A DNA stretch of 64,000 nucleotides from Pirellulales bacterium (GCA_963733035.1 CAVTBU010000005.1:2848001-2912000), one strand, 5' to 3'; numbered from the stretch's first letter, positions 1 through 64,000 are shown. Program-made: numbers and translations. Notes: generated by a model from the sequence alone, not told the origin.

Positions 1-41
1 TTCACCGGATTGCTAGCACTGCCGCGCCGGGCCGGCGATTG

Positions 42-989
42 CTACGTTGCGAGCGGCGGATAAAGGGCGTAGCCGCTGATGCTCGTCTCGACGCAGAACA
101 AGGTCTTGCCGGCGGTGATATACAAGGTCTTCATTTCCGGGCCGGCGAAGGCCAGATTGGTGATCACGTCTTCGGGAATCGGAATGCGGCCGAGCAGCTG
201 GCCCTCGGGTGAGATGACGTAGACCCCGGTTTTGACGGCGGTAGTTTCATGTGGGTTGCGTGTCTTGAGAACGCCGGCGGCCACCCACAGGTTGCCCTGG
301 CGGTCGAGCCGCATGCCGTCGCCGCCGCGGCCTTGGCCGAAATCGAAAACGAGCCGTTGGCCACGGAGCGACCCGTCGTCGGCCACGTCGAAAGCCCAGA
401 TCTTACGATTGCCGCCGGCGACGTTGTGGCTGTCGATCACATACAGCGTGCGATCGTCGGGCGTGATCGCCAGGCCATTCGGCCGGCCGATATCAGGCTG
501 CGAGAGCACGCGGCGCACGTTGGCGCCGTCGATGCAATACACGGCCTCGCAGCCCATCTCCAGGCTGTCGGTCTCGGTCCAGTAGTACGGGTCGGTGAAC
601 CAGATGCGCCCACGGGTATCGACGCAGACGTCGTTGGGCGCGTTGTACCGCTTTCCCTCGAAGCGTTCGGTGAGCACTTCGACCTGGCCGGTCGACAGAT
701 CGGTGCGCACCAGGCGCCGCCGGCCGCCGGGGCCAAACTCGGCCCCTTCGCAACTGATCAGCCGCCCCTGGGCGTCGAAGGTGTTGCCGTTCGTGCGGCC
801 GCTGTCGGCGCGGAACACCGAAACCAGTCCGTCAGTGCCCAGCTTGAGAATGCGATTACCGGCAATGTCGCTGAAATACAAATCGCCGCTGGCATGCCAG
901 GCGGGGCCTTCGAGAAAGCAGACGCCAGCCGCGGTACGAGCTTTCGTATTTGCGGGCACCAAACCAACGGGCAAGTCGACATCGAACAT
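42..989 (-). CDS. SMP-30/gluconolactonase/LRE family protein
   Basis: FLEGPAW, TNGNTFD, APNDV, RPNGLA, GDGMRLD and TNLAFAG beta-propeller motifs typical of the family. Confidence 0.9.
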   Translation of the reverse strand: MFDVDLPVGLVPANTKARTAAGVCFLEGPAWHASGDLYFSDIAGNRILKLGTDGLVSVFRADSGRTNGNTFDAQGRLISCEGAEFGPGGRRRLVRTDLSTGQVEVLTERFEGKRYNAPNDVCVDTRGRIWFTDPYYWTETDSLEMGCEAVYCIDGANVRRVLSQPDIGRPNGLAITPDDRTLYVIDSHNVAGGNRKIWAFDVADDGSLRGQRLVFDFGQGRGGDGMRLDRQGNLWVAAGVLKTRNPHETTAVKTGVYVISPEGQLLGRIPIPEDVITNLAFAGPEMKTLYITAGKTLFCVETSISGYALYPPLAT

Positions 990-1278
990 GGAAACTACCT
1001 CCGCTTGCGATTCCCACGAAAGCTACATCCTAACGGTCTGCGCCGCCAAGAACAGCAGCTGGAACCGCGCGAAGACGAAGCTCCGCCGATCGTGAGGCGG
1101 GTTCCCAAGACGCGCCGGTACAACGTGGCAACGTGTGGCGCGGAGCGTGCTTGCGCCTTTCCGTATCGCCATCCACCGAGGCGCGTCGGGTGTTTGCTGT
1201 CGAGCGGCGTGGCGACGTGTTAAGATATTAAGGGCTGTTTTTGCCCGTGGCATTCGTCGTGGAGTTTTCGGGTTCGGC

Positions 1279-1920
1279 ATGGCACACGCAACCTCTTCCG
1301 ATCAACTGCTCGTCGTGCGCATTCGAGGCGGCGAGGCGGATGCGTGGAACGAGCTCATCGCTCGCTTCGAAGGTCGGCTGCTGGCGTTTGTCGAGGGGCG
1401 TCTGGGTCGGCGCAGTGCCGGCGAGGATGTCGTGCAGGAAACCTTTCTGGGCTTTCTCAACAGCTTGCCGAACTTCGAGGACTCGCGCCCCTTGGAAAGC
1501 TACTTGTTTTCGATTGCCGCGCACAAGCTGACCGATCACTTGCGCCGCGAAGGACGGCGGCCAACGTTGCCGCTGGCCACCGGTTCGAGCGGGGCCGATT
1601 GGGAGCCGCCGGCGGGCGGTCGGGCCGTTTCGAGCATCATGCGCAGCGGCGAACGGCGAGGACTTGAAGAAGCCGCACTGTTGCAAGCACTCAGTGAGCA
1701 ACTCGATCGATTGCGCGGCAAGCGCGAATGGAAGAAGATGGCCTGCCTGGAATTGCTATTCGTGCGCGGCTGGGCCAATCGCGACGTGGCCACGCAGCTC
1801 GACATGTCCGAACAGCAGGTGGCCAACTTCAAGTTCGAGTTTGTTGCCCGGCTTCGCACGCTGGTCCGCAAACAGGGGCTGTCGGAAGACGTGTTTCCGG
1901 AGTTGCACGACAACGCATAG
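1279..1920 (+). CDS. ECF-type RNA polymerase sigma factor
   Basis: Region 2 (AWNELIARF...EDVVQETF...YLFSIAAHKLTDHLRR) and region 4 HTH (NRDVATQLDMSEQQV); ATG 1279 chosen over the upstream ORF start. Confidence 0.85.
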   Translation: MAHATSSDQLLVVRIRGGEADAWNELIARFEGRLLAFVEGRLGRRSAGEDVVQETFLGFLNSLPNFEDSRPLESYLFSIAAHKLTDHLRREGRRPTLPLATGSSGADWEPPAGGRAVSSIMRSGERRGLEEAALLQALSEQLDRLRGKREWKKMACLELLFVRGWANRDVATQLDMSEQQVANFKFEFVARLRTLVRKQGLSEDVFPELHDNA

Positions 1921-1926
1921 CGGACG

Positions 1927-2334
1927 ATGGCGAAATCATTCACACATTCCGATCTGGAAGCCTATCTTGACGAGGCGCTGCCGGTGGAAACCATGGCACG
2001 CATCGAAACCGCCTTGCGCGACGACAAGAAGCTGGCCGAGCAGCTGATGAAGATCAACAGCCGCCGCGACGCAGGCCTGCACTCGCTGGGTGAAGTCTGG
2101 CGCCGCCACCGGCTCACTTGCCCGTCGCGCGAGCAGCTTGGCAGTTTGCTGCTCTCGGTGCTCGAAGACGACGTGGCCGAATACATTCGCTTCCACTTGG
2201 AAGTGTCGGGCTGCCGCACTTGTCGAGCCAATCTGGACGACCTGAAGATGCGGCAAACCGACGAAGCGGCAGCCGTGGAAAGCCGACGGAAGAAGTATTT
2301 TCAATCGAGCGCGGGGCACCTGCGGCGGCCGTGA
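1927..2334 (+). CDS. Putative soluble zinc-finger anti-sigma factor
   Basis: 6 bp after the ECF gene; LEAYLDEAL and CPSREQL...HLEVSGCRTC (ZAS/zf-HC2-like); no TM segment. Confidence 0.65.
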   Translation: MAKSFTHSDLEAYLDEALPVETMARIETALRDDKKLAEQLMKINSRRDAGLHSLGEVWRRHRLTCPSREQLGSLLLSVLEDDVAEYIRFHLEVSGCRTCRANLDDLKMRQTDEAAAVESRRKKYFQSSAGHLRRP

Positions 2335-2475
2335 GCCGTCCGTTGGAGCCAGAAAGGTGATCGGTCAGGGCGACTTGCTGTGACCGGCGCGGCAGGCGAG
2401 AATGTAGCCCGTTGTTTTGCACCTTGAATCGCCCCGCAGCCCCCATGATGCCATGTCTATTTCCGCGCCCTGCGC

Positions 2476-4824
2476 TTGCTCTTGTTCGTTGTTACCTTCG
2501 TTGGACTCTCCCGCTGTTGTGCCGCTCTTGATTTGACGCAGGCCGTGGTTGTCGCTCCGGAGGGGCTGTCGCCCCGCGAGCACAAGGCCGTGGCGATGCT
2601 GGTCGAAGAGGTTGAGAAGCGATCGCACGTGCGTTGGCCAATAGCGACGACCATGCCCGGCGACGCCAAGGCGGTGGTCCGCATTGTGCCGGCGGGTGGG
2701 CGTGAGGTGCCGGTCGAAAAGGCCGAAGGCTTTCAGGTCCGAGTGCGCGACGGACAAGTTGTGGTTTCAGGAAACGACGAGCGCGGCACGCTGTTTGGCG
2801 TTGGTTACCTGTTGCGAAAGCTGCACCTGACGCCAGACAAGGTCGCGCTTGCCGACGAGCTCGAGATTGACACGGCGCCAGCCTATCCATTGCGTGGGCA
2901 TCAGCTGGGCTACCGGCCGAAGACGAACAGCTACGACGCCTGGGATCTGCCGCAGTGGGAGCAGTACTATCGCGACCTGGCGGTGTTCGGCTGTAACGCC
3001 GTGGAGCTGATTCCGCCGCGCAGCGACGACGCGGCCACCAGTCCCCATTTTCCACGACCCCAGTTGGAAATGATGCGGGGAATGTCGCGGCTGGCCGACG
3101 AGTACGGACTGGACGTGTGGATCTGGTATCCGGCGATGGACAAGGACTACGAGAATCCGGCCACCGTGGACTTCGCGCTCAAGGAATGGGAAGTCGTTTA
3201 CAAGGCGTTGCCGCGGATCGATGTGATCTTCGTGCCGGGCGGTGATCCGGGGCACACGCAGCCGAAGTACTTGTTCGGTTTGCTCGAGAAACAAACGGCG
3301 CTTTTGAAGAAGTATCATCCGCACGCGCAGATGTGGATGTCGCCGCAGGGGTTTACCACCGAGTGGGTGGAGGAGTTCTACGGCTTGATGGACGAGGAGC
3401 CCGAGTGGCTGAGCGGGATCGTATTTGGCCCGCAGGTTCGCGCGAGCTTGCCGGCGCTGCGCGAGCGGCTGCCGAAGAAATATCCAATTCGCCATTATCC
3501 AGACATCACCCACAGCCGGCAGAGCCAGTATCCGGTGCCGGATTGGGACCTGGCACACGCCGTGACATCGTCGCGCGAGGCGATCAACCCGCGTCCGACG
3601 CAAGAGGCGGCGATCTTTCGCTTACTGCAGCCCTACACGATCGGCTTCCTCACCTATTCCGAGGGCTGCAACGACGATGTGAACAAGTTCGTGTGGAGCG
3701 GCCTGGGCTGGGACCCCGAAATGCCGGTGGTCGACATCCTGCGAGATTTTGGGGGGTACTTCATCGCCGACGATTATGCCGACGATTTTGCCCAGGGGTT
3801 ATTGGCGCTGGAGCGCAACTGGACCGGCTCGTTGCTGACGAACGAGAACGTATACGTCACGCTCGAACAGTTTCAGGACATGGAGCGGGGTGCCTCGCAG
3901 GCCATGAAGAAGAATTGGCGCTTCCAACAGGCGCTGTATCGCGCGTACTACGACGCCTACGTGCGCGCCCGACTGATTCACGAGACGAATCTCGAGCAGC
4001 GGGCGCTCGACCGGCTGCGGCTGGCCGACCAAGGCGGGGCGCTGGCGGCGATGGACGACGCCGAGAAGATATTGGCCGAGGCCGACCAGCCCATCGCCAC
4101 CGATTGGCGCAAGCGGGTGTTTGAACTGGCGGACGATTTGTTTGCGAGCATTCAGATGCAAACTAGTGTCGGCAAATACAAAGCCATTTCAGTCGACCGC
4201 GGTGCGACGCTCGACACGGTTGACGTGCCACTGAACAATCGCCAGTGGCTCGAACAGCGTTTCGCCGTGCTCCGCCAGACATCGGTCGAGTCCGAACGCC
4301 TCGAAGGGCTCAACGAAATCGTCAACTGGACCGACCCTGGCCCGGGAGGCTTTTACGACGACCTGGGCAAGCTCGACAGTCAGCCCCACCTGGTGCGCGG
4401 GCCGGGATTTGAGAAAGATCCTGCGTTTCTCATTTCGGCCAAGACGGGTTTTGCCGGTTTCGGCCCGATGCGGACGAGTTGGAAGGACCACGCCGAAACG
4501 ATGCTCGACGAGCCTTTGCGGATGCACTACGACGGGCTTGACCCGGCGGCCAGCTATCGGCTGCGCGTTACCTACGGAGGCGACGGGTCCGAGAAACCGA
4601 TCCGCTGCCTGGCCGGAGAATCGATCGAGATCCATCCGTATATCACCAAGAAGCGGCCGGTCGGCCCGGTCGAGTTCGACATTCCCCGCGAGGCAACGCA
4701 AAGCGGAGAGTTGAATCTGAGCTGGCATGGCCCCAAGGGGCGCGGCGGCAACGGGCGGAACGTACAGGTCTCCGAGGTGTGGCTCATCAAGAAGGATGAC
4801 GGCGGAGGGATGAAAGATGGGTAA
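2476..4824 (+). CDS. Secreted hypothetical protein with hexosaminidase/glucuronidase-like N-terminal domain (putative glycoside hydrolase)
   Basis: Signal-peptide-like N-terminus; EGFQVRV...VSGNDERGTLFGVGYLLR...PAYPLRG pattern; true start may be ATG 2453 with an indel near 2465. Confidence 0.55.
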   Translation: MLLFVVTFVGLSRCCAALDLTQAVVVAPEGLSPREHKAVAMLVEEVEKRSHVRWPIATTMPGDAKAVVRIVPAGGREVPVEKAEGFQVRVRDGQVVVSGNDERGTLFGVGYLLRKLHLTPDKVALADELEIDTAPAYPLRGHQLGYRPKTNSYDAWDLPQWEQYYRDLAVFGCNAVELIPPRSDDAATSPHFPRPQLEMMRGMSRLADEYGLDVWIWYPAMDKDYENPATVDFALKEWEVVYKALPRIDVIFVPGGDPGHTQPKYLFGLLEKQTALLKKYHPHAQMWMSPQGFTTEWVEEFYGLMDEEPEWLSGIVFGPQVRASLPALRERLPKKYPIRHYPDITHSRQSQYPVPDWDLAHAVTSSREAINPRPTQEAAIFRLLQPYTIGFLTYSEGCNDDVNKFVWSGLGWDPEMPVVDILRDFGGYFIADDYADDFAQGLLALERNWTGSLLTNENVYVTLEQFQDMERGASQAMKKNWRFQQALYRAYYDAYVRARLIHETNLEQRALDRLRLADQGGALAAMDDAEKILAEADQPIATDWRKRVFELADDLFASIQMQTSVGKYKAISVDRGATLDTVDVPLNNRQWLEQRFAVLRQTSVESERLEGLNEIVNWTDPGPGGFYDDLGKLDSQPHLVRGPGFEKDPAFLISAKTGFAGFGPMRTSWKDHAETMLDEPLRMHYDGLDPAASYRLRVTYGGDGSEKPIRCLAGESIEIHPYITKKRPVGPVEFDIPREATQSGELNLSWHGPKGRGGNGRNVQVSEVWLIKKDDGGGMKDG

Positions 4825-6160
4825 CAGCCTGGGCAAGCTTCTCTTGGCGATTGCCATGCTGGCGGTGTTCGTCCCGTGTTGCCGAGCAGACGATCTGCTG
4901 GTGGGCGCGGCGGCCGAGAATATTCAGGCCGACGACTCGATGGTGATCGGCGGCGGCATCGGACCCGGTAAAGCCACCGGACAGGAGGGGGAACTGCGCG
5001 CCGTGGCCATCGTTGTCGAAAAGCCGGACGCGGGCAAGGTGGCGATCGTGGCTTGCGATGTGCTTTTTGTCGAAAAGGATTTCATCGATCGGGCCCTCGC
5101 GCGGATCGAAAAGTCGACGGGCATTCCGGCATCGGCCGTTCTGGTGAACGCCACGCACACCCATCATGCCCCCACCACCTCGACCGTGCATGGGTATGAG
5201 CGCGAAGAGGAGTTTGTGCGGCGGGTGGAAGACGCCATTGTGCTGGCGGTTGAGGCGGCCAACGGCCAGCGAGAAGACGCCGCGATGTTCTACAAGCTTG
5301 GCGAGGAAGCCACGGTCGGGGCGAACAGCCGAGTGCTCCTTGCCGACAATACGATTTTTTGGATCGGCTCGATGGATGACGCCGTGCGGCATACCGGACC
5401 GTTCGATCCCGAGCTGCCCGTGCTCGCGTTTCGCGCGCCGAACAATAAGCTGCGGGCGCTGCTGTTCAATCATTCGACGCACACCATCGGCACGCGCAAG
5501 CCGGGGGTGCGATCACCCAGCTTCTACGGCCTGGCGGCCCAGGAATTGGAAGCGGAGTTGGGCTGCCCCGTCGAGTTTCTGGAAGGGGCGTCGGGCTCGA
5601 CGCATAACATCACGGGAGTGCCAGTCGATGTGGCAGTCGCGCGGATGAAGAAGGCCGTGACGGATGCCTTGGCCACGACTCAGCGGCAAGAAGTCGATCG
5701 CGTCGTGTCGATCAAGCGCCCCTTCGAGTTCAAGGTCCGCACGTTCGACGAGTCCGTCGAGGACGAGAAGGTTTCCAGCTATTGCCGCAAGCGGGCTGCC
5801 GATCATGCCGATGCGATCATCGAGGTGTTCCGCAACATGCGCCGCAAGCTCAAGCCCGAGCAGGGAAAGACCCGCGAGACGGTATTGCAGGCAATTGTGC
5901 TGGGGGATGTGGCGATCGTGGGCGTGCCGGCCGAGTACTTCACGATCTTTGGCTTGGACATCAAACGCCGCTCGCCGTTTCCGCATACGATTGTGGCCGA
6001 GCTGGCGAACGATTGGATTGGTTACCTGCCGAATCTGGAGGCGCACCAGTTCGGCGGCTATCAAACCTGGATGGGATTGCACAGCTATGCCGAACAAGGG
6101 ACGGGCGAACGCATGGCTGATGAAGTGGTGAAAATGCTCGAAGAGTTGGCCGGACACTGA
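4817..6160 (+). CDS. Neutral/alkaline ceramidase-like secreted hydrolase
   Basis: Signal peptide; NATHTHHAP, FNHSTH, GVPAEYF and ELANDWIGYLP motifs; overlaps the upstream stop. Confidence 0.65.
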   Translation: MGNSLGKLLLAIAMLAVFVPCCRADDLLVGAAAENIQADDSMVIGGGIGPGKATGQEGELRAVAIVVEKPDAGKVAIVACDVLFVEKDFIDRALARIEKSTGIPASAVLVNATHTHHAPTTSTVHGYEREEEFVRRVEDAIVLAVEAANGQREDAAMFYKLGEEATVGANSRVLLADNTIFWIGSMDDAVRHTGPFDPELPVLAFRAPNNKLRALLFNHSTHTIGTRKPGVRSPSFYGLAAQELEAELGCPVEFLEGASGSTHNITGVPVDVAVARMKKAVTDALATTQRQEVDRVVSIKRPFEFKVRTFDESVEDEKVSSYCRKRAADHADAIIEVFRNMRRKLKPEQGKTRETVLQAIVLGDVAIVGVPAEYFTIFGLDIKRRSPFPHTIVAELANDWIGYLPNLEAHQFGGYQTWMGLHSYAEQGTGERMADEVVKMLEELAGH

Positions 6161-6164
6161 TGTC

Positions 6165-9119
6165 ATGCAGCAGTGGTTGCGACTTGCGTGTGGAGCAATT
6201 CTGGCAAGCGGATTGTCAAACGCCGCGGAGCCGGAGATTCGCAATACACCGCTTTCGCCGGACGAGGAACTGGCTACGTTTCAACTGGCCGACAAGCGGC
6301 TGACGGTCGACCTGGTGGCGGCCGAACCCGAGGTCGATAGTCCCGTGGCCATTTGCTGGGACGCCGACGCCCGAATGTACGTGGCCGAGATGATCGACTA
6401 TCCGATCGGTCCGCCGGCCGGGCGAGTCAGTGTGCTTGAAGACCGCGACGGGGATGGTCGCTACGAACATGCCACGGTATTTGCCCAGGGTTTGCCGTTT
6501 CCCAACGGCCTGCTGGCGGCCCGCGGCGGTTTGTTCGTCACGGCGGCCCCGGACCTGTTGTTTCTGCAAGACACTGACGGGGACGGCGTGGCCGACAAAA
6601 AGGTTGTCGTCTTCACTGGCTTTGGCGAAGGCAACCAACAACTGCGGGCAAACGGGCTGACCTGGGGGCTGGACGGGTGGATCTACGGCGCCAACGGTCG
6701 CAGCGACGGCGCGATCCGCCGTCCGGAAGATCCGCCGGAGAAAGCCGTATCGATTCGCGGCTGCGATTTCCGTTTCACGCCCGACGGCCGGCAATTCGAG
6801 GCGACCAGCGGCCAGAGTCAATTCGGCCAGTCGAGCGACGATTGGGGAAACCGGTTTCTCTCCTGGAATACGATTCCGATTCGTCACGCGCTGCTGGACC
6901 GCGCGTTTGTCGAGCGCAACCCACGGCTGGCAATGTATGCCGTGCGCGACATTGCCGATCCGACGGACGACGGCCGGGTGTATCCCATCAGTCCCCGACC
7001 CAAGACGTTCAACCGCGAGCGAACCGATTTTTTCAACGCGCTGGCTGGAATGACGGTTTACCGTGGCGACGCCTTGGGGCGCGATTACGGCGATAGCGCC
7101 TTCATGGGTGAATCGCTGACGAACCTGGTACACCGCCGGACGCTGATGCCGAGCGGCGCTACCTTTATCTCGCGCCGAAGCGAGCACGATCGCGAATTTT
7201 TGGCTTCGACGGACCCTTGGTTTCATCCGGTGTTTCTCACCACCGGTCCGGATGGTTCGCTCTATGTGGTTGATTTCTACCGCCGTTGGGTTGAGCACCC
7301 GGCGTTTGTGGCGGAGTCGCTGCGAGGCGACGTCGATTGGCGGGAGGGGGCCGGCCACGGGCGAATCTGGAAGGTGAGCCGCCGCGAAAACACCTGGCCG
7401 CCCCGTCCGCAGCCCAAGCTTTCCGCGGCGCCCAGTATTGAACTGGTCAGGCAGCTCGAATCTTTCAATGGCTGGCGGCGCGACACGGCTCACCGGTTGC
7501 TCCTGGAACGCCGCGACGAGAAGGCCGTGCCACTGGTGCGCGCGGTGCTTACCAACAGCCGCTTACCGCAGGCCAAGGTGCACGCGCTGTCGATTCTCAA
7601 CGCGTTGGGAGAACTTGACGATGGTCTGCTGCTGCGCGGAACCGAAGACGGCGAAGCCCACGTGCGGCAAGTCGCGATGCGATTGGCCGCGCCGCGACTG
7701 GCAGCCTCGCCGCGGCTTCGCGAAGCCCTGGTCGGGATGACCGACTTTCCATCTCCGCTTACGCGTTTTCAGCTGGCCTTGTCTTTGGCCGGCGTCGAGG
7801 GTCCCGACAAGATTGCATCGCTGGTGAAACTGGCCGACCTGGAATCGCGCGACGAAATCATTGGCGTCGCAATCGTCGGCAGCCTGGGGAGTTCGGCCGG
7901 TGGATTCCTGATGGAACTGATCAAGCAACATCCCGATTGGCGGCGTGGCCCCGGCGTGGATCAGATGCGGTTGCTGCGCGATGCGGCCGCGGCAGTCGCC
8001 GTCGGAAAAAACGATCAACAACTCGCCGCCTGCTTTCAAGCAATCGCGCCGCGGCAGGCGGCCGACGTGGGCCCGGGCGATTTGTCGATATTGACCGGGT
8101 TTGCACAGGGGATCGCCGATCGCGGCTATTCGCTGCGCGCCTTGTTGGCCGAGCCGCCCGAGGGCCTGAAGCCGCATGTACCGGCACTCAACCTGTTGCT
8201 GGCGGCCGCACGGTCGCTGGCGGCAAACGAGCATGAGGCGCTCGAACATCGCCTGGCGGCGATCGAGGTGCTGGGGCTTTGCGACGCGGCCAGCGGACCG
8301 GTGCTGTTGGAACTGCTCGATCCACGGCACGCGCAGCCGCTGCAGTCGGCCGCGGCCGCCGCGCTGTCGCAAACCGATGCCGAAACGGCCGAAAAGATGT
8401 TTGCCCGCTGGAACGAGTTGACGATTGCCACGCGCCGTGCGCTCGTGTCCGCGGCCCTGCGTTCGACGACGACGATCGCCGCGCTATTGTCGGCCATCGA
8501 GACCGAACAGGTGCTGGCCCGCGAACTCGATCCGGCGTCGCGCGATGCGCTGTTGGCGGTGCGCGACCCGGCGCTCGAACCGCGAATCAAGGAGCTGCTT
8601 CGATCGCAGGCGGCCGGTCGCAACCGCGACGAAGTCGTGGCCCGCTTCACGGCCGCTCTCGAGAAGGATGGCGATCGGTCGCATGGCGCGGCCCTGTTCG
8701 AAAAACACTGTCTCGTCTGCCACACCGTGCAAACGCGCGGCAATCGCGTGGGTCCGGATCTGTCGGGCGTGGGAGCTCGGCCGCGGGAAACGCTTTTGGT
8801 CGACTTGTTCGATCCCAGCAAGCAAGTGACGCCGGAGTACGTGGCCTACACGCTGCTGACGCGCGAGGGCCAGGTGATGAGCGGCGTGTTGGTATCCGAG
8901 ACGCCAACCAGCGTTACTCTGCGCAGGGCCGAAGGGTCGCAGGATTTCGTCCGCCGCGATCAGATTGAATCGCTGAGATCCACCGGCAAATCGCTCATGC
9001 CCGAAGGGCTGGAACAGGACCTGAGCGAAACGGACATCGCCGATTTACTGGCGTTCCTGGCCGACCCGAATGCCGCGCTGTTTTCCAAACCCGTAATGCC
9101 GCAAACCGGGTCGCCGTAG
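6165..9119 (+). CDS. PVC-type heme-binding CxxCH protein (membrane-bound dehydrogenase-like propeller, HEAT repeats, cytochrome c)
   Basis: AAEPEVDSPVAICWD, GPDGSLYVVD, CLVCH, VGPDL and SLMPEGLE motifs. Confidence 0.9.
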   Translation: MQQWLRLACGAILASGLSNAAEPEIRNTPLSPDEELATFQLADKRLTVDLVAAEPEVDSPVAICWDADARMYVAEMIDYPIGPPAGRVSVLEDRDGDGRYEHATVFAQGLPFPNGLLAARGGLFVTAAPDLLFLQDTDGDGVADKKVVVFTGFGEGNQQLRANGLTWGLDGWIYGANGRSDGAIRRPEDPPEKAVSIRGCDFRFTPDGRQFEATSGQSQFGQSSDDWGNRFLSWNTIPIRHALLDRAFVERNPRLAMYAVRDIADPTDDGRVYPISPRPKTFNRERTDFFNALAGMTVYRGDALGRDYGDSAFMGESLTNLVHRRTLMPSGATFISRRSEHDREFLASTDPWFHPVFLTTGPDGSLYVVDFYRRWVEHPAFVAESLRGDVDWREGAGHGRIWKVSRRENTWPPRPQPKLSAAPSIELVRQLESFNGWRRDTAHRLLLERRDEKAVPLVRAVLTNSRLPQAKVHALSILNALGELDDGLLLRGTEDGEAHVRQVAMRLAAPRLAASPRLREALVGMTDFPSPLTRFQLALSLAGVEGPDKIASLVKLADLESRDEIIGVAIVGSLGSSAGGFLMELIKQHPDWRRGPGVDQMRLLRDAAAAVAVGKNDQQLAACFQAIAPRQAADVGPGDLSILTGFAQGIADRGYSLRALLAEPPEGLKPHVPALNLLLAAARSLAANEHEALEHRLAAIEVLGLCDAASGPVLLELLDPRHAQPLQSAAAAALSQTDAETAEKMFARWNELTIATRRALVSAALRSTTTIAALLSAIETEQVLARELDPASRDALLAVRDPALEPRIKELLRSQAAGRNRDEVVARFTAALEKDGDRSHGAALFEKHCLVCHTVQTRGNRVGPDLSGVGARPRETLLVDLFDPSKQVTPEYVAYTLLTREGQVMSGVLVSETPTSVTLRRAEGSQDFVRRDQIESLRSTGKSLMPEGLEQDLSETDIADLLAFLADPNAALFSKPVMPQTGSP

Positions 9120-9227
9120 GCAAGCCGCTGCGCTTGCGCCGGTACGTCACTTGATGCCAATGGCCGCAAGAATTCCGCCTGGCGTGCGACTCTGGGCCGG
9201 CTGTAGCGGTTGTAATGGCTAGTCCGG

Positions 9228-9277
9228 GTGCCAACTTTCGACAATCGGTCCGGAAAGCACGTGCCAACTTCTCGACA
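9228..9277. promoter_or_regulatory. Tandem imperfect repeat, candidate transcription-factor sites
   Basis: GTGCCAACTTTCGACA (9228-9243) and GTGCCAACTTCTCGACA (9261-9277), 33 bp apart, upstream of the 9346 gene. Confidence 0.45.
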
Positions 9278-9345
9278 TGCGAGCTATCTTTAGATACACA
9301 TCCTGTAGAGCCGCATTCGCGGACGCCAACTTGGAGATAGCAACA

Positions 9346-9712
9346 ATGATGGGCCACTCGGCAACGGTGCTCTTCGCGCTGGCCACGATGGCTACCGCTC
9401 CCGACACAAAGGTGTCGTCGATCACCCACGACAGGATGCCTGTGGGGCAGGCATTTCAAATTGAAACCGCGGACCACGTCTATCGCGGTCAGCTCTTGGA
9501 TCGCAAGACGGGTGAATGTCAGATGATGATGTCGTCCGACGGGACCACGTTCTCGCCCTCGCGGACCATCTACTTGCTTGGCGCCACGGCCGGACCGCAG
9601 GACCGGCAGACGCTGATCCTGATGCACCAGGTCAAGGTCGGTCTGAAGATGGAGCTGGGTATCGACGACCTCGAGCAAAAGAACCGCTTGATCACCGGCG
9701 AAGTTAAAACGA

Positions 9713-9729
<17 letters not shown>
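9346..9729 (+). CDS. Small secreted hypothetical protein
   Basis: GGAG upstream of ATG 9346; signal-peptide-like N-terminus; coding-like codon use. Confidence 0.7.
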
Positions 9730-10893
<1,164 letters not shown>

Positions 10894-11062
10894 GGCGATG
10901 CTTTTCTCGCAATTCTACCAACGCCGGCGAAACGCCGGCACCTCCAGTCAATTGGCGGGATTCGACGCGCTGGCTGCCAAACGGGCTGCGGGGCGCGGTA
11001 TCATGGGACGCAGCGCTGGATGTTTCAATTCTCGGGCCTGGCAAGTTCGCCGCACGACTGCG

Positions 11063-12490
11063 ATGGAAGCGAGCAAATCCAACAAGACTCCCTGCCCGAA
11101 GTGCGGCAATCCGCTCCGATTGTCCGGCTTGCCCGCCGGGGAGCAGGTGCGCTGCCCGAAGTGCAACGGCCTGATTACCGTGGGAGGGGGTGCCGCCAGC
11201 AGCACCGCGAAGCGGACGCAGAAAACGAAGAAACAGCCGAGCGAGACGCCCGGCCGGCCTGTCGAACCCGGGCCACCTCAGGTGGTGGCCGTCAATCCGT
11301 TCGAACAGCGCGAGGCGGGCGAATTGCCGATCGCCGCGCCGGCATCGGCCAATCCCAGCGATGTGGATGATGACGATGCCTATGAGCCTGAGATCCCGTT
11401 GGTTCCCTCGACGATCGTACCGCAAGAGGTTTACCTGGACGCGAATTTGGGCGCGACAAAGGAATTGCGCCGCGAGGTCGATTCCAGCGGGGGCGACGAT
11501 CTGGAGGTAGATCGGCCGGCTGTGCCACGCCAGGATGACTCGGACCAGTATCTCGAAAGTGCTAAGCGGCGGGGCATCGTGCGCGAATATTTCACGCCGG
11601 ATCCGCCGCGATGGACGTTTTTGAGCGGCGTGTTTGGCTACCCTTGGCGCGGTCCCAACTTAGGACGCTGGGGAGTGATGTCGGTTTTTCTCAGCGTGGC
11701 GGCGATCGCTGACGCCAAGGCGATCGAGGCACTGGGATTGCTGGATGGCGATCTGACGATGACGACGTTGCCCGGCTTGTTCATCGCGGTATTTGCAATT
11801 GCCATGACCGTGCTCACGGTAATGTTCGTCGCGCCGTGCCTGCAAACGGCAATTCAGGACACGGCCGACGGCCACGATCTACCCCAGGACGGAACCTTTC
11901 CGGAATGGGACCAGTGGGCTTTCATGATGGTGGGATGGTTGAGCCTGGGCGCCTCGGCCGCGGCACTCGGATACCCACTGAGCCTGGTCGTCGGACCACT
12001 GGCGATGGCCGGCTCGTTTGTCCTTCTGTTTCCCGTGTTACTCTTGTCGGCGCTCGAGGCGGATTCGTACTTCTTTCCGATCTCGCCGCCGGTGCTTCGC
12101 TCGCTGGGATATCTGGCGGGTGGCTGGCTTGCCTTTTACCTCGTGAGTGGTTTGCTCGTCGGCGCTACCGCCGCGGCGATTCTTGCAGGGGTGGGCTCGG
12201 CACCGGAACTTACCTGGTTGCTGGCTGGGCCGGTGCTGGCGGCCGTGGCGCTGATTTACGCCCGACTGTTGGGGCGGCTCGCCTGGAAAGCCTCCGGGAC
12301 GACCATGGCCCCGGTGGAAATCAAGGGCGACGTCGATCCTGATGAAATCATCGAGACCGTCAAGCGGGCCGCCGAGCCCAAACGCAAAAGCAAGAAGCGG
12401 TCGCGGGTGAAGATCGTTGTGCCCGAGGAAATCGACCGCCATGAACCGCCCAGCGAGCGACCGCGAATCAATTTTCATCACCGTTCGTAG
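11063..12490 (+). CDS. Membrane protein with N-terminal zinc ribbon
   Basis: CPKC...CPKC, acidic linker, about 6 hydrophobic helices. Confidence 0.7.
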   Translation: MEASKSNKTPCPKCGNPLRLSGLPAGEQVRCPKCNGLITVGGGAASSTAKRTQKTKKQPSETPGRPVEPGPPQVVAVNPFEQREAGELPIAAPASANPSDVDDDDAYEPEIPLVPSTIVPQEVYLDANLGATKELRREVDSSGGDDLEVDRPAVPRQDDSDQYLESAKRRGIVREYFTPDPPRWTFLSGVFGYPWRGPNLGRWGVMSVFLSVAAIADAKAIEALGLLDGDLTMTTLPGLFIAVFAIAMTVLTVMFVAPCLQTAIQDTADGHDLPQDGTFPEWDQWAFMMVGWLSLGASAAALGYPLSLVVGPLAMAGSFVLLFPVLLLSALEADSYFFPISPPVLRSLGYLAGGWLAFYLVSGLLVGATAAAILAGVGSAPELTWLLAGPVLAAVALIYARLLGRLAWKASGTTMAPVEIKGDVDPDEIIETVKRAAEPKRKSKKRSRVKIVVPEEIDRHEPPSERPRINFHHRS

Positions 12491-13346
12491 GCAGGATGGC
12501 AAACACGCGGGCCGGGCCGCCCGAACCGGTTTCGATCTTCATCGGGGCGACGAAGAGATAGAAGCCCGTCGGGGGTAGCTTGTCGAGATGGGCCAGGTTC
12601 TCCAGCCCATAGCGATCGGCTTTCCCCAGCAGGTGATGCACCGGAAATTCGCGTGAGAGCCCGCGGTCGACGCTGAGCGTGTCGAGGCCCACCCCGCGCA
12701 CGTTCCGCTGTTTGATCAGGAAATCGACTGCCTCGGGCGCGAAACCAGGGAAGTGCAGGCGGTCGCGGACGTCGCGGTTCAGGTAGCGGGCGGGCTGTCG
12801 CCAGAATTTCGCCCAACCGGAATTTGCCAGCACGATGGCGCCGTCGGGAATCCGGCCGTGGTTGGCTTCGAAGTTCCGCACGTCGTCCAGCGTCACTAGA
12901 TAGTCGGGGTCGGCACTGACGGGTCCGGAGACGTCGATGACCACGCCAGGTCCAAATAGGTTGCCGGGTGGAATCTCGTCGACGCTGGGTCGGCCGGCTT
13001 CAAAATGGTTGGGGGCGTCGAGATGCGTGCCCAGATGCTCGGGGGAACTAAAGGCCTTCGATAGCACGCCGTCTTTCTCCAGCGTGGCAATCGTATGTAA
13101 TTCAAACGGCTGATAGTTGTCGCCCGGCCAGAAGGCGCTGTTTCGATTCAGCGGCCAGGCCAGGTCGACCAGCGGGAGTTTTCCGGCGGCCAAATCGGCC
13201 AACGTGGGCGGGAAGGCTCCGGCGGCGGGGTGGACGGCTGGGGGATCCTGGCCGGCGTCGGCCCGGGTGGTGATCCGCCGGTCCAGCCAAACGGAAAAAG
13301 CCAGACTGCAGGCCAGCGTGGGTAAGATCAACCATGGACGCTTCAT
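12468..13346 (-). CDS. Cyclase family metal-dependent hydrolase (kynurenine formamidase-like), probably exported
   Basis: HLGTHLDAPNH motif; DTLSVD; GLENL; hydrophobic N-terminus. Confidence 0.88.
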   Translation of the reverse strand: MKRPWLILPTLACSLAFSVWLDRRITTRADAGQDPPAVHPAAGAFPPTLADLAAGKLPLVDLAWPLNRNSAFWPGDNYQPFELHTIATLEKDGVLSKAFSSPEHLGTHLDAPNHFEAGRPSVDEIPPGNLFGPGVVIDVSGPVSADPDYLVTLDDVRNFEANHGRIPDGAIVLANSGWAKFWRQPARYLNRDVRDRLHFPGFAPEAVDFLIKQRNVRGVGLDTLSVDRGLSREFPVHHLLGKADRYGLENLAHLDKLPPTGFYLFVAPMKIETGSGGPARVFAILPTNGDEN

Positions 13347-13713
13347 CGCTCGAAGAATCTCCGGGCCGGCAGCTTTCGAAACCCTGGAAAAAACCTAGCT
13401 CGAAGGTGTGCGAAAGGCGCGCCCTCAAGGCGGAATATGCCGAGTGTAGCGTGTCTGTGGTCCGCCGCGGGGATGATCCGGGACGCGGGAAGATCGGCCG
13501 GCGGCGGGAAGACGGTAAAGTATTAAGGCAACCGTAGTTGACGGCGGGCCTTTGTTTCGGCAATATTCCAGGTATTCGTCGGGGCGTTGCGCCGACTCCG
13601 GGTGTGCCGCACGCGCATTCGATTCTGGGTGTTCGCATTCCCCTGACTCGGTTTGCTGGGAAGAATTTGCTGTAAATCGCTGTAAATCTTTGTCTGTTGG
13701 AAAGGGTACGAGT

Positions 13714-14213
13714 ATAGAACGCAATCAGAGGATCAATGAGCAGATCCGAATTTCGCCGGTGCGGGTGATCACGGCCGATGGGGAACTGCTGGGGATTATT
13801 AACACCGACGAGGCACTGGCCCGGGCACGCGAGGCAGATTTGGATCTGGTTGAGGTGGCGCCCAACGAGCGTCCTCCCGTTTGTCGCATCATGGACTACG
13901 GGAAGTTCAAGTACCAGCAAAAGAAGCGGCTGGCCAAGGGCCACACGCATCATAGCAAGATCAAGGAAATCCGCGTCCGCCCCAAGACCGGGGAGCACGA
14001 CATCGGCTTCAAGGTCAACCAGGCGCGAACCTTCTTGCAGCACAAGGACAAAGTGGTCGTATCGGTCATCTTCCGCGGCGCGAGCTCGCGCACATCGAAG
14101 AAGGCCGCAAGGTGATTGACCACGTTATCAAAGAGCTGGAAGAAGTCGGAAAGATCGAATCGGCCCCTTCGCACCAGGGGAAGCGAATCGTTGCCATTTT
14201 GGCGCCACGGTAG
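13714..14213 (+). CDS. infC: Translation initiation factor IF-3 (non-AUG start; apparent frameshift near 14078)
   Basis: [43 protein letters not shown]-terminus RELAHIEEG...ILAPR in a shifted frame; ATA 13714 after GGAAAGGG. Confidence 0.92.
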
Positions 14214-14322
14214 GTCGCGACACAACCCAGGGAACGCCGCCGTTGTGACCTTGCTGTAATCGCAGGCGTGTTTCCGCGCTTGCGGTGCGCGCAGACCGGT
14301 GGGAACCTCGCCCCCGCGTCAC

Positions 14323-15969
14323 TCAAGCAAAGAACCAGCACATGCCGAGCGTGCAGGCCACGAGGAGGATGGCCCACAGCTTGTCGTTTTGCCACCAGGG
14401 GCGCGATGCCGTGGCTTCGCCGCTGCGCTCCTGCTTGAATCGCCGCCAGGTGAAGTGCTCGCGCTCGGAGTCGCGCTCGTGCCGGGTGAACAGGCTAACG
14501 ACGAGGATCACGACGTAGCAGGCGACGGTGGCCAGGCCGGCGCGATGAAATGCCTGGAGCTGGTGATCAAACAGGCCGGCTGCACCGCGCTCGAAGGCGA
14601 CTGACAAGAAAGGGCCCGCCAGAATGCAGGCGAAGGACGCCGTTCGGGTGATCAGCGGCTGCAAGATGCCGGCGACGTAGGCCACGATGACGCCGGGCAC
14701 CAGGTAAGCGTTGTAGTCGGCCATTTTATTGAAGATGCCCCCCTTGGTTTGGCCGTAGTACAGCGATAGCAGGATGGCCAGACCGACCATGGCCAGCATG
14801 GCGAACCGGCCTACCCAGATCAGATGCATTTCCGAGGAGTCGGGGCGCAGGTACTTGCGATAGATGTCGAACGTGAACAGCGTGGCCGTGGAGTTCATCA
14901 TCGAGTCGATCGTCGACAGGATTCCGCCCACGAGCCCCGCCATGACGATGCCCACCAGACCATAACCGGCGGGCAGCAGCGTCCGAGTGAGCCCGGCGAA
15001 GGCCGTGTCACTTTCGGTCTCGGGATTGATGTCGAGGATGAACGCCGCGGCCATGCCCGGCACGATACACAAGAACGGGATCAGCAACTTGAAGAAGCCG
15101 GCGGTGATCACGCCGGTTCGCGCGTCCCAGCCAGAGCGGGCGCCCAGCGTGCGCTGGACGATGAACTGATTGGTCCCCCAGTAGTACATGTGCAGCACCA
15201 TCAGCCCGCTGAGCACGCCGCTCCAGGGGAGCACCGGGTGACTGGCTTCGAAGAAGACGTGGAACTTCTCGGGCTGGCGCTCGAGCAGGCCGGAAATGCC
15301 ACCCACGTTGGGATGCCAGATGGCCAACACCGCGACCGTGCCGCCGCCGATCAGCAGCAGGATGCTTTGGATGAAATCGGTATAGATGACGGCCTTCAGT
15401 CCACCGAAGACCGTATAGGCCGCGGCCACGCCGGCCAATAGCCAAATGGCGGCCTGGTAGCTGATGGCATAGTCGGAACCGGACAGGAGTGTTTCGACCG
15501 TGAGGGCCCCGAGAATCAGCGTGCCGACCATTTGGATCAGCAGGAACGCCATGTTGGTGATGGAATACAGCAAGCGGCTGCGATCGTCGAACCGCCGTCC
15601 GAGATATTCCGACAGCGTGTAAACGCCCATCTGCCGATAAAAGGGGAGAAAGAAGTAACAAAGCATTAGCAGACCGAAGATCGCACCGAACTCGAAATTG
15701 GCCTGGGCAAAGCCCTCCTTGAGGCCGGCGCCCATCATGCCGACCATGTGGTGCGAGCTGACATTGGTGCCGAAGATCGAACCGGCCACCACCCACCAGG
15801 CGACGCTCTTGCCGGCCAGAAAGTAATCGGCCGTTCCGGATTCCTTGCGTCCGATCCACATGCCGAAGGCGGTAACACCCAGTACCGTGCCGACCAGGAT
15901 GACAAAGTCGAGGACATGCAGAGGAAGGCTGGCGCCGTCGGCAAGTAACAGGGGAACCAAAGAATTCAT
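14323..15969 (-). CDS. Sodium:solute symporter (SSS) family transporter
   Basis: DYFLAGKS, YTLSEYLGRRFD, GGLKAVIYTD, NQFIVQRTL; many TM helices. Confidence 0.92.
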   Translation of the reverse strand: MNSLVPLLLADGASLPLHVLDFVILVGTVLGVTAFGMWIGRKESGTADYFLAGKSVAWWVVAGSIFGTNVSSHHMVGMMGAGLKEGFAQANFEFGAIFGLLMLCYFFLPFYRQMGVYTLSEYLGRRFDDRSRLLYSITNMAFLLIQMVGTLILGALTVETLLSGSDYAISYQAAIWLLAGVAAAYTVFGGLKAVIYTDFIQSILLLIGGGTVAVLAIWHPNVGGISGLLERQPEKFHVFFEASHPVLPWSGVLSGLMVLHMYYWGTNQFIVQRTLGARSGWDARTGVITAGFFKLLIPFLCIVPGMAAAFILDINPETESDTAFAGLTRTLLPAGYGLVGIVMAGLVGGILSTIDSMMNSTATLFTFDIYRKYLRPDSSEMHLIWVGRFAMLAMVGLAILLSLYYGQTKGGIFNKMADYNAYLVPGVIVAYVAGILQPLITRTASFACILAGPFLSVAFERGAAGLFDHQLQAFHRAGLATVACYVVILVVSLFTRHERDSEREHFTWRRFKQERSGEATASRPWWQNDKLWAILLVACTLGMCWFFA

Positions 15970-16081
15970 CGGTACTCCGCCGGGTACACGGGAGGGTGCC
16001 AGCCGAGGCCAGCGAGTCGGGCCGCACTAAACTGCTCAGCAGCGTAACCCAACTTGCGGGCGGAGCCAACTCATGTCGCGC

Positions 16082-18065
16082 TCATTCGTCGGCCTGGCGA
16101 AAGCGCGCCGGTCGAGGTGCGGCCAGGGCCGCGAGCTGCGGTACGTCAAATTCGCCGAGCAGCCCGAAAGCAAACAGTTCGGGCATGGTTTCCACGGCGA
16201 CGTTTCGCTCGAGCAACTCGTGAAAGCTCGTTAGACCATCGACCATTTCGATGTCCGCGATGGCTTCGCTTTCAAGTGCGGTCGCGACTAGCGCGGCGGC
16301 CGACGCCCGCGGGCCGACGGCCACGATTCGAGGCGCGCTCGCGTCGCTGAAATTGGCGGCCGCCCAGCGGGCCACGGCCGCGATCTGCGCCGCCTGAATG
16401 CCGAGCGGTCGCTGGCCAACCGTGGAGACAAAGAGCGGGTAGACGTAGTCCGGATCTTCCGCCTTGAGCTTTGATTCGCCCCAGAGCAAGGGGTCCAGCG
16501 CGATGACGCGATGTCCGGCATCCAGCAGCCGCTTGACCTCGGCCGACTGCGAAACACGCCCTCCATCGGCAACAAGCAGCACGGACCCGGTGGAGTCCTT
16601 GGTGGTGTGCGTGAAGACCGTGGCGGGTACCGTCCAATGGCCGCCCAGGGTCAGGCGGTAGGTGGCCGTGGGATGCGACTCTGCGGAGATCGGTTCGTGC
16701 TTGGAGGAGGTAACTTCGTAAGTCGGAACGCGCAGCAGCCTGGTCAATCGCTCGCGCCCTGGCGCTGCCACTCCACCGACGGACCCTCATGCGAAGGCAG
16801 TTTGTCGCCGGGTGACAATTGAGCGGCCAGTGATCTGGCCAGCAGATGAAAATCAAGGTTTCCCTCCGGCAGCGGAACTAGCAATTGCTCGGCGTTTTTC
16901 AACTCGCCCTTGCTGTCGATCTCGGTACGCACGTAGTCCTTGTCGGCGGGAAAGAAATGATTTCCGATGAAAGCGTAAAGCTGTTCGCGATTGTCCTGCT
17001 CGAAGTTATGCGTGCCCGGCGTATGGTTGACGTGCGCGCGCAGCTTGAAACGGGCATCATAGAGTTGAAAGATGGGGCCGGCGGCGTTCAGAAGGGGTTC
17101 CAGCGTGTGGCCGCTCTTGAAGCAGCAGTCGTCCTTGATGTTATAGGTGAGCAGTGTCGGCCGCGGGTGCGCAGCGCGGTCAGGTGCGTGTAGTCGGCCA
17201 GGGCCGCCAGGTCCGTGGGAGCCTGTTCCGAGTCGCCCATGTCGCCGTAAATGATGTTCGTGTGAAAGCTGCCGTAGCCGGCCACCGGGTTCGCCAGCGT
17301 CACGCGCTCGTCGAGGCTGCTGATAAGAATCGTCTGCCAGCCACCGCCCGATAGCCCTGAGACAACGACCCGCGAGGGATCCGCATTCTCGAGCGCCAGC
17401 CCAAGGTCGAGCGCGCGGCTCATGGCCAGATAAAACGGCGCGAGGCCGCTGGCGCCGCACAATTCAAGTTGGTTCATTCGCCCGTGCGCAAAACCTTCGG
17501 TACGGAGCTGCCCCATGCCGAACCATTCGATGTCGAGTACCAGGAGGCCGCGCTTGGCGAGGTTGATCGAGCGAAGCTGTTTATACTCCGTGGCTTTGCC
17601 CTTGGGATCGTGACCGTTGACGTGCAGGGCCAGCGGAACCCGGCCCGTGAGCTTGTCGGGCACGTAGAGCAGGGCGGGAATCCACATGCCGGGAAGCGCC
17701 TCGAACCGCAGCTTGCGGATCTGGTAACCCGGCCCACCGGGGATCGTGTCGAGCCACTGGACGTCGGTTTCGGCGTCTCGCCACTTGGCCGCGGTGCCGC
17801 GAAACACAATGCCGTCCAGGATTTCGCGTCGCAAACGGGCCGCACTTCGTTGCCACTCGGTTCGATCGGCACAGCGGGGCGGCTGGACGATCAGCGGTTC
17901 GACAAAGGCCTTCATCTCGGCGAGCGGTAGACCGGCGTCCAAGATTGGCTGCTTGAGCGCGGCCTCAAGAGACGTCGGATCATCGGCCGCCATGACGATG
18001 GGCGGTGTCAGAACGGCGTGCAGCAGCGTACAAACGACAACAGACGCCGGAGCGATCGCGCGCAT
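16082..18065 (-). CDS. Secreted two-domain alpha/beta hydrolase, acetylxylan esterase-like (apparent frameshifts near 17169 and 16758)
   Basis: Three consecutive ORF pieces; NGH, GLSGGG nucleophile motif, DDCCF, GTHNF. Confidence 0.7.
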
Positions 18066-18075
18066 CAGGTCCTCG

Positions 18076-21000
18076 CTATTTCTCGGGATCGACAAAATCC
18101 GGCCTCGTGCCGATGTCGTACTGCATCTGTTTGAGGAACGCCAACAGGTCGGCCATTTCCTGCGGGTTGATGTTTTTTTCCAGTCCTTCGGGCATCAGCG
18201 ATTTGCCGGTGCTTTTGATCTGATCGATGTTTTGCTTAAGCACGGTTTCGCTGGCGGCTTTGTCGCGCGTAAGCGTGATGCTGGTGGCCGTCTCCGTGCG
18301 GATCAATCCGGTGAGGGTGCGTCCGCTGTCATCAATGACGACGTAGTTGACGAAGCCGGGATGTACTTCGCGGTTGGGATCGAGAATCGCTTCCAATAGC
18401 GCCCCGTCGGTGCGATTGCGCACCAGGGCCAGGTTTGGACCGACCTCGAATCCACGATCCGCCAGCCGATGGCAGATCATGCACTCGCGCTGATAAACGC
18501 GATCGCCGCGTGAGGGATCTCCCGACAGCGATAGCGCCATCTGGTATTGGGTGACGGCCTCGCCACGAGGGCTGTTGTCGGCCGCAAACAGCTTTTCGGC
18601 CCGCTGGCGCACGGAGTCATCCTGGTGATTCAGCAGGGCGACGCGACGTTGCCCGGAGATCTGCCCAGCATTGACGGCGCCGCGATCACACGCTTCCAAT
18701 AATCGCATCGACCAGGAAGTGCGTGACGTGAGCACGGCGATGATTTCTTCTTGCACTTTGGGTGTTGATCGCTGCCAGACGGCGACCAAGCCGTCGGCGA
18801 TCGCGGGTTCCTGCTGACCGGCCAGTGTTTGCAGGGTGAGAAGCTGGAGCGACTCGGGCTGGGCCGGATCGACCAGCCGCATTAACACCTCGACCAGTGT
18901 GGCGCTGCCCGTGCACCCCAGTAGCCGCACGGCGGCGAGTCGCGCGTCGAGCGGTGCCGAATCATTGACCGCCGCGCGAGCTGCCTGATCATGCAACTGC
19001 GCGACCATTTCGGCGGCACGTGTCGAGGCACTGACGGCGTCCAACGTGCGGCCCGTTCGTTTCAGTTCATTTCCCAATCCGAGGACGATCGTGCGTTGGA
19101 GCGGAGAACTGTTTGGCAACGTCGCGGCCAGATCGAGCACTTGTGATGTTTCCGCGGCATCGTTCCGCACGCCGACGATCGTGGCCAATTCTCGGCACCA
19201 TGCGTCTGCTTGCGGCAGCTTCAGCCAGGGGGCTCTGCGAACCAGCTTGCCAAGGAGCTCACCGCTGCGCGTGGCACACGACGACAGCACGGCCGTGCGG
19301 GTCCAGGAGTCCGCGGCATCGCGCGTGGCGATCGCCGCCAGTGCTTCCAGGGCGCGAGGATCTGGCGATTCTCCCAAGGCAAAGGCGACCTGAAATCGCA
19401 CGCCGGGATCCTCATCCTCGGCGAGTTGCAGGACTTTTTGCAGCAGCGGAGCGGACGCGTTCAATCGCCCGGCCGCCAAACGTACCGCGTGGTCTCGCAC
19501 GCGAGGTGATACGTCGGAGAGGGCCGCCAAAAGTTCTGCTTCGCGGAGCGACTGCAGGCCGTCGAGCGAATAGAGAATGTGCATCCGCCCGACCGACGAA
19601 GGCGCATCTTGCAGTCGCTTCCGTAGTCGGTCGACGATCGAAGGATCCTGCCGCTCGAAGATCAACCGCGCCGCCGTGTCTCGCCACCAACCGCCGGGAT
19701 GTTCCAATATTTCGGCCAGCTCGCTGGTCGTGGCGCTACCCAATTTCGGCTGAGGGGGAGTCTTGAAGCCTGGCGGAGCGAGGCGATAGATGCGCCCCTT
19801 GTCGCGGCCGTTGGTCAAATCGAGATGCTTCACCACGTCGTTGGCAATATGGATTGATTCGATCACCTCGCGGGACATATCGAGCACGTACAGTGTTCCG
19901 TCAGGAGCGTTGATGCAATTGACTGGCCGGAACCAGGTATCGGTCGAACGGACAAATTCAGAATTGGCATCGGCCCGTTCGCTGCGGAACGTGACTCCGT
20001 CGGGAATCAGCTTGCGGTGATGAATCAGGTTGTTCTGCGAGCAGCCGACGAACACGTCGCCGTGGTACTTCTCGGGATAGGCGTGGCCCCGATAGACCGT
20101 CAGGCCGGCGGCCGCGTCCATCACGTTGTGACTCAAGCCGGCTGAACGCGACGAGCGCTCGCCCGCGATTAACCGCCGGGTCGAGCGAATTTGTCGCCAC
20201 CGCTCGACCGGGCTGATGCGAAAGATGGGCGTTACTCCGGGCGAAAGATCTTTTAAGCCGCTCGACACGGCCAGATACGGATTGCGGGCCAGATACCGCT
20301 GCGGCAAAACGACTTGCACCAGCGGATTCGACTCGCTGCAGATAAACCGATTGAACCAATCATCGAACGCGTTGCCGAACTGTTCGCGTCCGGTGATCGT
20401 TTCGAAGTTGCCGGTGACCGGGTCGAACCGAAAATCGCGGCCCGAGAGCACGATCGGCGGCGAGTCTTGTTGATCGGAGCGCGTAATTTCGCCGCCGTTG
20501 GTGGAGCCGGCACCGTAAATCTTGTGATCGATGCCCCAATTCAGATTGTTGACGCCCCCCTGTTGATTGCGATCGCCGAAGCCGGTGTAGACGCGCTCGC
20601 GCTCGTCGGCGACGTGGTCACCGTCGTTGTCGCGGCAGTACCAAATGTCGGGAGCCGCGGCGATGTAGACACCACCTTTCCAACACACCACGCCCGTGGG
20701 CCAGGCCAACCCTTGGGCGAAGATCCAACTCTTCTCGTAGCGGCCGTCGCCGTCGGTGTCTTGCAGGTAACGCACGCGACCCAGCGGCGGCCCATCTTGC
20801 GGCCGGTACGGGTAGTCGGTCATTTCGGCCACGTACATGCCGCCGTTCTCGTCGAAGCAGGCGGCGACCGGATCGGTGACTTCCGGTTCGTGGGCCGCCA
20901 GCTCCAGGTGGAAGCCGTCGAGGACTTCGAACGATTTGAGGGCCTCGGCGGGTGATTTTGCCGGAACCGGTTTGAGGAACTCGGCGAGCGCCTCGTCCGA

Positions 21001-22786
21001 CGCGTGCTGGTTCACCAGCGCCTCGATTTTGGGAGCAGCCGCGCTGTCGCCAGCGGTGACGCTCGCTATTCCGCCACTCAGTTGCGCCTCGACGAGAATC
21101 GCCCGCGAGCGGCGGAAATACTCGACGGACTTCTCGCGTTCCGGTACGTCGCGGGCAGCGTGGTCGGCGATCTGTTCGTCGATGCGTTGAATCAGCCAAT
21201 TTGCGGACGAATGGGAAAACGGGCGGCGGCCGTCCAAATCGACGTAGACGGGATTCGTATGGGCTTCGGCATCGGCGCTGCCGGTGGGCGAAGTGGAGAA
21301 CGCCCGGGCGGCAATCCACGAGGGCTCGGTGATTTCCACGGTCTTTTCCAGTTCGATCTGCTGGCCGCCTTCTGGCTTCGGCTGAGCTTTGATCGATTCG
21401 ACGACCCGGCCGTTAACGATCAGTTGCACGTCGGTCACGGGGCAGGTTTCGCTGCGGACGACGATACGAGCGGTACACTGCTTGGGTTTTCCGTCGTCGG
21501 TTGTAATCACGTCGCCAGGCCGCTTGCCGTCGACTTCCAACAGCACGAGTGGCCCGCTCGTCATGAAGCTTTGGCCGGCCGCGGCGGCTGCGAGCCATTT
21601 TTCAAACGTCGGCTCGCCGTCGATGTGGACGTAGGTCCGCGAATCGCCCAGTTTGCGGCAGGCGGGATAATCGCAGGCGCCGATTCCGGGAAAGCGGAAC
21701 CCACCGTTGAGCACGTGGTACCAGCCCTGTAGTCCGATGCCGCGATAGATGCCGAATTGCAACAGCTCGACGCCGTTGGTGGCTCCCTGCACGAGGTCGG
21801 CCCAAATTTCCTGGGAATAGCCGCCGTGGGCATGGAATGCGTAGCCGCCCTGGCGGCGGGTCTCGCTGGCGATGTCGCCAAACGCGGGGCCAAGATTAGG
21901 GTCCAGGTGTTGACCGCTCAGCACCAACGAATCGCGCAAGTAAAGCAGCATGTGGCCGGAAACAACGTTGCGATACTCCTGACCTGAGAGGATCTGATAA
22001 TCGCCCCGGCGGCGAATCGATTTGTTTCCCAGCCCCTGAAGCTGCGGGGTGACAAGTTCCGGCATCGTTCCGGGGTAGTCGTTCGTCTCGTTGTAGGCCA
22101 GCACCATGCCGAACCGCATGTCCTCGGCTTCCAAGAGATCGAAGATTCGCTCGTCGTCACGGGCGCGTAGCGCGAATGAAATGCAAATGCGGATCGCCCG
22201 AGTACCAGCCTTGTTGGGCCATGGGCGTGGTAACGGTAAGCGACAGGCGGACGTCGCGCTCTTCTCCGGCTTCCAGCTCCACCTGGTGTACCAGCGGGCG
22301 ACATTCAAAACCTTTCCAGACCTCGACGCGAACCTTGCCGGCGGGCACGTCGACGCGAAACTCGCCCGTCGTATAAAAGAAACGGCCAAAGTAGCGGATG
22401 GGGGCCTTGCTGGGACGATTGCCGGAGAGCGTGTCGGGCCAGGTGCCGTTGAGGCTATAGTCGGACAGCGGATTGTCTTGGGGCTGATAGAAGTTGCCGT
22501 CGGGACCGACGACGTTTACACGGCAGGGGGTCGGTTCGCCGGTCGACTGGTCGAGGATGGTGACCTTCAGCTGCGCCGTATCGGGTCCTGCGGCCACGGC
22601 AACTTTGCCTTCCTGGTTGAAGCCGGGCGGCGTGAAAATGTAGGCTTCGTCGGCAGCCACAATGGGTGACTTGTCGAACTGGCCACGTTGAGCCAATGCC
22701 TGCGATGGGAAGCCGACCGCCAGACAGCATGCGATCGCGGCAAGTCCAGGGATTGTCATCGGCGAAGGCCGCAGAAGTTCGCGCAT
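18076..22786 (-). CDS. Fusion of CehA/McbA-like PHP metallohydrolase and PVC-type heme-binding CxxCH dehydrogenase-like protein (apparent frameshift near 22165)
   Basis: N-terminal piece ends in GDPHLH; then HAH, ACDYP, AHTNPVYV; then AAHEPEVTDPV, HEAT repeats, CMICH and SLMPEGLE; start may be 22759. Confidence 0.75.
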
Positions 22787-23014
22787 CGTCGTTTGCCGGA
22801 AGGAGGGTCGGGTAGGCAACCGCGGCGACCGAAGCTCGGGTCGCCCCGGCGAATCGTCGAAAACGATGCTACCCTGCCACGGTATCCGTCGCAATCATCT
22901 GGTTGCTGGTCGAACTGGCGAAATGGACCGCGAACTGGAACATAGCCACGTGGCCTCGTGAGGAATTAGAATGAAACCCGATCCGGATTTCGTTCCACGC
23001 GGGCGACAAACAAC

Positions 23015-24211
23015 GTGAACATCTACAAGCAATTAGGGCTGACGCCGATCATCAATGCCTCGGGAGCCGTGACGCGGCTTGGGGGCGCGCCGATGAGCGA
23101 TGCGGTGCTCGAGGCCTTCCGACAGGCGGCGGGTGAGTGTGTGCCGCTCGAACAGTTGCAGGGGGTCGCCTGTCGTCGGATCGCCGCAGCCACCGGAACC
23201 GAGGCTGGATTGGTGACTTCGGGGGCCGCGGCCGCGCTCACGCTGGGTACCGCTGCAATCCTGGCGAGAAACGACCTCTCGCGAATGGAACGCTTGCCGT
23301 GCTGCGAAAATTTTCCCGATGAGTTCGTGGTGGCCCGCGAACAGCGCAACGGTTACGACCATGCCGTGCGTGCGGCCGGTGCGCGGCTCGTGGAAGTCGG
23401 TTGTAATGAACTGGTGGCCGGGTCGGGCGTGAGGCGAACCGAGGCCTGGGAGTATGAAGCGGCCTTTGGTCCGCGAACCGCGGGCGTGCTGTACGTCATG
23501 ACCGACGGAGCGCGGCCTCCGCTGGACGAGCTGGTGAACATCGCACACAAGCATTATCTGCCGGTGCTGGTCGACGCGGCCGGTGAGTTGCCGCCGCGGG
23601 CGAATCTGAAGTCGATCGCTGCCAGCCGTGCCGATCTGGTGGCATTTAGCGGTGGCAAGGCAATCGGTGGTCCGCAGGCGAGCGGCATCCTGTGTGGACG
23701 TCGTGAATTGATTGGGTCGGCGGCGCTGCAGATGCTCGACATGGACGATCATCTGGAGCTCTGGGATCCGCCGGCGGAGCTGATCGACCGAGACAAGCTG
23801 CCAGGCATGCCACGGCACGGGATCGGCCGCGGGTTCAAGGTGGCGAAGGAGCAGATCGTGGCCCTGCTGGTGGCGCTAGAAGCATTTGAGAGCGGCGAGT
23901 ACGACGCGCAACTACCCGTTTATGAACGGCAATTGGAGAACATCGCCGGAGCGCTGTCCGATCGGCCGGTTCGCTGCCGGCTGCATGGTTCGGACGGCGA
24001 GCGGCTGCCGATCCTTGAAATCGTGGTCGACGAGACGAAACTTGGTCGCAGCGCCGTTGAGGTGTGCCGGCGGTTACGAGCGGGTTCGCCGCCATGCTAT
24101 GTGGGGCATGCGCGGCTGGCGCAGGGAGTGTTGACGATCAATCCGCTGCATCTGGACGACGAGCGGACCGCGGAACTCGCCCAGCGGCTACGTGCGGAAT
24201 TGAGCGAGTGA
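23015..24211 (+). CDS. SelA-like/DgaE-family PLP-dependent enzyme
   Basis: IINASGAVTRLGG, VTSGAAAAL, VDAAGE, FSGGKAIGGPQ (PLP lysine), GIGRGFKV. Confidence 0.8.
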   Translation: MNIYKQLGLTPIINASGAVTRLGGAPMSDAVLEAFRQAAGECVPLEQLQGVACRRIAAATGTEAGLVTSGAAAALTLGTAAILARNDLSRMERLPCCENFPDEFVVAREQRNGYDHAVRAAGARLVEVGCNELVAGSGVRRTEAWEYEAAFGPRTAGVLYVMTDGARPPLDELVNIAHKHYLPVLVDAAGELPPRANLKSIAASRADLVAFSGGKAIGGPQASGILCGRRELIGSAALQMLDMDDHLELWDPPAELIDRDKLPGMPRHGIGRGFKVAKEQIVALLVALEAFESGEYDAQLPVYERQLENIAGALSDRPVRCRLHGSDGERLPILEIVVDETKLGRSAVEVCRRLRAGSPPCYVGHARLAQGVLTINPLHLDDERTAELAQRLRAELSE

Positions 24212-24270
24212 TTTCGCGAGCCGTTCGCCGAAGCGGACGGCCGCCAGCGGTGGTGACAGCGCCGAATACC

Positions 24271-24717
24271 TTACGTTTCGACCGGTACTACGATCACGGT
24301 TCGCAGCGATCCTCGCATCACGTGCTCGGCCGTGGTGCCGAAGAGCAGCTTTTCGATCGGCCCTCGCGAACCAAAGCGACCCATGAGAATGGCGTCGACT
24401 TCGAAGTCCTCGGCCTTGCGGAGGATTTCGACGAAGGGCACCCCCTCGCAGACGATCGTTTGCACTTCAACGCGATCGCCGGCGCTCTCTTTGAGTGAAG
24501 CGAGTTCCTGCTCCGCCTGGGCTCTCATCTTTTCGACAATCATCTCGCGCGCTTCAAATCCCAGCCCGGTGGCAAATTCGACCAGCGCCGGGTCGATGGC
24601 ATGCAACAGGATCAGAGCGGCATCGTCGCCGCGAACCAGTTCCAGGGCCCGCTCAAAGACGCCGCGGGAAATAGGCGAAAGATCGACCGGCAGCAGCAGG
24701 GTATTGAGTTCGAACAT
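24271..24717 (-). CDS. Universal stress protein
   Basis: LLLPVDLS, ILMGRFG...LFGTTAEHVMR; AGGAAGG RBS. Confidence 0.9.
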   Translation of the reverse strand: MFELNTLLLPVDLSPISRGVFERALELVRGDDAALILLHAIDPALVEFATGLGFEAREMIVEKMRAQAEQELASLKESAGDRVEVQTIVCEGVPFVEILRKAEDFEVDAILMGRFGSRGPIEKLLFGTTAEHVMRGSLRTVIVVPVET

Positions 24718-24754
24718 GGAAGTACCTTCCTGTGGACCTGGAGCACCGTGCAAA

Positions 24755-24770
24755 TGCAATCCGTATGCCA
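24755..24770 (-). promoter_or_regulatory. sigma54 -24/-12 promoter for usp
   Basis: TGGCAT-ACGGA-TTGCA on the minus strand. Confidence 0.75.
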
Positions 24771-24824
24771 AGGGCTGATGCGTTCGACAACTTGCGAAGC
24801 TGGGCTGGGCAATTTTCCGGCAGT

Positions 24825-24858
24825 GTGCTCAAAATGCATGGCCTGAGCCAATTCGCAC
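24825..24858. promoter_or_regulatory. Candidate tandem upstream activator sequence between divergent sigma54 promoters
   Basis: GTGCTCAAAATGCA-N6-GAGCCAATTCGCAC; aligns with the reverse complement of 46548-46581. Confidence 0.5.
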
Positions 24859-24934
24859 GCTGCTATCAGCTTAAGGCGCCGCCCGTTGAAGGCAAGCTAC
24901 CGAATTCTGGGCATGCCTGCGGAGTGGCGAGTTT

Positions 24935-24950
24935 CGGCCCGCCGATTGCA
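24935..24950 (+). promoter_or_regulatory. sigma54 -24/-12 promoter for cytochrome c'-like gene and P-type ATPase
   Basis: CGGCCC-GCCGA-TTGCA (GG-N10-GC). Confidence 0.6.
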
Positions 24951-25009
24951 AAGTAAACTTTCTTGCGGCAATCGTCCCGAGTTCCCACGTTTTCAGAAGG
25001 AGTCTGGCG

Positions 25010-25426
25010 GTGATGAAAACATGCATAGTACTGACCTGCGGCCTGGTGTTGACCGCGCTGGTGGCCGGAGCAATCGCCGAGGAACCTCAGCATGAGGAGC
25101 CGGGCAGCTTTTGGATGAAGAAGAAGGTCGAGTACAGCGAGCGGATTCTGGAAGGCCTGGCGAAAGAGGACTATGAAGAGATCGCCAAGAGTGCCCGCTC
25201 GATGAGTGCTTTGACGCAGCTTGAAAAATGGGTGCGAGCCAGCGTGCCTGCGTATCGATCTCAGTTGCGGATCTTCGAGAACGCCAACGACCAGTTGATT
25301 CGCACGGCGGAAGCCGAGCAACTTGACGGCGCGGCCCTGGCTTACGTCCAATTGACGTTGAGTTGCGTCAATTGTCACAAAGTCGTCCGCGATAATCCGG
25401 CCGAGGCTGCACCACGAAAACCCTGA
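25010..25426 (+). CDS. Periplasmic cytochrome c'-like (class II) monoheme protein
   Basis: Signal peptide, helical body, C-terminal CVNCH; AAGGAG RBS. Confidence 0.75.
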
Positions 25427-25449
25427 GTTCAACCTTTGCGTCCGCTGCA

Positions 25450-27399
25450 TTGCTCCGGGGTACCAGGGCTCGGTCGCTCTGGTCGACGTGGGTGGCGCGC
25501 AAGGATGCGCTGATTGCCAGCCTGGCGCTAGCCGCGATTGCCACTTATTTGGTCCTGCGGTTTGCCGTGGGGCTCGAAGCGCGGTGGGCGAAAGCGCCGC
25601 TGATTTTCGCGCTCGCGATGGGGGGCGTTCCGCTCGTCTTCGAATTGGCGGTACGCGCCTGGCGCCGGCAGTTCGGTTCGGATCTGCTGGCCGGTATTTC
25701 GATTGTGACCTCGGTGTTGCTCGAAGAGTACCTGGCTGGCACGTTGGTGGTGTTGATGCTCTCGGGCGGCGGCGCCTTGGAGAATTACGCCGTGCGGAGT
25801 GCGTCCAGCGTGCTCGACGCGCTGGCCCGTCGCATGCCGTCGCTGGCGCATCGCAAGCAAGACGGCGGCCTGCTCGACGTGGCGCTCGACGACGTGGCGG
25901 TGGGAGACCAATTGGTTGTCTTGCCGCACGAAATCTGTCCGGTTGACGGCATCGTCGTGCTCGGGCATGGGGTAATGGACGAGTCGTATCTGACCGGCGA
26001 ACCCTATTTGATGTCGAAGACGCCCGGTTCGACGGTTCTGTCGGGGGCCATTAACGGCCATTCCGCACTGACGATCGAGGCCAGCCGCCTGGCGGTCGAC
26101 TCGCGCTATGCCAAGATCATGCAGGTGATGCGCGGCAGCGAACAGCAGCGGCCGCGCATTCGCCGGCTGGGAGATCAGCTGGGGGCATTCTACACGCCCC
26201 TGGCGGTGGCGATTGCCGTGGCGGCCTGGACGGTCAGCGGCGACCCGATTCGCTTCTTGGCGGTGCTGGTGGTGGCGACTCCATGTCCGCTGTTGATTGC
26301 GATTCCCGTGGCAATCATCGGATCGATTTCGCTGGCCGCGCGGCGCGGGATCATCATCAAGGACCCGGCCATCCTTGAGCAGGTGGAAAAATGCCGCGTG
26401 GTGATTCTGGACAAGACCGGCACGCTCACCTACGGCAAACCGCACTTGATTGCGCAGTACGTTGCAGCCGACGGCGACCGGCGGCGTGTGTTGCTTTTCG
26501 CGGCCAGCCTGGAACGCTACTCCAAGCATCCGTTGGCCGCCGCACTTCTCGAGGCCGCGCAAGCGGAAGAGCTAAAATTGCTCGATGCCAGTGCCGTTGG
26601 AGAATTGCCGGGCGAAGGCCTGGCCGGCACGGTCGATGGTCACGAAGTCCGTATCGCCAGCCGAAAACAAATTGAAGCACTCGATCCGGACGCCGGCGCG
26701 AATTTTCCGCCGACGGTGGGTGGACTTGAGTGTTGCGTGGCCATCGACGGCCGCTATGCGGCGACCTATGGCTTTCGCGACGAACCGCGGGCCGAGGGAT
26801 TTTCCTTCGTGGGGCATTTGCGCCCTCAGCACCATATCGAGCGGATCCTGCTCGTCTCGGGAGATCGCGAAAGCGAGGTCCGCTATCTGGCTGATCAGGT
26901 CGGCATCACCGAAATCTACGCTGGCCAAAGCCCCGAACAAAAACTGGAACTGGTGCGGCGCGAGACGTCCCAAGCGAAGACGCTGTTTCTTGGCGACGGC
27001 ATCAACGATGCGCCGGCGCTGACCGCCGCTACGGTGGGAATTGCCTTCGGCCAAAACAGCGACATCACGTCGGAAGCGGCCGGGGCGGTTATCATGGACA
27101 CCTCGCTCGCCAGAGTCGATGAATTCCTGCACATCGGCCGTCGCATGCGCCGCGTGGCCCTGGAGAGTGCCCTGGCGGGAATGACGCTGAGCCTGGTGGG
27201 CATGGGTTTGGCTGCCGCCGGCTACCTGCCGCCCGTGGCCGGCGCCGTCGCCCAGGAAGTGATCGACCTGGTGGCGGTGCTGAACGCGGTTCGAGTGGCA
27301 ATCCCCCCGCGTTCGCTTTCCGACTATCAGCGGTTTGACCGCGTCGAGCGAACCGAAGCCGGCGGAATGTCGCGGACAGGGGCCGCGAAAGAGATATAA
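25450..27399 (+). CDS. Heavy-metal P-type ATPase, P1B-5-type
   Basis: [30 protein letters not shown]; start uncertain. Confidence 0.88.
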
Positions 27400-27495
27400 T
27401 TGTCTGCGGGCTAAGACCTCTTCTGGCAGTTCGTTCCGTACCGAAGCCCAGGGCACCTCATTTCTCTCCGCGAGAACCACCGGGAGACTGTTGCC

Positions 27496-28926
27496 ATGCG
27501 ACGACGTGAGTTTCTTGTCACCGCGGCCGCGGCGACCTTGTCGAGTAACTTGCTTTTGCGGCGCGGACGCGCACATGAAACCGATCAGGAAGTCTGCCGC
27601 ACCTATGCCTCCCCCGCCGAGGCGATGGCTTCACCACGCGAACGAGACTTGTTCGTGACGGCCCTGCGGGTTGGAATCAACGACGCGCAGCCGGACTATC
27701 TGGCGGTGGTCGACGTGGATCCGAGCTCCAGAACGTATTCAAAAGTGGTGCACCGCGTGATGATGCCCACGCCGGGCGACGAGTTGCATCACTTCGGCTG
27801 GAATGCCTGCAGCAGTTGCCACGGCAAAGAAGGCGCGATGCGGCGCTATTTGATCGTGCCGGGTTTGAAGTCCGGAAACATTCATGTTCTCGATGCCGAG
27901 CACCCGCGGGCGACAAAGCTGCACAAGGTGATCGACGGCCAGCAGATTGCCGCTCGGACCAATCTGAGCGCCCCGCACACCGTGCATTGCCTGCCGAACG
28001 GGCAAATCATGATCTCGATGCTCGGCGACGCCCAGGGCGACACGCCGGGCGGTTTTCTGCTGCTGAACGAAAAATTCGAGGTCGCCGGTCACTGGGAACC
28101 GAAGCATAGCGGGCTGGAGTTCAACTACGACTTCTGGTACCAACCGCGGCACAACGTGATGGTTTCCAGCGAGTGGGGCGCGCCAAAAACGTTCGGCGGC
28201 GGATTCGACCTGAAGGACGTCGAGGCCGGAAAGTACGGGCACTCGCTGCTGTTTTGGGATTGGGACGCGCGGAAGCTGGTCGAAAAGATCGATCTGGGTC
28301 CGCAGGGCATGATTCCACTGGAAGTGCGGTTCCACCACGATCCGGACAGCACGCACGGATTCGTCGGCGCGGCCCTGTCGAGCACGATGTGGCATTGGCA
28401 TCAGGCCAATGGCCAGTGGCAGGTCGAGAAAGTGATCGAAGTCGAGCCGGTCGAAACCAAGGGCTGGCCGTTTCCCGTGCCGGGACTGATCACCGACTTG
28501 CTGGTGTCGATGGACGATAAATTCTTGTATTTCTCAAACTGGCTGCACGGCGATCTGCGGCAATACGACATCAGCGATCCGGCCGAGCCGAAACTAACCG
28601 GCCAATTGTGGTTGGGGGGCGTGATTGGACGCTCGGGCAAGTTTCGCGACCGCGACTTCGTGGGCGGTCCGCAAATGTTGCAGCTTAGTCTGGATGGGCG
28701 GCGGTTGTACGTTACCAATTCTCTGTACAGCAGTTGGGACAACGAGTTCTACCCCGAGATGGCGAAAGCCGGCTCGTCGCTGATGCGGATCGACTGCGAC
28801 CCGGCTGGTGGCATGAAACTGAACGAAGACTTCTACGTCGATTTTGGCCAGGAACCTGGTGGTCCGGCGCGGGCGCATGAGATGCGTTTCCCGGGCGGTG
28901 ACTGCACGAGCGACATTTGGGTGTAG
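27496..28926 (+). CDS. SBP56/SELENBP1-family protein (methanethiol oxidase-like) with Tat signal
   Basis: MRRREFL; DELHHFGWNACSSC, PHTVHC, YDFWYQPRHNVMVSSEW, PLEVRF, SNWLHGD, GGPQMLQLSLDG, GGDCTSDIW. Confidence 0.92.
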   Translation: MRRREFLVTAAAATLSSNLLLRRGRAHETDQEVCRTYASPAEAMASPRERDLFVTALRVGINDAQPDYLAVVDVDPSSRTYSKVVHRVMMPTPGDELHHFGWNACSSCHGKEGAMRRYLIVPGLKSGNIHVLDAEHPRATKLHKVIDGQQIAARTNLSAPHTVHCLPNGQIMISMLGDAQGDTPGGFLLLNEKFEVAGHWEPKHSGLEFNYDFWYQPRHNVMVSSEWGAPKTFGGGFDLKDVEAGKYGHSLLFWDWDARKLVEKIDLGPQGMIPLEVRFHHDPDSTHGFVGAALSSTMWHWHQANGQWQVEKVIEVEPVETKGWPFPVPGLITDLLVSMDDKFLYFSNWLHGDLRQYDISDPAEPKLTGQLWLGGVIGRSGKFRDRDFVGGPQMLQLSLDGRRLYVTNSLYSSWDNEFYPEMAKAGSSLMRIDCDPAGGMKLNEDFYVDFGQEPGGPARAHEMRFPGGDCTSDIWV

Positions 28927-28947
28927 TGGCGCAAAGGGGGAGGCACG

Positions 28948-29721
28948 ATGGAAAAATCGGTCGTTGATTTCAGTGTCGAGGGCGAAATCGGACTGATCGC
29001 GCTCAACAATCCCGAGCGGCGAAACGTGCTTTCGCGGATGGCGCTGCGGCAGCTCGTGAAGAGCCTGGATTCGGCCGAAGCCGATGGCGATGTGAAGTGC
29101 GTCATTCTGCGTTCGACCGGAAACGTGTTTTCGGCGGGGCACGACCTGCGCGAGGTCGTCGAAGCATCCGACGCGGAGCGCGAGAGTCTGTTCGCACTCT
29201 GCTCGGAAGTGATGCAGATGATTCGCGGGCTTTCGCTACCGGTCATTGCCGAGGTACAGGGCATTGCCACCGCGGCCGGCTGTCAGTTGGCGGCCACCTG
29301 CGATTTGATCGTCGCGGCCGAGGAAGCCAGCTTTGCCACGCCGGGCATCAAAATCGGGCTGTTCTGCTCGACGCCAGCGGTGGCCATCTCGCGGGTGATC
29401 AGCCCCAAGAAAGCGATGGAGATGCTGCTGACCGCCGAGCCCGTGGCGGCCCGCGAAGCCGAGCGGATCGGGTTGGTCAATCGGGTGGTCGCGCGCGAAG
29501 AGCTCCCCGAGGCCACGATGAGGCTCGCCCAACAGATTGCCATGGCCAGTCCGTACACGATCGGTCTGGGTAAGAAGGCGTTTTACGATCAGATTGCCCT
29601 CGACGTGGAGCAGGCGTACGCGCTGACCGAAAAGATCATGGTGGAAAACGCCCGGGCGGCGGATGCGATCGAGGGAATGCAGGCGTTTTTGGAGCGCCGG
29701 CCGCCCCGTTGGGGAAAGTGA
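28948..29721 (+). CDS. Enoyl-CoA hydratase/crotonase family protein (ECHDC3-like)
   Basis: FSAGHDL, ATAAGCQL, GLFCSTPAVA, EGMQAFLERR. Confidence 0.9.
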   Translation: MEKSVVDFSVEGEIGLIALNNPERRNVLSRMALRQLVKSLDSAEADGDVKCVILRSTGNVFSAGHDLREVVEASDAERESLFALCSEVMQMIRGLSLPVIAEVQGIATAAGCQLAATCDLIVAAEEASFATPGIKIGLFCSTPAVAISRVISPKKAMEMLLTAEPVAAREAERIGLVNRVVAREELPEATMRLAQQIAMASPYTIGLGKKAFYDQIALDVEQAYALTEKIMVENARAADAIEGMQAFLERRPPRWGK

Positions 29722-29728
29722 TGCCGCC

Positions 29729-29757
29729 TTGTTACGCCCCGTGGGCGATTCTAAACT
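29729..29757 (+). promoter_or_regulatory. Candidate sigma70-type promoter for the mutase cluster
   Basis: TTGTTA-17 bp-TAAACT. Confidence 0.4.
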
Positions 29758-29813
29758 AAAGGTTTCCAACCCTCGTGCTGGTTCCAGCTTTCGTGATTTG
29801 AGGAACTCCGCCA

Positions 29814-31462
29814 ATGGCTACCGCCATGGATCGCAAGCTTTGGGCCAAGTGGCAAGCGGAAATCGAAAAGGCCCCGCCACCTGCGTTGCCACCGACGACG
29901 GTGAGCAGCGTGCCCATCGATCCACTGTACACGCCGGACAATCTCGACGGCTTCGATTATGACAGCGAGTTGGGCTATCCGGGGCAGTATCCGTATACGC
30001 GTGGCGTGCATGCCACGATGTATCGCGGACGGTTGTGGACGATGCGGCAGTTTGCCGGCTTCGGTACCGCGCGGCAGACGAACGAGCGATTCAAGTTCCT
30101 GGTCGCCAAGGGGCAGACCGGTCTGAGCACGGCGTTCGACTTGCCCACGTTGATGGGTCTCGACAGCGACGATCCCCGTTCCTTTGGCGAAGTTGGCCGC
30201 TTGGGCGTGGCGATGGACACCATCGACGACATGCGGCAATTGTTCGACGGCATCGACATCGAAAAGCTGTCGGTGTCGATGACGATCAACGCGCCGGCGG
30301 CCATCGTGATGGCCTTCTACCTGGCCAATGCCGAGGACCGCGGCTTCGACTGGAAAAAGATGCGGGGTACGATTCAAAACGACACGCTCAAGGAGTTTCA
30401 CGCTCAGAACGAAATCTTCTTTCCGCCCGAGCCGTCGGTGCGGTTGGCGATCGACGTGGTCGAGTTCTGCGCGCACCACGTGCCGCAATGGAATCCGGTG
30501 TCGATCAGCGGTTATCACATTCGCGAGGCGGGTTCCACCGCCGCGCAGGAGCTCGCATTCACGCTGGCGGACGGTTTTCACTACGTCGACCAGTCGCTGG
30601 AGCGCGGACTGGACGTCGATCAGTTTGCCGGCAGGTTGAGCTTCTTCTTCAACGCCCATAACGACCTGTTCGAGGAAATCGCGAAATACCGCGCGCGCGC
30701 AGCGTGTGGGCCGACCGGCTGCGGAATCACTACGGCGCGAAGAAGGAAGCCTCGTGGAAGCTGCGGTTCCATGCCCAGACGGCGGGATGTTCGTTACAAG
30801 ACAAGCAACCCGAAGTAAATTTGATTCGCGTGGCCTATCAAGCTCTAGCCGCGGTGCTCGGCGGTTGCCAGTCGCTGCATACCAATAGCATGGATGAGAC
30901 ACTGGCGCTCCCTTCGGAGCATGCCGTGACGCTGGCCTTGCGCACGCAGCAGGTGTTGGCCTATGAGACGGGTGTCACGAATACGGCGGACCCCGTGGGT
31001 GGCAGCTACTTTGTGGAAACACTCACCCGGCAAATGGCCGACGAGGCGCGTCGATACTTTGAACGAATCGACGAGCTGGGGGGCATGCTGGCGGCGATTG
31101 ATCGGGGGTTTTTCCGCCGGGAGATTGCCGAGGCGGCGTTTGAATACCAGCGAGAAGTCGACGCCAGGCACAAGCTGATAGTGGGCGTCAACGCTTTCCA
31201 GGAAACTGAGGAGAAGCCGCTCGACATCCTGCAGATTGATCAAGCCGTGGAAACCGAGCAGGTTGCCGCGCTCGATCGCGTGAAGGCCGATCGCAGCCGG
31301 CAGGACGTCCACCGCGCACTCGATGCTGTGCGCCGCGCGGCCGAAGCCAAGGAGAATCTCCTGCCGTCGCTGATCGAGGCTGCCCGCTCCCGCGCCACTG
31401 TGGGCGAAACAATGCATGCGCTGGCAGACGTTTACGGTCGTTGTGATACGGCGGTGGTGTAA
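29814..31462 (+). CDS. icmA: B12-dependent acyl-CoA mutase large subunit, isobutyryl-CoA mutase-type (apparent frameshift near 30695)
   Basis: [60 protein letters not shown]; no fused B12 domain. Confidence 0.8.
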
Positions 31463-31519
31463 CAGCTCACTTCTCCGCAAGACTCCCGTTTTAGATCTCC
31501 TGGTTGGTAGGGCCTTCCG

Positions 31520-32407
31520 ATGATCGAAGATGCCGCAACCAGCCGCAGCAGGAACACGGCAATGTCGACAGCCGAGGTAGTCCCCGATTTCCTGATCGTG
31601 GGCACGATGAAGTCGGGCACGACCACGTTGGCCGACTATCTGAGCGTGCATCCGGCGATTTGGATTCCCGAGCAGGAAGTTCAGTTTTTCAACAACGAGC
31701 GAAATTTTGCCCGTGGACCGGGCTGGTATTCGCGGAAGTTGACTGAAGGCTGTCCCCCGGATCGAATCGCGGAAATGACGATTGGCGAAAAGACGCCGAC
31801 GTACTCCTACCAGAAGAACTGTGCGCAGCGGATCAAGGATTTGTGTCCGAATGTCAAGCTGGTTTGGATTTTTCGCAATCCGGTGCAACGGACCTTTTCG
31901 AATTACCTGCACTCGCTCAAGAATGGCTCGGAACTTGCCGACTTTCCGACGGCCGTCGAGCGCGAATTGGAGAACAAGAATCGGGATCGTTTTCGCAACT
32001 ACATCGAGCGCAGCAAGTATGCCGATCAGGTCGAGCACTTTCTGACGTTATTTGAGCGCGACCAGATGCATTTCCTGGTGTTCATGCACTTGATTTCCCA
32101 GCCGCTGGAGGAACTGAACAAGGTTCTCCGTTTTCTCGGATTGGACGAATTCGAGGCCGAGCCGCCGCCAATGGCTTCGAACACGACCACCTTGCCGGCC
32201 AGTCCGTTATCGATGTGGGTCACGAAAAAAGTTTTCGGCAGCGAAAGCAAGCCTTACCGCTTGATGCGGCGCATCAATTACTTGTATCCGCGTCCGAAAC
32301 CGAAGTTTCCACCTGAGCTGAAAGAGAAACTGGCACGGGAATTTGACGCTTCCAACGCGCGTTTGGCCGAGTTGACGGGGTTGGACTTGAGTATTTGGAA
32401 GAGTTAG
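31520..32407 (+). CDS. PAPS-dependent sulfotransferase
   Basis: PDFLIVGTMKSGTTTL (5'-PSB), GEKTPTY, FRNPVQRTFSNY (3'-PB); start may be 31562. Confidence 0.88.
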   Translation: MIEDAATSRSRNTAMSTAEVVPDFLIVGTMKSGTTTLADYLSVHPAIWIPEQEVQFFNNERNFARGPGWYSRKLTEGCPPDRIAEMTIGEKTPTYSYQKNCAQRIKDLCPNVKLVWIFRNPVQRTFSNYLHSLKNGSELADFPTAVERELENKNRDRFRNYIERSKYADQVEHFLTLFERDQMHFLVFMHLISQPLEELNKVLRFLGLDEFEAEPPPMASNTTTLPASPLSMWVTKKVFGSESKPYRLMRRINYLYPRPKPKFPPELKEKLAREFDASNARLAELTGLDLSIWKS

Positions 32408-32421
32408 CAAAAGGGCCGATC

Positions 32422-32832
32422 ATGAACGAGCAACCCCCGTTACGAATTGTTCTCGCCAAGGTTGGCCTGGACGGACACGACCGCGGGGTCAAGGTGGTGA
32501 CGCGCGCCTTGCGCGATGCTGGTTTCCACGTGATTTATCCGGGACTCTGGCAATCGCCGGAGGCGGTGGTGCGCACCGTGGCGGACGAAGACGCCGACTG
32601 GCTTGGCATTAGCCTGCTCAGCGGCACGCACATGACGCTGGTGCCGAGAATCATCGAGTTGCTGAAAGCCGAAGGCCTGGACCATGTTGGTGTATTGGTG
32701 GGTGGAATCATTCCCGAGGCCGATATTCCGAAGCTCCGCGAGATCGGCGTGGCCCGGGTGTTTGGGCCCGGCACGGCGATGAACGAGATTATCGCATTCT
32801 TGCGCGACGAGGGGAGCCGGACGCATGCTTAG
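32422..32832 (+). CDS. icmB: Cobalamin-binding small subunit of acyl-CoA mutase
   Basis: AKVGLDGHDRG (DxHxxG), SLLSGTH, VGGIIP, FGPGT. Confidence 0.88.
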   Translation: MNEQPPLRIVLAKVGLDGHDRGVKVVTRALRDAGFHVIYPGLWQSPEAVVRTVADEDADWLGISLLSGTHMTLVPRIIELLKAEGLDHVGVLVGGIIPEADIPKLREIGVARVFGPGTAMNEIIAFLRDEGSRTHA

Positions 32833-33720
32833 CGATCTGTTGGCGCGTCTGGAGAATAAGGATCGACTGGCCCTGGCTCGGTTGCTTACCCTGGTTTCGC
32901 GGAACGAACAACTCGAGGAAATCCGCGCGGCGGTTGGGCCGCGGTCGACCGGGACGCCCGTGGTGGCGATTACCGGCAACGCCGGCGTCGGCAAGAGCTC
33001 GCTGGTCGGCAAGCTGGCTGAACATTTGCGCCAGCAGGAGCAGTCGGTGGCCATTTTGGCCTGCGACCCGCAGAGTCCGCTGACAGGTGGAGCACTGTTG
33101 GGAGACCGGATTCGCATGCCCAACCGGCCGGATGACGCCGGCTTGTACATTCGCAGCCTGGCGGCGGCGAGCGGACATCAGGCCGTGGCCGAGCACGTGG
33201 AGCTAATGATTCGCCTGCTGGCCAGGTTTGGCTTCGACGTGATCCTGCTCGAAACGGTCGGCGCCGGGCAGGGAGACACGGCCGTCCGCGACCTGGCCGA
33301 CGTCGTGGTGTTGCTCGTGCAGCCCGAGAGCGGCGACGAACTACAGTGGGAAAAGGCCGGGTTGTTGGAAGTGGCCGACGTGGTCGTGGTGCATAAGGCG
33401 GATCTGGCCGGGGCCGAGAAGACCGAGGGCCAGGTGAAGGAGCTGCTCAGTCTGCCTGGCTGCCGCGATATCGCGGTGCTGCGCGTCAGTTCGCGCACGG
33501 GGCAAGGCATCGATAAGCTCTGGGAAGCCGTTGTTCGAGCGCCGCGGCGCGGCGCCCCAAACGAAGACGCGCCGAGCTGCTCCGCCGCGCGCAACAAGTC
33601 CTGGCCGAGCGGTTCCACAGTCGAGCCCAAAGCGTGGAAACCGTGATCGACCGCTGGAAGCGTCACGAACTCGACGAAACGCAAGCGGCCGACGAGTTGC
33701 TGCACTTGCTGGCTCGCTAG
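32825..33720 (+). CDS. meaB: MeaB/ArgK GTPase chaperone (apparent frameshift near 33571)
   Basis: GNAGVGKS, DPQSPLTGGALLGDRIRM, ETVGAGQ, HKAD; helical C-terminus ELLRRAQQ...LLAR in a shifted frame. Confidence 0.88.
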
Positions 33721-33731
33721 CAGCCGCGCAC

Positions 33732-34124
33732 CTACAGCGGATGGCTGCGGGCGCAATCGATGCACCAGGCCGTGTACGGGACGGCCTTCAATCGCGCCCG
33801 AGCGATTTCGCGATCGCAGTCCTCGCAGGTTCCATAGGTTCCCGCCTCGATTCGCTCGAGCGCCGCTTCTACCTGCTCGAGGAGTTGCTCTTCGTTTTGA
33901 GCGAGGACGAGTTGCTCGTCGAGTCCTTCGACATCCTGATCGCCGGGGTGCATCCGCGAAGCGCTATGCCCACCTGCCGACATGATATCTTCGCGGAGCG
34001 CTTCCTCGGTGGAAGTGACGTCGCTAATAAGTCGTTTGCGGAGGGCCAGCAGCCGGGGCTTCTGCTCGCGTTGGTCGTTGAGTTCCACTTGCGTCTCCTT
34101 GGTTTGGCGGATGCTTCGTGACAA
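33732..34124 (-). CDS. TraR/DksA C4-type zinc finger protein
   Basis: ALERIEAGTYGTCEDC...RLKAVPYTAWCIDC; start uncertain (possibly GTG 34088). Confidence 0.85.
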   Translation of the reverse strand: MSRSIRQTKETQVELNDQREQKPRLLALRKRLISDVTSTEEALREDIMSAGGHSASRMHPGDQDVEGLDEQLVLAQNEEQLLEQVEAALERIEAGTYGTCEDCDREIARARLKAVPYTAWCIDCARSHPL

Positions 34125-34205
34125 CCGAGGGTACGACTAACGCGATCCTGCCGGCGCGTTGGTGTAAACATCTTCTTCTTCGACTAGCTTGGCATTGACC
34201 GGGAT

Positions 34206-34221
34206 GGCTATTCTCTTGCCA
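34206..34221 (-). promoter_or_regulatory. Probable sigma54 promoter for the DksA-like gene
   Basis: TGGCAA-GAGAA-TAGCC (GG-N10-GC) on the minus strand. Confidence 0.5.
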
Positions 34222-34364
34222 GCCAAGTTGTCGTTCATTTTAGCACCTTCGTTGCGATTCCGCCTTGTTGCGCGAGTTGCGGGCGAACCTTTGACTTTTG
34301 CATCCGGATAGCAAAAAATGCGCCAGACCGAACGTCGCTGACACTGGCAAGGTTGGCGGGCTCA

Positions 34365-34380
34365 CGGCATGTGCTTTGCA
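34365..34380 (+). promoter_or_regulatory. sigma54 promoter for hsp20-lon
   Basis: CGGCAT-GTGCT-TTGCA. Confidence 0.7.
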
Positions 34381-34459
34381 CCCCGAGGGACTTGGGGTGG
34401 CAGCGAGGCGGATCTCCTTTGTCCCTACCGGTTCCACGGCGTCTGACCCACTGAGCCAC

Positions 34460-34828
34460 ATGGATTCTCACTCGCGGCACTTTGGCGAACTGTTTGTGGC
34501 GGCGGCCGGCTCGTTTGGTCGGCCGTTTTGGCGTCCGGCGGTCGACGCCTATCAAACGGTGCACGGGTGGCTGCTCAAGTATGAGCTGGCCGGCGTGGCG
34601 CCCCAGGACGTCGAGGTGTTGTTGGCAGGGCGGACGGTCACCGTGCGCGGCATGCGCCGCGACTTGCGAGTCGAAGGGAACCAGCAGTCGTATTGCATGG
34701 AGATTTCCTACAACCGCTTTGAGCGATCGTTGGATCTTCCCTGCGAGGTCAACACGATGGACGTCGCCACGCGTTTTCAAGATGGAATGCTCTTCGTGCA
34801 GCTTACGTGCAAGGAGAATCCCCGGTGA
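34460..34828 (+). CDS. Hsp20/alpha-crystallin small heat shock protein
   Basis: WRPAVDAY, ELAGV, VRGMRRD, EISYNRFERSLDLP, FQDGML. Confidence 0.85.
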   Translation: MDSHSRHFGELFVAAAGSFGRPFWRPAVDAYQTVHGWLLKYELAGVAPQDVEVLLAGRTVTVRGMRRDLRVEGNQQSYCMEISYNRFERSLDLPCEVNTMDVATRFQDGMLFVQLTCKENPR

Positions 34829-37238
34829 ATGCCCCCGAACAAACTCGCACGCTCCCGGTGCTACCGATCAAGAACACGGTGCTCTATCCGTATCTGCTGA
34901 TGCCGTTGTCGGTGGGGCGAGAGCGTTCCATCGCCGCGGTGGAAGCCGCCTCGGCGAGCGAGGATAAGACGATCCTGATCGTGGCCCAACGAGACGGACG
35001 TGTCGAGGAACCCACGTTCGAACAGCTCTATACGGTGGGGACCGAGGCCGTTATCAAGCGGCTGGAGCGGACGACGGGCACGATCCAAATGATCGTGCAG
35101 GGAACGCGGCGGATGGAAATCGTCGAGCCAACCGTGGGCTCTCCGTACTTGCAGGCCAACGCCCGAGAACTGGCCGAGCCAGACGACAAGGGAGACGAGA
35201 TCGACGCGCTGGAGCGCAACATTGTCGATCAGGCCGGGCAAATTCAGGCGATGGCCGGCGCCGAGGCCCAGCTCAGCATCGCGCAAATCTTGTCGCAGTT
35301 CAAAGACCCCCTGCACAAAGCCTATATGTTGGCGTCGATGCTGAGCCTGGAACTGGAAAAGGAACAGCAGCTGCTCGAGGCGAACTCGCGGCTGGCCGCG
35401 CTGCGGCTCATGCATGAATTCCTCGCGCACGAAATGCAGATTACCGAGCTGCGACAAAAGATCGCCAGCCAGGCCCAATCGGAAATGAGCCGCGAACAGC
35501 GCGAGTATCATCTGCGGCAACAACTACGGGCGATCCAGGAGGAGTTGGGAGAAGGGGGCGGCGAGCAGGGGGAGGTCGATGAACTTCGCAGCCGGCTGAC
35601 CGAGACCGAACTGCCCGACGACGTGCGCAAGGAGGCCGAGCGCGAGTTGGGACGCCTCGAACGCTTGCCCACCGCGGCGCCCGACTATCAGATTACGCGT
35701 TCCTACCTCGAGCTGATTCTGGAACTCCCCTGGACCAAGACGACCGAGGACAATCTTGACCTTGCCCGGGCACGGCAAGTTCTGGACGAGGATCACTATG
35801 ACCTCAAGGAGATCAAGGAGCGGATCGTCGAGCAGTTGGCCGTGCTGAAACTCAACCCGGGCGCCAAGGCTCCGATCCTCTGTTTCGTGGGGCCGCCGGG
35901 CGTCGGCAAGACGTCGCTCGGTCAATCGATTGCCCGGGCGCTGGGACGCAAGTTTGAGCGGATGAGCCTGGGCGGCATGCACGACGAGTCGGAATTGCGC
36001 GGGCATCGCCGCACGTATATTGGGGCCATGCCCGGGCGGATTTTGCAGGCGATTCGCCGCGCCGGGGTGCGCAATCCATTGCTGATGCTCGACGAGGTCG
36101 ACAAGCTGGGACGCGACTATCGCGGCGATCCCTCAGCGGCGCTGTTGGAAATTCTCGATCCGGCGCAGAACTTTGAGTTTCGCGACAACTACTTGAATCT
36201 GCCGTTCGACCTGTCGCGGACGTTCTTCATCGCCACGGCCAACACGCTTGATACCATTCCGCGGCCACTGCTGGACCGCATGGAAATCCTGCGGCTCACC
36301 GGTTACAGCGAGGAAGAGAAGGTGCAAATCGCTCGCCGCTACCTGATTGCCCGGCAGCTCAAGCAAACCGGGCTCACGGACGAGCAAATTCAGTTTCCGG
36401 ACGAAACCCTGCGCGAAGTGATCACGCATTACACGCGCGAAGCAGGCGTGCGGCAGCTTGAGCGATTGATCGGCCAGTTGGCCCGCAAAGTGGCTGTTGG
36501 TTTTGCCGAGGAGAAGGGGCAGGCGACAACGATTCGTCCCGAGGATCTGGGCGACATGCTTGGTCCCGAGCGGTTCTTTCTCGAACGCGTTAGAGAAACG
36601 TTGCCCGCCGGCGTGTCCACCGGGCTGGCCTGGACCGAGACCGGCGGCGAGGTACTTTACATCGAGGCGCTCAACTTGCCCGGCGGACACGATCTGATGC
36701 TCACCGGTCAACTGGGTGAAGTGATGCGCGAGAGCGCCGAGCGGCGCAGAGCTACATCTGGTCGCAGGCGGCGGCGCTGGGTATCAGCGAGGAAGCGCTC
36801 AAGTCGTCCGGCGTACACATTCACGTGCCGGCCGGCGCGATTCCCAAGGACGGCCCGTCGGCCGGAGTGGCGATGGCCGCGGCCTTGGCCTCCATGTACA
36901 GCGGAGAACCAACCCGCGGCGACACGGCCATGACCGGCGAAATCACACTCACGGGCCTGGTGCTTCCGGTCGGCGGCATCAAGGAAAAGGTGCTAGCCGC
37001 CCGGCGTGCCGGCATCCAGACGGTCATTCTGCCCGAGCAAAACGCCAAGGACTTACCCGAGCTGCCGGACGAAGTGCGCAAGGAGATGAAGTTCGTGCTG
37101 GCCAAGCGGATCGAGGACGCGCTAAGCGTGGCAATTCCGGCGCTCGCCGAGCGGCTGAGCGGCCGAGCATCGATTCGGTATGCCGATGTGCCCCAAGGAA
37201 ATGGGAAGCAAGCGGGCAGAGAACAGAAGGTGAAGTGA
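34825..37238 (+). CDS. lon: Lon protease (apparent frameshift near 36738)
   Basis: LON N-domain, [23 protein letters not shown] (Ser) and GGIKEK (Lys); GTGA overlap with the hsp20 stop; AAGGAG RBS. Confidence 0.93.
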
Positions 37239-37297
37239 CCAAGCCTTGCGGGCCGCAATGAAATTCAACCAGCCAGCGGTGAGTCGGCGAGAGTGAA

Positions 37298-38257
37298 ATG
37301 ATGAGGCGAGTGCTCCCCTCTTTTCGATTGCGAACTCTGCTCGCCGTAACGGCAATTCTCTGCGTAGTGCTAGCCATGGTTGTTCGACGTTGGCAACAAG
37401 TTAACCGTGACGTGGCCATTGCCCAAACTCTTGAGGCACACGCCAAGAGCGAAGGGCGCATCGCGTCAACGACGCAATTTTCTGGAGCCATCCACAATGG
37501 CTGGTATGTGTGGAAGGATATCGGAGACGGACGCACTACGTATCCGCCGCGAGCGACATTTCTCGAGGCCGCGTGCTTTTGGCTGCCGCTGGGAGAGTTT
37601 CATGTTGCAACTTCATCTTTGACTCGTGTCACGGATGATGACATCCGACTTTGCAACGAGTTTGGTCGAGTTGTTTCATTGTCGATTGGCAACCGATTGA
37701 TCTCTAATGAACAGTTTCAACTTTTCACAGCCACCGACAACGTGACCTATCTGGATCTCGCACGGAACGCACTTACCGACGAAACCGCGATCCGCATTGG
37801 AACCTTCGAGAAGCTTGAGTGTCTCCGCCTAAGCGACACTGGAATTGGGGACGCTGGAGTTTGCGCCATCGCCAACCTGACGAAGCTGCGATTTCTTGAG
37901 TTGGCATTGAATCCAATCAATGACGAAGGGGCGCGTTGCCTAGGGCGGCTCACGGCCCTCCGGTATCTTGATCTCGATCACACGTGGCTGACCGACGCGT
38001 CGGCCGCGGAACTCGGCAAGTTGGGAAACCTTGTTGAGCTTCGGCTAAACGGAACGGATATCTCGGATGCTGGACTAAGACAGTTCGCGGGTTTGAAGAA
38101 TCTCAAAAGGATTACTCTTAGCAACACGCGTATTACGAATGACGCGATTGCAATTCTCGAAAAGCTGCCAGGTTTGAGGGAGGTGAACGTGGATTCTGGG
38201 GATGTCGATCACGCTCAAGCGGCTGCACTAGAGCAAAGGCTATCCAAGCGTCCTTAA
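37298..38257 (+). CDS. Membrane-anchored leucine-rich repeat protein (planctomycete type)
   Basis: FRLRTLL plus TM anchor; about 6-7 repeats of LxxLxLxxTxIxD with 24-aa period; visibly lower GC. Confidence 0.85.
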   Translation: MMRRVLPSFRLRTLLAVTAILCVVLAMVVRRWQQVNRDVAIAQTLEAHAKSEGRIASTTQFSGAIHNGWYVWKDIGDGRTTYPPRATFLEAACFWLPLGEFHVATSSLTRVTDDDIRLCNEFGRVVSLSIGNRLISNEQFQLFTATDNVTYLDLARNALTDETAIRIGTFEKLECLRLSDTGIGDAGVCAIANLTKLRFLELALNPINDEGARCLGRLTALRYLDLDHTWLTDASAAELGKLGNLVELRLNGTDISDAGLRQFAGLKNLKRITLSNTRITNDAIAILEKLPGLREVNVDSGDVDHAQAAALEQRLSKRP

Positions 38258-38276
38258 CAGTCGAGTACTGCGAACT

Positions 38277-39323
38277 CTACGGCACGGCAATTCCAAACCG
38301 AACGCACAGCTTTGCCAATAAGTCCCAAGTCCCTTCCTCCACGAAGATTCCTTCACGCAGGCGGGCGGCTCGGCGTTCGAGTTCGATCTCGCCTGGAACG
38401 TAGACTTTCTCGACGCCTTCGATGGTTGGCGAGCTGTGGATGTAGTCGGCTAGCGCGGCTACCTCGTGGCGGAAATCGGCTAGCGGCCGGAAGCGCTCGA
38501 CGTCGACGGCGACCAGGAAAAAGCCATCGCCCGGGTATTGCCGATCGGGCTGGCAGCCGCCGGCTCCGCTAAGGATGCCGGCCAGGATGTCGATCATCAG
38601 GCTCAGCCCGAATCCTTTGTACGCCACGATGCCGCCGATGGGGACCAGGGCGCCGGGCGGGTCGGCATACAGTTGTCCCGCATCGTTGGTCGTTTGTCCT
38701 TTGGCGTCCATCAGCCAGCCGGTTGGGACAGGCTTACCGGCTTGAAACGCGGCGCGCACTTTACCCTCGGGCGCGACGGTCGTTGCCATGTCGAGCACGA
38801 TCGGGTGCTCGCCGCCGGAGGGCACGGCGATAGAAATGGGGTTCGTGGAGAGTCGTCGGCCAAGTCCTCCAAACGGCGGGACGACCTGAGCTCCGCCGCC
38901 GGAATTGACCACCGCGATGCCGACGAATCCGGCTTTTGCGCACATTTCGGTGTACGTCGCGATGCGTCCGGTGTGATGGCAGTGGCAGGCAGTGACCGCA
39001 CCGACGCCGGTGGCCTTGGCGATTTCCATGGCCAGGAGCGTTGCCTGCCGGCCAATGACCTGGCCAAAGCCGCCGCCACCGTCGACGACCGCTCCGGCCG
39101 CGAAGCGGTTGACCACGGTCATCTCGGCCGCCGGGACGATCAAGCCGCTTTGAATGCCATCGACGTATTGCAGCACGCGGAGCACGCCGTGCGAGTCGTG
39201 TCCGGCGAGATTGGCGTTGATCAGGTGCTCGGCGACGATGTGCGCAAGTTCGGCCGGTGCGCCGGCCGAGGCGAGTAAGTTAGTGGCGAGACGTTGAAGA
39301 TCCGGAGCGTCAAACGTGGGCAT
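38277..39323 (-). CDS. Ldh_2 family oxidoreductase (malate/L-lactate/sulfolactate dehydrogenase-like)
   Basis: GHDSHG, HTGRI, TNPISIAVP, LDMATT, YKGFGL, VPGE. Confidence 0.9.
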   Translation of the reverse strand: MPTFDAPDLQRLATNLLASAGAPAELAHIVAEHLINANLAGHDSHGVLRVLQYVDGIQSGLIVPAAEMTVVNRFAAGAVVDGGGGFGQVIGRQATLLAMEIAKATGVGAVTACHCHHTGRIATYTEMCAKAGFVGIAVVNSGGGAQVVPPFGGLGRRLSTNPISIAVPSGGEHPIVLDMATTVAPEGKVRAAFQAGKPVPTGWLMDAKGQTTNDAGQLYADPPGALVPIGGIVAYKGFGLSLMIDILAGILSGAGGCQPDRQYPGDGFFLVAVDVERFRPLADFRHEVAALADYIHSSPTIEGVEKVYVPGEIELERRAARLREGIFVEEGTWDLLAKLCVRFGIAVP

Positions 39324-39505
39324 GGGGACATCTGCATGTGGATCGACGAACTTCGTAAAGTTCGCGGGGTGATTTCCTGCGTCAGTCTAGCTGGATCGCG
39401 CGGCCGGTGAAAGTTGACACTGAACAACGGCAGGGTCATGATTCAGTTTCGTTGTTCGCTCGGTCCCGGCATTTCTTTGGCTCGCGATTGGCCCAGGCGG
39501 AGTTC

Positions 39506-40496
39506 ATGCGTCGAGGAATTTCACTGTTATTGTTGGTCGGGCTGCTGATGGCCGGGTGTGGCGCGGCCAACTCGGCGTCGAACGGCGGCGCGAAGCGCGA
39601 CAAGCCGCTTATCGCGGTCATTCCGAAGGCGGTTTCGCACGAGTTCTGGAAGTCGGTGCATGCCGGCGCGGTTCACGGTGCCGAGGCGGCCGACGTCGAC
39701 ATCATTTGGAAGGGTCCCATCACCGAGAGTGATCGCGAGGCACAGATCAATCTGGTGCAGGACTTCATCGCCCAGGGTGTCGATGGCATTTGCCTGGCGC
39801 CGCTCGATTCGCAGGCTTTGATTCCGGTGGTCCACGAGGCCAAAGTCGCCGGCGTTCCGGTGTTGATTTTCGACAGTGGACTGGACGACACGGCCGACAT
39901 CGTCAGCTTCGTGGCAACCGACAATTATCACGGCGGGCAGATCGCCGGCCGCCACTTGGGCGAGCTGCTGGGCGGCAAAGGAAAAGTGATCGTGCTGCGG
40001 CAAGTCGTCGGCAGCCAGAGCGCCGAACGTCGCGAGCAGGGATGCATCGACGCACTGACCAAGGAATTTCCCGGAATCGAAATCCTCTCGTCGGGCGAAT
40101 ATGCCGGCGACACGGCCGACAAGGCGCTCGTCAAGTCGCAGCAGCTTCTGCTGAACTTCGGCAATCAGGTCGAGGGCATCTTCACGTCCAGCCAGCATGT
40201 GGCCACGGGCATGTTGCGGGCGCTTGAGGAACAGGGACTGGCCGGCAAAGTGAAGTTCATCGGCTTTGACGCCGGTCCGGAACTCGTGGCCGCGCTGGCA
40301 ACCGGCAAGATGCACGGCATCGTCTTGCAAGATCCCGTTCGGATGGCCGAGTTGGCCGTAACCACGCTCGCCGATCGCATCCGCGGCGAACACGTCGAGC
40401 AGCCGCATTAGCACCGGTGAAACCTTGGCCACGCCGGAGAACATGCACGATCCGGCAATCAAGAAACTGCTGGAACCGGAGCTGTACGAGGAGTAG
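39506..40496 (+). CDS. Sugar ABC-type substrate-binding lipoprotein, RbsB-like (apparent frameshift near 40404)
   Basis: Lipobox MAGC; IPKAVSHEFW, ATDNYHGG, IGFD, QDP; C-terminus RISTGETLATPEN in a shifted frame. Confidence 0.85.
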
Positions 40497-40544
40497 CCGT
40501 CGGAGGAGTTCGCCCCTCGTGCGAATCGAGTGCGGCTGTGTGGA

Positions 40545-41024
40545 TTAAGCCCGCTTCTCCAACTGCTTGCCGGTGACCATCATGTAGATCGAATCGCCGA
40601 GAGCGACTTGCTTGCCTTCGTCGTTGGTGACCACCGCGTCGGTGTGAATGATCTGGCGACCCATGCGCACGACGCGGGCATCGCAGAAGATTTTGCCGCT
40701 GGAGACGGGGCGGAGGTATTTGAGCCGCAGGTCGACCGAAACCATTCGTGCGCCATGCTCATCGCGGAGAGCGCGATGTTCGGGCGTCAGGAGTATGGAA
40801 TGCGCAATCGCCGTATCGACTAGCGAGGCGATGGCGCCGCCGTGGATGATGCCGGCCGGCTGACAAATGTCTTCGCGCCAACTCATGGAGAGCCGAGCTC
40901 GGCCGGGGTCGATTTCCAAGAGCTCCATCCCCATCAGTTGGTTGAAGGGAAAATTGCGAAAGAACGCAAACAGGGCTTGGCGATCCTTTTCCAGCGACTG
41001 GTCATCGGACGCTGACTCACTCAT
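40545..41024 (-). CDS. PaaI family thioesterase
   Basis: GIIHGGAIASLVD, VDLRLKYLRP. Confidence 0.88.
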   Translation of the reverse strand: MSESASDDQSLEKDRQALFAFFRNFPFNQLMGMELLEIDPGRARLSMSWREDICQPAGIIHGGAIASLVDTAIAHSILLTPEHRALRDEHGARMVSVDLRLKYLRPVSSGKIFCDARVVRMGRQIIHTDAVVTNDEGKQVALGDSIYMMVTGKQLEKRA

Positions 41025-41278
41025 GGTCGTTATTTCCGTGGAAGTACTTCGATAGGGGACTGGGTCCAACTTATCAGAACGCAGGGCCGTTGGGGACCGC
41101 GGCCGCGGCGATTTGCACTCGCTCCGGGCTGCCAGGCAGGCGATAATCGGCGGCGAACTTTACAATCAATGCCGGCCCGAAATGCGAGCGCGGAGAGGTC
41201 ACGCGCGTTCCCCTTGCTTGCCGTTCGGGTTTGTATCGGGGCTAGGTCGTTGCCTTCTTGCATCAGGAGTTCCCTTCC

Positions 41279-41845
41279 ATGAAATACGGCTCGTCGCTCT
41301 TGGCTTTTGCATTGGTTGCCGCGGCAGGTATTTCCACCGCGTTTGCCGAACCCTACACCGTCGACGCCATTCACTCGACCGTGCTATTCCGAATCAAGCA
41401 CATGAACACCAGCCATGCCTGGGGTCGGTTTAACGAAATGCAAGGCACGGTCGACCTCGACGGCGCCCAGCCCACGGTGGACGTGACGTTGGTGGTCGAC
41501 AGCATTGACACGGCCAACGCCAAGCGCGACGAGCATCTCGAAGGCCCCGATTTCTTTAACGCCAAACAGTTCCCCACGATTGCGTTTAAGAGCAACAAGA
41601 TCACCAAGGTCGACGACGATCACTACGACGTCGAGGGCATGCTCACGCTGCACGGCGTCAGCAAGCCCATTGCGGTGCAACTGGAACGCACCGGTACCGC
41701 CCGTACGCCGATGACCGGCAAGATCACCGGCTATGCCACGGAGTTCAAAATCAAGCGCAGTGACTACGGCATGAAGCTGATGGTTGGTCCGATCGGCGAC
41801 GAGGTGCTGTTGATCGTGAGCCTCGAGTGTGCGGCGAAGAAATAG
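41279..41845 (+). CDS. YceI family periplasmic lipid/isoprenoid-binding protein
   Basis: Signal peptide; HSTVLF, RDEHL, DFF, GMLTLHGV, RSDYG. Confidence 0.9.
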   Translation: MKYGSSLLAFALVAAAGISTAFAEPYTVDAIHSTVLFRIKHMNTSHAWGRFNEMQGTVDLDGAQPTVDVTLVVDSIDTANAKRDEHLEGPDFFNAKQFPTIAFKSNKITKVDDDHYDVEGMLTLHGVSKPIAVQLERTGTARTPMTGKITGYATEFKIKRSDYGMKLMVGPIGDEVLLIVSLECAAKK

Positions 41846-41876
41846 TCTCGCACGACGCGGGAGAGGAACCAGCGTA

Positions 41877-42740
41877 ATGTTCACTTGGGGCGAAATGCTG
41901 GCCGGCGTGGTCTTGTCGGCCGCGGCGACCGGCGGCGTGCTGTTTGTTGGCTGGCGACTGGCGCGGCACCGCCATTCGGCTCGCGACAGTCGCTCCTGGG
42001 CCGGACCGCCGGCCGTGGCAGCGGGCTTTGTCGCCGGCTACCTGGTCCTGTTTGGCTGGCCTGGTTTTCCGCCGCTCGATGCGGTCGATTGGCTGCTGAT
42101 GCTGGCGGTTCCGCTGGCGGCGCTGGGCTTGGCCGATTCGTACTTTCGGGTGCCGCCGCCGGGACGCGTGCTGCTGATCGCGCTGGCCGTGCCCGCCAGC
42201 TTTCTGCTCTTGGCTCGGCCACTGCTATCGCTGGCGGGGCAAGACGAACTGTCGTTGCAGCTGTTCGTTGCCACGGGAGTGACCGTGGCGGTGCTGGTTG
42301 CAACCGACATGCTGGCGGCTCGAAGTTCGGCCGGCAGGTTCAGCGCGATTCTGCTTGCCGTTGCTATACCGTCGGCCGTGGTGTTGGGTTGCTCGGGCAG
42401 TGCCCGGCTGGGAATGATCGGCGTGTTGCTGGCTGCCACGCAAGCCGGAGCGCTCGGCATGAATATCGTGCTTGGCCGCGCCGGTTTGGGGCGCGGCATT
42501 GTCGTCGTGTTCGGGACGCTGTTGGCCGGATTGCTACTTTGTGGAAGCCTGTACGCGGAGTTATCGACGAGCAACGCGATGTTGCTGGCGGCCGCGCCAA
42601 ACATGGCTTGGCTGGGCAGGCATGGCCCGCGACGCTTCGGTTGGCTCACCCACGTGGCCATCCAGGTCGGGCTTGTGTTGGCGGTTGCCGGCCTGGCGGC
42701 GGTCCGGGCATGGAACGCGCTTCCGGATGACGCGTGGTGA
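41877..42740 (+). CDS. Polytopic membrane hypothetical protein
   Basis: About 9-10 hydrophobic segments; GAGG RBS; directly after yceI-like gene. Confidence 0.7.
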   Translation: MFTWGEMLAGVVLSAAATGGVLFVGWRLARHRHSARDSRSWAGPPAVAAGFVAGYLVLFGWPGFPPLDAVDWLLMLAVPLAALGLADSYFRVPPPGRVLLIALAVPASFLLLARPLLSLAGQDELSLQLFVATGVTVAVLVATDMLAARSSAGRFSAILLAVAIPSAVVLGCSGSARLGMIGVLLAATQAGALGMNIVLGRAGLGRGIVVVFGTLLAGLLLCGSLYAELSTSNAMLLAAAPNMAWLGRHGPRRFGWLTHVAIQVGLVLAVAGLAAVRAWNALPDDAW

Positions 42741-42756
42741 TGTCAGCCGCCCGGGC

Positions 42757-43758
42757 TCAGTCGGCTGGCGGAACGAGCACGGCAGCGCCGCTCAGCCGAC
42801 CCTCGCGAAGATCGGCCAATGCTTCGTTCGCTTTTTCCAGGGGATAGGGAGTCGCTTGCGGCCGCACGCCCGCCTGGGCGGCGAGGGGCAGGAATTCATC
42901 GCCGTCGCGACGGGTGAGGTTGGCGACCGATCGCACGATGCGCTCGCCCCAGAGAAGTTTGTACGGGAACTGAGGGATGTCGCTCATGTGGATGCCGGCA
43001 CAGACAACCGATCCGCCCTTGGCCGTGGCCGCCAAAGCCGCGGGGACGAGCGACCCGACCGGAGCATAAATAATGGCCGCATCGAGCAATTCCGGGGGCA
43101 ACGCCGTGGAGTCGCCGCTCCAGTCGACGCCCAATTGTCGGGCGAAAGCCTGGGCCTGCTGATCGCCCGGCCGCGTAAACGCAAAGACGTTCCGACCTTG
43201 GAACTGGGCAACCTGCGCAATCAAATGGGCGGCGGCTCCGAACCCATAGATGCCCAGCCGCTTTGCGTCGCCGGTCATGGCCAGCGAGCGGTAGCCAATC
43301 AGACCCGCGCAGAGCAGGGGCGCCGCTTCGATGTCGCCGTAGTGCGCGGGAATGGGGAAACAGAATTGCTCGTTGGCGACTGTGAATTGGGCGTAGCCGC
43401 CATCTCGCGTGTAGCCTGTGAACTCTGGCCGGTCGCAGAGGTTTTCTTGACCGGCCCGGCAGTAGCGACATTTGCCACAAGTATTGCCGAGCCAAGGAAC
43501 TCCCACGCGATCGCCCGGCGCGAAGCGACGCGTACCCGGCCCAACGTCCGCAACCTCGCCGACAATTTCATGACCGAGGATCAGCGGGAGCTTCGGATCT
43601 GGCAGTTCGCCGTCCACCACGTGCAGGTCGGTCCGGCAGACACCACAGGCCAACACTCTCAAGAGCACCTCGCCCACGCCGCAGGTTGGCTTGGGCAACT
43701 GGCGAGCCTGAAGTGGCGAATGCGGCTGGTCGAGCACCATTGCCAGCATGGTTGTCAT
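42757..43758 (-). CDS. Zinc-dependent alcohol dehydrogenase
   Basis: CGVCRTD, GHEIVG, CGKCRYC...C, LLCAG, GIYGFGAAAH. Confidence 0.92.
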   Translation of the reverse strand: MTTMLAMVLDQPHSPLQARQLPKPTCGVGEVLLRVLACGVCRTDLHVVDGELPDPKLPLILGHEIVGEVADVGPGTRRFAPGDRVGVPWLGNTCGKCRYCRAGQENLCDRPEFTGYTRDGGYAQFTVANEQFCFPIPAHYGDIEAAPLLCAGLIGYRSLAMTGDAKRLGIYGFGAAAHLIAQVAQFQGRNVFAFTRPGDQQAQAFARQLGVDWSGDSTALPPELLDAAIIYAPVGSLVPAALAATAKGGSVVCAGIHMSDIPQFPYKLLWGERIVRSVANLTRRDGDEFLPLAAQAGVRPQATPYPLEKANEALADLREGRLSGAAVLVPPAD

Positions 43759-43869
43759 TGTGTCACACCAAGCGGTTCGTTGATTGTCATTCGCACAGCT
43801 GGCGCGGAGATCGCACATCGATTATGCACTTACATCGCAAAACTTCGAAATTGGCTCCATTTTCGCACT

Positions 43870-43885
43870 CGGCATGAAATTCGCT
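43870..43885 (+). promoter_or_regulatory. Probable sigma54 promoter for the BON-domain gene
   Basis: CGGCAT-GAAAT-TCGCT (GG-N10-GC); CGCAC half-sites 20 bp apart upstream (43792, 43812). Confidence 0.55.
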
Positions 43886-43899
43886 AGATGGTGGGCGTC

Positions 43900-44247
43900 A
43901 TGTCGACAAGCCGCCCTCGCACCCGACAGGATTCGAAAATGATTGCACCCCGCTATGCGTGCCAGCGCCAGTTTGTATCCGATCGCGACCGCGAATTGTA
44001 TGCCGCAGCCACCGAGGTGCTCGCCATGAGCAAGTACACGGCGCTACGGCAACTGACATGTCGGGTGCAGGGGGGCATGGTAGAAATTTCGGGTACCGTT
44101 GCAACTTTTTACTTGAAGCAGTTGGCCCAGGCGGCCATGTTGCGACTTCGGCCGGAGGGCAGAGTACGGAATCTGGTGGAAGTGACGGGTGAGCCATGGG
44201 CTGTCGTGGCGACCAGTTGCGCGCCAGCCCCGGCCTCGGCGGGATAA
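43900..44247 (+). CDS. Small BON-domain-like protein
   Basis: GMVEISGTVATFYLKQLAQ...VRNLVEV; start uncertain (43888/43900/43939). Confidence 0.7.
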   Translation: MSTSRPRTRQDSKMIAPRYACQRQFVSDRDRELYAAATEVLAMSKYTALRQLTCRVQGGMVEISGTVATFYLKQLAQAAMLRLRPEGRVRNLVEVTGEPWAVVATSCAPAPASAG

Positions 44248-44299
44248 GGCAGAGAAAATACAATTTAGAACGTCTACGGCCGCCGGGTCTAACGATCTG

Positions 44300-44330
44300 C
44301 CGCCGTTTTCGTTTTCCAGACGGCGGGTTT
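44300..44330. terminator. Possible hairpin between convergent genes
   Basis: CCGCCGT-N13-ACGGCGG followed by GTTT. Confidence 0.25.
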
Positions 44331-44355
44331 GAGTGTGTCGATGCGGCGACAAGCC

Positions 44356-45271
44356 CTAACCGACTTGCGGCACAACCAGCACGGAACACGGGGCATGATT
44401 GAGGACCGCTTCGGTCGTGCCGCCGAGCAGCGTGGTGGTCAGCCAGTTTTTGTGATGGACGCCCACGACGACCACGTCGATGTTCTCCTTGGCGACGGTT
44501 TCGAGGACAGCCTTGGCCGGTTCCCCTTCGGTCACCACCGGACTGCAGTGTTCGCATACGCCGGGCAGCTTTTTTGAAAACTCGCTCATTTGGTCTCGCA
44601 CGGCTTGCAGTTCCTGGTCGTGTTCCCGAGCCCAGGCCTGCACCAACTCCTCGACATCAGGGCTGCGGGCCTGTTGCTGAAGCCAGTCGGGCACCTTGCC
44701 GGCAAACATCGAGGGAACCACCGTCAGCGTATGGCAGGTGGAGCTTTCGGGCCACGAAAAGGCGCTAAGAACTTCAGCCTGGCGACATCCCTTCTCCGGG
44801 TTTTCGCACGCCACGAGTACATTTGCGCCGGGATGCCCCAGGTTCTTCTTGCCGGCCCTGGCGACCCAAACCGGAACTTTTGCAGCGTGCACCACAGCCC
44901 GCGAAACGCTTCCCAGGAGCATGCGTTCGAGCGTACCCAGTCCGCGGGCGCCGACGACGATCAACTCCGCGCCCCACTCGTCGGCCGCCGTGACGATGCC
45001 GTGCCGCGCGTCGTGGGACCCGGTGATTGTTTGCACGCCCGACCGCAGCGATTCGGGCAGCTGCTTGCGAGCCTCTTCGAACACGGCGTCGACCAATCCC
45101 TGCCGCGCTCGAGTGATCACCTCGCTACTGGCCGTAGTGACCAATGACGAAGTGTCGGGCGGTGCGCAGGTAGAAAGCTAGCTCATCGTGCTCGGCATTT
45201 AAGAGTTGCCCCACTTGGGCAACCGCATCAAAGCAGCCGGACGATCCGTCGACGGCAAACAGCACTTTCAT
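44356..45271 (-). CDS. Tandem-domain universal stress protein (apparent frameshift near 45170)
   Basis: MKVLFAVDGS from ATG 45271 joins the ORF 44356-45144; VVGARG...LLGSVS and VVGVH...LLGGTT. Confidence 0.88.
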
Positions 45272-45320
45272 TGCACTCAATCTCCCAAACGAACGGGCTG
45301 CACGACCGCCAGCGCCGCGG

Positions 45321-45725
45321 CTACTTCAGGTCCAAGCTGGCCATGCGGACGTCGCGCACGTATTTGTGGCACTCGACGCAACGCAATGTAACGAGATTGA
45401 AGGCCTTCGTCGCCGCGTCGAGGTTCTTTTTCTTAGCCGCGTCTGCGAGCGCGTCAGAAGCAGTGCGGAACTTCTTGCTGTACTCGATGTATTGCGGCGT
45501 CTGCAAAACCTGCCAGGTTTCGGCCAGGCTGAGCAGGCTCATATCCTGGGCATTTTTGGCGATCTTGTCGAAGTCGCCGGACACCAGGCCTTCGATGACG
45601 TTTTGCGAGTGATGGAGTTTCACTTCCATGAAGTCGCTTAGGTCTCCCTTTTGTTTCGCATCGCTGGTGGAAATGGCGACCATGCATGCAACCGCCAAGA
45701 TGCTTCCCGTGGCTACTCGTTTCAT
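45321..45725 (-). CDS. Periplasmic cytochrome c'-like monoheme protein (paralog of 25010)
   Basis: Signal peptide; FMEVKL...EGL...DFDKIAK; C-terminal CVECH. Confidence 0.75.
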   Translation of the reverse strand: MKRVATGSILAVACMVAISTSDAKQKGDLSDFMEVKLHHSQNVIEGLVSGDFDKIAKNAQDMSLLSLAETWQVLQTPQYIEYSKKFRTASDALADAAKKKNLDAATKAFNLVTLRCVECHKYVRDVRMASLDLK

Positions 45726-45791
45726 CGATCCGCTCCCATGGATTTGATCGCGGTGTTGAGACCGCGTCTGAACTGCGATTGAAAACTCGGT

Positions 45792-46229
45792 TTACTCGGG
45801 GGCATGCGTGGCATGCTTGACCGTCAACACGGGGCACTTCGCATAGCGCATCACCGACTCCGCCACACTCCCCATCAGCACGCGCATCAAGCCCGTGCGA
45901 CCATGCGTGCCGATGACGATCAGGTCGGCCTTCTCATCTTCGGCAACACGAACGATATCCTCGGCGGCGGCGCCCATCACCAGCCGATGTTCGAACTTGA
46001 CATTCTTATCGGGGGGCACGACGGCGTCGAGCATTTTTCGCACTTCGGGATTGGGATACTCGGGCTGCGCGAAATACATCTCCCCGCCGGCATAAGGCAT
46101 CGGCATTTCCTCGACGTGGGCAATCACCAAAACCGCGCCAGAATCGCGGGCCAGGGCCGTGGCGTACTCCAGAGCGCTTTCGCTGGCCGGAGAGAAGTCC
46201 GTCGCGAAAAGGATTTTTTGGTAGTGCAT
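45792..46229 (-). CDS. Universal stress protein
   Basis: ILFATDFS, GTHGRTG...MGSVAESV. Confidence 0.93.
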   Translation of the reverse strand: MHYQKILFATDFSPASESALEYATALARDSGAVLVIAHVEEMPMPYAGGEMYFAQPEYPNPEVRKMLDAVVPPDKNVKFEHRLVMGAAAEDIVRVAEDEKADLIVIGTHGRTGLMRVLMGSVAESVMRYAKCPVLTVKHATHAPE

Positions 46230-46327
46230 CGCTTCGTACCTTTATGACTGAATTGGTTATCTACCCGACAGGTCGAAGAACTCTCAGACGGTTATGGCTT
46301 GCGCGGATCGACTACCCCTCGAAGTGA

Positions 46328-46343
46328 AGCAAACTCAGTGCCA
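46328..46343 (-). promoter_or_regulatory. sigma54 promoter for usp-cytochrome-usp operon
   Basis: Consensus-perfect TGGCAC-TGAGT-TTGCT on the minus strand. Confidence 0.82.
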
Positions 46344-46544
46344 TGGCCAAGCGGCCAACGCAACATTCGCGTCGCCGCGCTGGGTCCGCGACCTCGGCAG
46401 TCGTCAGCGCCTGAGGCACATTTACCGGGCGGCAGTCCAAATCTATCGCGCAATCGGCGTTTTTCGTGCGTAAATCCCTCACTACGAAGAGAATTCGGAT
46501 TCACCGTTGGCGGTGTTTGATCATCCATAGTGAAGTATACTCGA

Positions 46545-46581
46545 TATGTGCGTATTCGCACATACGGGCACATTTCCGCAC
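46545..46581. promoter_or_regulatory. Palindromic candidate enhancer (UAS) with second half-site
   Basis: Perfect TATGTGCG-TATT-CGCACATA (46545-46564); second CGCAC 20 bp downstream (46577-46581). Confidence 0.6.
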
Positions 46582-46672
46582 GGGCGGGGGGCGCCCGGGG
46601 TTCGATTGCCTTCGGGGAAACTCGCCGGGAAATCACGGCACTTTCCTGCGTTCGGGTCCTCGGGGTCGTTCT

Positions 46673-46688
46673 CGGCACGGAGGTTGCG
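46673..46688 (+). promoter_or_regulatory. sigma54 promoter for the NtrC-family regulator
   Basis: CGGCAC-GGAGG-TTGCG. Confidence 0.68.
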
Positions 46689-46728
46689 AAGCAGTGTGTT
46701 CACCCACTTTCAGCGCGCGAGTTTCGCC

Positions 46729-48127
46729 ATGAATTACGATCCCAAGAAGATTGATCTGATGCTCGTCGACGACGATGCTGACTTCCGCGAGACGGTTGCG
46801 CGGCGATTCATGCGGCGCGGCTTTCAGGTGCAAGAAGCGACGCACGGCGAGCAGGCATTGCAATTGGCCGATTTGCGCCAATTCGACGTCGTCGTGCTCG
46901 ATATGGTGATGCCCGGCATGTCGGGGATTCAGGTTCTTGAGCAGCTCAAGCTCAAGCACCCCGAGTGCGAGGTGATTTTGCTCACCGGCCAAGGCACGAT
47001 CGAAACGGCCGTCCAGGCGATGAAGCTGGGAGCATACGACTTTTTAACGAAGCCGTTTCCGTTGGCCGAACTGGAAGTCCTCATCGAAAAGGCCTACGAA
47101 CGCCGGCAACTCCGCAAGGAGAACGTGCAGCTCAAGGCCGTGCTCAAGCGCGAACAGGCGACGCCCGAGATTATTGGGAAGTCGGGGGCGATGCAGGAGG
47201 TCTTTCGGTTGATCGAGCGCGGGACCGACGGAAAAGTCGATCTTGATTCAGGGTGAAAGCGGCACTGGCAAGGAGCTGGTGGCCAAGGCTCTGCAGCGCG
47301 CCAGCAATCGGGCCGATAAACCGATGGTCACGATCAATTGCGCCGCGCTGCCTGAAACGCTGCTTGAAAGTGAGCTATTTGGGCATGAGAAGGGGGCGTT
47401 TACCGGCGCGATTGCCACCAAACCAGGTCTCTTTGAAGTGGCCGACGGCGGCACGCTGTTTATTGATGAAATCGGCGAATTGGCCGGCCCGCTGCAGGCG
47501 AAGTTATTGCGCGTGCTGGAAGACGGTTCGATGCGGCGCATCGGGTCGCTCAAAGAGCGGCGCGTCGACGTGCGATTGCTCGCGGCGACAAATCGTGACA
47601 TGGACCAGGAAGTGGCCGAAGGGCGGTTTCGCGAGGACTTGTACTACCGAATCAATGTGATGTCGCTGCAATTGCCTCCGCTGCGCGAACGACACGGCGA
47701 CATTCCCCTGATCGTGCGGCACATTTTGGGCGACGAATGGACCGTGACGTCCGACGCCCTGCGGGCACTTGAGTCTTATCATTGGCCCGGCAACGTGCGG
47801 CAATTGATGAACGCCATCGAGCGCGCGCAGATCATGGCGGACGGCAAGTGCATCGACATCGACGCGCTTCCGCGTGAAATTTCGGCCGGAAAATGCCCAA
47901 GCGCGCAGCGGACCGAAGCCCATCGTCCGGACGGAGAGTTCCTGGCCGACATCCAGCGGGCGCACATCATCGAGGTGCTCAAACGCGAACGCGGCAACAA
48001 AGCTCGGACCGCTCGGGCGCTGGGCGTTAATCGTCGTAGCCTATACCGGCTGCTCGAAAAATATCAGATCGAGCTGCCGTCCGAAAATGAGGGCGGGCAC
48101 GTGACGGCCATGGCGACGAAGTCCTAG
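46729..48127 (+). CDS. sigma54-dependent NtrC-family response regulator (REC-AAA+-Fis HTH; apparent frameshift near 47219)
   Basis: [53 protein letters not shown]. Confidence 0.93.
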
Positions 48128-48384
48128 AGAACTTGCCTGGCCGGGCAACGAACTTGGCAGTTCGTAACGCCCGCCGTTCAAAGCGAGAGCCCCGGTTTAC
48201 GCGAAGGCACCGGCGGCTATTCCGAGTTGCGTGGCCGCACATGTGACGTGCGGCTGTGTCAGGCCGACGCGCCCGTGGACGACGCAGCGGGGCGTTTTTC
48301 GCGTGCCACGCCTTGCGCAACAGGTTGCCGCACAAGCAATTAGGCGACCATCGTGGGTCGGTAGTGAGCAGCACATCTGGAGAG

Positions 48385-48400
48385 TGGCACGGTGGATGCA
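48385..48400 (+). promoter_or_regulatory. sigma54 promoter for small membrane protein
   Basis: TGGCAC-GGTGG-ATGCA; TTGCG-N4-CGCAC element at 48227-48240. Confidence 0.68.
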
Positions 48401-48448
48401 ATGGGTTTGAATGGTCCGTCGTTATTCCATTGAAGGGAGCAATTAGTC

Positions 48449-48676
48449 ATGGCAACCGTTGGCCCAACCCGCAGCAGTCTCGTCGATAAACTCACGTGGT
48501 ATAAGAGCACGGCTCGTCACAGCGTCTGGGATCGGTTTACGAAGGACGAGCAGGAACGGATGCTTGCCGACGATATGGCGGCCGGAACACGGGTGTCGAT
48601 CGAGTTGACAGCCTTGATCGCCACGGGGATGGTGCTTTGCATCGTAACTGTCTTGGCGGTCGTGTTGCTGCGGTAG
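48449..48676 (+). CDS. 75-aa protein with a single C-terminal TM helix
   Basis: AAGGGAG RBS, own sigma54-type promoter, fills the gap between regulator and kinase. Confidence 0.7.
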   Translation: MATVGPTRSSLVDKLTWYKSTARHSVWDRFTKDEQERMLADDMAAGTRVSIELTALIATGMVLCIVTVLAVVLLR

Positions 48677-48680
48677 ACAA

Positions 48681-49925
48681 CTAGCGTGTTCCGGCTCGTT
48701 TGAGCAGCACGAAGAACGAGCTGCCAGCGCCGACTTCCGATTCGACCCACACGCGACCCTGCTGCTGTTCGACCATGGTCTTGACGAAATAGAGACCCAG
48801 GCCCGAGCCGGGGATTTCGCGGTGGTTTGGAAGCCGGCGAAATGGGACGAAGACGCGGGCCAGTTCCTCGGAAGGAATGCCGGGCCCATTATCGGAAATG
48901 CTGAATACGCAATCGCCATCGCGAAGTTCGCAGTCAATTTCAATGCGGCCGTGGCGTTTGTCGCTGAACTTCACGGCATTCGACAGCAGGTTGTAGAACA
49001 CCTCGCGAATTCGGGTGCGATCGCCAAGTACCTTCGGCATGTCGTGGGCGACCGTCAATTCGATCTTCTTCTGTTTGACGAGTGGTCGCACTTGATCGAC
49101 AGCCTCGGCCATGACTTGGTTCATATCCACGATGTCCTGGGGAATGTCGGCATGAAGCGACATGGTCGAGTGCAGGAGTTCGTCGATGGTTGTGCTCATG
49201 CGAAAGGCCCGTTGACGTGCCGCTTCGATCAACTGAGAGGCTTCGCTGGGCATCTGGTCGCGGAATTCGTCGAGGGCTTCGTCGCACAGATTTGCCATGG
49301 TGGCTAGCGGTGTTTTCAGGTCGTGCGACGTTAGCTGGGCAAATTGCCGCAATTCGGCGTTGGCCTGATAAACCAGATCCAGCGCCTTGCGAAGACTTTG
49401 CGTGGCTTGGCTGAAATACGCTTCGAGCGTGAGCCCGATGTCGAGGAAAACCGCCTTCTGCAGCGATAGTAACTGATCGGCGCAGATCTTGGCCGGACCG
49501 TCTAAATGCGCCGAGAGCTCGCGCAAGCAGAATTGCAGATACTGGTTGTAGGCTCCCAAGAAGATTTGCGGGCTAATGCCGACTTGGGCATGTGCATCGC
49601 CGACACGGTAGCGGCGATCGATGTAATCGTCGTTCCATTCCGCCGCGAGCATCGACTCCAAATGCAACTGCTGTGCCAGTTTAAGTCGTTCGACGAGTTG
49701 CGGATCACGCAGGAATTGAGCCGTTTCCTCAAAGGCAAAGAGGTGCTTGTAGAACGATTCGACGAAATCGAGGCCGCGTGCGTTCAGCGCGGGGGCCAGC
49801 TCGCGGAGTCGCTCGCGGTCCGCTTCGGCGATATCGAGAAAGGCCAACTTGCGTGCCAGCGATTTGATTTGAGACGGGTGCGGCGACGCATCGTTGTTTA
49901 GCGACGTTTCGGACGGCGAGGTCAT
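48681..49925 (-). CDS. Globin-coupled sensor histidine kinase (protoglobin-HisKA-HATPase)
   Basis: FVESFYKHL (B10 Tyr), VGDAHAQVGI (proximal His), SHDLKTPL, NLLSNAVKF, DNGPGI, GSGLGL; no TM. Confidence 0.9.
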   Translation of the reverse strand: MTSPSETSLNNDASPHPSQIKSLARKLAFLDIAEADRERLRELAPALNARGLDFVESFYKHLFAFEETAQFLRDPQLVERLKLAQQLHLESMLAAEWNDDYIDRRYRVGDAHAQVGISPQIFLGAYNQYLQFCLRELSAHLDGPAKICADQLLSLQKAVFLDIGLTLEAYFSQATQSLRKALDLVYQANAELRQFAQLTSHDLKTPLATMANLCDEALDEFRDQMPSEASQLIEAARQRAFRMSTTIDELLHSTMSLHADIPQDIVDMNQVMAEAVDQVRPLVKQKKIELTVAHDMPKVLGDRTRIREVFYNLLSNAVKFSDKRHGRIEIDCELRDGDCVFSISDNGPGIPSEELARVFVPFRRLPNHREIPGSGLGLYFVKTMVEQQQGRVWVESEVGAGSSFFVLLKRAGTR

Positions 49926-50608
49926 TTGCAGGATACCCGTCAGTGCGGCTGGTTCCTCTTCGCGAGGGCAGGTAACGCTCGATGCCACACAGTTTATCGC
50001 GCCCGGTTGGCGCTTGTCTGCCCCCGAGTGGCAACAGGCGATCGGGTTCTGCGTGCCACGGGAGACAAATATCGTCACCACCAGTTGCGATCGCCGCGGG
50101 CGAACGCGGAGTCCGTTGATGAAAGGTGTCCAATACGATCAAGCCGTTGCGGCTAGTGCAGGAAGCCCGTCACTGGGCAGGGTCGAAATGGAAAATGTCG
50201 ACGCCGGAAAACCGCGGCACGCGCGGCCAGGTTGACGCATGGCACGAGACTTTCCGCGTCGAAAGTCAAACGGTAGCACGTCGACGTCAACGTATCGCAC
50301 GCCGGTCGCTGGTATTCGAATGAGCCCGATTGATCGCTTGAATCGGCAAAGCGCCAGCGGGCACACGACGCTTAACCTCAATCTGGCATTGGTCTTACTG
50401 CATTTCGTGCATATGCAAGGCATGGATCCCGCGTGCCACTGCTGGTTTAGGCGCTTGATTGCCAGTGCGTTCTCAAGGGAATCTGAATGTCCCCCGATGT
50501 TTGGAGCTGCGCCACCGCATCGCTAGAATGACCGTTACCCGCCTGTTTCCCCGCCCTGGCTCGCCCGCCGCGTCCAACGCATCAAAACCCTCCGAGTAAT
50601 CCCTGCCT

Positions 50609-53237
50609 ATGAGCCGCACGTTTTGGCTGATTATGCTCGGCTGTCTATCCGTCGCACCGCCTCTGCGGGCGGCCGATGACGAGCCGCTGACGTTCGAAAA
50701 GCACGTTCGCCCGATCTTCAAGGCGCATTGTTTTCGCTGCCACGGCGGCGAGGAAGAGGCGAAGGCCGGCCTCGATTTGCGTCTGCGCCGCTTGATGGCC
50801 GCCGGTGGCGAGTCGGGGCCGGCAATTGTGCCAGGTAACCAAGCCGAGAGCCTGTTGGTCGAGCGGCTGCGAAGCGGCGAAATGCCCCCCACCGACAAGA
50901 AACTCTCGCCGGAAGAGGTGGCCCTGATTGCCGCCTGGGTCGAATCCGGCGCAAAGACCGCTCGGGCCGAGCCGGATTCGGTTGACGAAGGTCCTGAGGT
51001 GACGGCCGAGGAGCGGGAGTTCTGGTCTTTTCGGCCGTTGCCCGCGGAAGTGCCGATCCCTGGCTTTGATTCGGCCGATCGGGTACGGACGCCGATCGAT
51101 GCGTTCTTGGTGCGGCGACTGCGAGCAAAGGAGCTCGCGTTTTCTCCAGACGCGGAAAAGGCAACGTTGTTGATTCGCGCGACGTTCGACCTGACGGGGC
51201 TGCCGCCGAGTCGCGAGGAGCTGGCGTACTTTCTAGCGGATACCGATCCGCAGGCCTATGAGAGGGCGATCGATCGGTTGCTCGACTCGCCGCACTATGG
51301 CGAGCGGTGGGGCCGATTCTGGCTGGACGTGGCTGGTTATGCGGATTCCGATGGCTATACGTCCGAGGATCGCGCGCGGCCATTCGCCTACAAATATCGT
51401 GACTATGTAATTCGCGCATTCAATGCCGACATGCCGCTTGACCGCTTCATCACCGAACAATTGGCGGGCGACGAACTCATCGAGGGCGACCTGAAAAATC
51501 TCACACCCGAGAACATTGAAAAGTTGGCGGCGACGGGATTCTTGCGAATGGCGGCGGACGGGACGGCAACCGGCGGCATCGATCAGGACCTGGCCCGCAA
51601 CCAGGTTTTGGCCGACACGATCAAGATTGTCAGCACGTCGCTGTTGGGGTTGAGCGTCGGCTGCGCAGTGTCACGACCATCGCTACGACCCGATTCCGCA
51701 GAAGGACTACTATCGTCTCAGGGCCGTATTCGAACCGGCGTACGACTGGAAGAATTGGCGCGTGCCCGACCAGCGACTCGTTTCGCTGTGGACCGATGCC
51801 GAGCGGGCAAAGGCGGCGGAAGTCGACGCTGAAGTGGCCGAGGTTCGCAAGGATCGAGACGCCAGGCAGGCGGCGTTTCTTGACGAAGCGCTCGAAATGG
51901 AGCTGGCCAAATTCCCAGAAGACCAGCGCGGGCCGCTGCGCGACGCATTCAAGACACCCGGCGACAAACGCTCCGAAGAGCAAACGAAGTTGTTGGATGC
52001 CAACCCCAGCGTTGGCCGGATCTCGGCGGGGGTCCTCTACCAATACAAGCCAGATGCCGCCGAGGAACTGAAGAAGATCGATGCCAAGATCGCGGAGATT
52101 GCGGCCAAGAAGCCCTTCCAGGACTTTATTCCCGTGCTCAACGAAGTGCCGGGACAGATTCCGCCCACGTTCCTGTTTCACCGCGGCGATCATCAGCAGC
52201 CGAAGGACGAAATTGCGCCCGGCGGTTTGACGGTGTGTTCGCCGCCGGGGGAACGACTGGAAATCGCGGCCAACGACCCGCAGTTGTCGACTTCGGGGCG
52301 CCGGCTAGCATTCGCGCGATGGCTCACGGGCCCAGACAATCCATTGACGGCTCGAGTTCTAGTCAATCGTGTGTGGCTCAATCATTTCGGCCGCGGCCTG
52401 GTGAATACGCCGGCTGATTTTGGCGCCATGGGCGAGTTGCCCTCGCATCCGAAGCTGCTCGACTGGCTGGCGCGCGACTTGATCAGGGGCGGCTGGAAGC
52501 TGAAACGCTTGCACAAGCTGATCATGACCTCGACCGCGTATCGTCAAAGCTCGGCGCGGACGCAGCAGGTGGCCGCGTTTGATCCGGACGATCGTTTGTA
52601 TGCACGGATGCCCGTGCGACGGCTCGACGCCGAGGCCGTTCGGGACCGCATCTTGGCCACCGCCGGTGTACTGACCCGCAAGATGTTCGGATCGGCCGTG
52701 CCGGTGAAGGAGGATGCGGTGGGTCAGATCGTGGTCGGCGTCGATGTGCCGGACGCGGGCGAGGCGCCTGCGGGAAACGAGGCGTTTCGTCGCAGTGTCT
52801 ATGTGCAAGTGCGTCGCAGTCAGCCGTTGGCAATGTTGCACGTATTTGACCAGCCGGTCATGGAGACGAACTGTGAGAGGCGCGCGGTATCGACAGTGGC
52901 CACGCAGGCACTGATGTTGATGAACAGCGATTTCGTGTTGCAGCAGGCCGGCTACTTCGCGAAGCGGATTCGGCAGGAAGTTGCCGGCGATCCGGCCAGG
53001 CAAGTCCAGACCGCGTGGCAATTGGCTTTCGGTCGGTCGCCCGAGCCGGCGGAAGCCGAACGGGCGCTCGCATTCTTGGCGGCCCAAACGGCGCCGAGCT
53101 CGACAGCAGCACCACCTGCCACGGCGGGTGCCAATCCTCCGCCGGCGACCGAGACAGCCACCACCACCGCGATCGACCCGCTCGTCAACCTGTGTCAAGT
53201 GCTACTGAGTACGAACGAGTTCCTGTACGTTGAGTAA
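50609..53237 (+). CDS. PSD1/planctomycete cytochrome c domain protein (DUF1549 + DUF1553; apparent frameshift near 51664)
   Basis: CFRCH, LLDSPHYGERWGRFWLD, GC(A)QCHDH across the shift, ARVLVNRVWLNHFGRG, PSHPKLLDWLA. Confidence 0.9.
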
Positions 53238-53249
53238 GAGGTCTTCAGC

Positions 53250-54686
53250 ATGTTCCCTAGCCGTCTGTCTTCGCGACGCGACTTCTTGTCCACGAGCGCC
53301 TTGGGCATGGGCAGTGTGGCGCTCGCCTGTTTGCTCCGCGATCAGAACCTGCTTGCGGCGCCGCACATGCCGAAGGAAAACCCGGCCTTCGACCTGACCG
53401 CCAAGCCGCCGCATGCGCCGGCCAAAGCGCGGGCCATGATCTCCCTGTTCATGCACGGTGGACCGAGCCACGTCGATTTGCTCGATCCCAAACCTGAACT
53501 TACCAAACACAGCGGCGCGGACTATCAAGGCGAAGTCGTTTATAGCTTTGCCAATCGGGCCAGCAAGAAGCTACTGGGTAGTCCCTGGAAGTTCTCGAAG
53601 CAGGGCGAATGCGGAACGGAAGTCTCGGAGCTGTTGCCGCATGTGGCCTCGATTGTCGACGACATCGCGATTGTGCGGTCGATGCACACGGACATCAACG
53701 GCCACGAACCGTCGATCTGGTACATGAACACGGGCAAAGCGCAGCCGGGCCGCCCGGCGCTTGGGTCGTGGTTGACCTACGGCTTGGGATCCGAAAGTCA
53801 GGATTTGCCCGCCTACTGCGTCTTGAGCGATCCGGGAGGACACCCGGTCGACGGCGTGCGCAATTGGTCAAACGGCTGGTTGCCACCTTTGTATCAAGGG
53901 ACGGTCATTCGGCCCAAGGAGCCACGGATTCTAAACCTTGATCCGCCGGCTCATCTCCGCGGCCTGCGGCAGCATCAGAACCTCGAGCTACTCGGCGATT
54001 TGAACCGGATGCACTTGGAACGACATCCGGGGGAAACAGACCTCGAAGCGCGGATCGCCAGCTACGAACTGGCCGCCCGGATGCAGTCCGCGGCCAAGGA
54101 GGCGCTCGACATCACGGGCGAGACGCAGGCCACGCGGGAACTGTACGGGCTGGATGATCCGGAAACGGCCGAATATGGCACCCGGTGCCTGATCGCCCGC
54201 CGGCTGGTGGAACGCGGTGTGCGGTTCGTCCAGCTGTTTTTAGGCGGCCAGCCGTGGGACAACCACAATAGCTTGCGGACGTCGCTGCCGGGTATTTGTC
54301 GCAAGACCGATAAGCCGAGCGCGGCCCTGGTGAAGGACCTGAAGAGCCGCGGGCTATTGGATACGACGCTGGTGCACTGGGGCGGTGAAATCGGCCGCTT
54401 GCCGGTTACCGAGGGCGAAGGTGACCAGTGCGGCCGCGACCACAACGGCCAGGGCTTTAGCATGTGGCTTGCCGGCGGCGGGATCAAAGGGGGCATCGCC
54501 TATGGCGAAACCGACGAGTTTGGCCACAAAGCAGCGGTAAATCCCGTGAGCCCCAACGACTATCAGGCTACGCTCCTGCACTTATTTGGCATGGATCACA
54601 ACCGCCTGGCATATTTTCACAATGGCCAGGAGCAGAAGTTTACCGACAACCGGCCCTGCCGCGTGGTCGAAGAGTTGCTCGCTTGA
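53250..54686 (+). CDS. DUF1501 domain protein (Tat-exported)
   Basis: SRRDFL, GGPSHVD, ARRLVERGVRFVQ, WDNH, GRDHN. Confidence 0.92.
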   Translation: MFPSRLSSRRDFLSTSALGMGSVALACLLRDQNLLAAPHMPKENPAFDLTAKPPHAPAKARAMISLFMHGGPSHVDLLDPKPELTKHSGADYQGEVVYSFANRASKKLLGSPWKFSKQGECGTEVSELLPHVASIVDDIAIVRSMHTDINGHEPSIWYMNTGKAQPGRPALGSWLTYGLGSESQDLPAYCVLSDPGGHPVDGVRNWSNGWLPPLYQGTVIRPKEPRILNLDPPAHLRGLRQHQNLELLGDLNRMHLERHPGETDLEARIASYELAARMQSAAKEALDITGETQATRELYGLDDPETAEYGTRCLIARRLVERGVRFVQLFLGGQPWDNHNSLRTSLPGICRKTDKPSAALVKDLKSRGLLDTTLVHWGGEIGRLPVTEGEGDQCGRDHNGQGFSMWLAGGGIKGGIAYGETDEFGHKAAVNPVSPNDYQATLLHLFGMDHNRLAYFHNGQEQKFTDNRPCRVVEELLA

Positions 54687-55687
54687 CGCTTGAAGTTGGC
54701 GATGTGGTTCGGCAACCACCGTTCGATGCACTTATAGTCCGAATGCACGTCGTTGTTCGTGGCAACGGCGGCATTGGTCACTTGAGATTCGCCGTCGTCG
54801 ACATGCATCTGGCCGTGCGCGTCGGGGTGCAGGATCTCAGCCATTTTGACGGCCAAAGCGTTGAACTCGCGGGGATTTGTGGGCGCTAGCGCCAGTCGCA
54901 CGTTTTCGTCGCTGCGCGGTGCTTGCGGATCGACGGGCATACAGACCTGGTGATTGCGGATGTTGTGCACGCCGTAGAGCACTTCGATTTCCCACTTGGC
55001 GTTGCGTTCCACTTCCTGACGCAGGTTGAAGGCGGATTGCGCGGCGTTCAGGCCGACGGCCGTTTCAATCAGGGCTTCGCGGTGGCCCGGCATTTGCCGA
55101 GCGTTGGGGCCCCAGACCTGATCGATCGCGTTGGCCCCTTCACGCACGGCCACAAAGATACTTTGGATCAGCGTGCGCAGCATCGGCGAGAGCGAGCGAG
55201 ACCAAAACTTCGTGGGTTGCAGGTAGGCGTCGACCGCGGCGGTCACCGCGCCGCAACCGCTGTGTCCGAGCATTACGACGGTGCGGACGCTATCGCTCAG
55301 GGCGCTCAGGGCAAAGTCAATGCTCCCCATGCAGACGTCGCCCAGTACGTTGCCCGCCACGCGGATGACGAACATTTCGTTGAATCCCTGGCCGAACAGC
55401 ATTTCAGTAGGCACGCGGGCATCGGAGCATCCGACCACCACGGCAAACGGAGTTTGCTTGGGCATCTCACCTTGCGTGCGGCGCATGCCGACTTCCAATC
55501 CGTTGCAGGAGACGACATAGCGGGGCTCGCCCTCGCTGGTGGTGCCGGTGCGGCAACTTTCCATCCACCGCGAGAACATCCGGTTGCCATCCTCGAGGAT
55601 GCGACGGGCCACTTCGGCGTCGCTGGGGATCGGCTTGGCCGAGGGGTTCTTGGGGTCGAAACGGTAGATGTAGTCGATCGTCTTCAT
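54617..55687 (-). CDS. Beta-class carbonic anhydrase
   Basis: GCSDARVP (CxDxR), RVAGN, GHSGCGAV (HxxC); 3' end overlaps the DUF1501 gene and is uncertain. Confidence 0.88.
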   Translation of the reverse strand: MKTIDYIYRFDPKNPSAKPIPSDAEVARRILEDGNRMFSRWMESCRTGTTSEGEPRYVVSCNGLEVGMRRTQGEMPKQTPFAVVVGCSDARVPTEMLFGQGFNEMFVIRVAGNVLGDVCMGSIDFALSALSDSVRTVVMLGHSGCGAVTAAVDAYLQPTKFWSRSLSPMLRTLIQSIFVAVREGANAIDQVWGPNARQMPGHREALIETAVGLNAAQSAFNLRQEVERNAKWEIEVLYGVHNIRNHQVCMPVDPQAPRSDENVRLALAPTNPREFNALAVKMAEILHPDAHGQMHVDDGESQVTNAAVATNNDVHSDYKCIERWLPNHIANFKRQASNSSTTRQGRLSVNFCSWPL

Positions 55688-55824
55688 GTTCGCACCGATT
55701 TCGTGCTTGACGTGGCTCGTGTCTTCGGCAGGCAAACGCCATTCAAACGTGGCGTCAGCTGCTGACGTCGGAGGGAGACAGGGTAGAGCACAGCACAAGT
55801 CGGGTGGCTGCTCTTACCTCCCCA

Positions 55825-55852
55825 ATTGTACCACGCAGATTGACCGAGCCAA
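55825..55852 (-). promoter_or_regulatory. Candidate sigma70 promoter for carbonic anhydrase
   Basis: TTGGCT-16 bp-TACAAT with TGn extended -10 on the minus strand. Confidence 0.45.
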
Positions 55853-55907
55853 TTGATTGGAGAATTCGGACCCGGCGGGGGCCGGTAGGCAGGGATGTGA
55901 ATGCGGC

Positions 55908-57353
55908 TCAATCACTTGAGGGGGTTTTCACGGCGTCTCTTGCCGCTTGCAACGCCGGTTTGGCAGCCAAGGCCGGCTTCTCGACGGCGAACCGCTTGGC
56001 ACGCTGGTCAATCAGTTCGCGGGCAACTCGATATCGGGAAGCAACACCCGGTTGCGGATACAATCCGCCTCCCACGATCAAAAAGCTAAGCACGAGCACG
56101 GCAAAGCGTTCTGGCGGGCGGCAGCGCAAGTCGATCGTTCCCGGATGGTGAGTACCGGTAAAGACCAGGAAATAGGCGTGCATGACGGCGAGGCTGTTGA
56201 GCGCCGCAGTGGTCACAATTGCGACGCCAACCAATGGATAGAGTTGCACCGCACCCTCGATGAGTAGCTCGGAGCCGATGAATCCGACCGTGCCGGGAAA
56301 ACCAATACTGGCCAGGCCGGTGATCAAAAACAACGCTGCCAGCAACGGAGTCTTGCCGTAGAGACCGTGGTATTGATCGAGCGAAAGTCGTCCCGTGCGG
56401 GTTTCCACGGCACGGAGCACGAGGCCAAAGCCTGCCATCGACAGGGCGACCGCCAACCAGACGCAAAGCGCGCCGGCGAGCCCGACCGGAGTGACGGTTT
56501 CGAGGCCCACGAAAACGAGCGACGAGTGGCTGAGGAAGATATAGCAAAAGAATCGCCGGGCCTCGCGCTGCACAAGCGCCATGCAGGCGGCGTACAGGGC
56601 TGTTACCAGCGACAGGATGGCGATGCCGTGTAGAGCCCAGTCGGGGGCGATTGGCAACACGAGCCGCAGTGCCGCATAGGCACCAACCATGGGCGTTACA
56701 TACAGCAGACTGGTTCCGAACGAGGCGTGTTCGAATAGATCGGTCATCCAGCAGTGCACCGGCACAATGCCGCTGCGCACCAGTACGGCGGCCATCAACA
56801 GCGCGATTCCCACAATCGATTGCTCGTTGGCGTCGAGCATGAGCTGCCCGGACACCAATAGCGCCACAAACAACAGCATATGAAACGCAAATACGCGAGT
56901 GGGTTTCTTTCGCTTGCGCAATTCAAGCCAGGGCGGAACGACGCCGATCGCCAGCAGCGCGATGATCAGCCACGCTTGATTGGTGGCCAGCGTCCCCAAG
57001 AGAATTGCTTCGGAGGCCAGCGACGAGGCAAAGGACAAATTGCGTACTTTGGTGCCCAGCGTGGCTAAGAAGGTGAGCAAATACAACAGGGCCGCCAGCG
57101 GCAGCAGTGGTGCGTTCAACGAATCAACCACCAGCAGTCGATCACCGAAAGTGGTTAATCCGTCATGGGCTTCGGTTCCCGTCAGCGTTGCAAAGTCGCC
57201 CCAGGCCGCCATGGCGCAAAACAGCGTCGCGGCGGCGATTAGCAGGCTGTGCGTGCGAGCCACGTCCGGGTTGCGCAATCGGCATACCCAAATTGCCCCC
57301 AGCAGGGGCAAGGTCAAGACGGCTTCGATCCACGGGAAGTGAAAGGAGCTCAC
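55908..57353 (-). CDS. NuoM/ND4-like proton-conducting membrane subunit associated with DAB
   Basis: [23 protein letters not shown]; many TMs; GTGA overlap with the upstream stop. Confidence 0.8.
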
Positions 57354-58746
57354 GTCAGCTCCTCCCCAACCGGCACCGGCGCCATGGCTGGGACTCGATC
57401 GGACTCGCGTGATTGCGTGCCCGACAGAACATCCGTCCACCCGCGCTCCATACGGTCGCACCAGCGGAAGACCTTCAGGAACGGAGCGACGACATATTCG
57501 TCAATCAGGGCGTCGAGGTTCCCGCGCTCGAGTGACAACCGGTAAAGATCCAGACGCATCCGCACGGGGATCCAACGTTGCGATTCTTCTCCGCTGGAGG
57601 GCAGGTGCGAACCGATGGCGTTTTCGAGCGCCCGGTAGTCATGCAACAGCGACGGTGCACGCACCAACTGCATGGTCCGCAGACAGGCATGGCCGATGAT
57701 ATGGATCAAGGGGATATAGCGGAGGCCCAGGCCAATTTCGGCGGTGATGATGCCGACTTGCGTCAGCGAGGCAAACGCCAGGGCACTCTTGGCATCGGAC
57801 TGTACCCGAGCCGTCATCGCCGCGAAAACGGCCGTCGCCAATCCTAGCGTCACGACGATGCCGCTGAGTAGGAGCGAGAGGTCGAGGATCGGGCTGACGC
57901 GCAAGAGCAGGAACGTACCCAGGTGCACCGAGAGCGCACCATAGAACACGGCGCTGGAAGGAGTGGGACCCTCCATGGCGCGGGGCAACCAGCCAGAAAA
58001 TGGAATCAACGCCGATTTGCCAGCAGCAGCCACAAGTAGCAACAATCCGACCAGCAGGGCTTCGGCGCGGTCAGGGCGGCGATGCCCTCGGGCCAGGCGC
58101 CTTGTCCCATCAGGTGGGCAAAGTCACCCTCGCCCGTCATGTGATGCAATGTCACGGCGGCGATCAGAAACGCGGCGTCTGCCACGCGATAGATCGACCA
58201 GATGCGCTGGCCGTTAACGACCGGCGCCGGTCGCTCGTGGAAATAGGCCACCAGCAGCGCCGACGACAGGCCGACAAGTTCCCAGCCGAGGAACAGCATC
58301 TCGATCGTGCCGGCTAGCGAAGCCACGATCATGCCGAGCAGAAAAACGGCATACAACAAGAAGAAACGGTGGAACGCAGGCTCGCGATGCAAGTACCGCT
58401 GGGCAAAAGCGCCGATCGTGCCGACCAATACAAACGACAAGATGGCGAACGGGACCGAGAGCCGATCAAACATCAATCGCAGATGAAAGTGAAAATGCTC
58501 CTCGGCGATCGTCATGAAATTGCCGATCTCGATCGACACGTTTCGCGTGTCGGAAACCAACATCAAGGCCAGAATGCCAATGGCCATGAGCAAACCGGCA
58601 ACCACCGAAACCTGCGTGCAGCGGCAGACGGCATTTTCGCTCAATCGCAGGCCGACGAGCATCGTCAGGCCGATCAGCGTGAGCAGCGCCAATGGGGCAA
58701 TGACGGTGCCAAGCCCGAGGATTGTGAACAGGGTGTCGTAGTTCAT
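57350..58746 (-). CDS. dabB: DabB-like NuoL/ND5-type membrane subunit (apparent frameshift near 58066)
   Basis: [39 protein letters not shown]-like ASLTQVG, GHA. Confidence 0.8.
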
Positions 58747-61700
58747 GCCGCGGGTTCTCCCGCAGGCCTGGCGTTGGGCTCGCCCCCGGCAACGATGGAG
58801 GCAAAGCCGAGATTCTGCCGCCAGCCGCGATACCAATCGACGGATGAACCGACCGAGGGGAGCGACGTCGTTTCCGGCGTGTAGGGTTCGAAGCGCCCGC
58901 GCCGGAAAACTTGCACGCGCGTTTTGGTCGGGCGCCTGCACCGCCAATTGCACCCACTCGTTGCGCACGAGTTTGCTCAAGCCAGGATTGCGATCAAGGA
59001 TCTCGAGCATGGCTTCCGGCGTGGTTTCGATGACGAACAGAATTCGGACCGGTTCATGAATTTCGACCATTTGCCAGGGGAGCCCACAGCGCAGGTCGCT
59101 GGCGGCTCCGTCCATCACTCCCAACAGGGAAGCGATGTTGTGCGGCAGCTTCGAGCCGCATCCATAGCCAACCGGATCGACGAACGAGAACAGGTATTCC
59201 AGGTTGATTCCCGCGCACACCGGAATGACGGCCTGCAGAATGCGCTCGAGAATCCGATGATCCGGATCTTGGGTGGGGTCGTACGAGGTCAAGAATACGC
59301 GGCGGTCGAAGAACAGGCCTTTGACTCGATTGCGCCGTCCGACGTGGCAAATGGCGTTCGTGGCGTGGCCGAGTTCGGGTCGCACTTGCGAGAGATCCTC
59401 GGACCGACTTTGCACGTGACGGAGGGCAGCCTCGGTGGAAATCGAGAGCTCGGCGGTTTCGAACCGGCGACAACGCTCGTGCGCGTTGCGGCGGCAGGCT
59501 TCATCGATGGTGCGTTTGGCCTGCTCGAAGTCCTCGCGGTGCGTCGAGGGAAGACGATCGAGGTCGGAGTAGCCGACGCTGTCGTCGCACGTGTTGTGGT
59601 AAGCGCCGACAAACACCGTGCTGCGGGGAATGACCAGACCCTTGGAAAACAGGCGTTCTCGAACCCGCGGATCATTGAGCATACCCGCCAGAGCCCGGGC
59701 ATTCGGACCCCCGCGACCGCCGCCGCAGGCACCGCAATCGTACGCCGAGCCGTGTGGATTGTTGACGCTCGAGGAACCGTGACCGGCAATCACAACCAGC
59801 CGGGCGAAACGAGTGGTCATGCCCATGTCCTGCAGAATGCGCAGGCAGATGGCAACCATTTCATCAAGCGAATAGCCGTGATGTCCGTTCCTTGGTCCGG
59901 GCGGCTCGTCCGCACGTTCGATCAGCAACCGCGTCACCGGCGGAGTCTGCACGAAGCTGCCAAACAGGCGTCGGATGCGGGAAGTTAGCCGGGGAAACAG
60001 CACACGCCCTAGCAGCGGCACGGACATGAGCGTGCCAAACAGCGCCGTGAGAACGCCGCCGACGATCGAGCGGCTGCCGGTGTGCAGCCTGTGGCGGGTA
60101 TGTCCGAAGGCGCGGCGGGTGAGCGCGCGGCGTCGATACGACTCCTCGAACGAGTAGACGACTTCTTCTTGCACATAGTGCGAAGGCTTTACGACGACCG
60201 GGCAGAGCGGTACGTAATGGGCGTCGGCGGCGCCGCGATAATACATGGCCACACCGTAGAAACCCGCTACGCCGAAAGTTTCGCAATTCGGTTCGATCTC
60301 TTCCAAGTGGCGGCGGAAGGACTCCTCTCGATCGTCAATGCAGCAGAGCAATTGAAACACGGGCCGCTCGACCGGGGGTCGCACGTGAGCGGCATGGGCC
60401 AATGTCGCGTCAAGGGTTTGAATGCGATAGCGCCGCTCGTAGGCCAGGTGATAGACGCGGCGACGATGGATCGCGGAGAACATCTCGATCTCTTCGACAA
60501 GATGCGCCCATTGGTTCTTGGTTTGTTGATAGAGTTGCGAGGGCTTCCAGCCCATGATCTGGGCCAGTTGAAAGACGAGAAACGCCCGCTGCTCGACGCT
60601 GACTCGCGGAGCGCTCGTAATGCGGCGGTGCAGGCGGGACCTCAACTCGCGAAGCGGTCGCTGGCCGCCGAGCGTCTCGTCTGAGACGTGCGTGAGGGCT
60701 AAGCGTTCAAGCAGCAGTCGCACGGCGAGGTATTCGACCAGTGTGCCGGTCGGTGCCGGATGCAACGTCCACTCGGCATTGGTTTCCATTTGCCAGAGCA
60801 TGCCGGCCCAGCCGCGCAGGCCCAGGAGCGTGCGGGTAATGAATTCGTCGCGCTCCGTTTCCACAACACCAAGCCGCTCGAGCGATTCTTCAATGATTTC
60901 GAGCGGACTCAAGTTGGCCGCTTCAATGCGCCGAATTTCGGCTGGCAGCGCGTGCAGCCAGCGTTCGACTGGCCGGCTGCTGCGATACAATTTCAGCCAC
61001 GACCGGAAGAAACCATCCTCGCGATTCGGCAGCCTCCAAGTGGCGATTCCCTGGTCGAGAAACACCGCGCAAAAACGAATTAAGAAATCGTTCACCAAAC
61101 GGTCGGTGTCACGGCCGGTCACTTCCAGCAGCAGATCGCGGTGCCGAATGGCCGGTGCCGTCGACGCGGCGAAGCGACGCACGCCGTGCACGCCCGCATG
61201 ACAGACCTTCCAGAGCAAGTGCAGCGTGAACGATTCCCAGGTGGCATCGCTCCAGTGCTCGATGCGGGCACCATCAAAGCGGTCGTACAACGATTTGGTG
61301 AGGTCTGAGAGCCTGTGGTCTGGTGCATGTCCGCCGGCCGCCAGATTGCGCATCACCCAGCGCCGGGTGTCGTCGATCATCTGCTCGCGGACATCGGCAC
61401 CGGCGGCCTTGCGAAAGTGGTGCAGCGACTCGGTTTGCGTAATCAGCCAGCGCAACTCGTCGTCGGAACCCAGCCGCAATGGATGCTGGAGCATCGCCAG
61501 GCGGAGACGATACCGCGTGGCCAGGTTTCCAATCTCGCGATCGGCCTCCTCTCCTAGTTCTTCTGCCAGGACGGCCGACAAGTCAGTGGGTTTGATACGC
61601 CCACTGGCGAGCTTCTCTCGATAGTCGATCTCCGCCAAGTACGGATTGCAGCCAAAAACGCTATTCCCATGTCGTACCGCATCGAAAAATAGCTCGTCTT

Positions 61701-61911
61701 CGAAGGCGTGCAGCGTGTTGTGATGCACGAAGACCTGAATCGGATTCTGGGCGGGCAACAGATGGGCCGCGTGGTGAATCTCCGCTTCGAGAGAACGAAG
61801 TCGTTCGGGCAGCTTGCCCGACGCCGGCAGATATGCCTCAATCGTCGCTGGATGAATCACGGTGTGAGGTGGACCCTTGTTCTCAGGTTCCGAAGCGGAT
61901 GCGGCTTGCAC
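58743..61911 (-). CDS. dabA: DabA (DUF2309/UPF0753) inorganic carbon transporter subunit (apparent frameshift near 58918)
   Basis: [36 protein letters not shown]; true C-terminus VQVFRRG...DWYRGWR ends at 58743 with ATGA overlap. Confidence 0.88.
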
Positions 61912-61971
61912 AGAAGGCAGGCAATTTTTGCGGGAAAGAAATCGAAGGTCGCCCGCACCGCCTGTCGTGCA

Positions 61972-62001
61972 ATTCTAAGATCGCTTCTCAAACGGTGTCC
62001 A
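61972..62001 (-). promoter_or_regulatory. Candidate sigma70 promoter for dab operon
   Basis: TGGACA-18 bp-TAGAAT on the minus strand in an AT-rich intergenic region. Confidence 0.4.
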
Positions 62002-62107
62002 GATTGACAGTGCAAAATTAAGAGTTTGTCATTTCAACACGCCGTGGTCAGGCAATGTATGCGCGACGACATTACATTTGCTTCTGATAGGCAATTATTT
62101 GCAACAG

Positions 62108-63225
62108 CTATTGACAGCGGTGTTGTTGCACCAATTGCCAGTCCACCTCGATACCCAAACCGGGGAGCCGCGTAATGGTCGTGAGTGGGCCTAAGATTTC
62201 GATAGGTTTCTTAGCGATTCGTAAGGTGTGGTAGTCCGCCCCGAGCATATCGCCCGGATATTTCTCGACCTGCATGTTTGCGCAAGCCACCACAACGTGG
62301 GCCATTGCAGCCGTGGCCACATCGAGTTCCAGATTCGAGCCGATCGAGCACGCAACGCCGTTTTTCGCCGCAAAATCGACGATTTGTTTCGCCTTGTGGA
62401 TTCCACCTTGTTTGCCCGGGTAGACGCTGATCACATCACAGCAGTCGTTGCGGACGAGTTCCTTTGCGTGCACGAAGTCGAAGCAGATGTCGTCGGCCAT
62501 CACCGGCACGTTCGTTTCTCGACGCACGCGAGCCATGGCGGCATAGTCACCGTCGGGTGTCGGCTGCTCGACAAGTGCCAGCTTGCAATCATGTAATTCG
62601 TGTACGCAGTAAATGGCCGTGTCGGCATCCCACCCGCAGTTGGCGTCAACCGTTAGGGCAATATCCGGGCCAACCGCAGCGCGCACAGCGCGCCACTCGG
62701 GCGACGTCGGCCGCCGCGTCGCGACCAACTTTGATCTTGATGGTCGTGAAACCGAGTGCGACGAGTTCTTTGGCGCGCGGCCGCGTGCTTGGGTTCGTAG
62801 GCGCCCATGCTGTAGCGGCTGCGGACGGTGAGCGGTCGGACAGCTCCGCCGAGCAGCTCGAAGATTGGCTTGCCCGCGGCTTTGCCGGCGACATCCCAGC
62901 AGGCCATCTCGATCGCGCTTTTGGCGAACCAATTGTGCGCGGCTACGGCGTCCATGCGGCGGTCGATCTCGTCGACATCGCGCGGATCGCAACCAAGCAA
63001 CTGCGGCGCGAGCACGTGATCGATGAGCGCTTGCGCGCCCCACACCGTCTCTCCGCTCCAGCGAGGCATCACGGTTGCTTCGCCAGCACCCTCCCGTCCG
63101 TCGTCGGTCAGCACGCGCACGATGACATAGCGAGAGACGACGTGCTCGCCCAGTGAACTGAGAATGCGGCGTTCGGGCTTGATGGGAATTTCGACGGGAT
63201 ACGTTTCAATCCGGGCGATCTTCAT
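62108..63225 (-). CDS. Enolase-superfamily enzyme, muconate cycloisomerase/dipeptide epimerase subgroup (apparent frameshifts near 62776 and 62692)
   Basis: AIEMACWDVAGK, KIKVG, VDAN, VEQP, MADD, PGLGIEVD across three frames. Confidence 0.85.
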
Positions 63226-63413
63226 GGCAGAATCTCGTAATGCCTGGGAGGGTGACTCGCGGCGGGTAACAACAGAGAGGAGTAAGTTGTACCGCGCCGC
63301 CGAGGCGACTTCGACGGCCTGCGGATGGTGCTGCCAATCGAGTATGGTACAACGAGCCTACCGAATTCGTGGTACCTGTTGTCTCATCATGACAATCCCA
63401 AGCGGGCGCAGAA

Positions 63414-64000
63414 ATGTTGGTCGGATATGTTAGTGACGAGCGCTACGTGGCCTTGGCCGATGTTTTGATCGAGTTTGAAAGCGCGGCTGGCTCGGTCGAA
63501 ACGCGTTCACGGGCGAGCGGGGCAGTTTACGCCGATATCGGACCGGGCACCTATCGCGTCACGTTGCAAAAGCCGGGCTTCGGGGCCAAACGTACGCAAG
63601 TTGCGCTTGGCGACGATCCGCACCAGTTTCGTTTGCTCGCCGATGGACTCTTGGGTTATGCCTGGCCCAAATGGGTTCGCTCCGGGGAGCAAGCGGAGTT
63701 CCGCGTCCACTCGGTCGAGCCCTATAAGATTGAGTTGTGGCGCTACGGCTGGCAAAAGCAACTCGCGAAAAAGATTGGCTGGTTCGACGAACACGGGCCG
63801 CTGGCCACCATGCAAATCACGCCCGACGGAGACTACACCCGCACCGGTGTGGAGTGGAACAAGGTGGGATATGGGAGCTGGCAACATCATCAGCGCGTCA
63901 ACGCGCCCGCGGCCAGCGGATTGTATTACTTCCACGCGCGGACCGACAGCGGCCGGTTCTTTGCGTTTCCCTGGATCGTGGCGCCGGCGAAGCCAACGGC
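63414..64000 (+). CDS. Partial CDS: carboxypeptidase-regulatory-like domain followed by probable N,N-dimethylformamidase beta-subunit-like domain
   Basis: Open frame from ATG 63414 to the window edge (MLVGYVSDERY...PGTYRVTLQKPGF...SGLYYFHAR...FPWIVAP); absent from the ORF track because it is truncated. Confidence 0.6.
   Translation, partial: MLVGYVSDERYVALADVLIEFESAAGSVETRSRASGAVYADIGPGTYRVTLQKPGFGAKRTQVALGDDPHQFRLLADGLLGYAWPKWVRSGEQAEFRVHSVEPYKIELWRYGWQKQLAKKIGWFDEHGPLATMQITPDGDYTRTGVEWNKVGYGSWQHHQRVNAPAASGLYYFHARTDSGRFFAFPWIVAPAKPT

Follow-up and report, generated by a model that had tools for sequence, protein, structure and literature searches.

The window analysed here, a 64,000-nucleotide stretch from a Pirellulales bacterium, contains a core island of universal stress proteins (USPs), cytochromes c', a BON-domain protein, a sigma-54 activator and a globin-coupled histidine kinase that is conserved across Pirellulales. 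The activator (46729..48127, + strand) has a REC-AAA+-HTH layout (Pfam REC, Sigma54_activat and HTH_8) with the intact GAFTGA motif originally predicted. It appears in the assembly as two ORFs with a break at about 47216, where the contigs of three of the four sequencing runs (X1, X2 and X4) carry two extra bases; two of these contigs differ elsewhere by just 0–1 positions. Because of the longer contigs we attribute the apparent split to an assembly error and rule out a broken gene. Upstream of it lie usp3 (45792..46229, −; Pfam Usp), a cytochrome c'-like gene (45321..45725, −; Pfam Cytochrom_C_2 at E 3e-5, slightly below the cut-off) and usp2 (44356..45271, −), a USP with tandem domains that is split near 45169 in the assembly and has one base fewer in an X2 contig. 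The BON gene (43939..44247, +) is confirmed via its orthologs only, with Pfam BON in 10/10 members of the alignment. Divergent from it and syntenic is a zinc alcohol dehydrogenase (42757..43749, −; TIGR02822), a candidate member with no sigma-54 site of its own (a near sense site in 0/9 loci, and one distant match). Downstream of the activator, a 75-aa membrane protein (48449..48676, +) has no match in Pfam and falls into planctomycete hypothetical clusters.

A second island comprises usp1 (24271..24717, −; Pfam Usp), a cytochrome c'-like protein with CxxCH at its C-terminus (25013..25426, +), which is a paralog of 45321–45725, and a P1B heavy-metal ATPase (25492..27399, +; above the TIGR01525/TIGR01512 cut-offs) with a TPCP motif, which we take to be P1B-5. 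This second cytochrome has no Pfam match, and 12% of members in its Atlas clusters carry Cytochrom_C_2. Pfam bore out the gene identities first proposed, namely the three Usp proteins, Hsp20, Lon, the DksA/TraR finger, the P1B ATPase, the activator domains and the Protoglobin-HisKA-HATPase order of the kinase.

We scored sigma-54 sites with an approximate matrix made from the consensus. Eight GG-N10-GC elements had been put forward as promoters, and seven of them score well (10.7–16.6 bits, reached by just 0.3–3.7% of 4509 upstream regions): those of usp1 (24755..24771, −; 15.6 bits), the cytochrome c'-like gene and P1B ATPase (24934..24950, +; 10.7 bits, conserved), BON (43869..43885, +; 13.5 bits), usp3-cyt c'-usp2 (46328..46344, −; 16.6 bits), the activator (46672..46688, +; 12.4 bits) and the small membrane protein (48384..48400, +; 14.2 bits), and one directed toward hsp20 (34364, +; 14.4 bits). 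The eighth, directed toward dksA (34206–34222, −), is weak, at 9.3 bits by the same approximate matrix. Conservation upstream of orthologs, in counts that include the window's own locus, held for the activator (28/28), usp3 (16/21), the membrane protein (13/15) and BON (10/10), but not for hsp20, whose site is strong (at least 13 bits) in just 3/16 loci. The usp1 site has an opposite-strand counterpart at orthologous cytochrome loci also. Genome-wide, 46 sites reach at least 14 bits, against a mean of 11.3 in shuffled sequence, and in tandem gaps the motif occurs 24 times in the sense orientation versus 3 in the antisense; the motif is real at genome scale. Additional GG-N10-GC matches at 43799, 43851 and 24851 were not counted as promoters, as they overlap enhancer sequence or, at 43799, an assembly error. 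The genome encodes rpoN and 13 bEBP genes (3 of them split in the assembly), and further sigma-54 sites stand in front of genes that by their sequences resemble groEL, dnaK and P-II.

De novo motif discovery returned an enhancer, GTGTGCG-aatt-CGCACAC, which is present in 26/26 activator promoters of relatives. The main copy in the window, ATGTGCGTATTCGCACAT (46546..46563), scores 21.4 bits with a matrix trained without the window, the best score in the genome, and is followed by a half-site 20 nt further on. Another copy (24843..24860, 17.8 bits) lies between the divergently transcribed usp1 and cytochrome c'/P1B genes and is shared by both promoters, 71 and 73 nt from their sigma-54 sites; it scores at least 10 bits in 15/20 orthologous loci (at least 55% identity) and in 0/10 more distant ones. 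The BON promoter has two half-sites (43790..43818, +) 70 and 50 nt upstream, recurring across loci at 70–73 nt in 8/10 and at 50–51 nt in 8/10, and this region of the window scores below 3 bits against the full palindrome matrix. Half-sites at the small membrane protein promoter have no fixed position, and its membership is uncertain. In held-out loci, enhancer and sigma-54 site occur together in 18/27 (16/21 at 60% identity or more). Genome-wide, 18 of 356 enhancer matches are paired with a sigma-54 site and a gene, against 2–6 pairs of about 352 hits with each of eight permuted matrices; with 2–6 pairs expected by chance, those at dnaK and a sulfatase and several others of 11–14 bits may be chance. 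A match at C5:1788441 was not counted, as it lies downstream of its sigma-54 site. What is found, namely rpoN, a GAFTGA activator, −24/−12 sites and an upstream palindromic enhancer, is what marks a bEBP-driven sigma-54 regulon, and membership of the predicted regulon is set by the enhancer, with the usp/cytochrome/P1B island in and dksA/hsp20-lon out.

The original prediction had spread the regulon over three islands. We reduce these to two, because the dksA-like/hsp20-lon island (33732..37238) lacks the activator's enhancer: neither the island in the window nor any of 16 orthologous loci has a match above 10.4 bits. The conserved element there reads TTGACT-17-AAAAAT, a sigma-70-like promoter (34291–34319, +), which a sigma-54-like site on the other strand (34310–34326, −) overlaps, both found by alignment and promoter scan. 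The lon gene is split in the assembly.

Used together, enhancer and sigma-54 site predict targets elsewhere in the genome: a cbb3-type oxidase with a copper ATPase, acs-pyruvate dehydrogenase, a group-3b-like NiFe hydrogenase, another USP, an Hsp20 and DosR-type genes (a phosphoribosyltransferase and a PCMT-esterase fusion). The CcoN-like subunit retains the histidine ligands and upstream Tyr, yet falls below the TIGR00780 cut-off. Several targets are patchy in conservation. The cbb3 promoter pair occurs in 5/19 loci of genomes with the window-type kinase and 7/20 loci of NmpS-wired genomes, against 4/1197 control regions; the acs pair occurs in 4/5 loci, the YbaK-USP pair in 1/5, the second Hsp20 pair in 0/1, and an SQR-like gene in 0/5 genomes. 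Target loci contain or adjoin acs and a gene resembling an ADP-forming acetate-CoA ligase. With a conserved enhancer and predicted oxidase and hydrogenase targets, the central proposal of a sigma-54 regulon of low-oxygen, DosR-like content tied to the globin kinase and adjacent activator is supported; the dormancy role proposed along with it is not.

The soluble kinase (48681..49925, −) carries the hallmarks of its class: a distal Tyr (Tyr59, B10), a proximal His (His112, F8), a HisKA His (His201, in the H-box HDLKT) and N, G1 and G2 boxes, together with an invariant Cys214. Y59, H112, H201, N316 and the G boxes are invariant in 25/25 kinases, and B10 is Phe in 2/83. No sigma-54 promoter of its own was found, weak sense sites occurring in just 3/30 loci. 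Residues 144–224, including the linker, are predicted to form one continuous helix. Among kinases whose H-box fitted the search pattern, the globin-to-kinase linker is 39 residues long in 82/83, the remaining one having 46 (one heptad more), and 34 in 16/16 NmpU-type kinases and AfGcHK. The activator lies within 8 kb in 48/80 kinase loci, and 13/80 have full flanks and no activator nearby. Among 60 relatives, 30 have the kinase, and all 30 of these have the activator; the NmpS-type kinase is absent from 21 of the 30 and present with the window type in 9, while 12/13 activator genomes without the window-type kinase have an NmpS type. In relatives, this activator family is wired to a full NmpU-T-S cascade, a globin/NmpS fusion or the window-type kinase alone. 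At positions 20/21 of receiver helix 1, Arg-Arg is found in 50/51 activators adjoining the window-type kinase and in 3/32 adjoining the NmpS type, though in an underpowered test on a FastTree tree (two rows dropped, one duplicate and one frameshifted) well-supported branches yielded just 3 independent pairs for the signature, which was not significant. The Arg-Arg signature faces an acidic DHp of the kinase.

Two published lines of work bear on the original claim that no such regulon had been described, which does not stand. One is NmpRSTU of M. xanthus, a hypoxia-induced regulon with a globin kinase, sigma-54, USP, P-type ATPase and cbb3 oxidase (PMC11841059), whose nmpSTU homologues had already been noted in a planctomycete (PMC11841059, PMC6211767). 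The other is an enrichment of predicted Planctomycetia sigma-54 promoters for USPs (COG0589), Lon-type proteases, chaperones and NtrC-family regulators (PMC12316311); in the passages covered, no particular regulon, enhancer or oxygen sensor is singled out there. Our system shares with NmpRSTU a soluble protoglobin kinase, a REC-AAA+-HTH activator of matching architecture whose family adjoins NmpU-T-S cassettes in relatives and, by prediction only, positive autoregulation, tandem enhancers and USP, P-type ATPase and cbb3 oxidase targets. Judged by its sequences, however, it is not NmpRSTU. The kinase belongs to another family, 25–26% identical to planctomycete NmpU-type proteins, with HDLKT in place of HE[IL]RN and a linker of 39 rather than 34 residues; the enhancer is GTGTGCG-N4-CGCACAC rather than NmpR's GCGCA-N5-TGCGC; and nmpU is under activator control whereas the kinase gene here is not. 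NmpR's motif was rejected as the enhancer, being absent from 5/6 intergenic regions, with one two-mismatch copy in the excluded hsp20 island. The genome has no NmpU-type gene and the island no linked NmpS; among the called genes of this 92% complete genome there is no REC-REC protein of NmpT type, the best tblastn matches being single receivers. An unlinked degenerate REC-kinase at C8:509372, 39% identical to the NmpS type, has no ortholog in 5/5 close relatives. A profile search of 1.84 billion proteins with the activator, plus a member look-up, named no myxobacterial protein.

AfGcHK (Anaeromyxobacter sp. Fw109-5, PDB 5OHE) has the same globin-HisKA-HATPase layout, and its distal Tyr and proximal His align, but the window globin scores only 38 bits against 5OHE, below HemAT at 52, whereas the planctomycete NmpU type scores 100. 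We also predict the opposite polarity for the window kinase. The mycobacterial Dos system uses a GAF-heme sensor, a LuxR-type regulator and sigma-70-family promoters. The regulators are not homologous: a globin kinase and a sigma-54 AAA+ activator stand here where mycobacteria have the GAF-heme kinase, the LuxR-type DosR and its Dos boxes. The likeness lies in a sensor that we predict to be switched on without O2 and in output genes, namely USPs, Hsp20, a phosphoribosyltransferase, the esterase fusion and a hypoxia-induced NiFe hydrogenase; PMC2799521 covers part of this gene list.

We think it somewhat probable that this is a low-oxygen sigma-54 regulon of Planctomycetia under two-component control, in which the kinase is net-active without O2 and acts directly on the activator. 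The kinase globin would bind heme; without O2 the protein would be a net kinase, and with O2 bound a net phosphatase, with the neighbouring activator's receiver as its direct partner. Phosphorylated activator would bind GTGTGCG-N4-CGCACAC about 70–140 nt (up to 200) upstream of −24/−12 promoters, and would induce itself, the USPs, cytochromes c', P1B ATPase and BON, as well as the distant cbb3-type oxidase with copper ATPase, acs-pyruvate dehydrogenase, NiFe hydrogenase, Hsp20, phosphoribosyltransferase and PCMT-esterase fusion. The genes, their sites, the enhancer, the conservation and the distribution of genes come from the analysis itself; heme binding, direct phosphotransfer and low-O2 induction are steps that we infer, the kinase polarity least securely. 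AfGcHK is active when O2-bound and inactive as deoxy Fe(II) (PMC8697598), and its signal inversion requires NmpS (PMC6211767, PMC11841059). The deoxy-on polarity is favoured because AfGcHK needs an inverter and none is seen here, although enhancer and cbb3 target do not differ. The linker lengths, 39 against 34 residues on one continuous predicted helix, also speak for it, as linker register can invert the output of a kinase (PMC11164954). Since the window kinase seems to replace the three-protein NOT gate, it may turn on when O2 is absent.

Alternatively, the regulon and its low-O2 output could be the same with a kinase of AfGcHK polarity that works solely as a phosphatase or sink turned on by O2, or signals via an unlinked inverter, while another donor phosphorylates the activator. 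The donor in that case could be an orphan kinase or acetyl phosphate. A D-x-x-T motif in the H-box has a phosphatase role, and HDLKT contains it; the genome also holds an NmpS-like orphan, 9/30 genomes retain an NmpS-type kinase, and target loci hold or adjoin acs and the ligase-like gene. However, an NmpS-type kinase is missing from 21/30 genomes, 5/5 close relatives lack the orphan and the conserved island has no further REC or kinase gene, and we regard this as unlikely, if worth keeping in mind. We find it rather improbable that direct wiring with AfGcHK polarity turns the regulon on by O2, NO or CO, as an oxygen-exposure response of a usually anoxic organism. Cytochromes c' bind NO, both the distal Tyr and the proximal His have been conserved, and incoming O2 could be scavenged by the high-affinity oxidase. 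AfGcHK is itself ligand-activated (PMC8697598). Against this, the full NmpU-T-S cascade, by homology ON at low O2, is found with this activator family, its enhancer and the cbb3 target as well, and the USP/Hsp20/hydrogenase content fits hypoxia regulons (PMC11841059; PMC2799521). That kinase and activator are mere neighbours, with the sigma-54 promoters split among several of the 13 activators and no single regulon, is very improbable: the number of bEBP genes and the sites before groEL-, dnaK- and P-II-like genes speak for it, and it does hold for the hsp20-lon island, but the shared palindrome at fixed spacing, the enhancer-promoter pairing above controls and the complementary distribution of kinases speak against it.

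Going further than the low-oxygen regulon with a deoxy-active kinase, one may suppose a globin-coupled kinase family with inverted logic, the inversion lying in the fixed 5-residue helix difference, and Planctomycetia that repeatedly swapped three circuits; this we consider plausible and just short of probable. The circuits swapped would be the NmpU-T-S NOT gate, the globin/NmpS fusion and the single kinase, with the same activator, enhancer and hypoxia regulon kept under all three. Because the comparison spans two kinase families, the linker shift does not prove inversion. A literature search in the main text of mostly open-access papers turned up neither this planctomycete system nor any globin kinase that is active in the deoxy state.

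The concept of a globin kinase, sigma-54 activator and hypoxia regulon is known from Myxococcus NmpRSTU; what is new, and was not raised in the original prediction, is a circuit without the inverter, and with the inverter gone the kinase polarity becomes the central question. If the swapped-circuit reading is true, the 5-residue signalling-helix difference would be the natural equivalent of inversions that have been engineered into linkers. For a large, mostly uncultured bacterial class, the analysis gives a defined predicted oxygen-response regulon and a usable binding motif. It also gives natural matched pairs, with the same activator and targets and different sensor wiring, which bear on how the sign of a kinase is set and how cascades simplify in evolution.

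All of the genes named in the original prediction are present in the window, and rpoN was found in the genome. Using an approximate sigma-54 matrix built from the consensus, we retained seven of the eight predicted sites, at 10.7-16.6 bits (only 0.3-3.7% of 4509 upstream regions score as high), and lost the dksA site, at 9.3 bits. The motif is enriched genome-wide over shuffled sequence, with 46 sites of at least 14 bits vs 11.3 in shuffles, and is oriented toward genes (24 sense vs 3 antisense). The sites are also conserved before orthologs, preceding the activator (46729-48127, +) in 28/28 loci with the window counted, BON in 10/10, the small membrane protein in 13/15 and usp3 in 16/21; for the kinase gene (48681-49925, -), only three weak matches were found upstream among 30 loci. 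Full-length kinase orthologs occur in 30 of 60 relatives, and the gene order adh-BON-usp-cyt c'-usp-activator-small protein-kinase recurs family-wide, with a reduced form order-wide. Kinase relatives carry the labels Pirellulales or Planctomycetia, 79 of 80 loci being titled planctomycetes and one Acidimicrobiales. The latter (L146) holds a whole planctomycete-type island including the enhancer, reflecting either mis-binning or transfer. Elsewhere in the genome, strong sites lie before groEL-, groES-, dnaK-, csrA-, P-II- and superoxide-dismutase-like genes (names read from N-termini), so that sigma-54 may also serve heat-shock genes, through a different activator.

The window sits on contig C5 of a 6.6-Mb assembly that is 92% complete. 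Three of its 13 sigma-54 activator genes are split, which marks the assembly as indel-prone. The activator itself is split at 47216, where contigs from three of four runs carry two extra bases, and its orthologs are mostly intact. We attribute to assembly indels the many split or truncated-looking genes of the window (13759-14213, 29814-30818, 36740, 45169, 47216, 50609-53237 and 57350-61860), which include IF3, methylmalonyl-CoA mutase, Lon, USP, the activator, DUF1549/1553 and a DabA fused to the next gene.

With 13 activators in the genome, sigma-54 sites by themselves define no regulon. Unseeded Gibbs sampling of the activator promoters of 26 relatives recovered a palindrome, GTGTGCG-aatt-CGCACAC, which lies 83-126 nt before the -24 box and which we read as the activator's enhancer. 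Of 27 held-out loci, 18 have it together with a sigma-54 site. The window has one copy of 21.4 bits at 46546 and another of 17.8 bits at 24843; the second is conserved in 15 of 20 close orthologous loci. The BON promoter has two half-sites at fixed distances, each in 8/10 loci; in the orthologous small-protein loci no half-site holds a fixed place. A DabA/DabB-type inorganic carbon transporter and carbonic anhydrase adjoin the island (54617-61860, -), a region with no enhancer of at least 10 bits.

The original prediction knew of no such regulon on record, but NmpRSTU of M. xanthus is one (PMC11841059). There, the protoglobin kinase NmpU keeps the hybrid kinase NmpS silent by phosphorylating it when O2 is present. 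Once O2 is low, NmpS turns on the sigma-54 activator NmpR; this protein recognises GCGCA-N5-TGCGC and raises expression of its own operon, a USP, a P-type ATPase with cbb3 oxidase, HemN and a hemerythrin (PMC11841059). A planctomycete with nmpSTU homologues is on record (PMC6211767), and sigma-54 enrichment of USPs has been predicted in Planctomycetia (PMC12316311); with NmpRSTU, this prediction means that the concept was already known. The window system would work like NmpRSTU, yet is not a member. Its kinase (H-box HDLKT) is not NmpU, sharing 25-26% identity with planctomycete NmpU-type kinases, and its globin scores 38 bits against that of the Anaeromyxobacter kinase AfGcHK, whereas a planctomycete NmpU-type globin scores 100 bits. 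Searches of mainly open-access main texts turned up no account of this kinase family, the enhancer or the circuit swap.

The activator family is more widespread than the kinase family, occurring in 43/60 relatives and 66/221 class genomes, vs 30/60 and 16/221 for the window kinase type. Three sensor types adjoin the activator: the window kinase alone, a full NmpU-T-S cassette (L199), and a fusion of NmpU-type globin with NmpS-type kinase (L200, L303). NmpS-wired activator genes carry enhancer and sigma-54 site in 12 of 33 cases. Window-type and NmpS-type kinases are intermingled across the activator tree, with seven changes (many branches are weak), and their distribution is complementary, the NmpS type being missing from 21/30 genomes with the window type and present in 12/13 activator genomes without it. 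Receiver positions 20/21, in HK853-RR468 numbering, are Arg-Arg in 50/51 activators beside the window kinase type and in 3/32 others, and lie opposite conserved acidic residues after kinase His201; with only three independent pairs, this signature of the window type is suggestive, not significant. Fusions, with or without a PAS domain, were seen at L200:10030-11841, L303, L304, L305 and L306, two of the direct ones having linkers of 38 and 40; those in L200, L305 and L306 adjoin the same activator family, and the fusion is a candidate second case of inverted polarity. One genome (G004; L208, L046) has a window-type kinase with activator and, about 28 kb away, a full NmpU-T-S cassette with a 17.2-bit enhancer in its upstream region, near a cbb3 gene. 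In one family (f31; L307-L312), some 30 genomes have NmpU/NmpS-type genes and only 1/54 the activator.

If, in other genomes, the same activator, enhancer and cbb3 target respond to low O2 by way of an O2-active kinase and an inverter, a single replacement kinase should be net-active without O2. We infer the polarity, heme binding, phosphotransfer and induction of the window system: its kinase would replace both O2-active kinase and inverter. The last globin helix is predicted to continue into DHp as one helix (residues 144-224; linker pLDDT 62-64). Between a conserved helix-H acid and the phospho-His, 82/83 window-type kinases have a distance of 39 and one has 46, vs 34 in 16/16 NmpU-type kinases and AfGcHK (Glu149 to His183). 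The predicted structure would allow inverted polarity, and linker changes invert output in engineered kinases (PMC11164954), but the linker comparison crosses kinase families. NmpU and NmpT were not found in the 92% complete genome assembly; one unlinked degenerate REC-kinase there resembles NmpS and is missing from 5/5 relatives. It is unlikely, though worth weighing, that the kinase is instead an O2-on phosphatase or that a hidden inverter exists. Slightly less probable still is a regulon switched on by ligand; AfGcHK is itself ligand-activated, its Fe(II)-O2 form being active and its deoxy Fe(II) form inactive (PMC8697598). Our preferred reading remains a kinase that would be active without O2. 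In 25/25 aligned kinases a cysteine, Cys214 in the window kinase, stands 13 residues beyond the phospho-His. RegB has a cysteine redox switch, and by analogy Cys214 is possibly another.

The dksA/hsp20-lon island (33732-37238), predicted to be a third member, was dropped: the enhancer is missing from its intergenic gap, both here and in 16 orthologs, and the hsp20-directed sigma-54 site is strong in only 3/16 loci. What is conserved there is a sigma-70-like TTGACT-17-AAAAAT overlapped by an opposite-strand sigma-54-like site. The element, TTTGACTTT-N11-TTGCAAAAAATGCGCC (34291-34326), can be read in two ways: toward hsp20-lon as a sigma-70-like promoter with GC-rich discriminator, and toward dksA as a sigma-54 site of 17 bits; the opposite-strand site reaches at least 13 bits in 11/16 loci.

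The predicted sigma-54 regulon itself exists: of 356 genome-wide enhancer matches, 18 pair with a sigma-54 site and gene, vs 2-6 for permuted matrices. The absence of any single regulon is very improbable. It is one real regulon of two window islands and several loci elsewhere. Among the predicted targets are an operon for a cbb3-type oxidase and a copper ATPase, acetate-CoA ligase with pyruvate dehydrogenase behind it, YbaK-USP, PRTase, DUF2934, a second Hsp20, a host-attachment protein with PCMT-esterase fusion, a sulfhydrogenase-type NiFe hydrogenase and an SQR-like gene. The cbb3 pair is found again in 5/19 loci of genomes with the window kinase type (a set counting one gene twice) and 7/20 loci of NmpS-wired genomes vs 4/1197 controls, the acs pair in 4/5, the YbaK pair in 1/5 and the second Hsp20 pair in 0/1; the PRTase enhancer recurs in 3/3, one with a strong sigma-54 site. 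The hydrogenase promoter of relatives lay outside the DNA compared. Divergent from the hydrogenase is an alternate, N-type-like F1Fo ATPase operon (L100:1822-7163, C5:1771822-1777163), which shares its tandem-enhancer gap and has no sigma-54 site in the ATPase direction. In M. smegmatis, Hyd3 is induced beside DosR-like clusters (PMC2799521). By analogy with such systems, the content of the regulon points to low oxygen.
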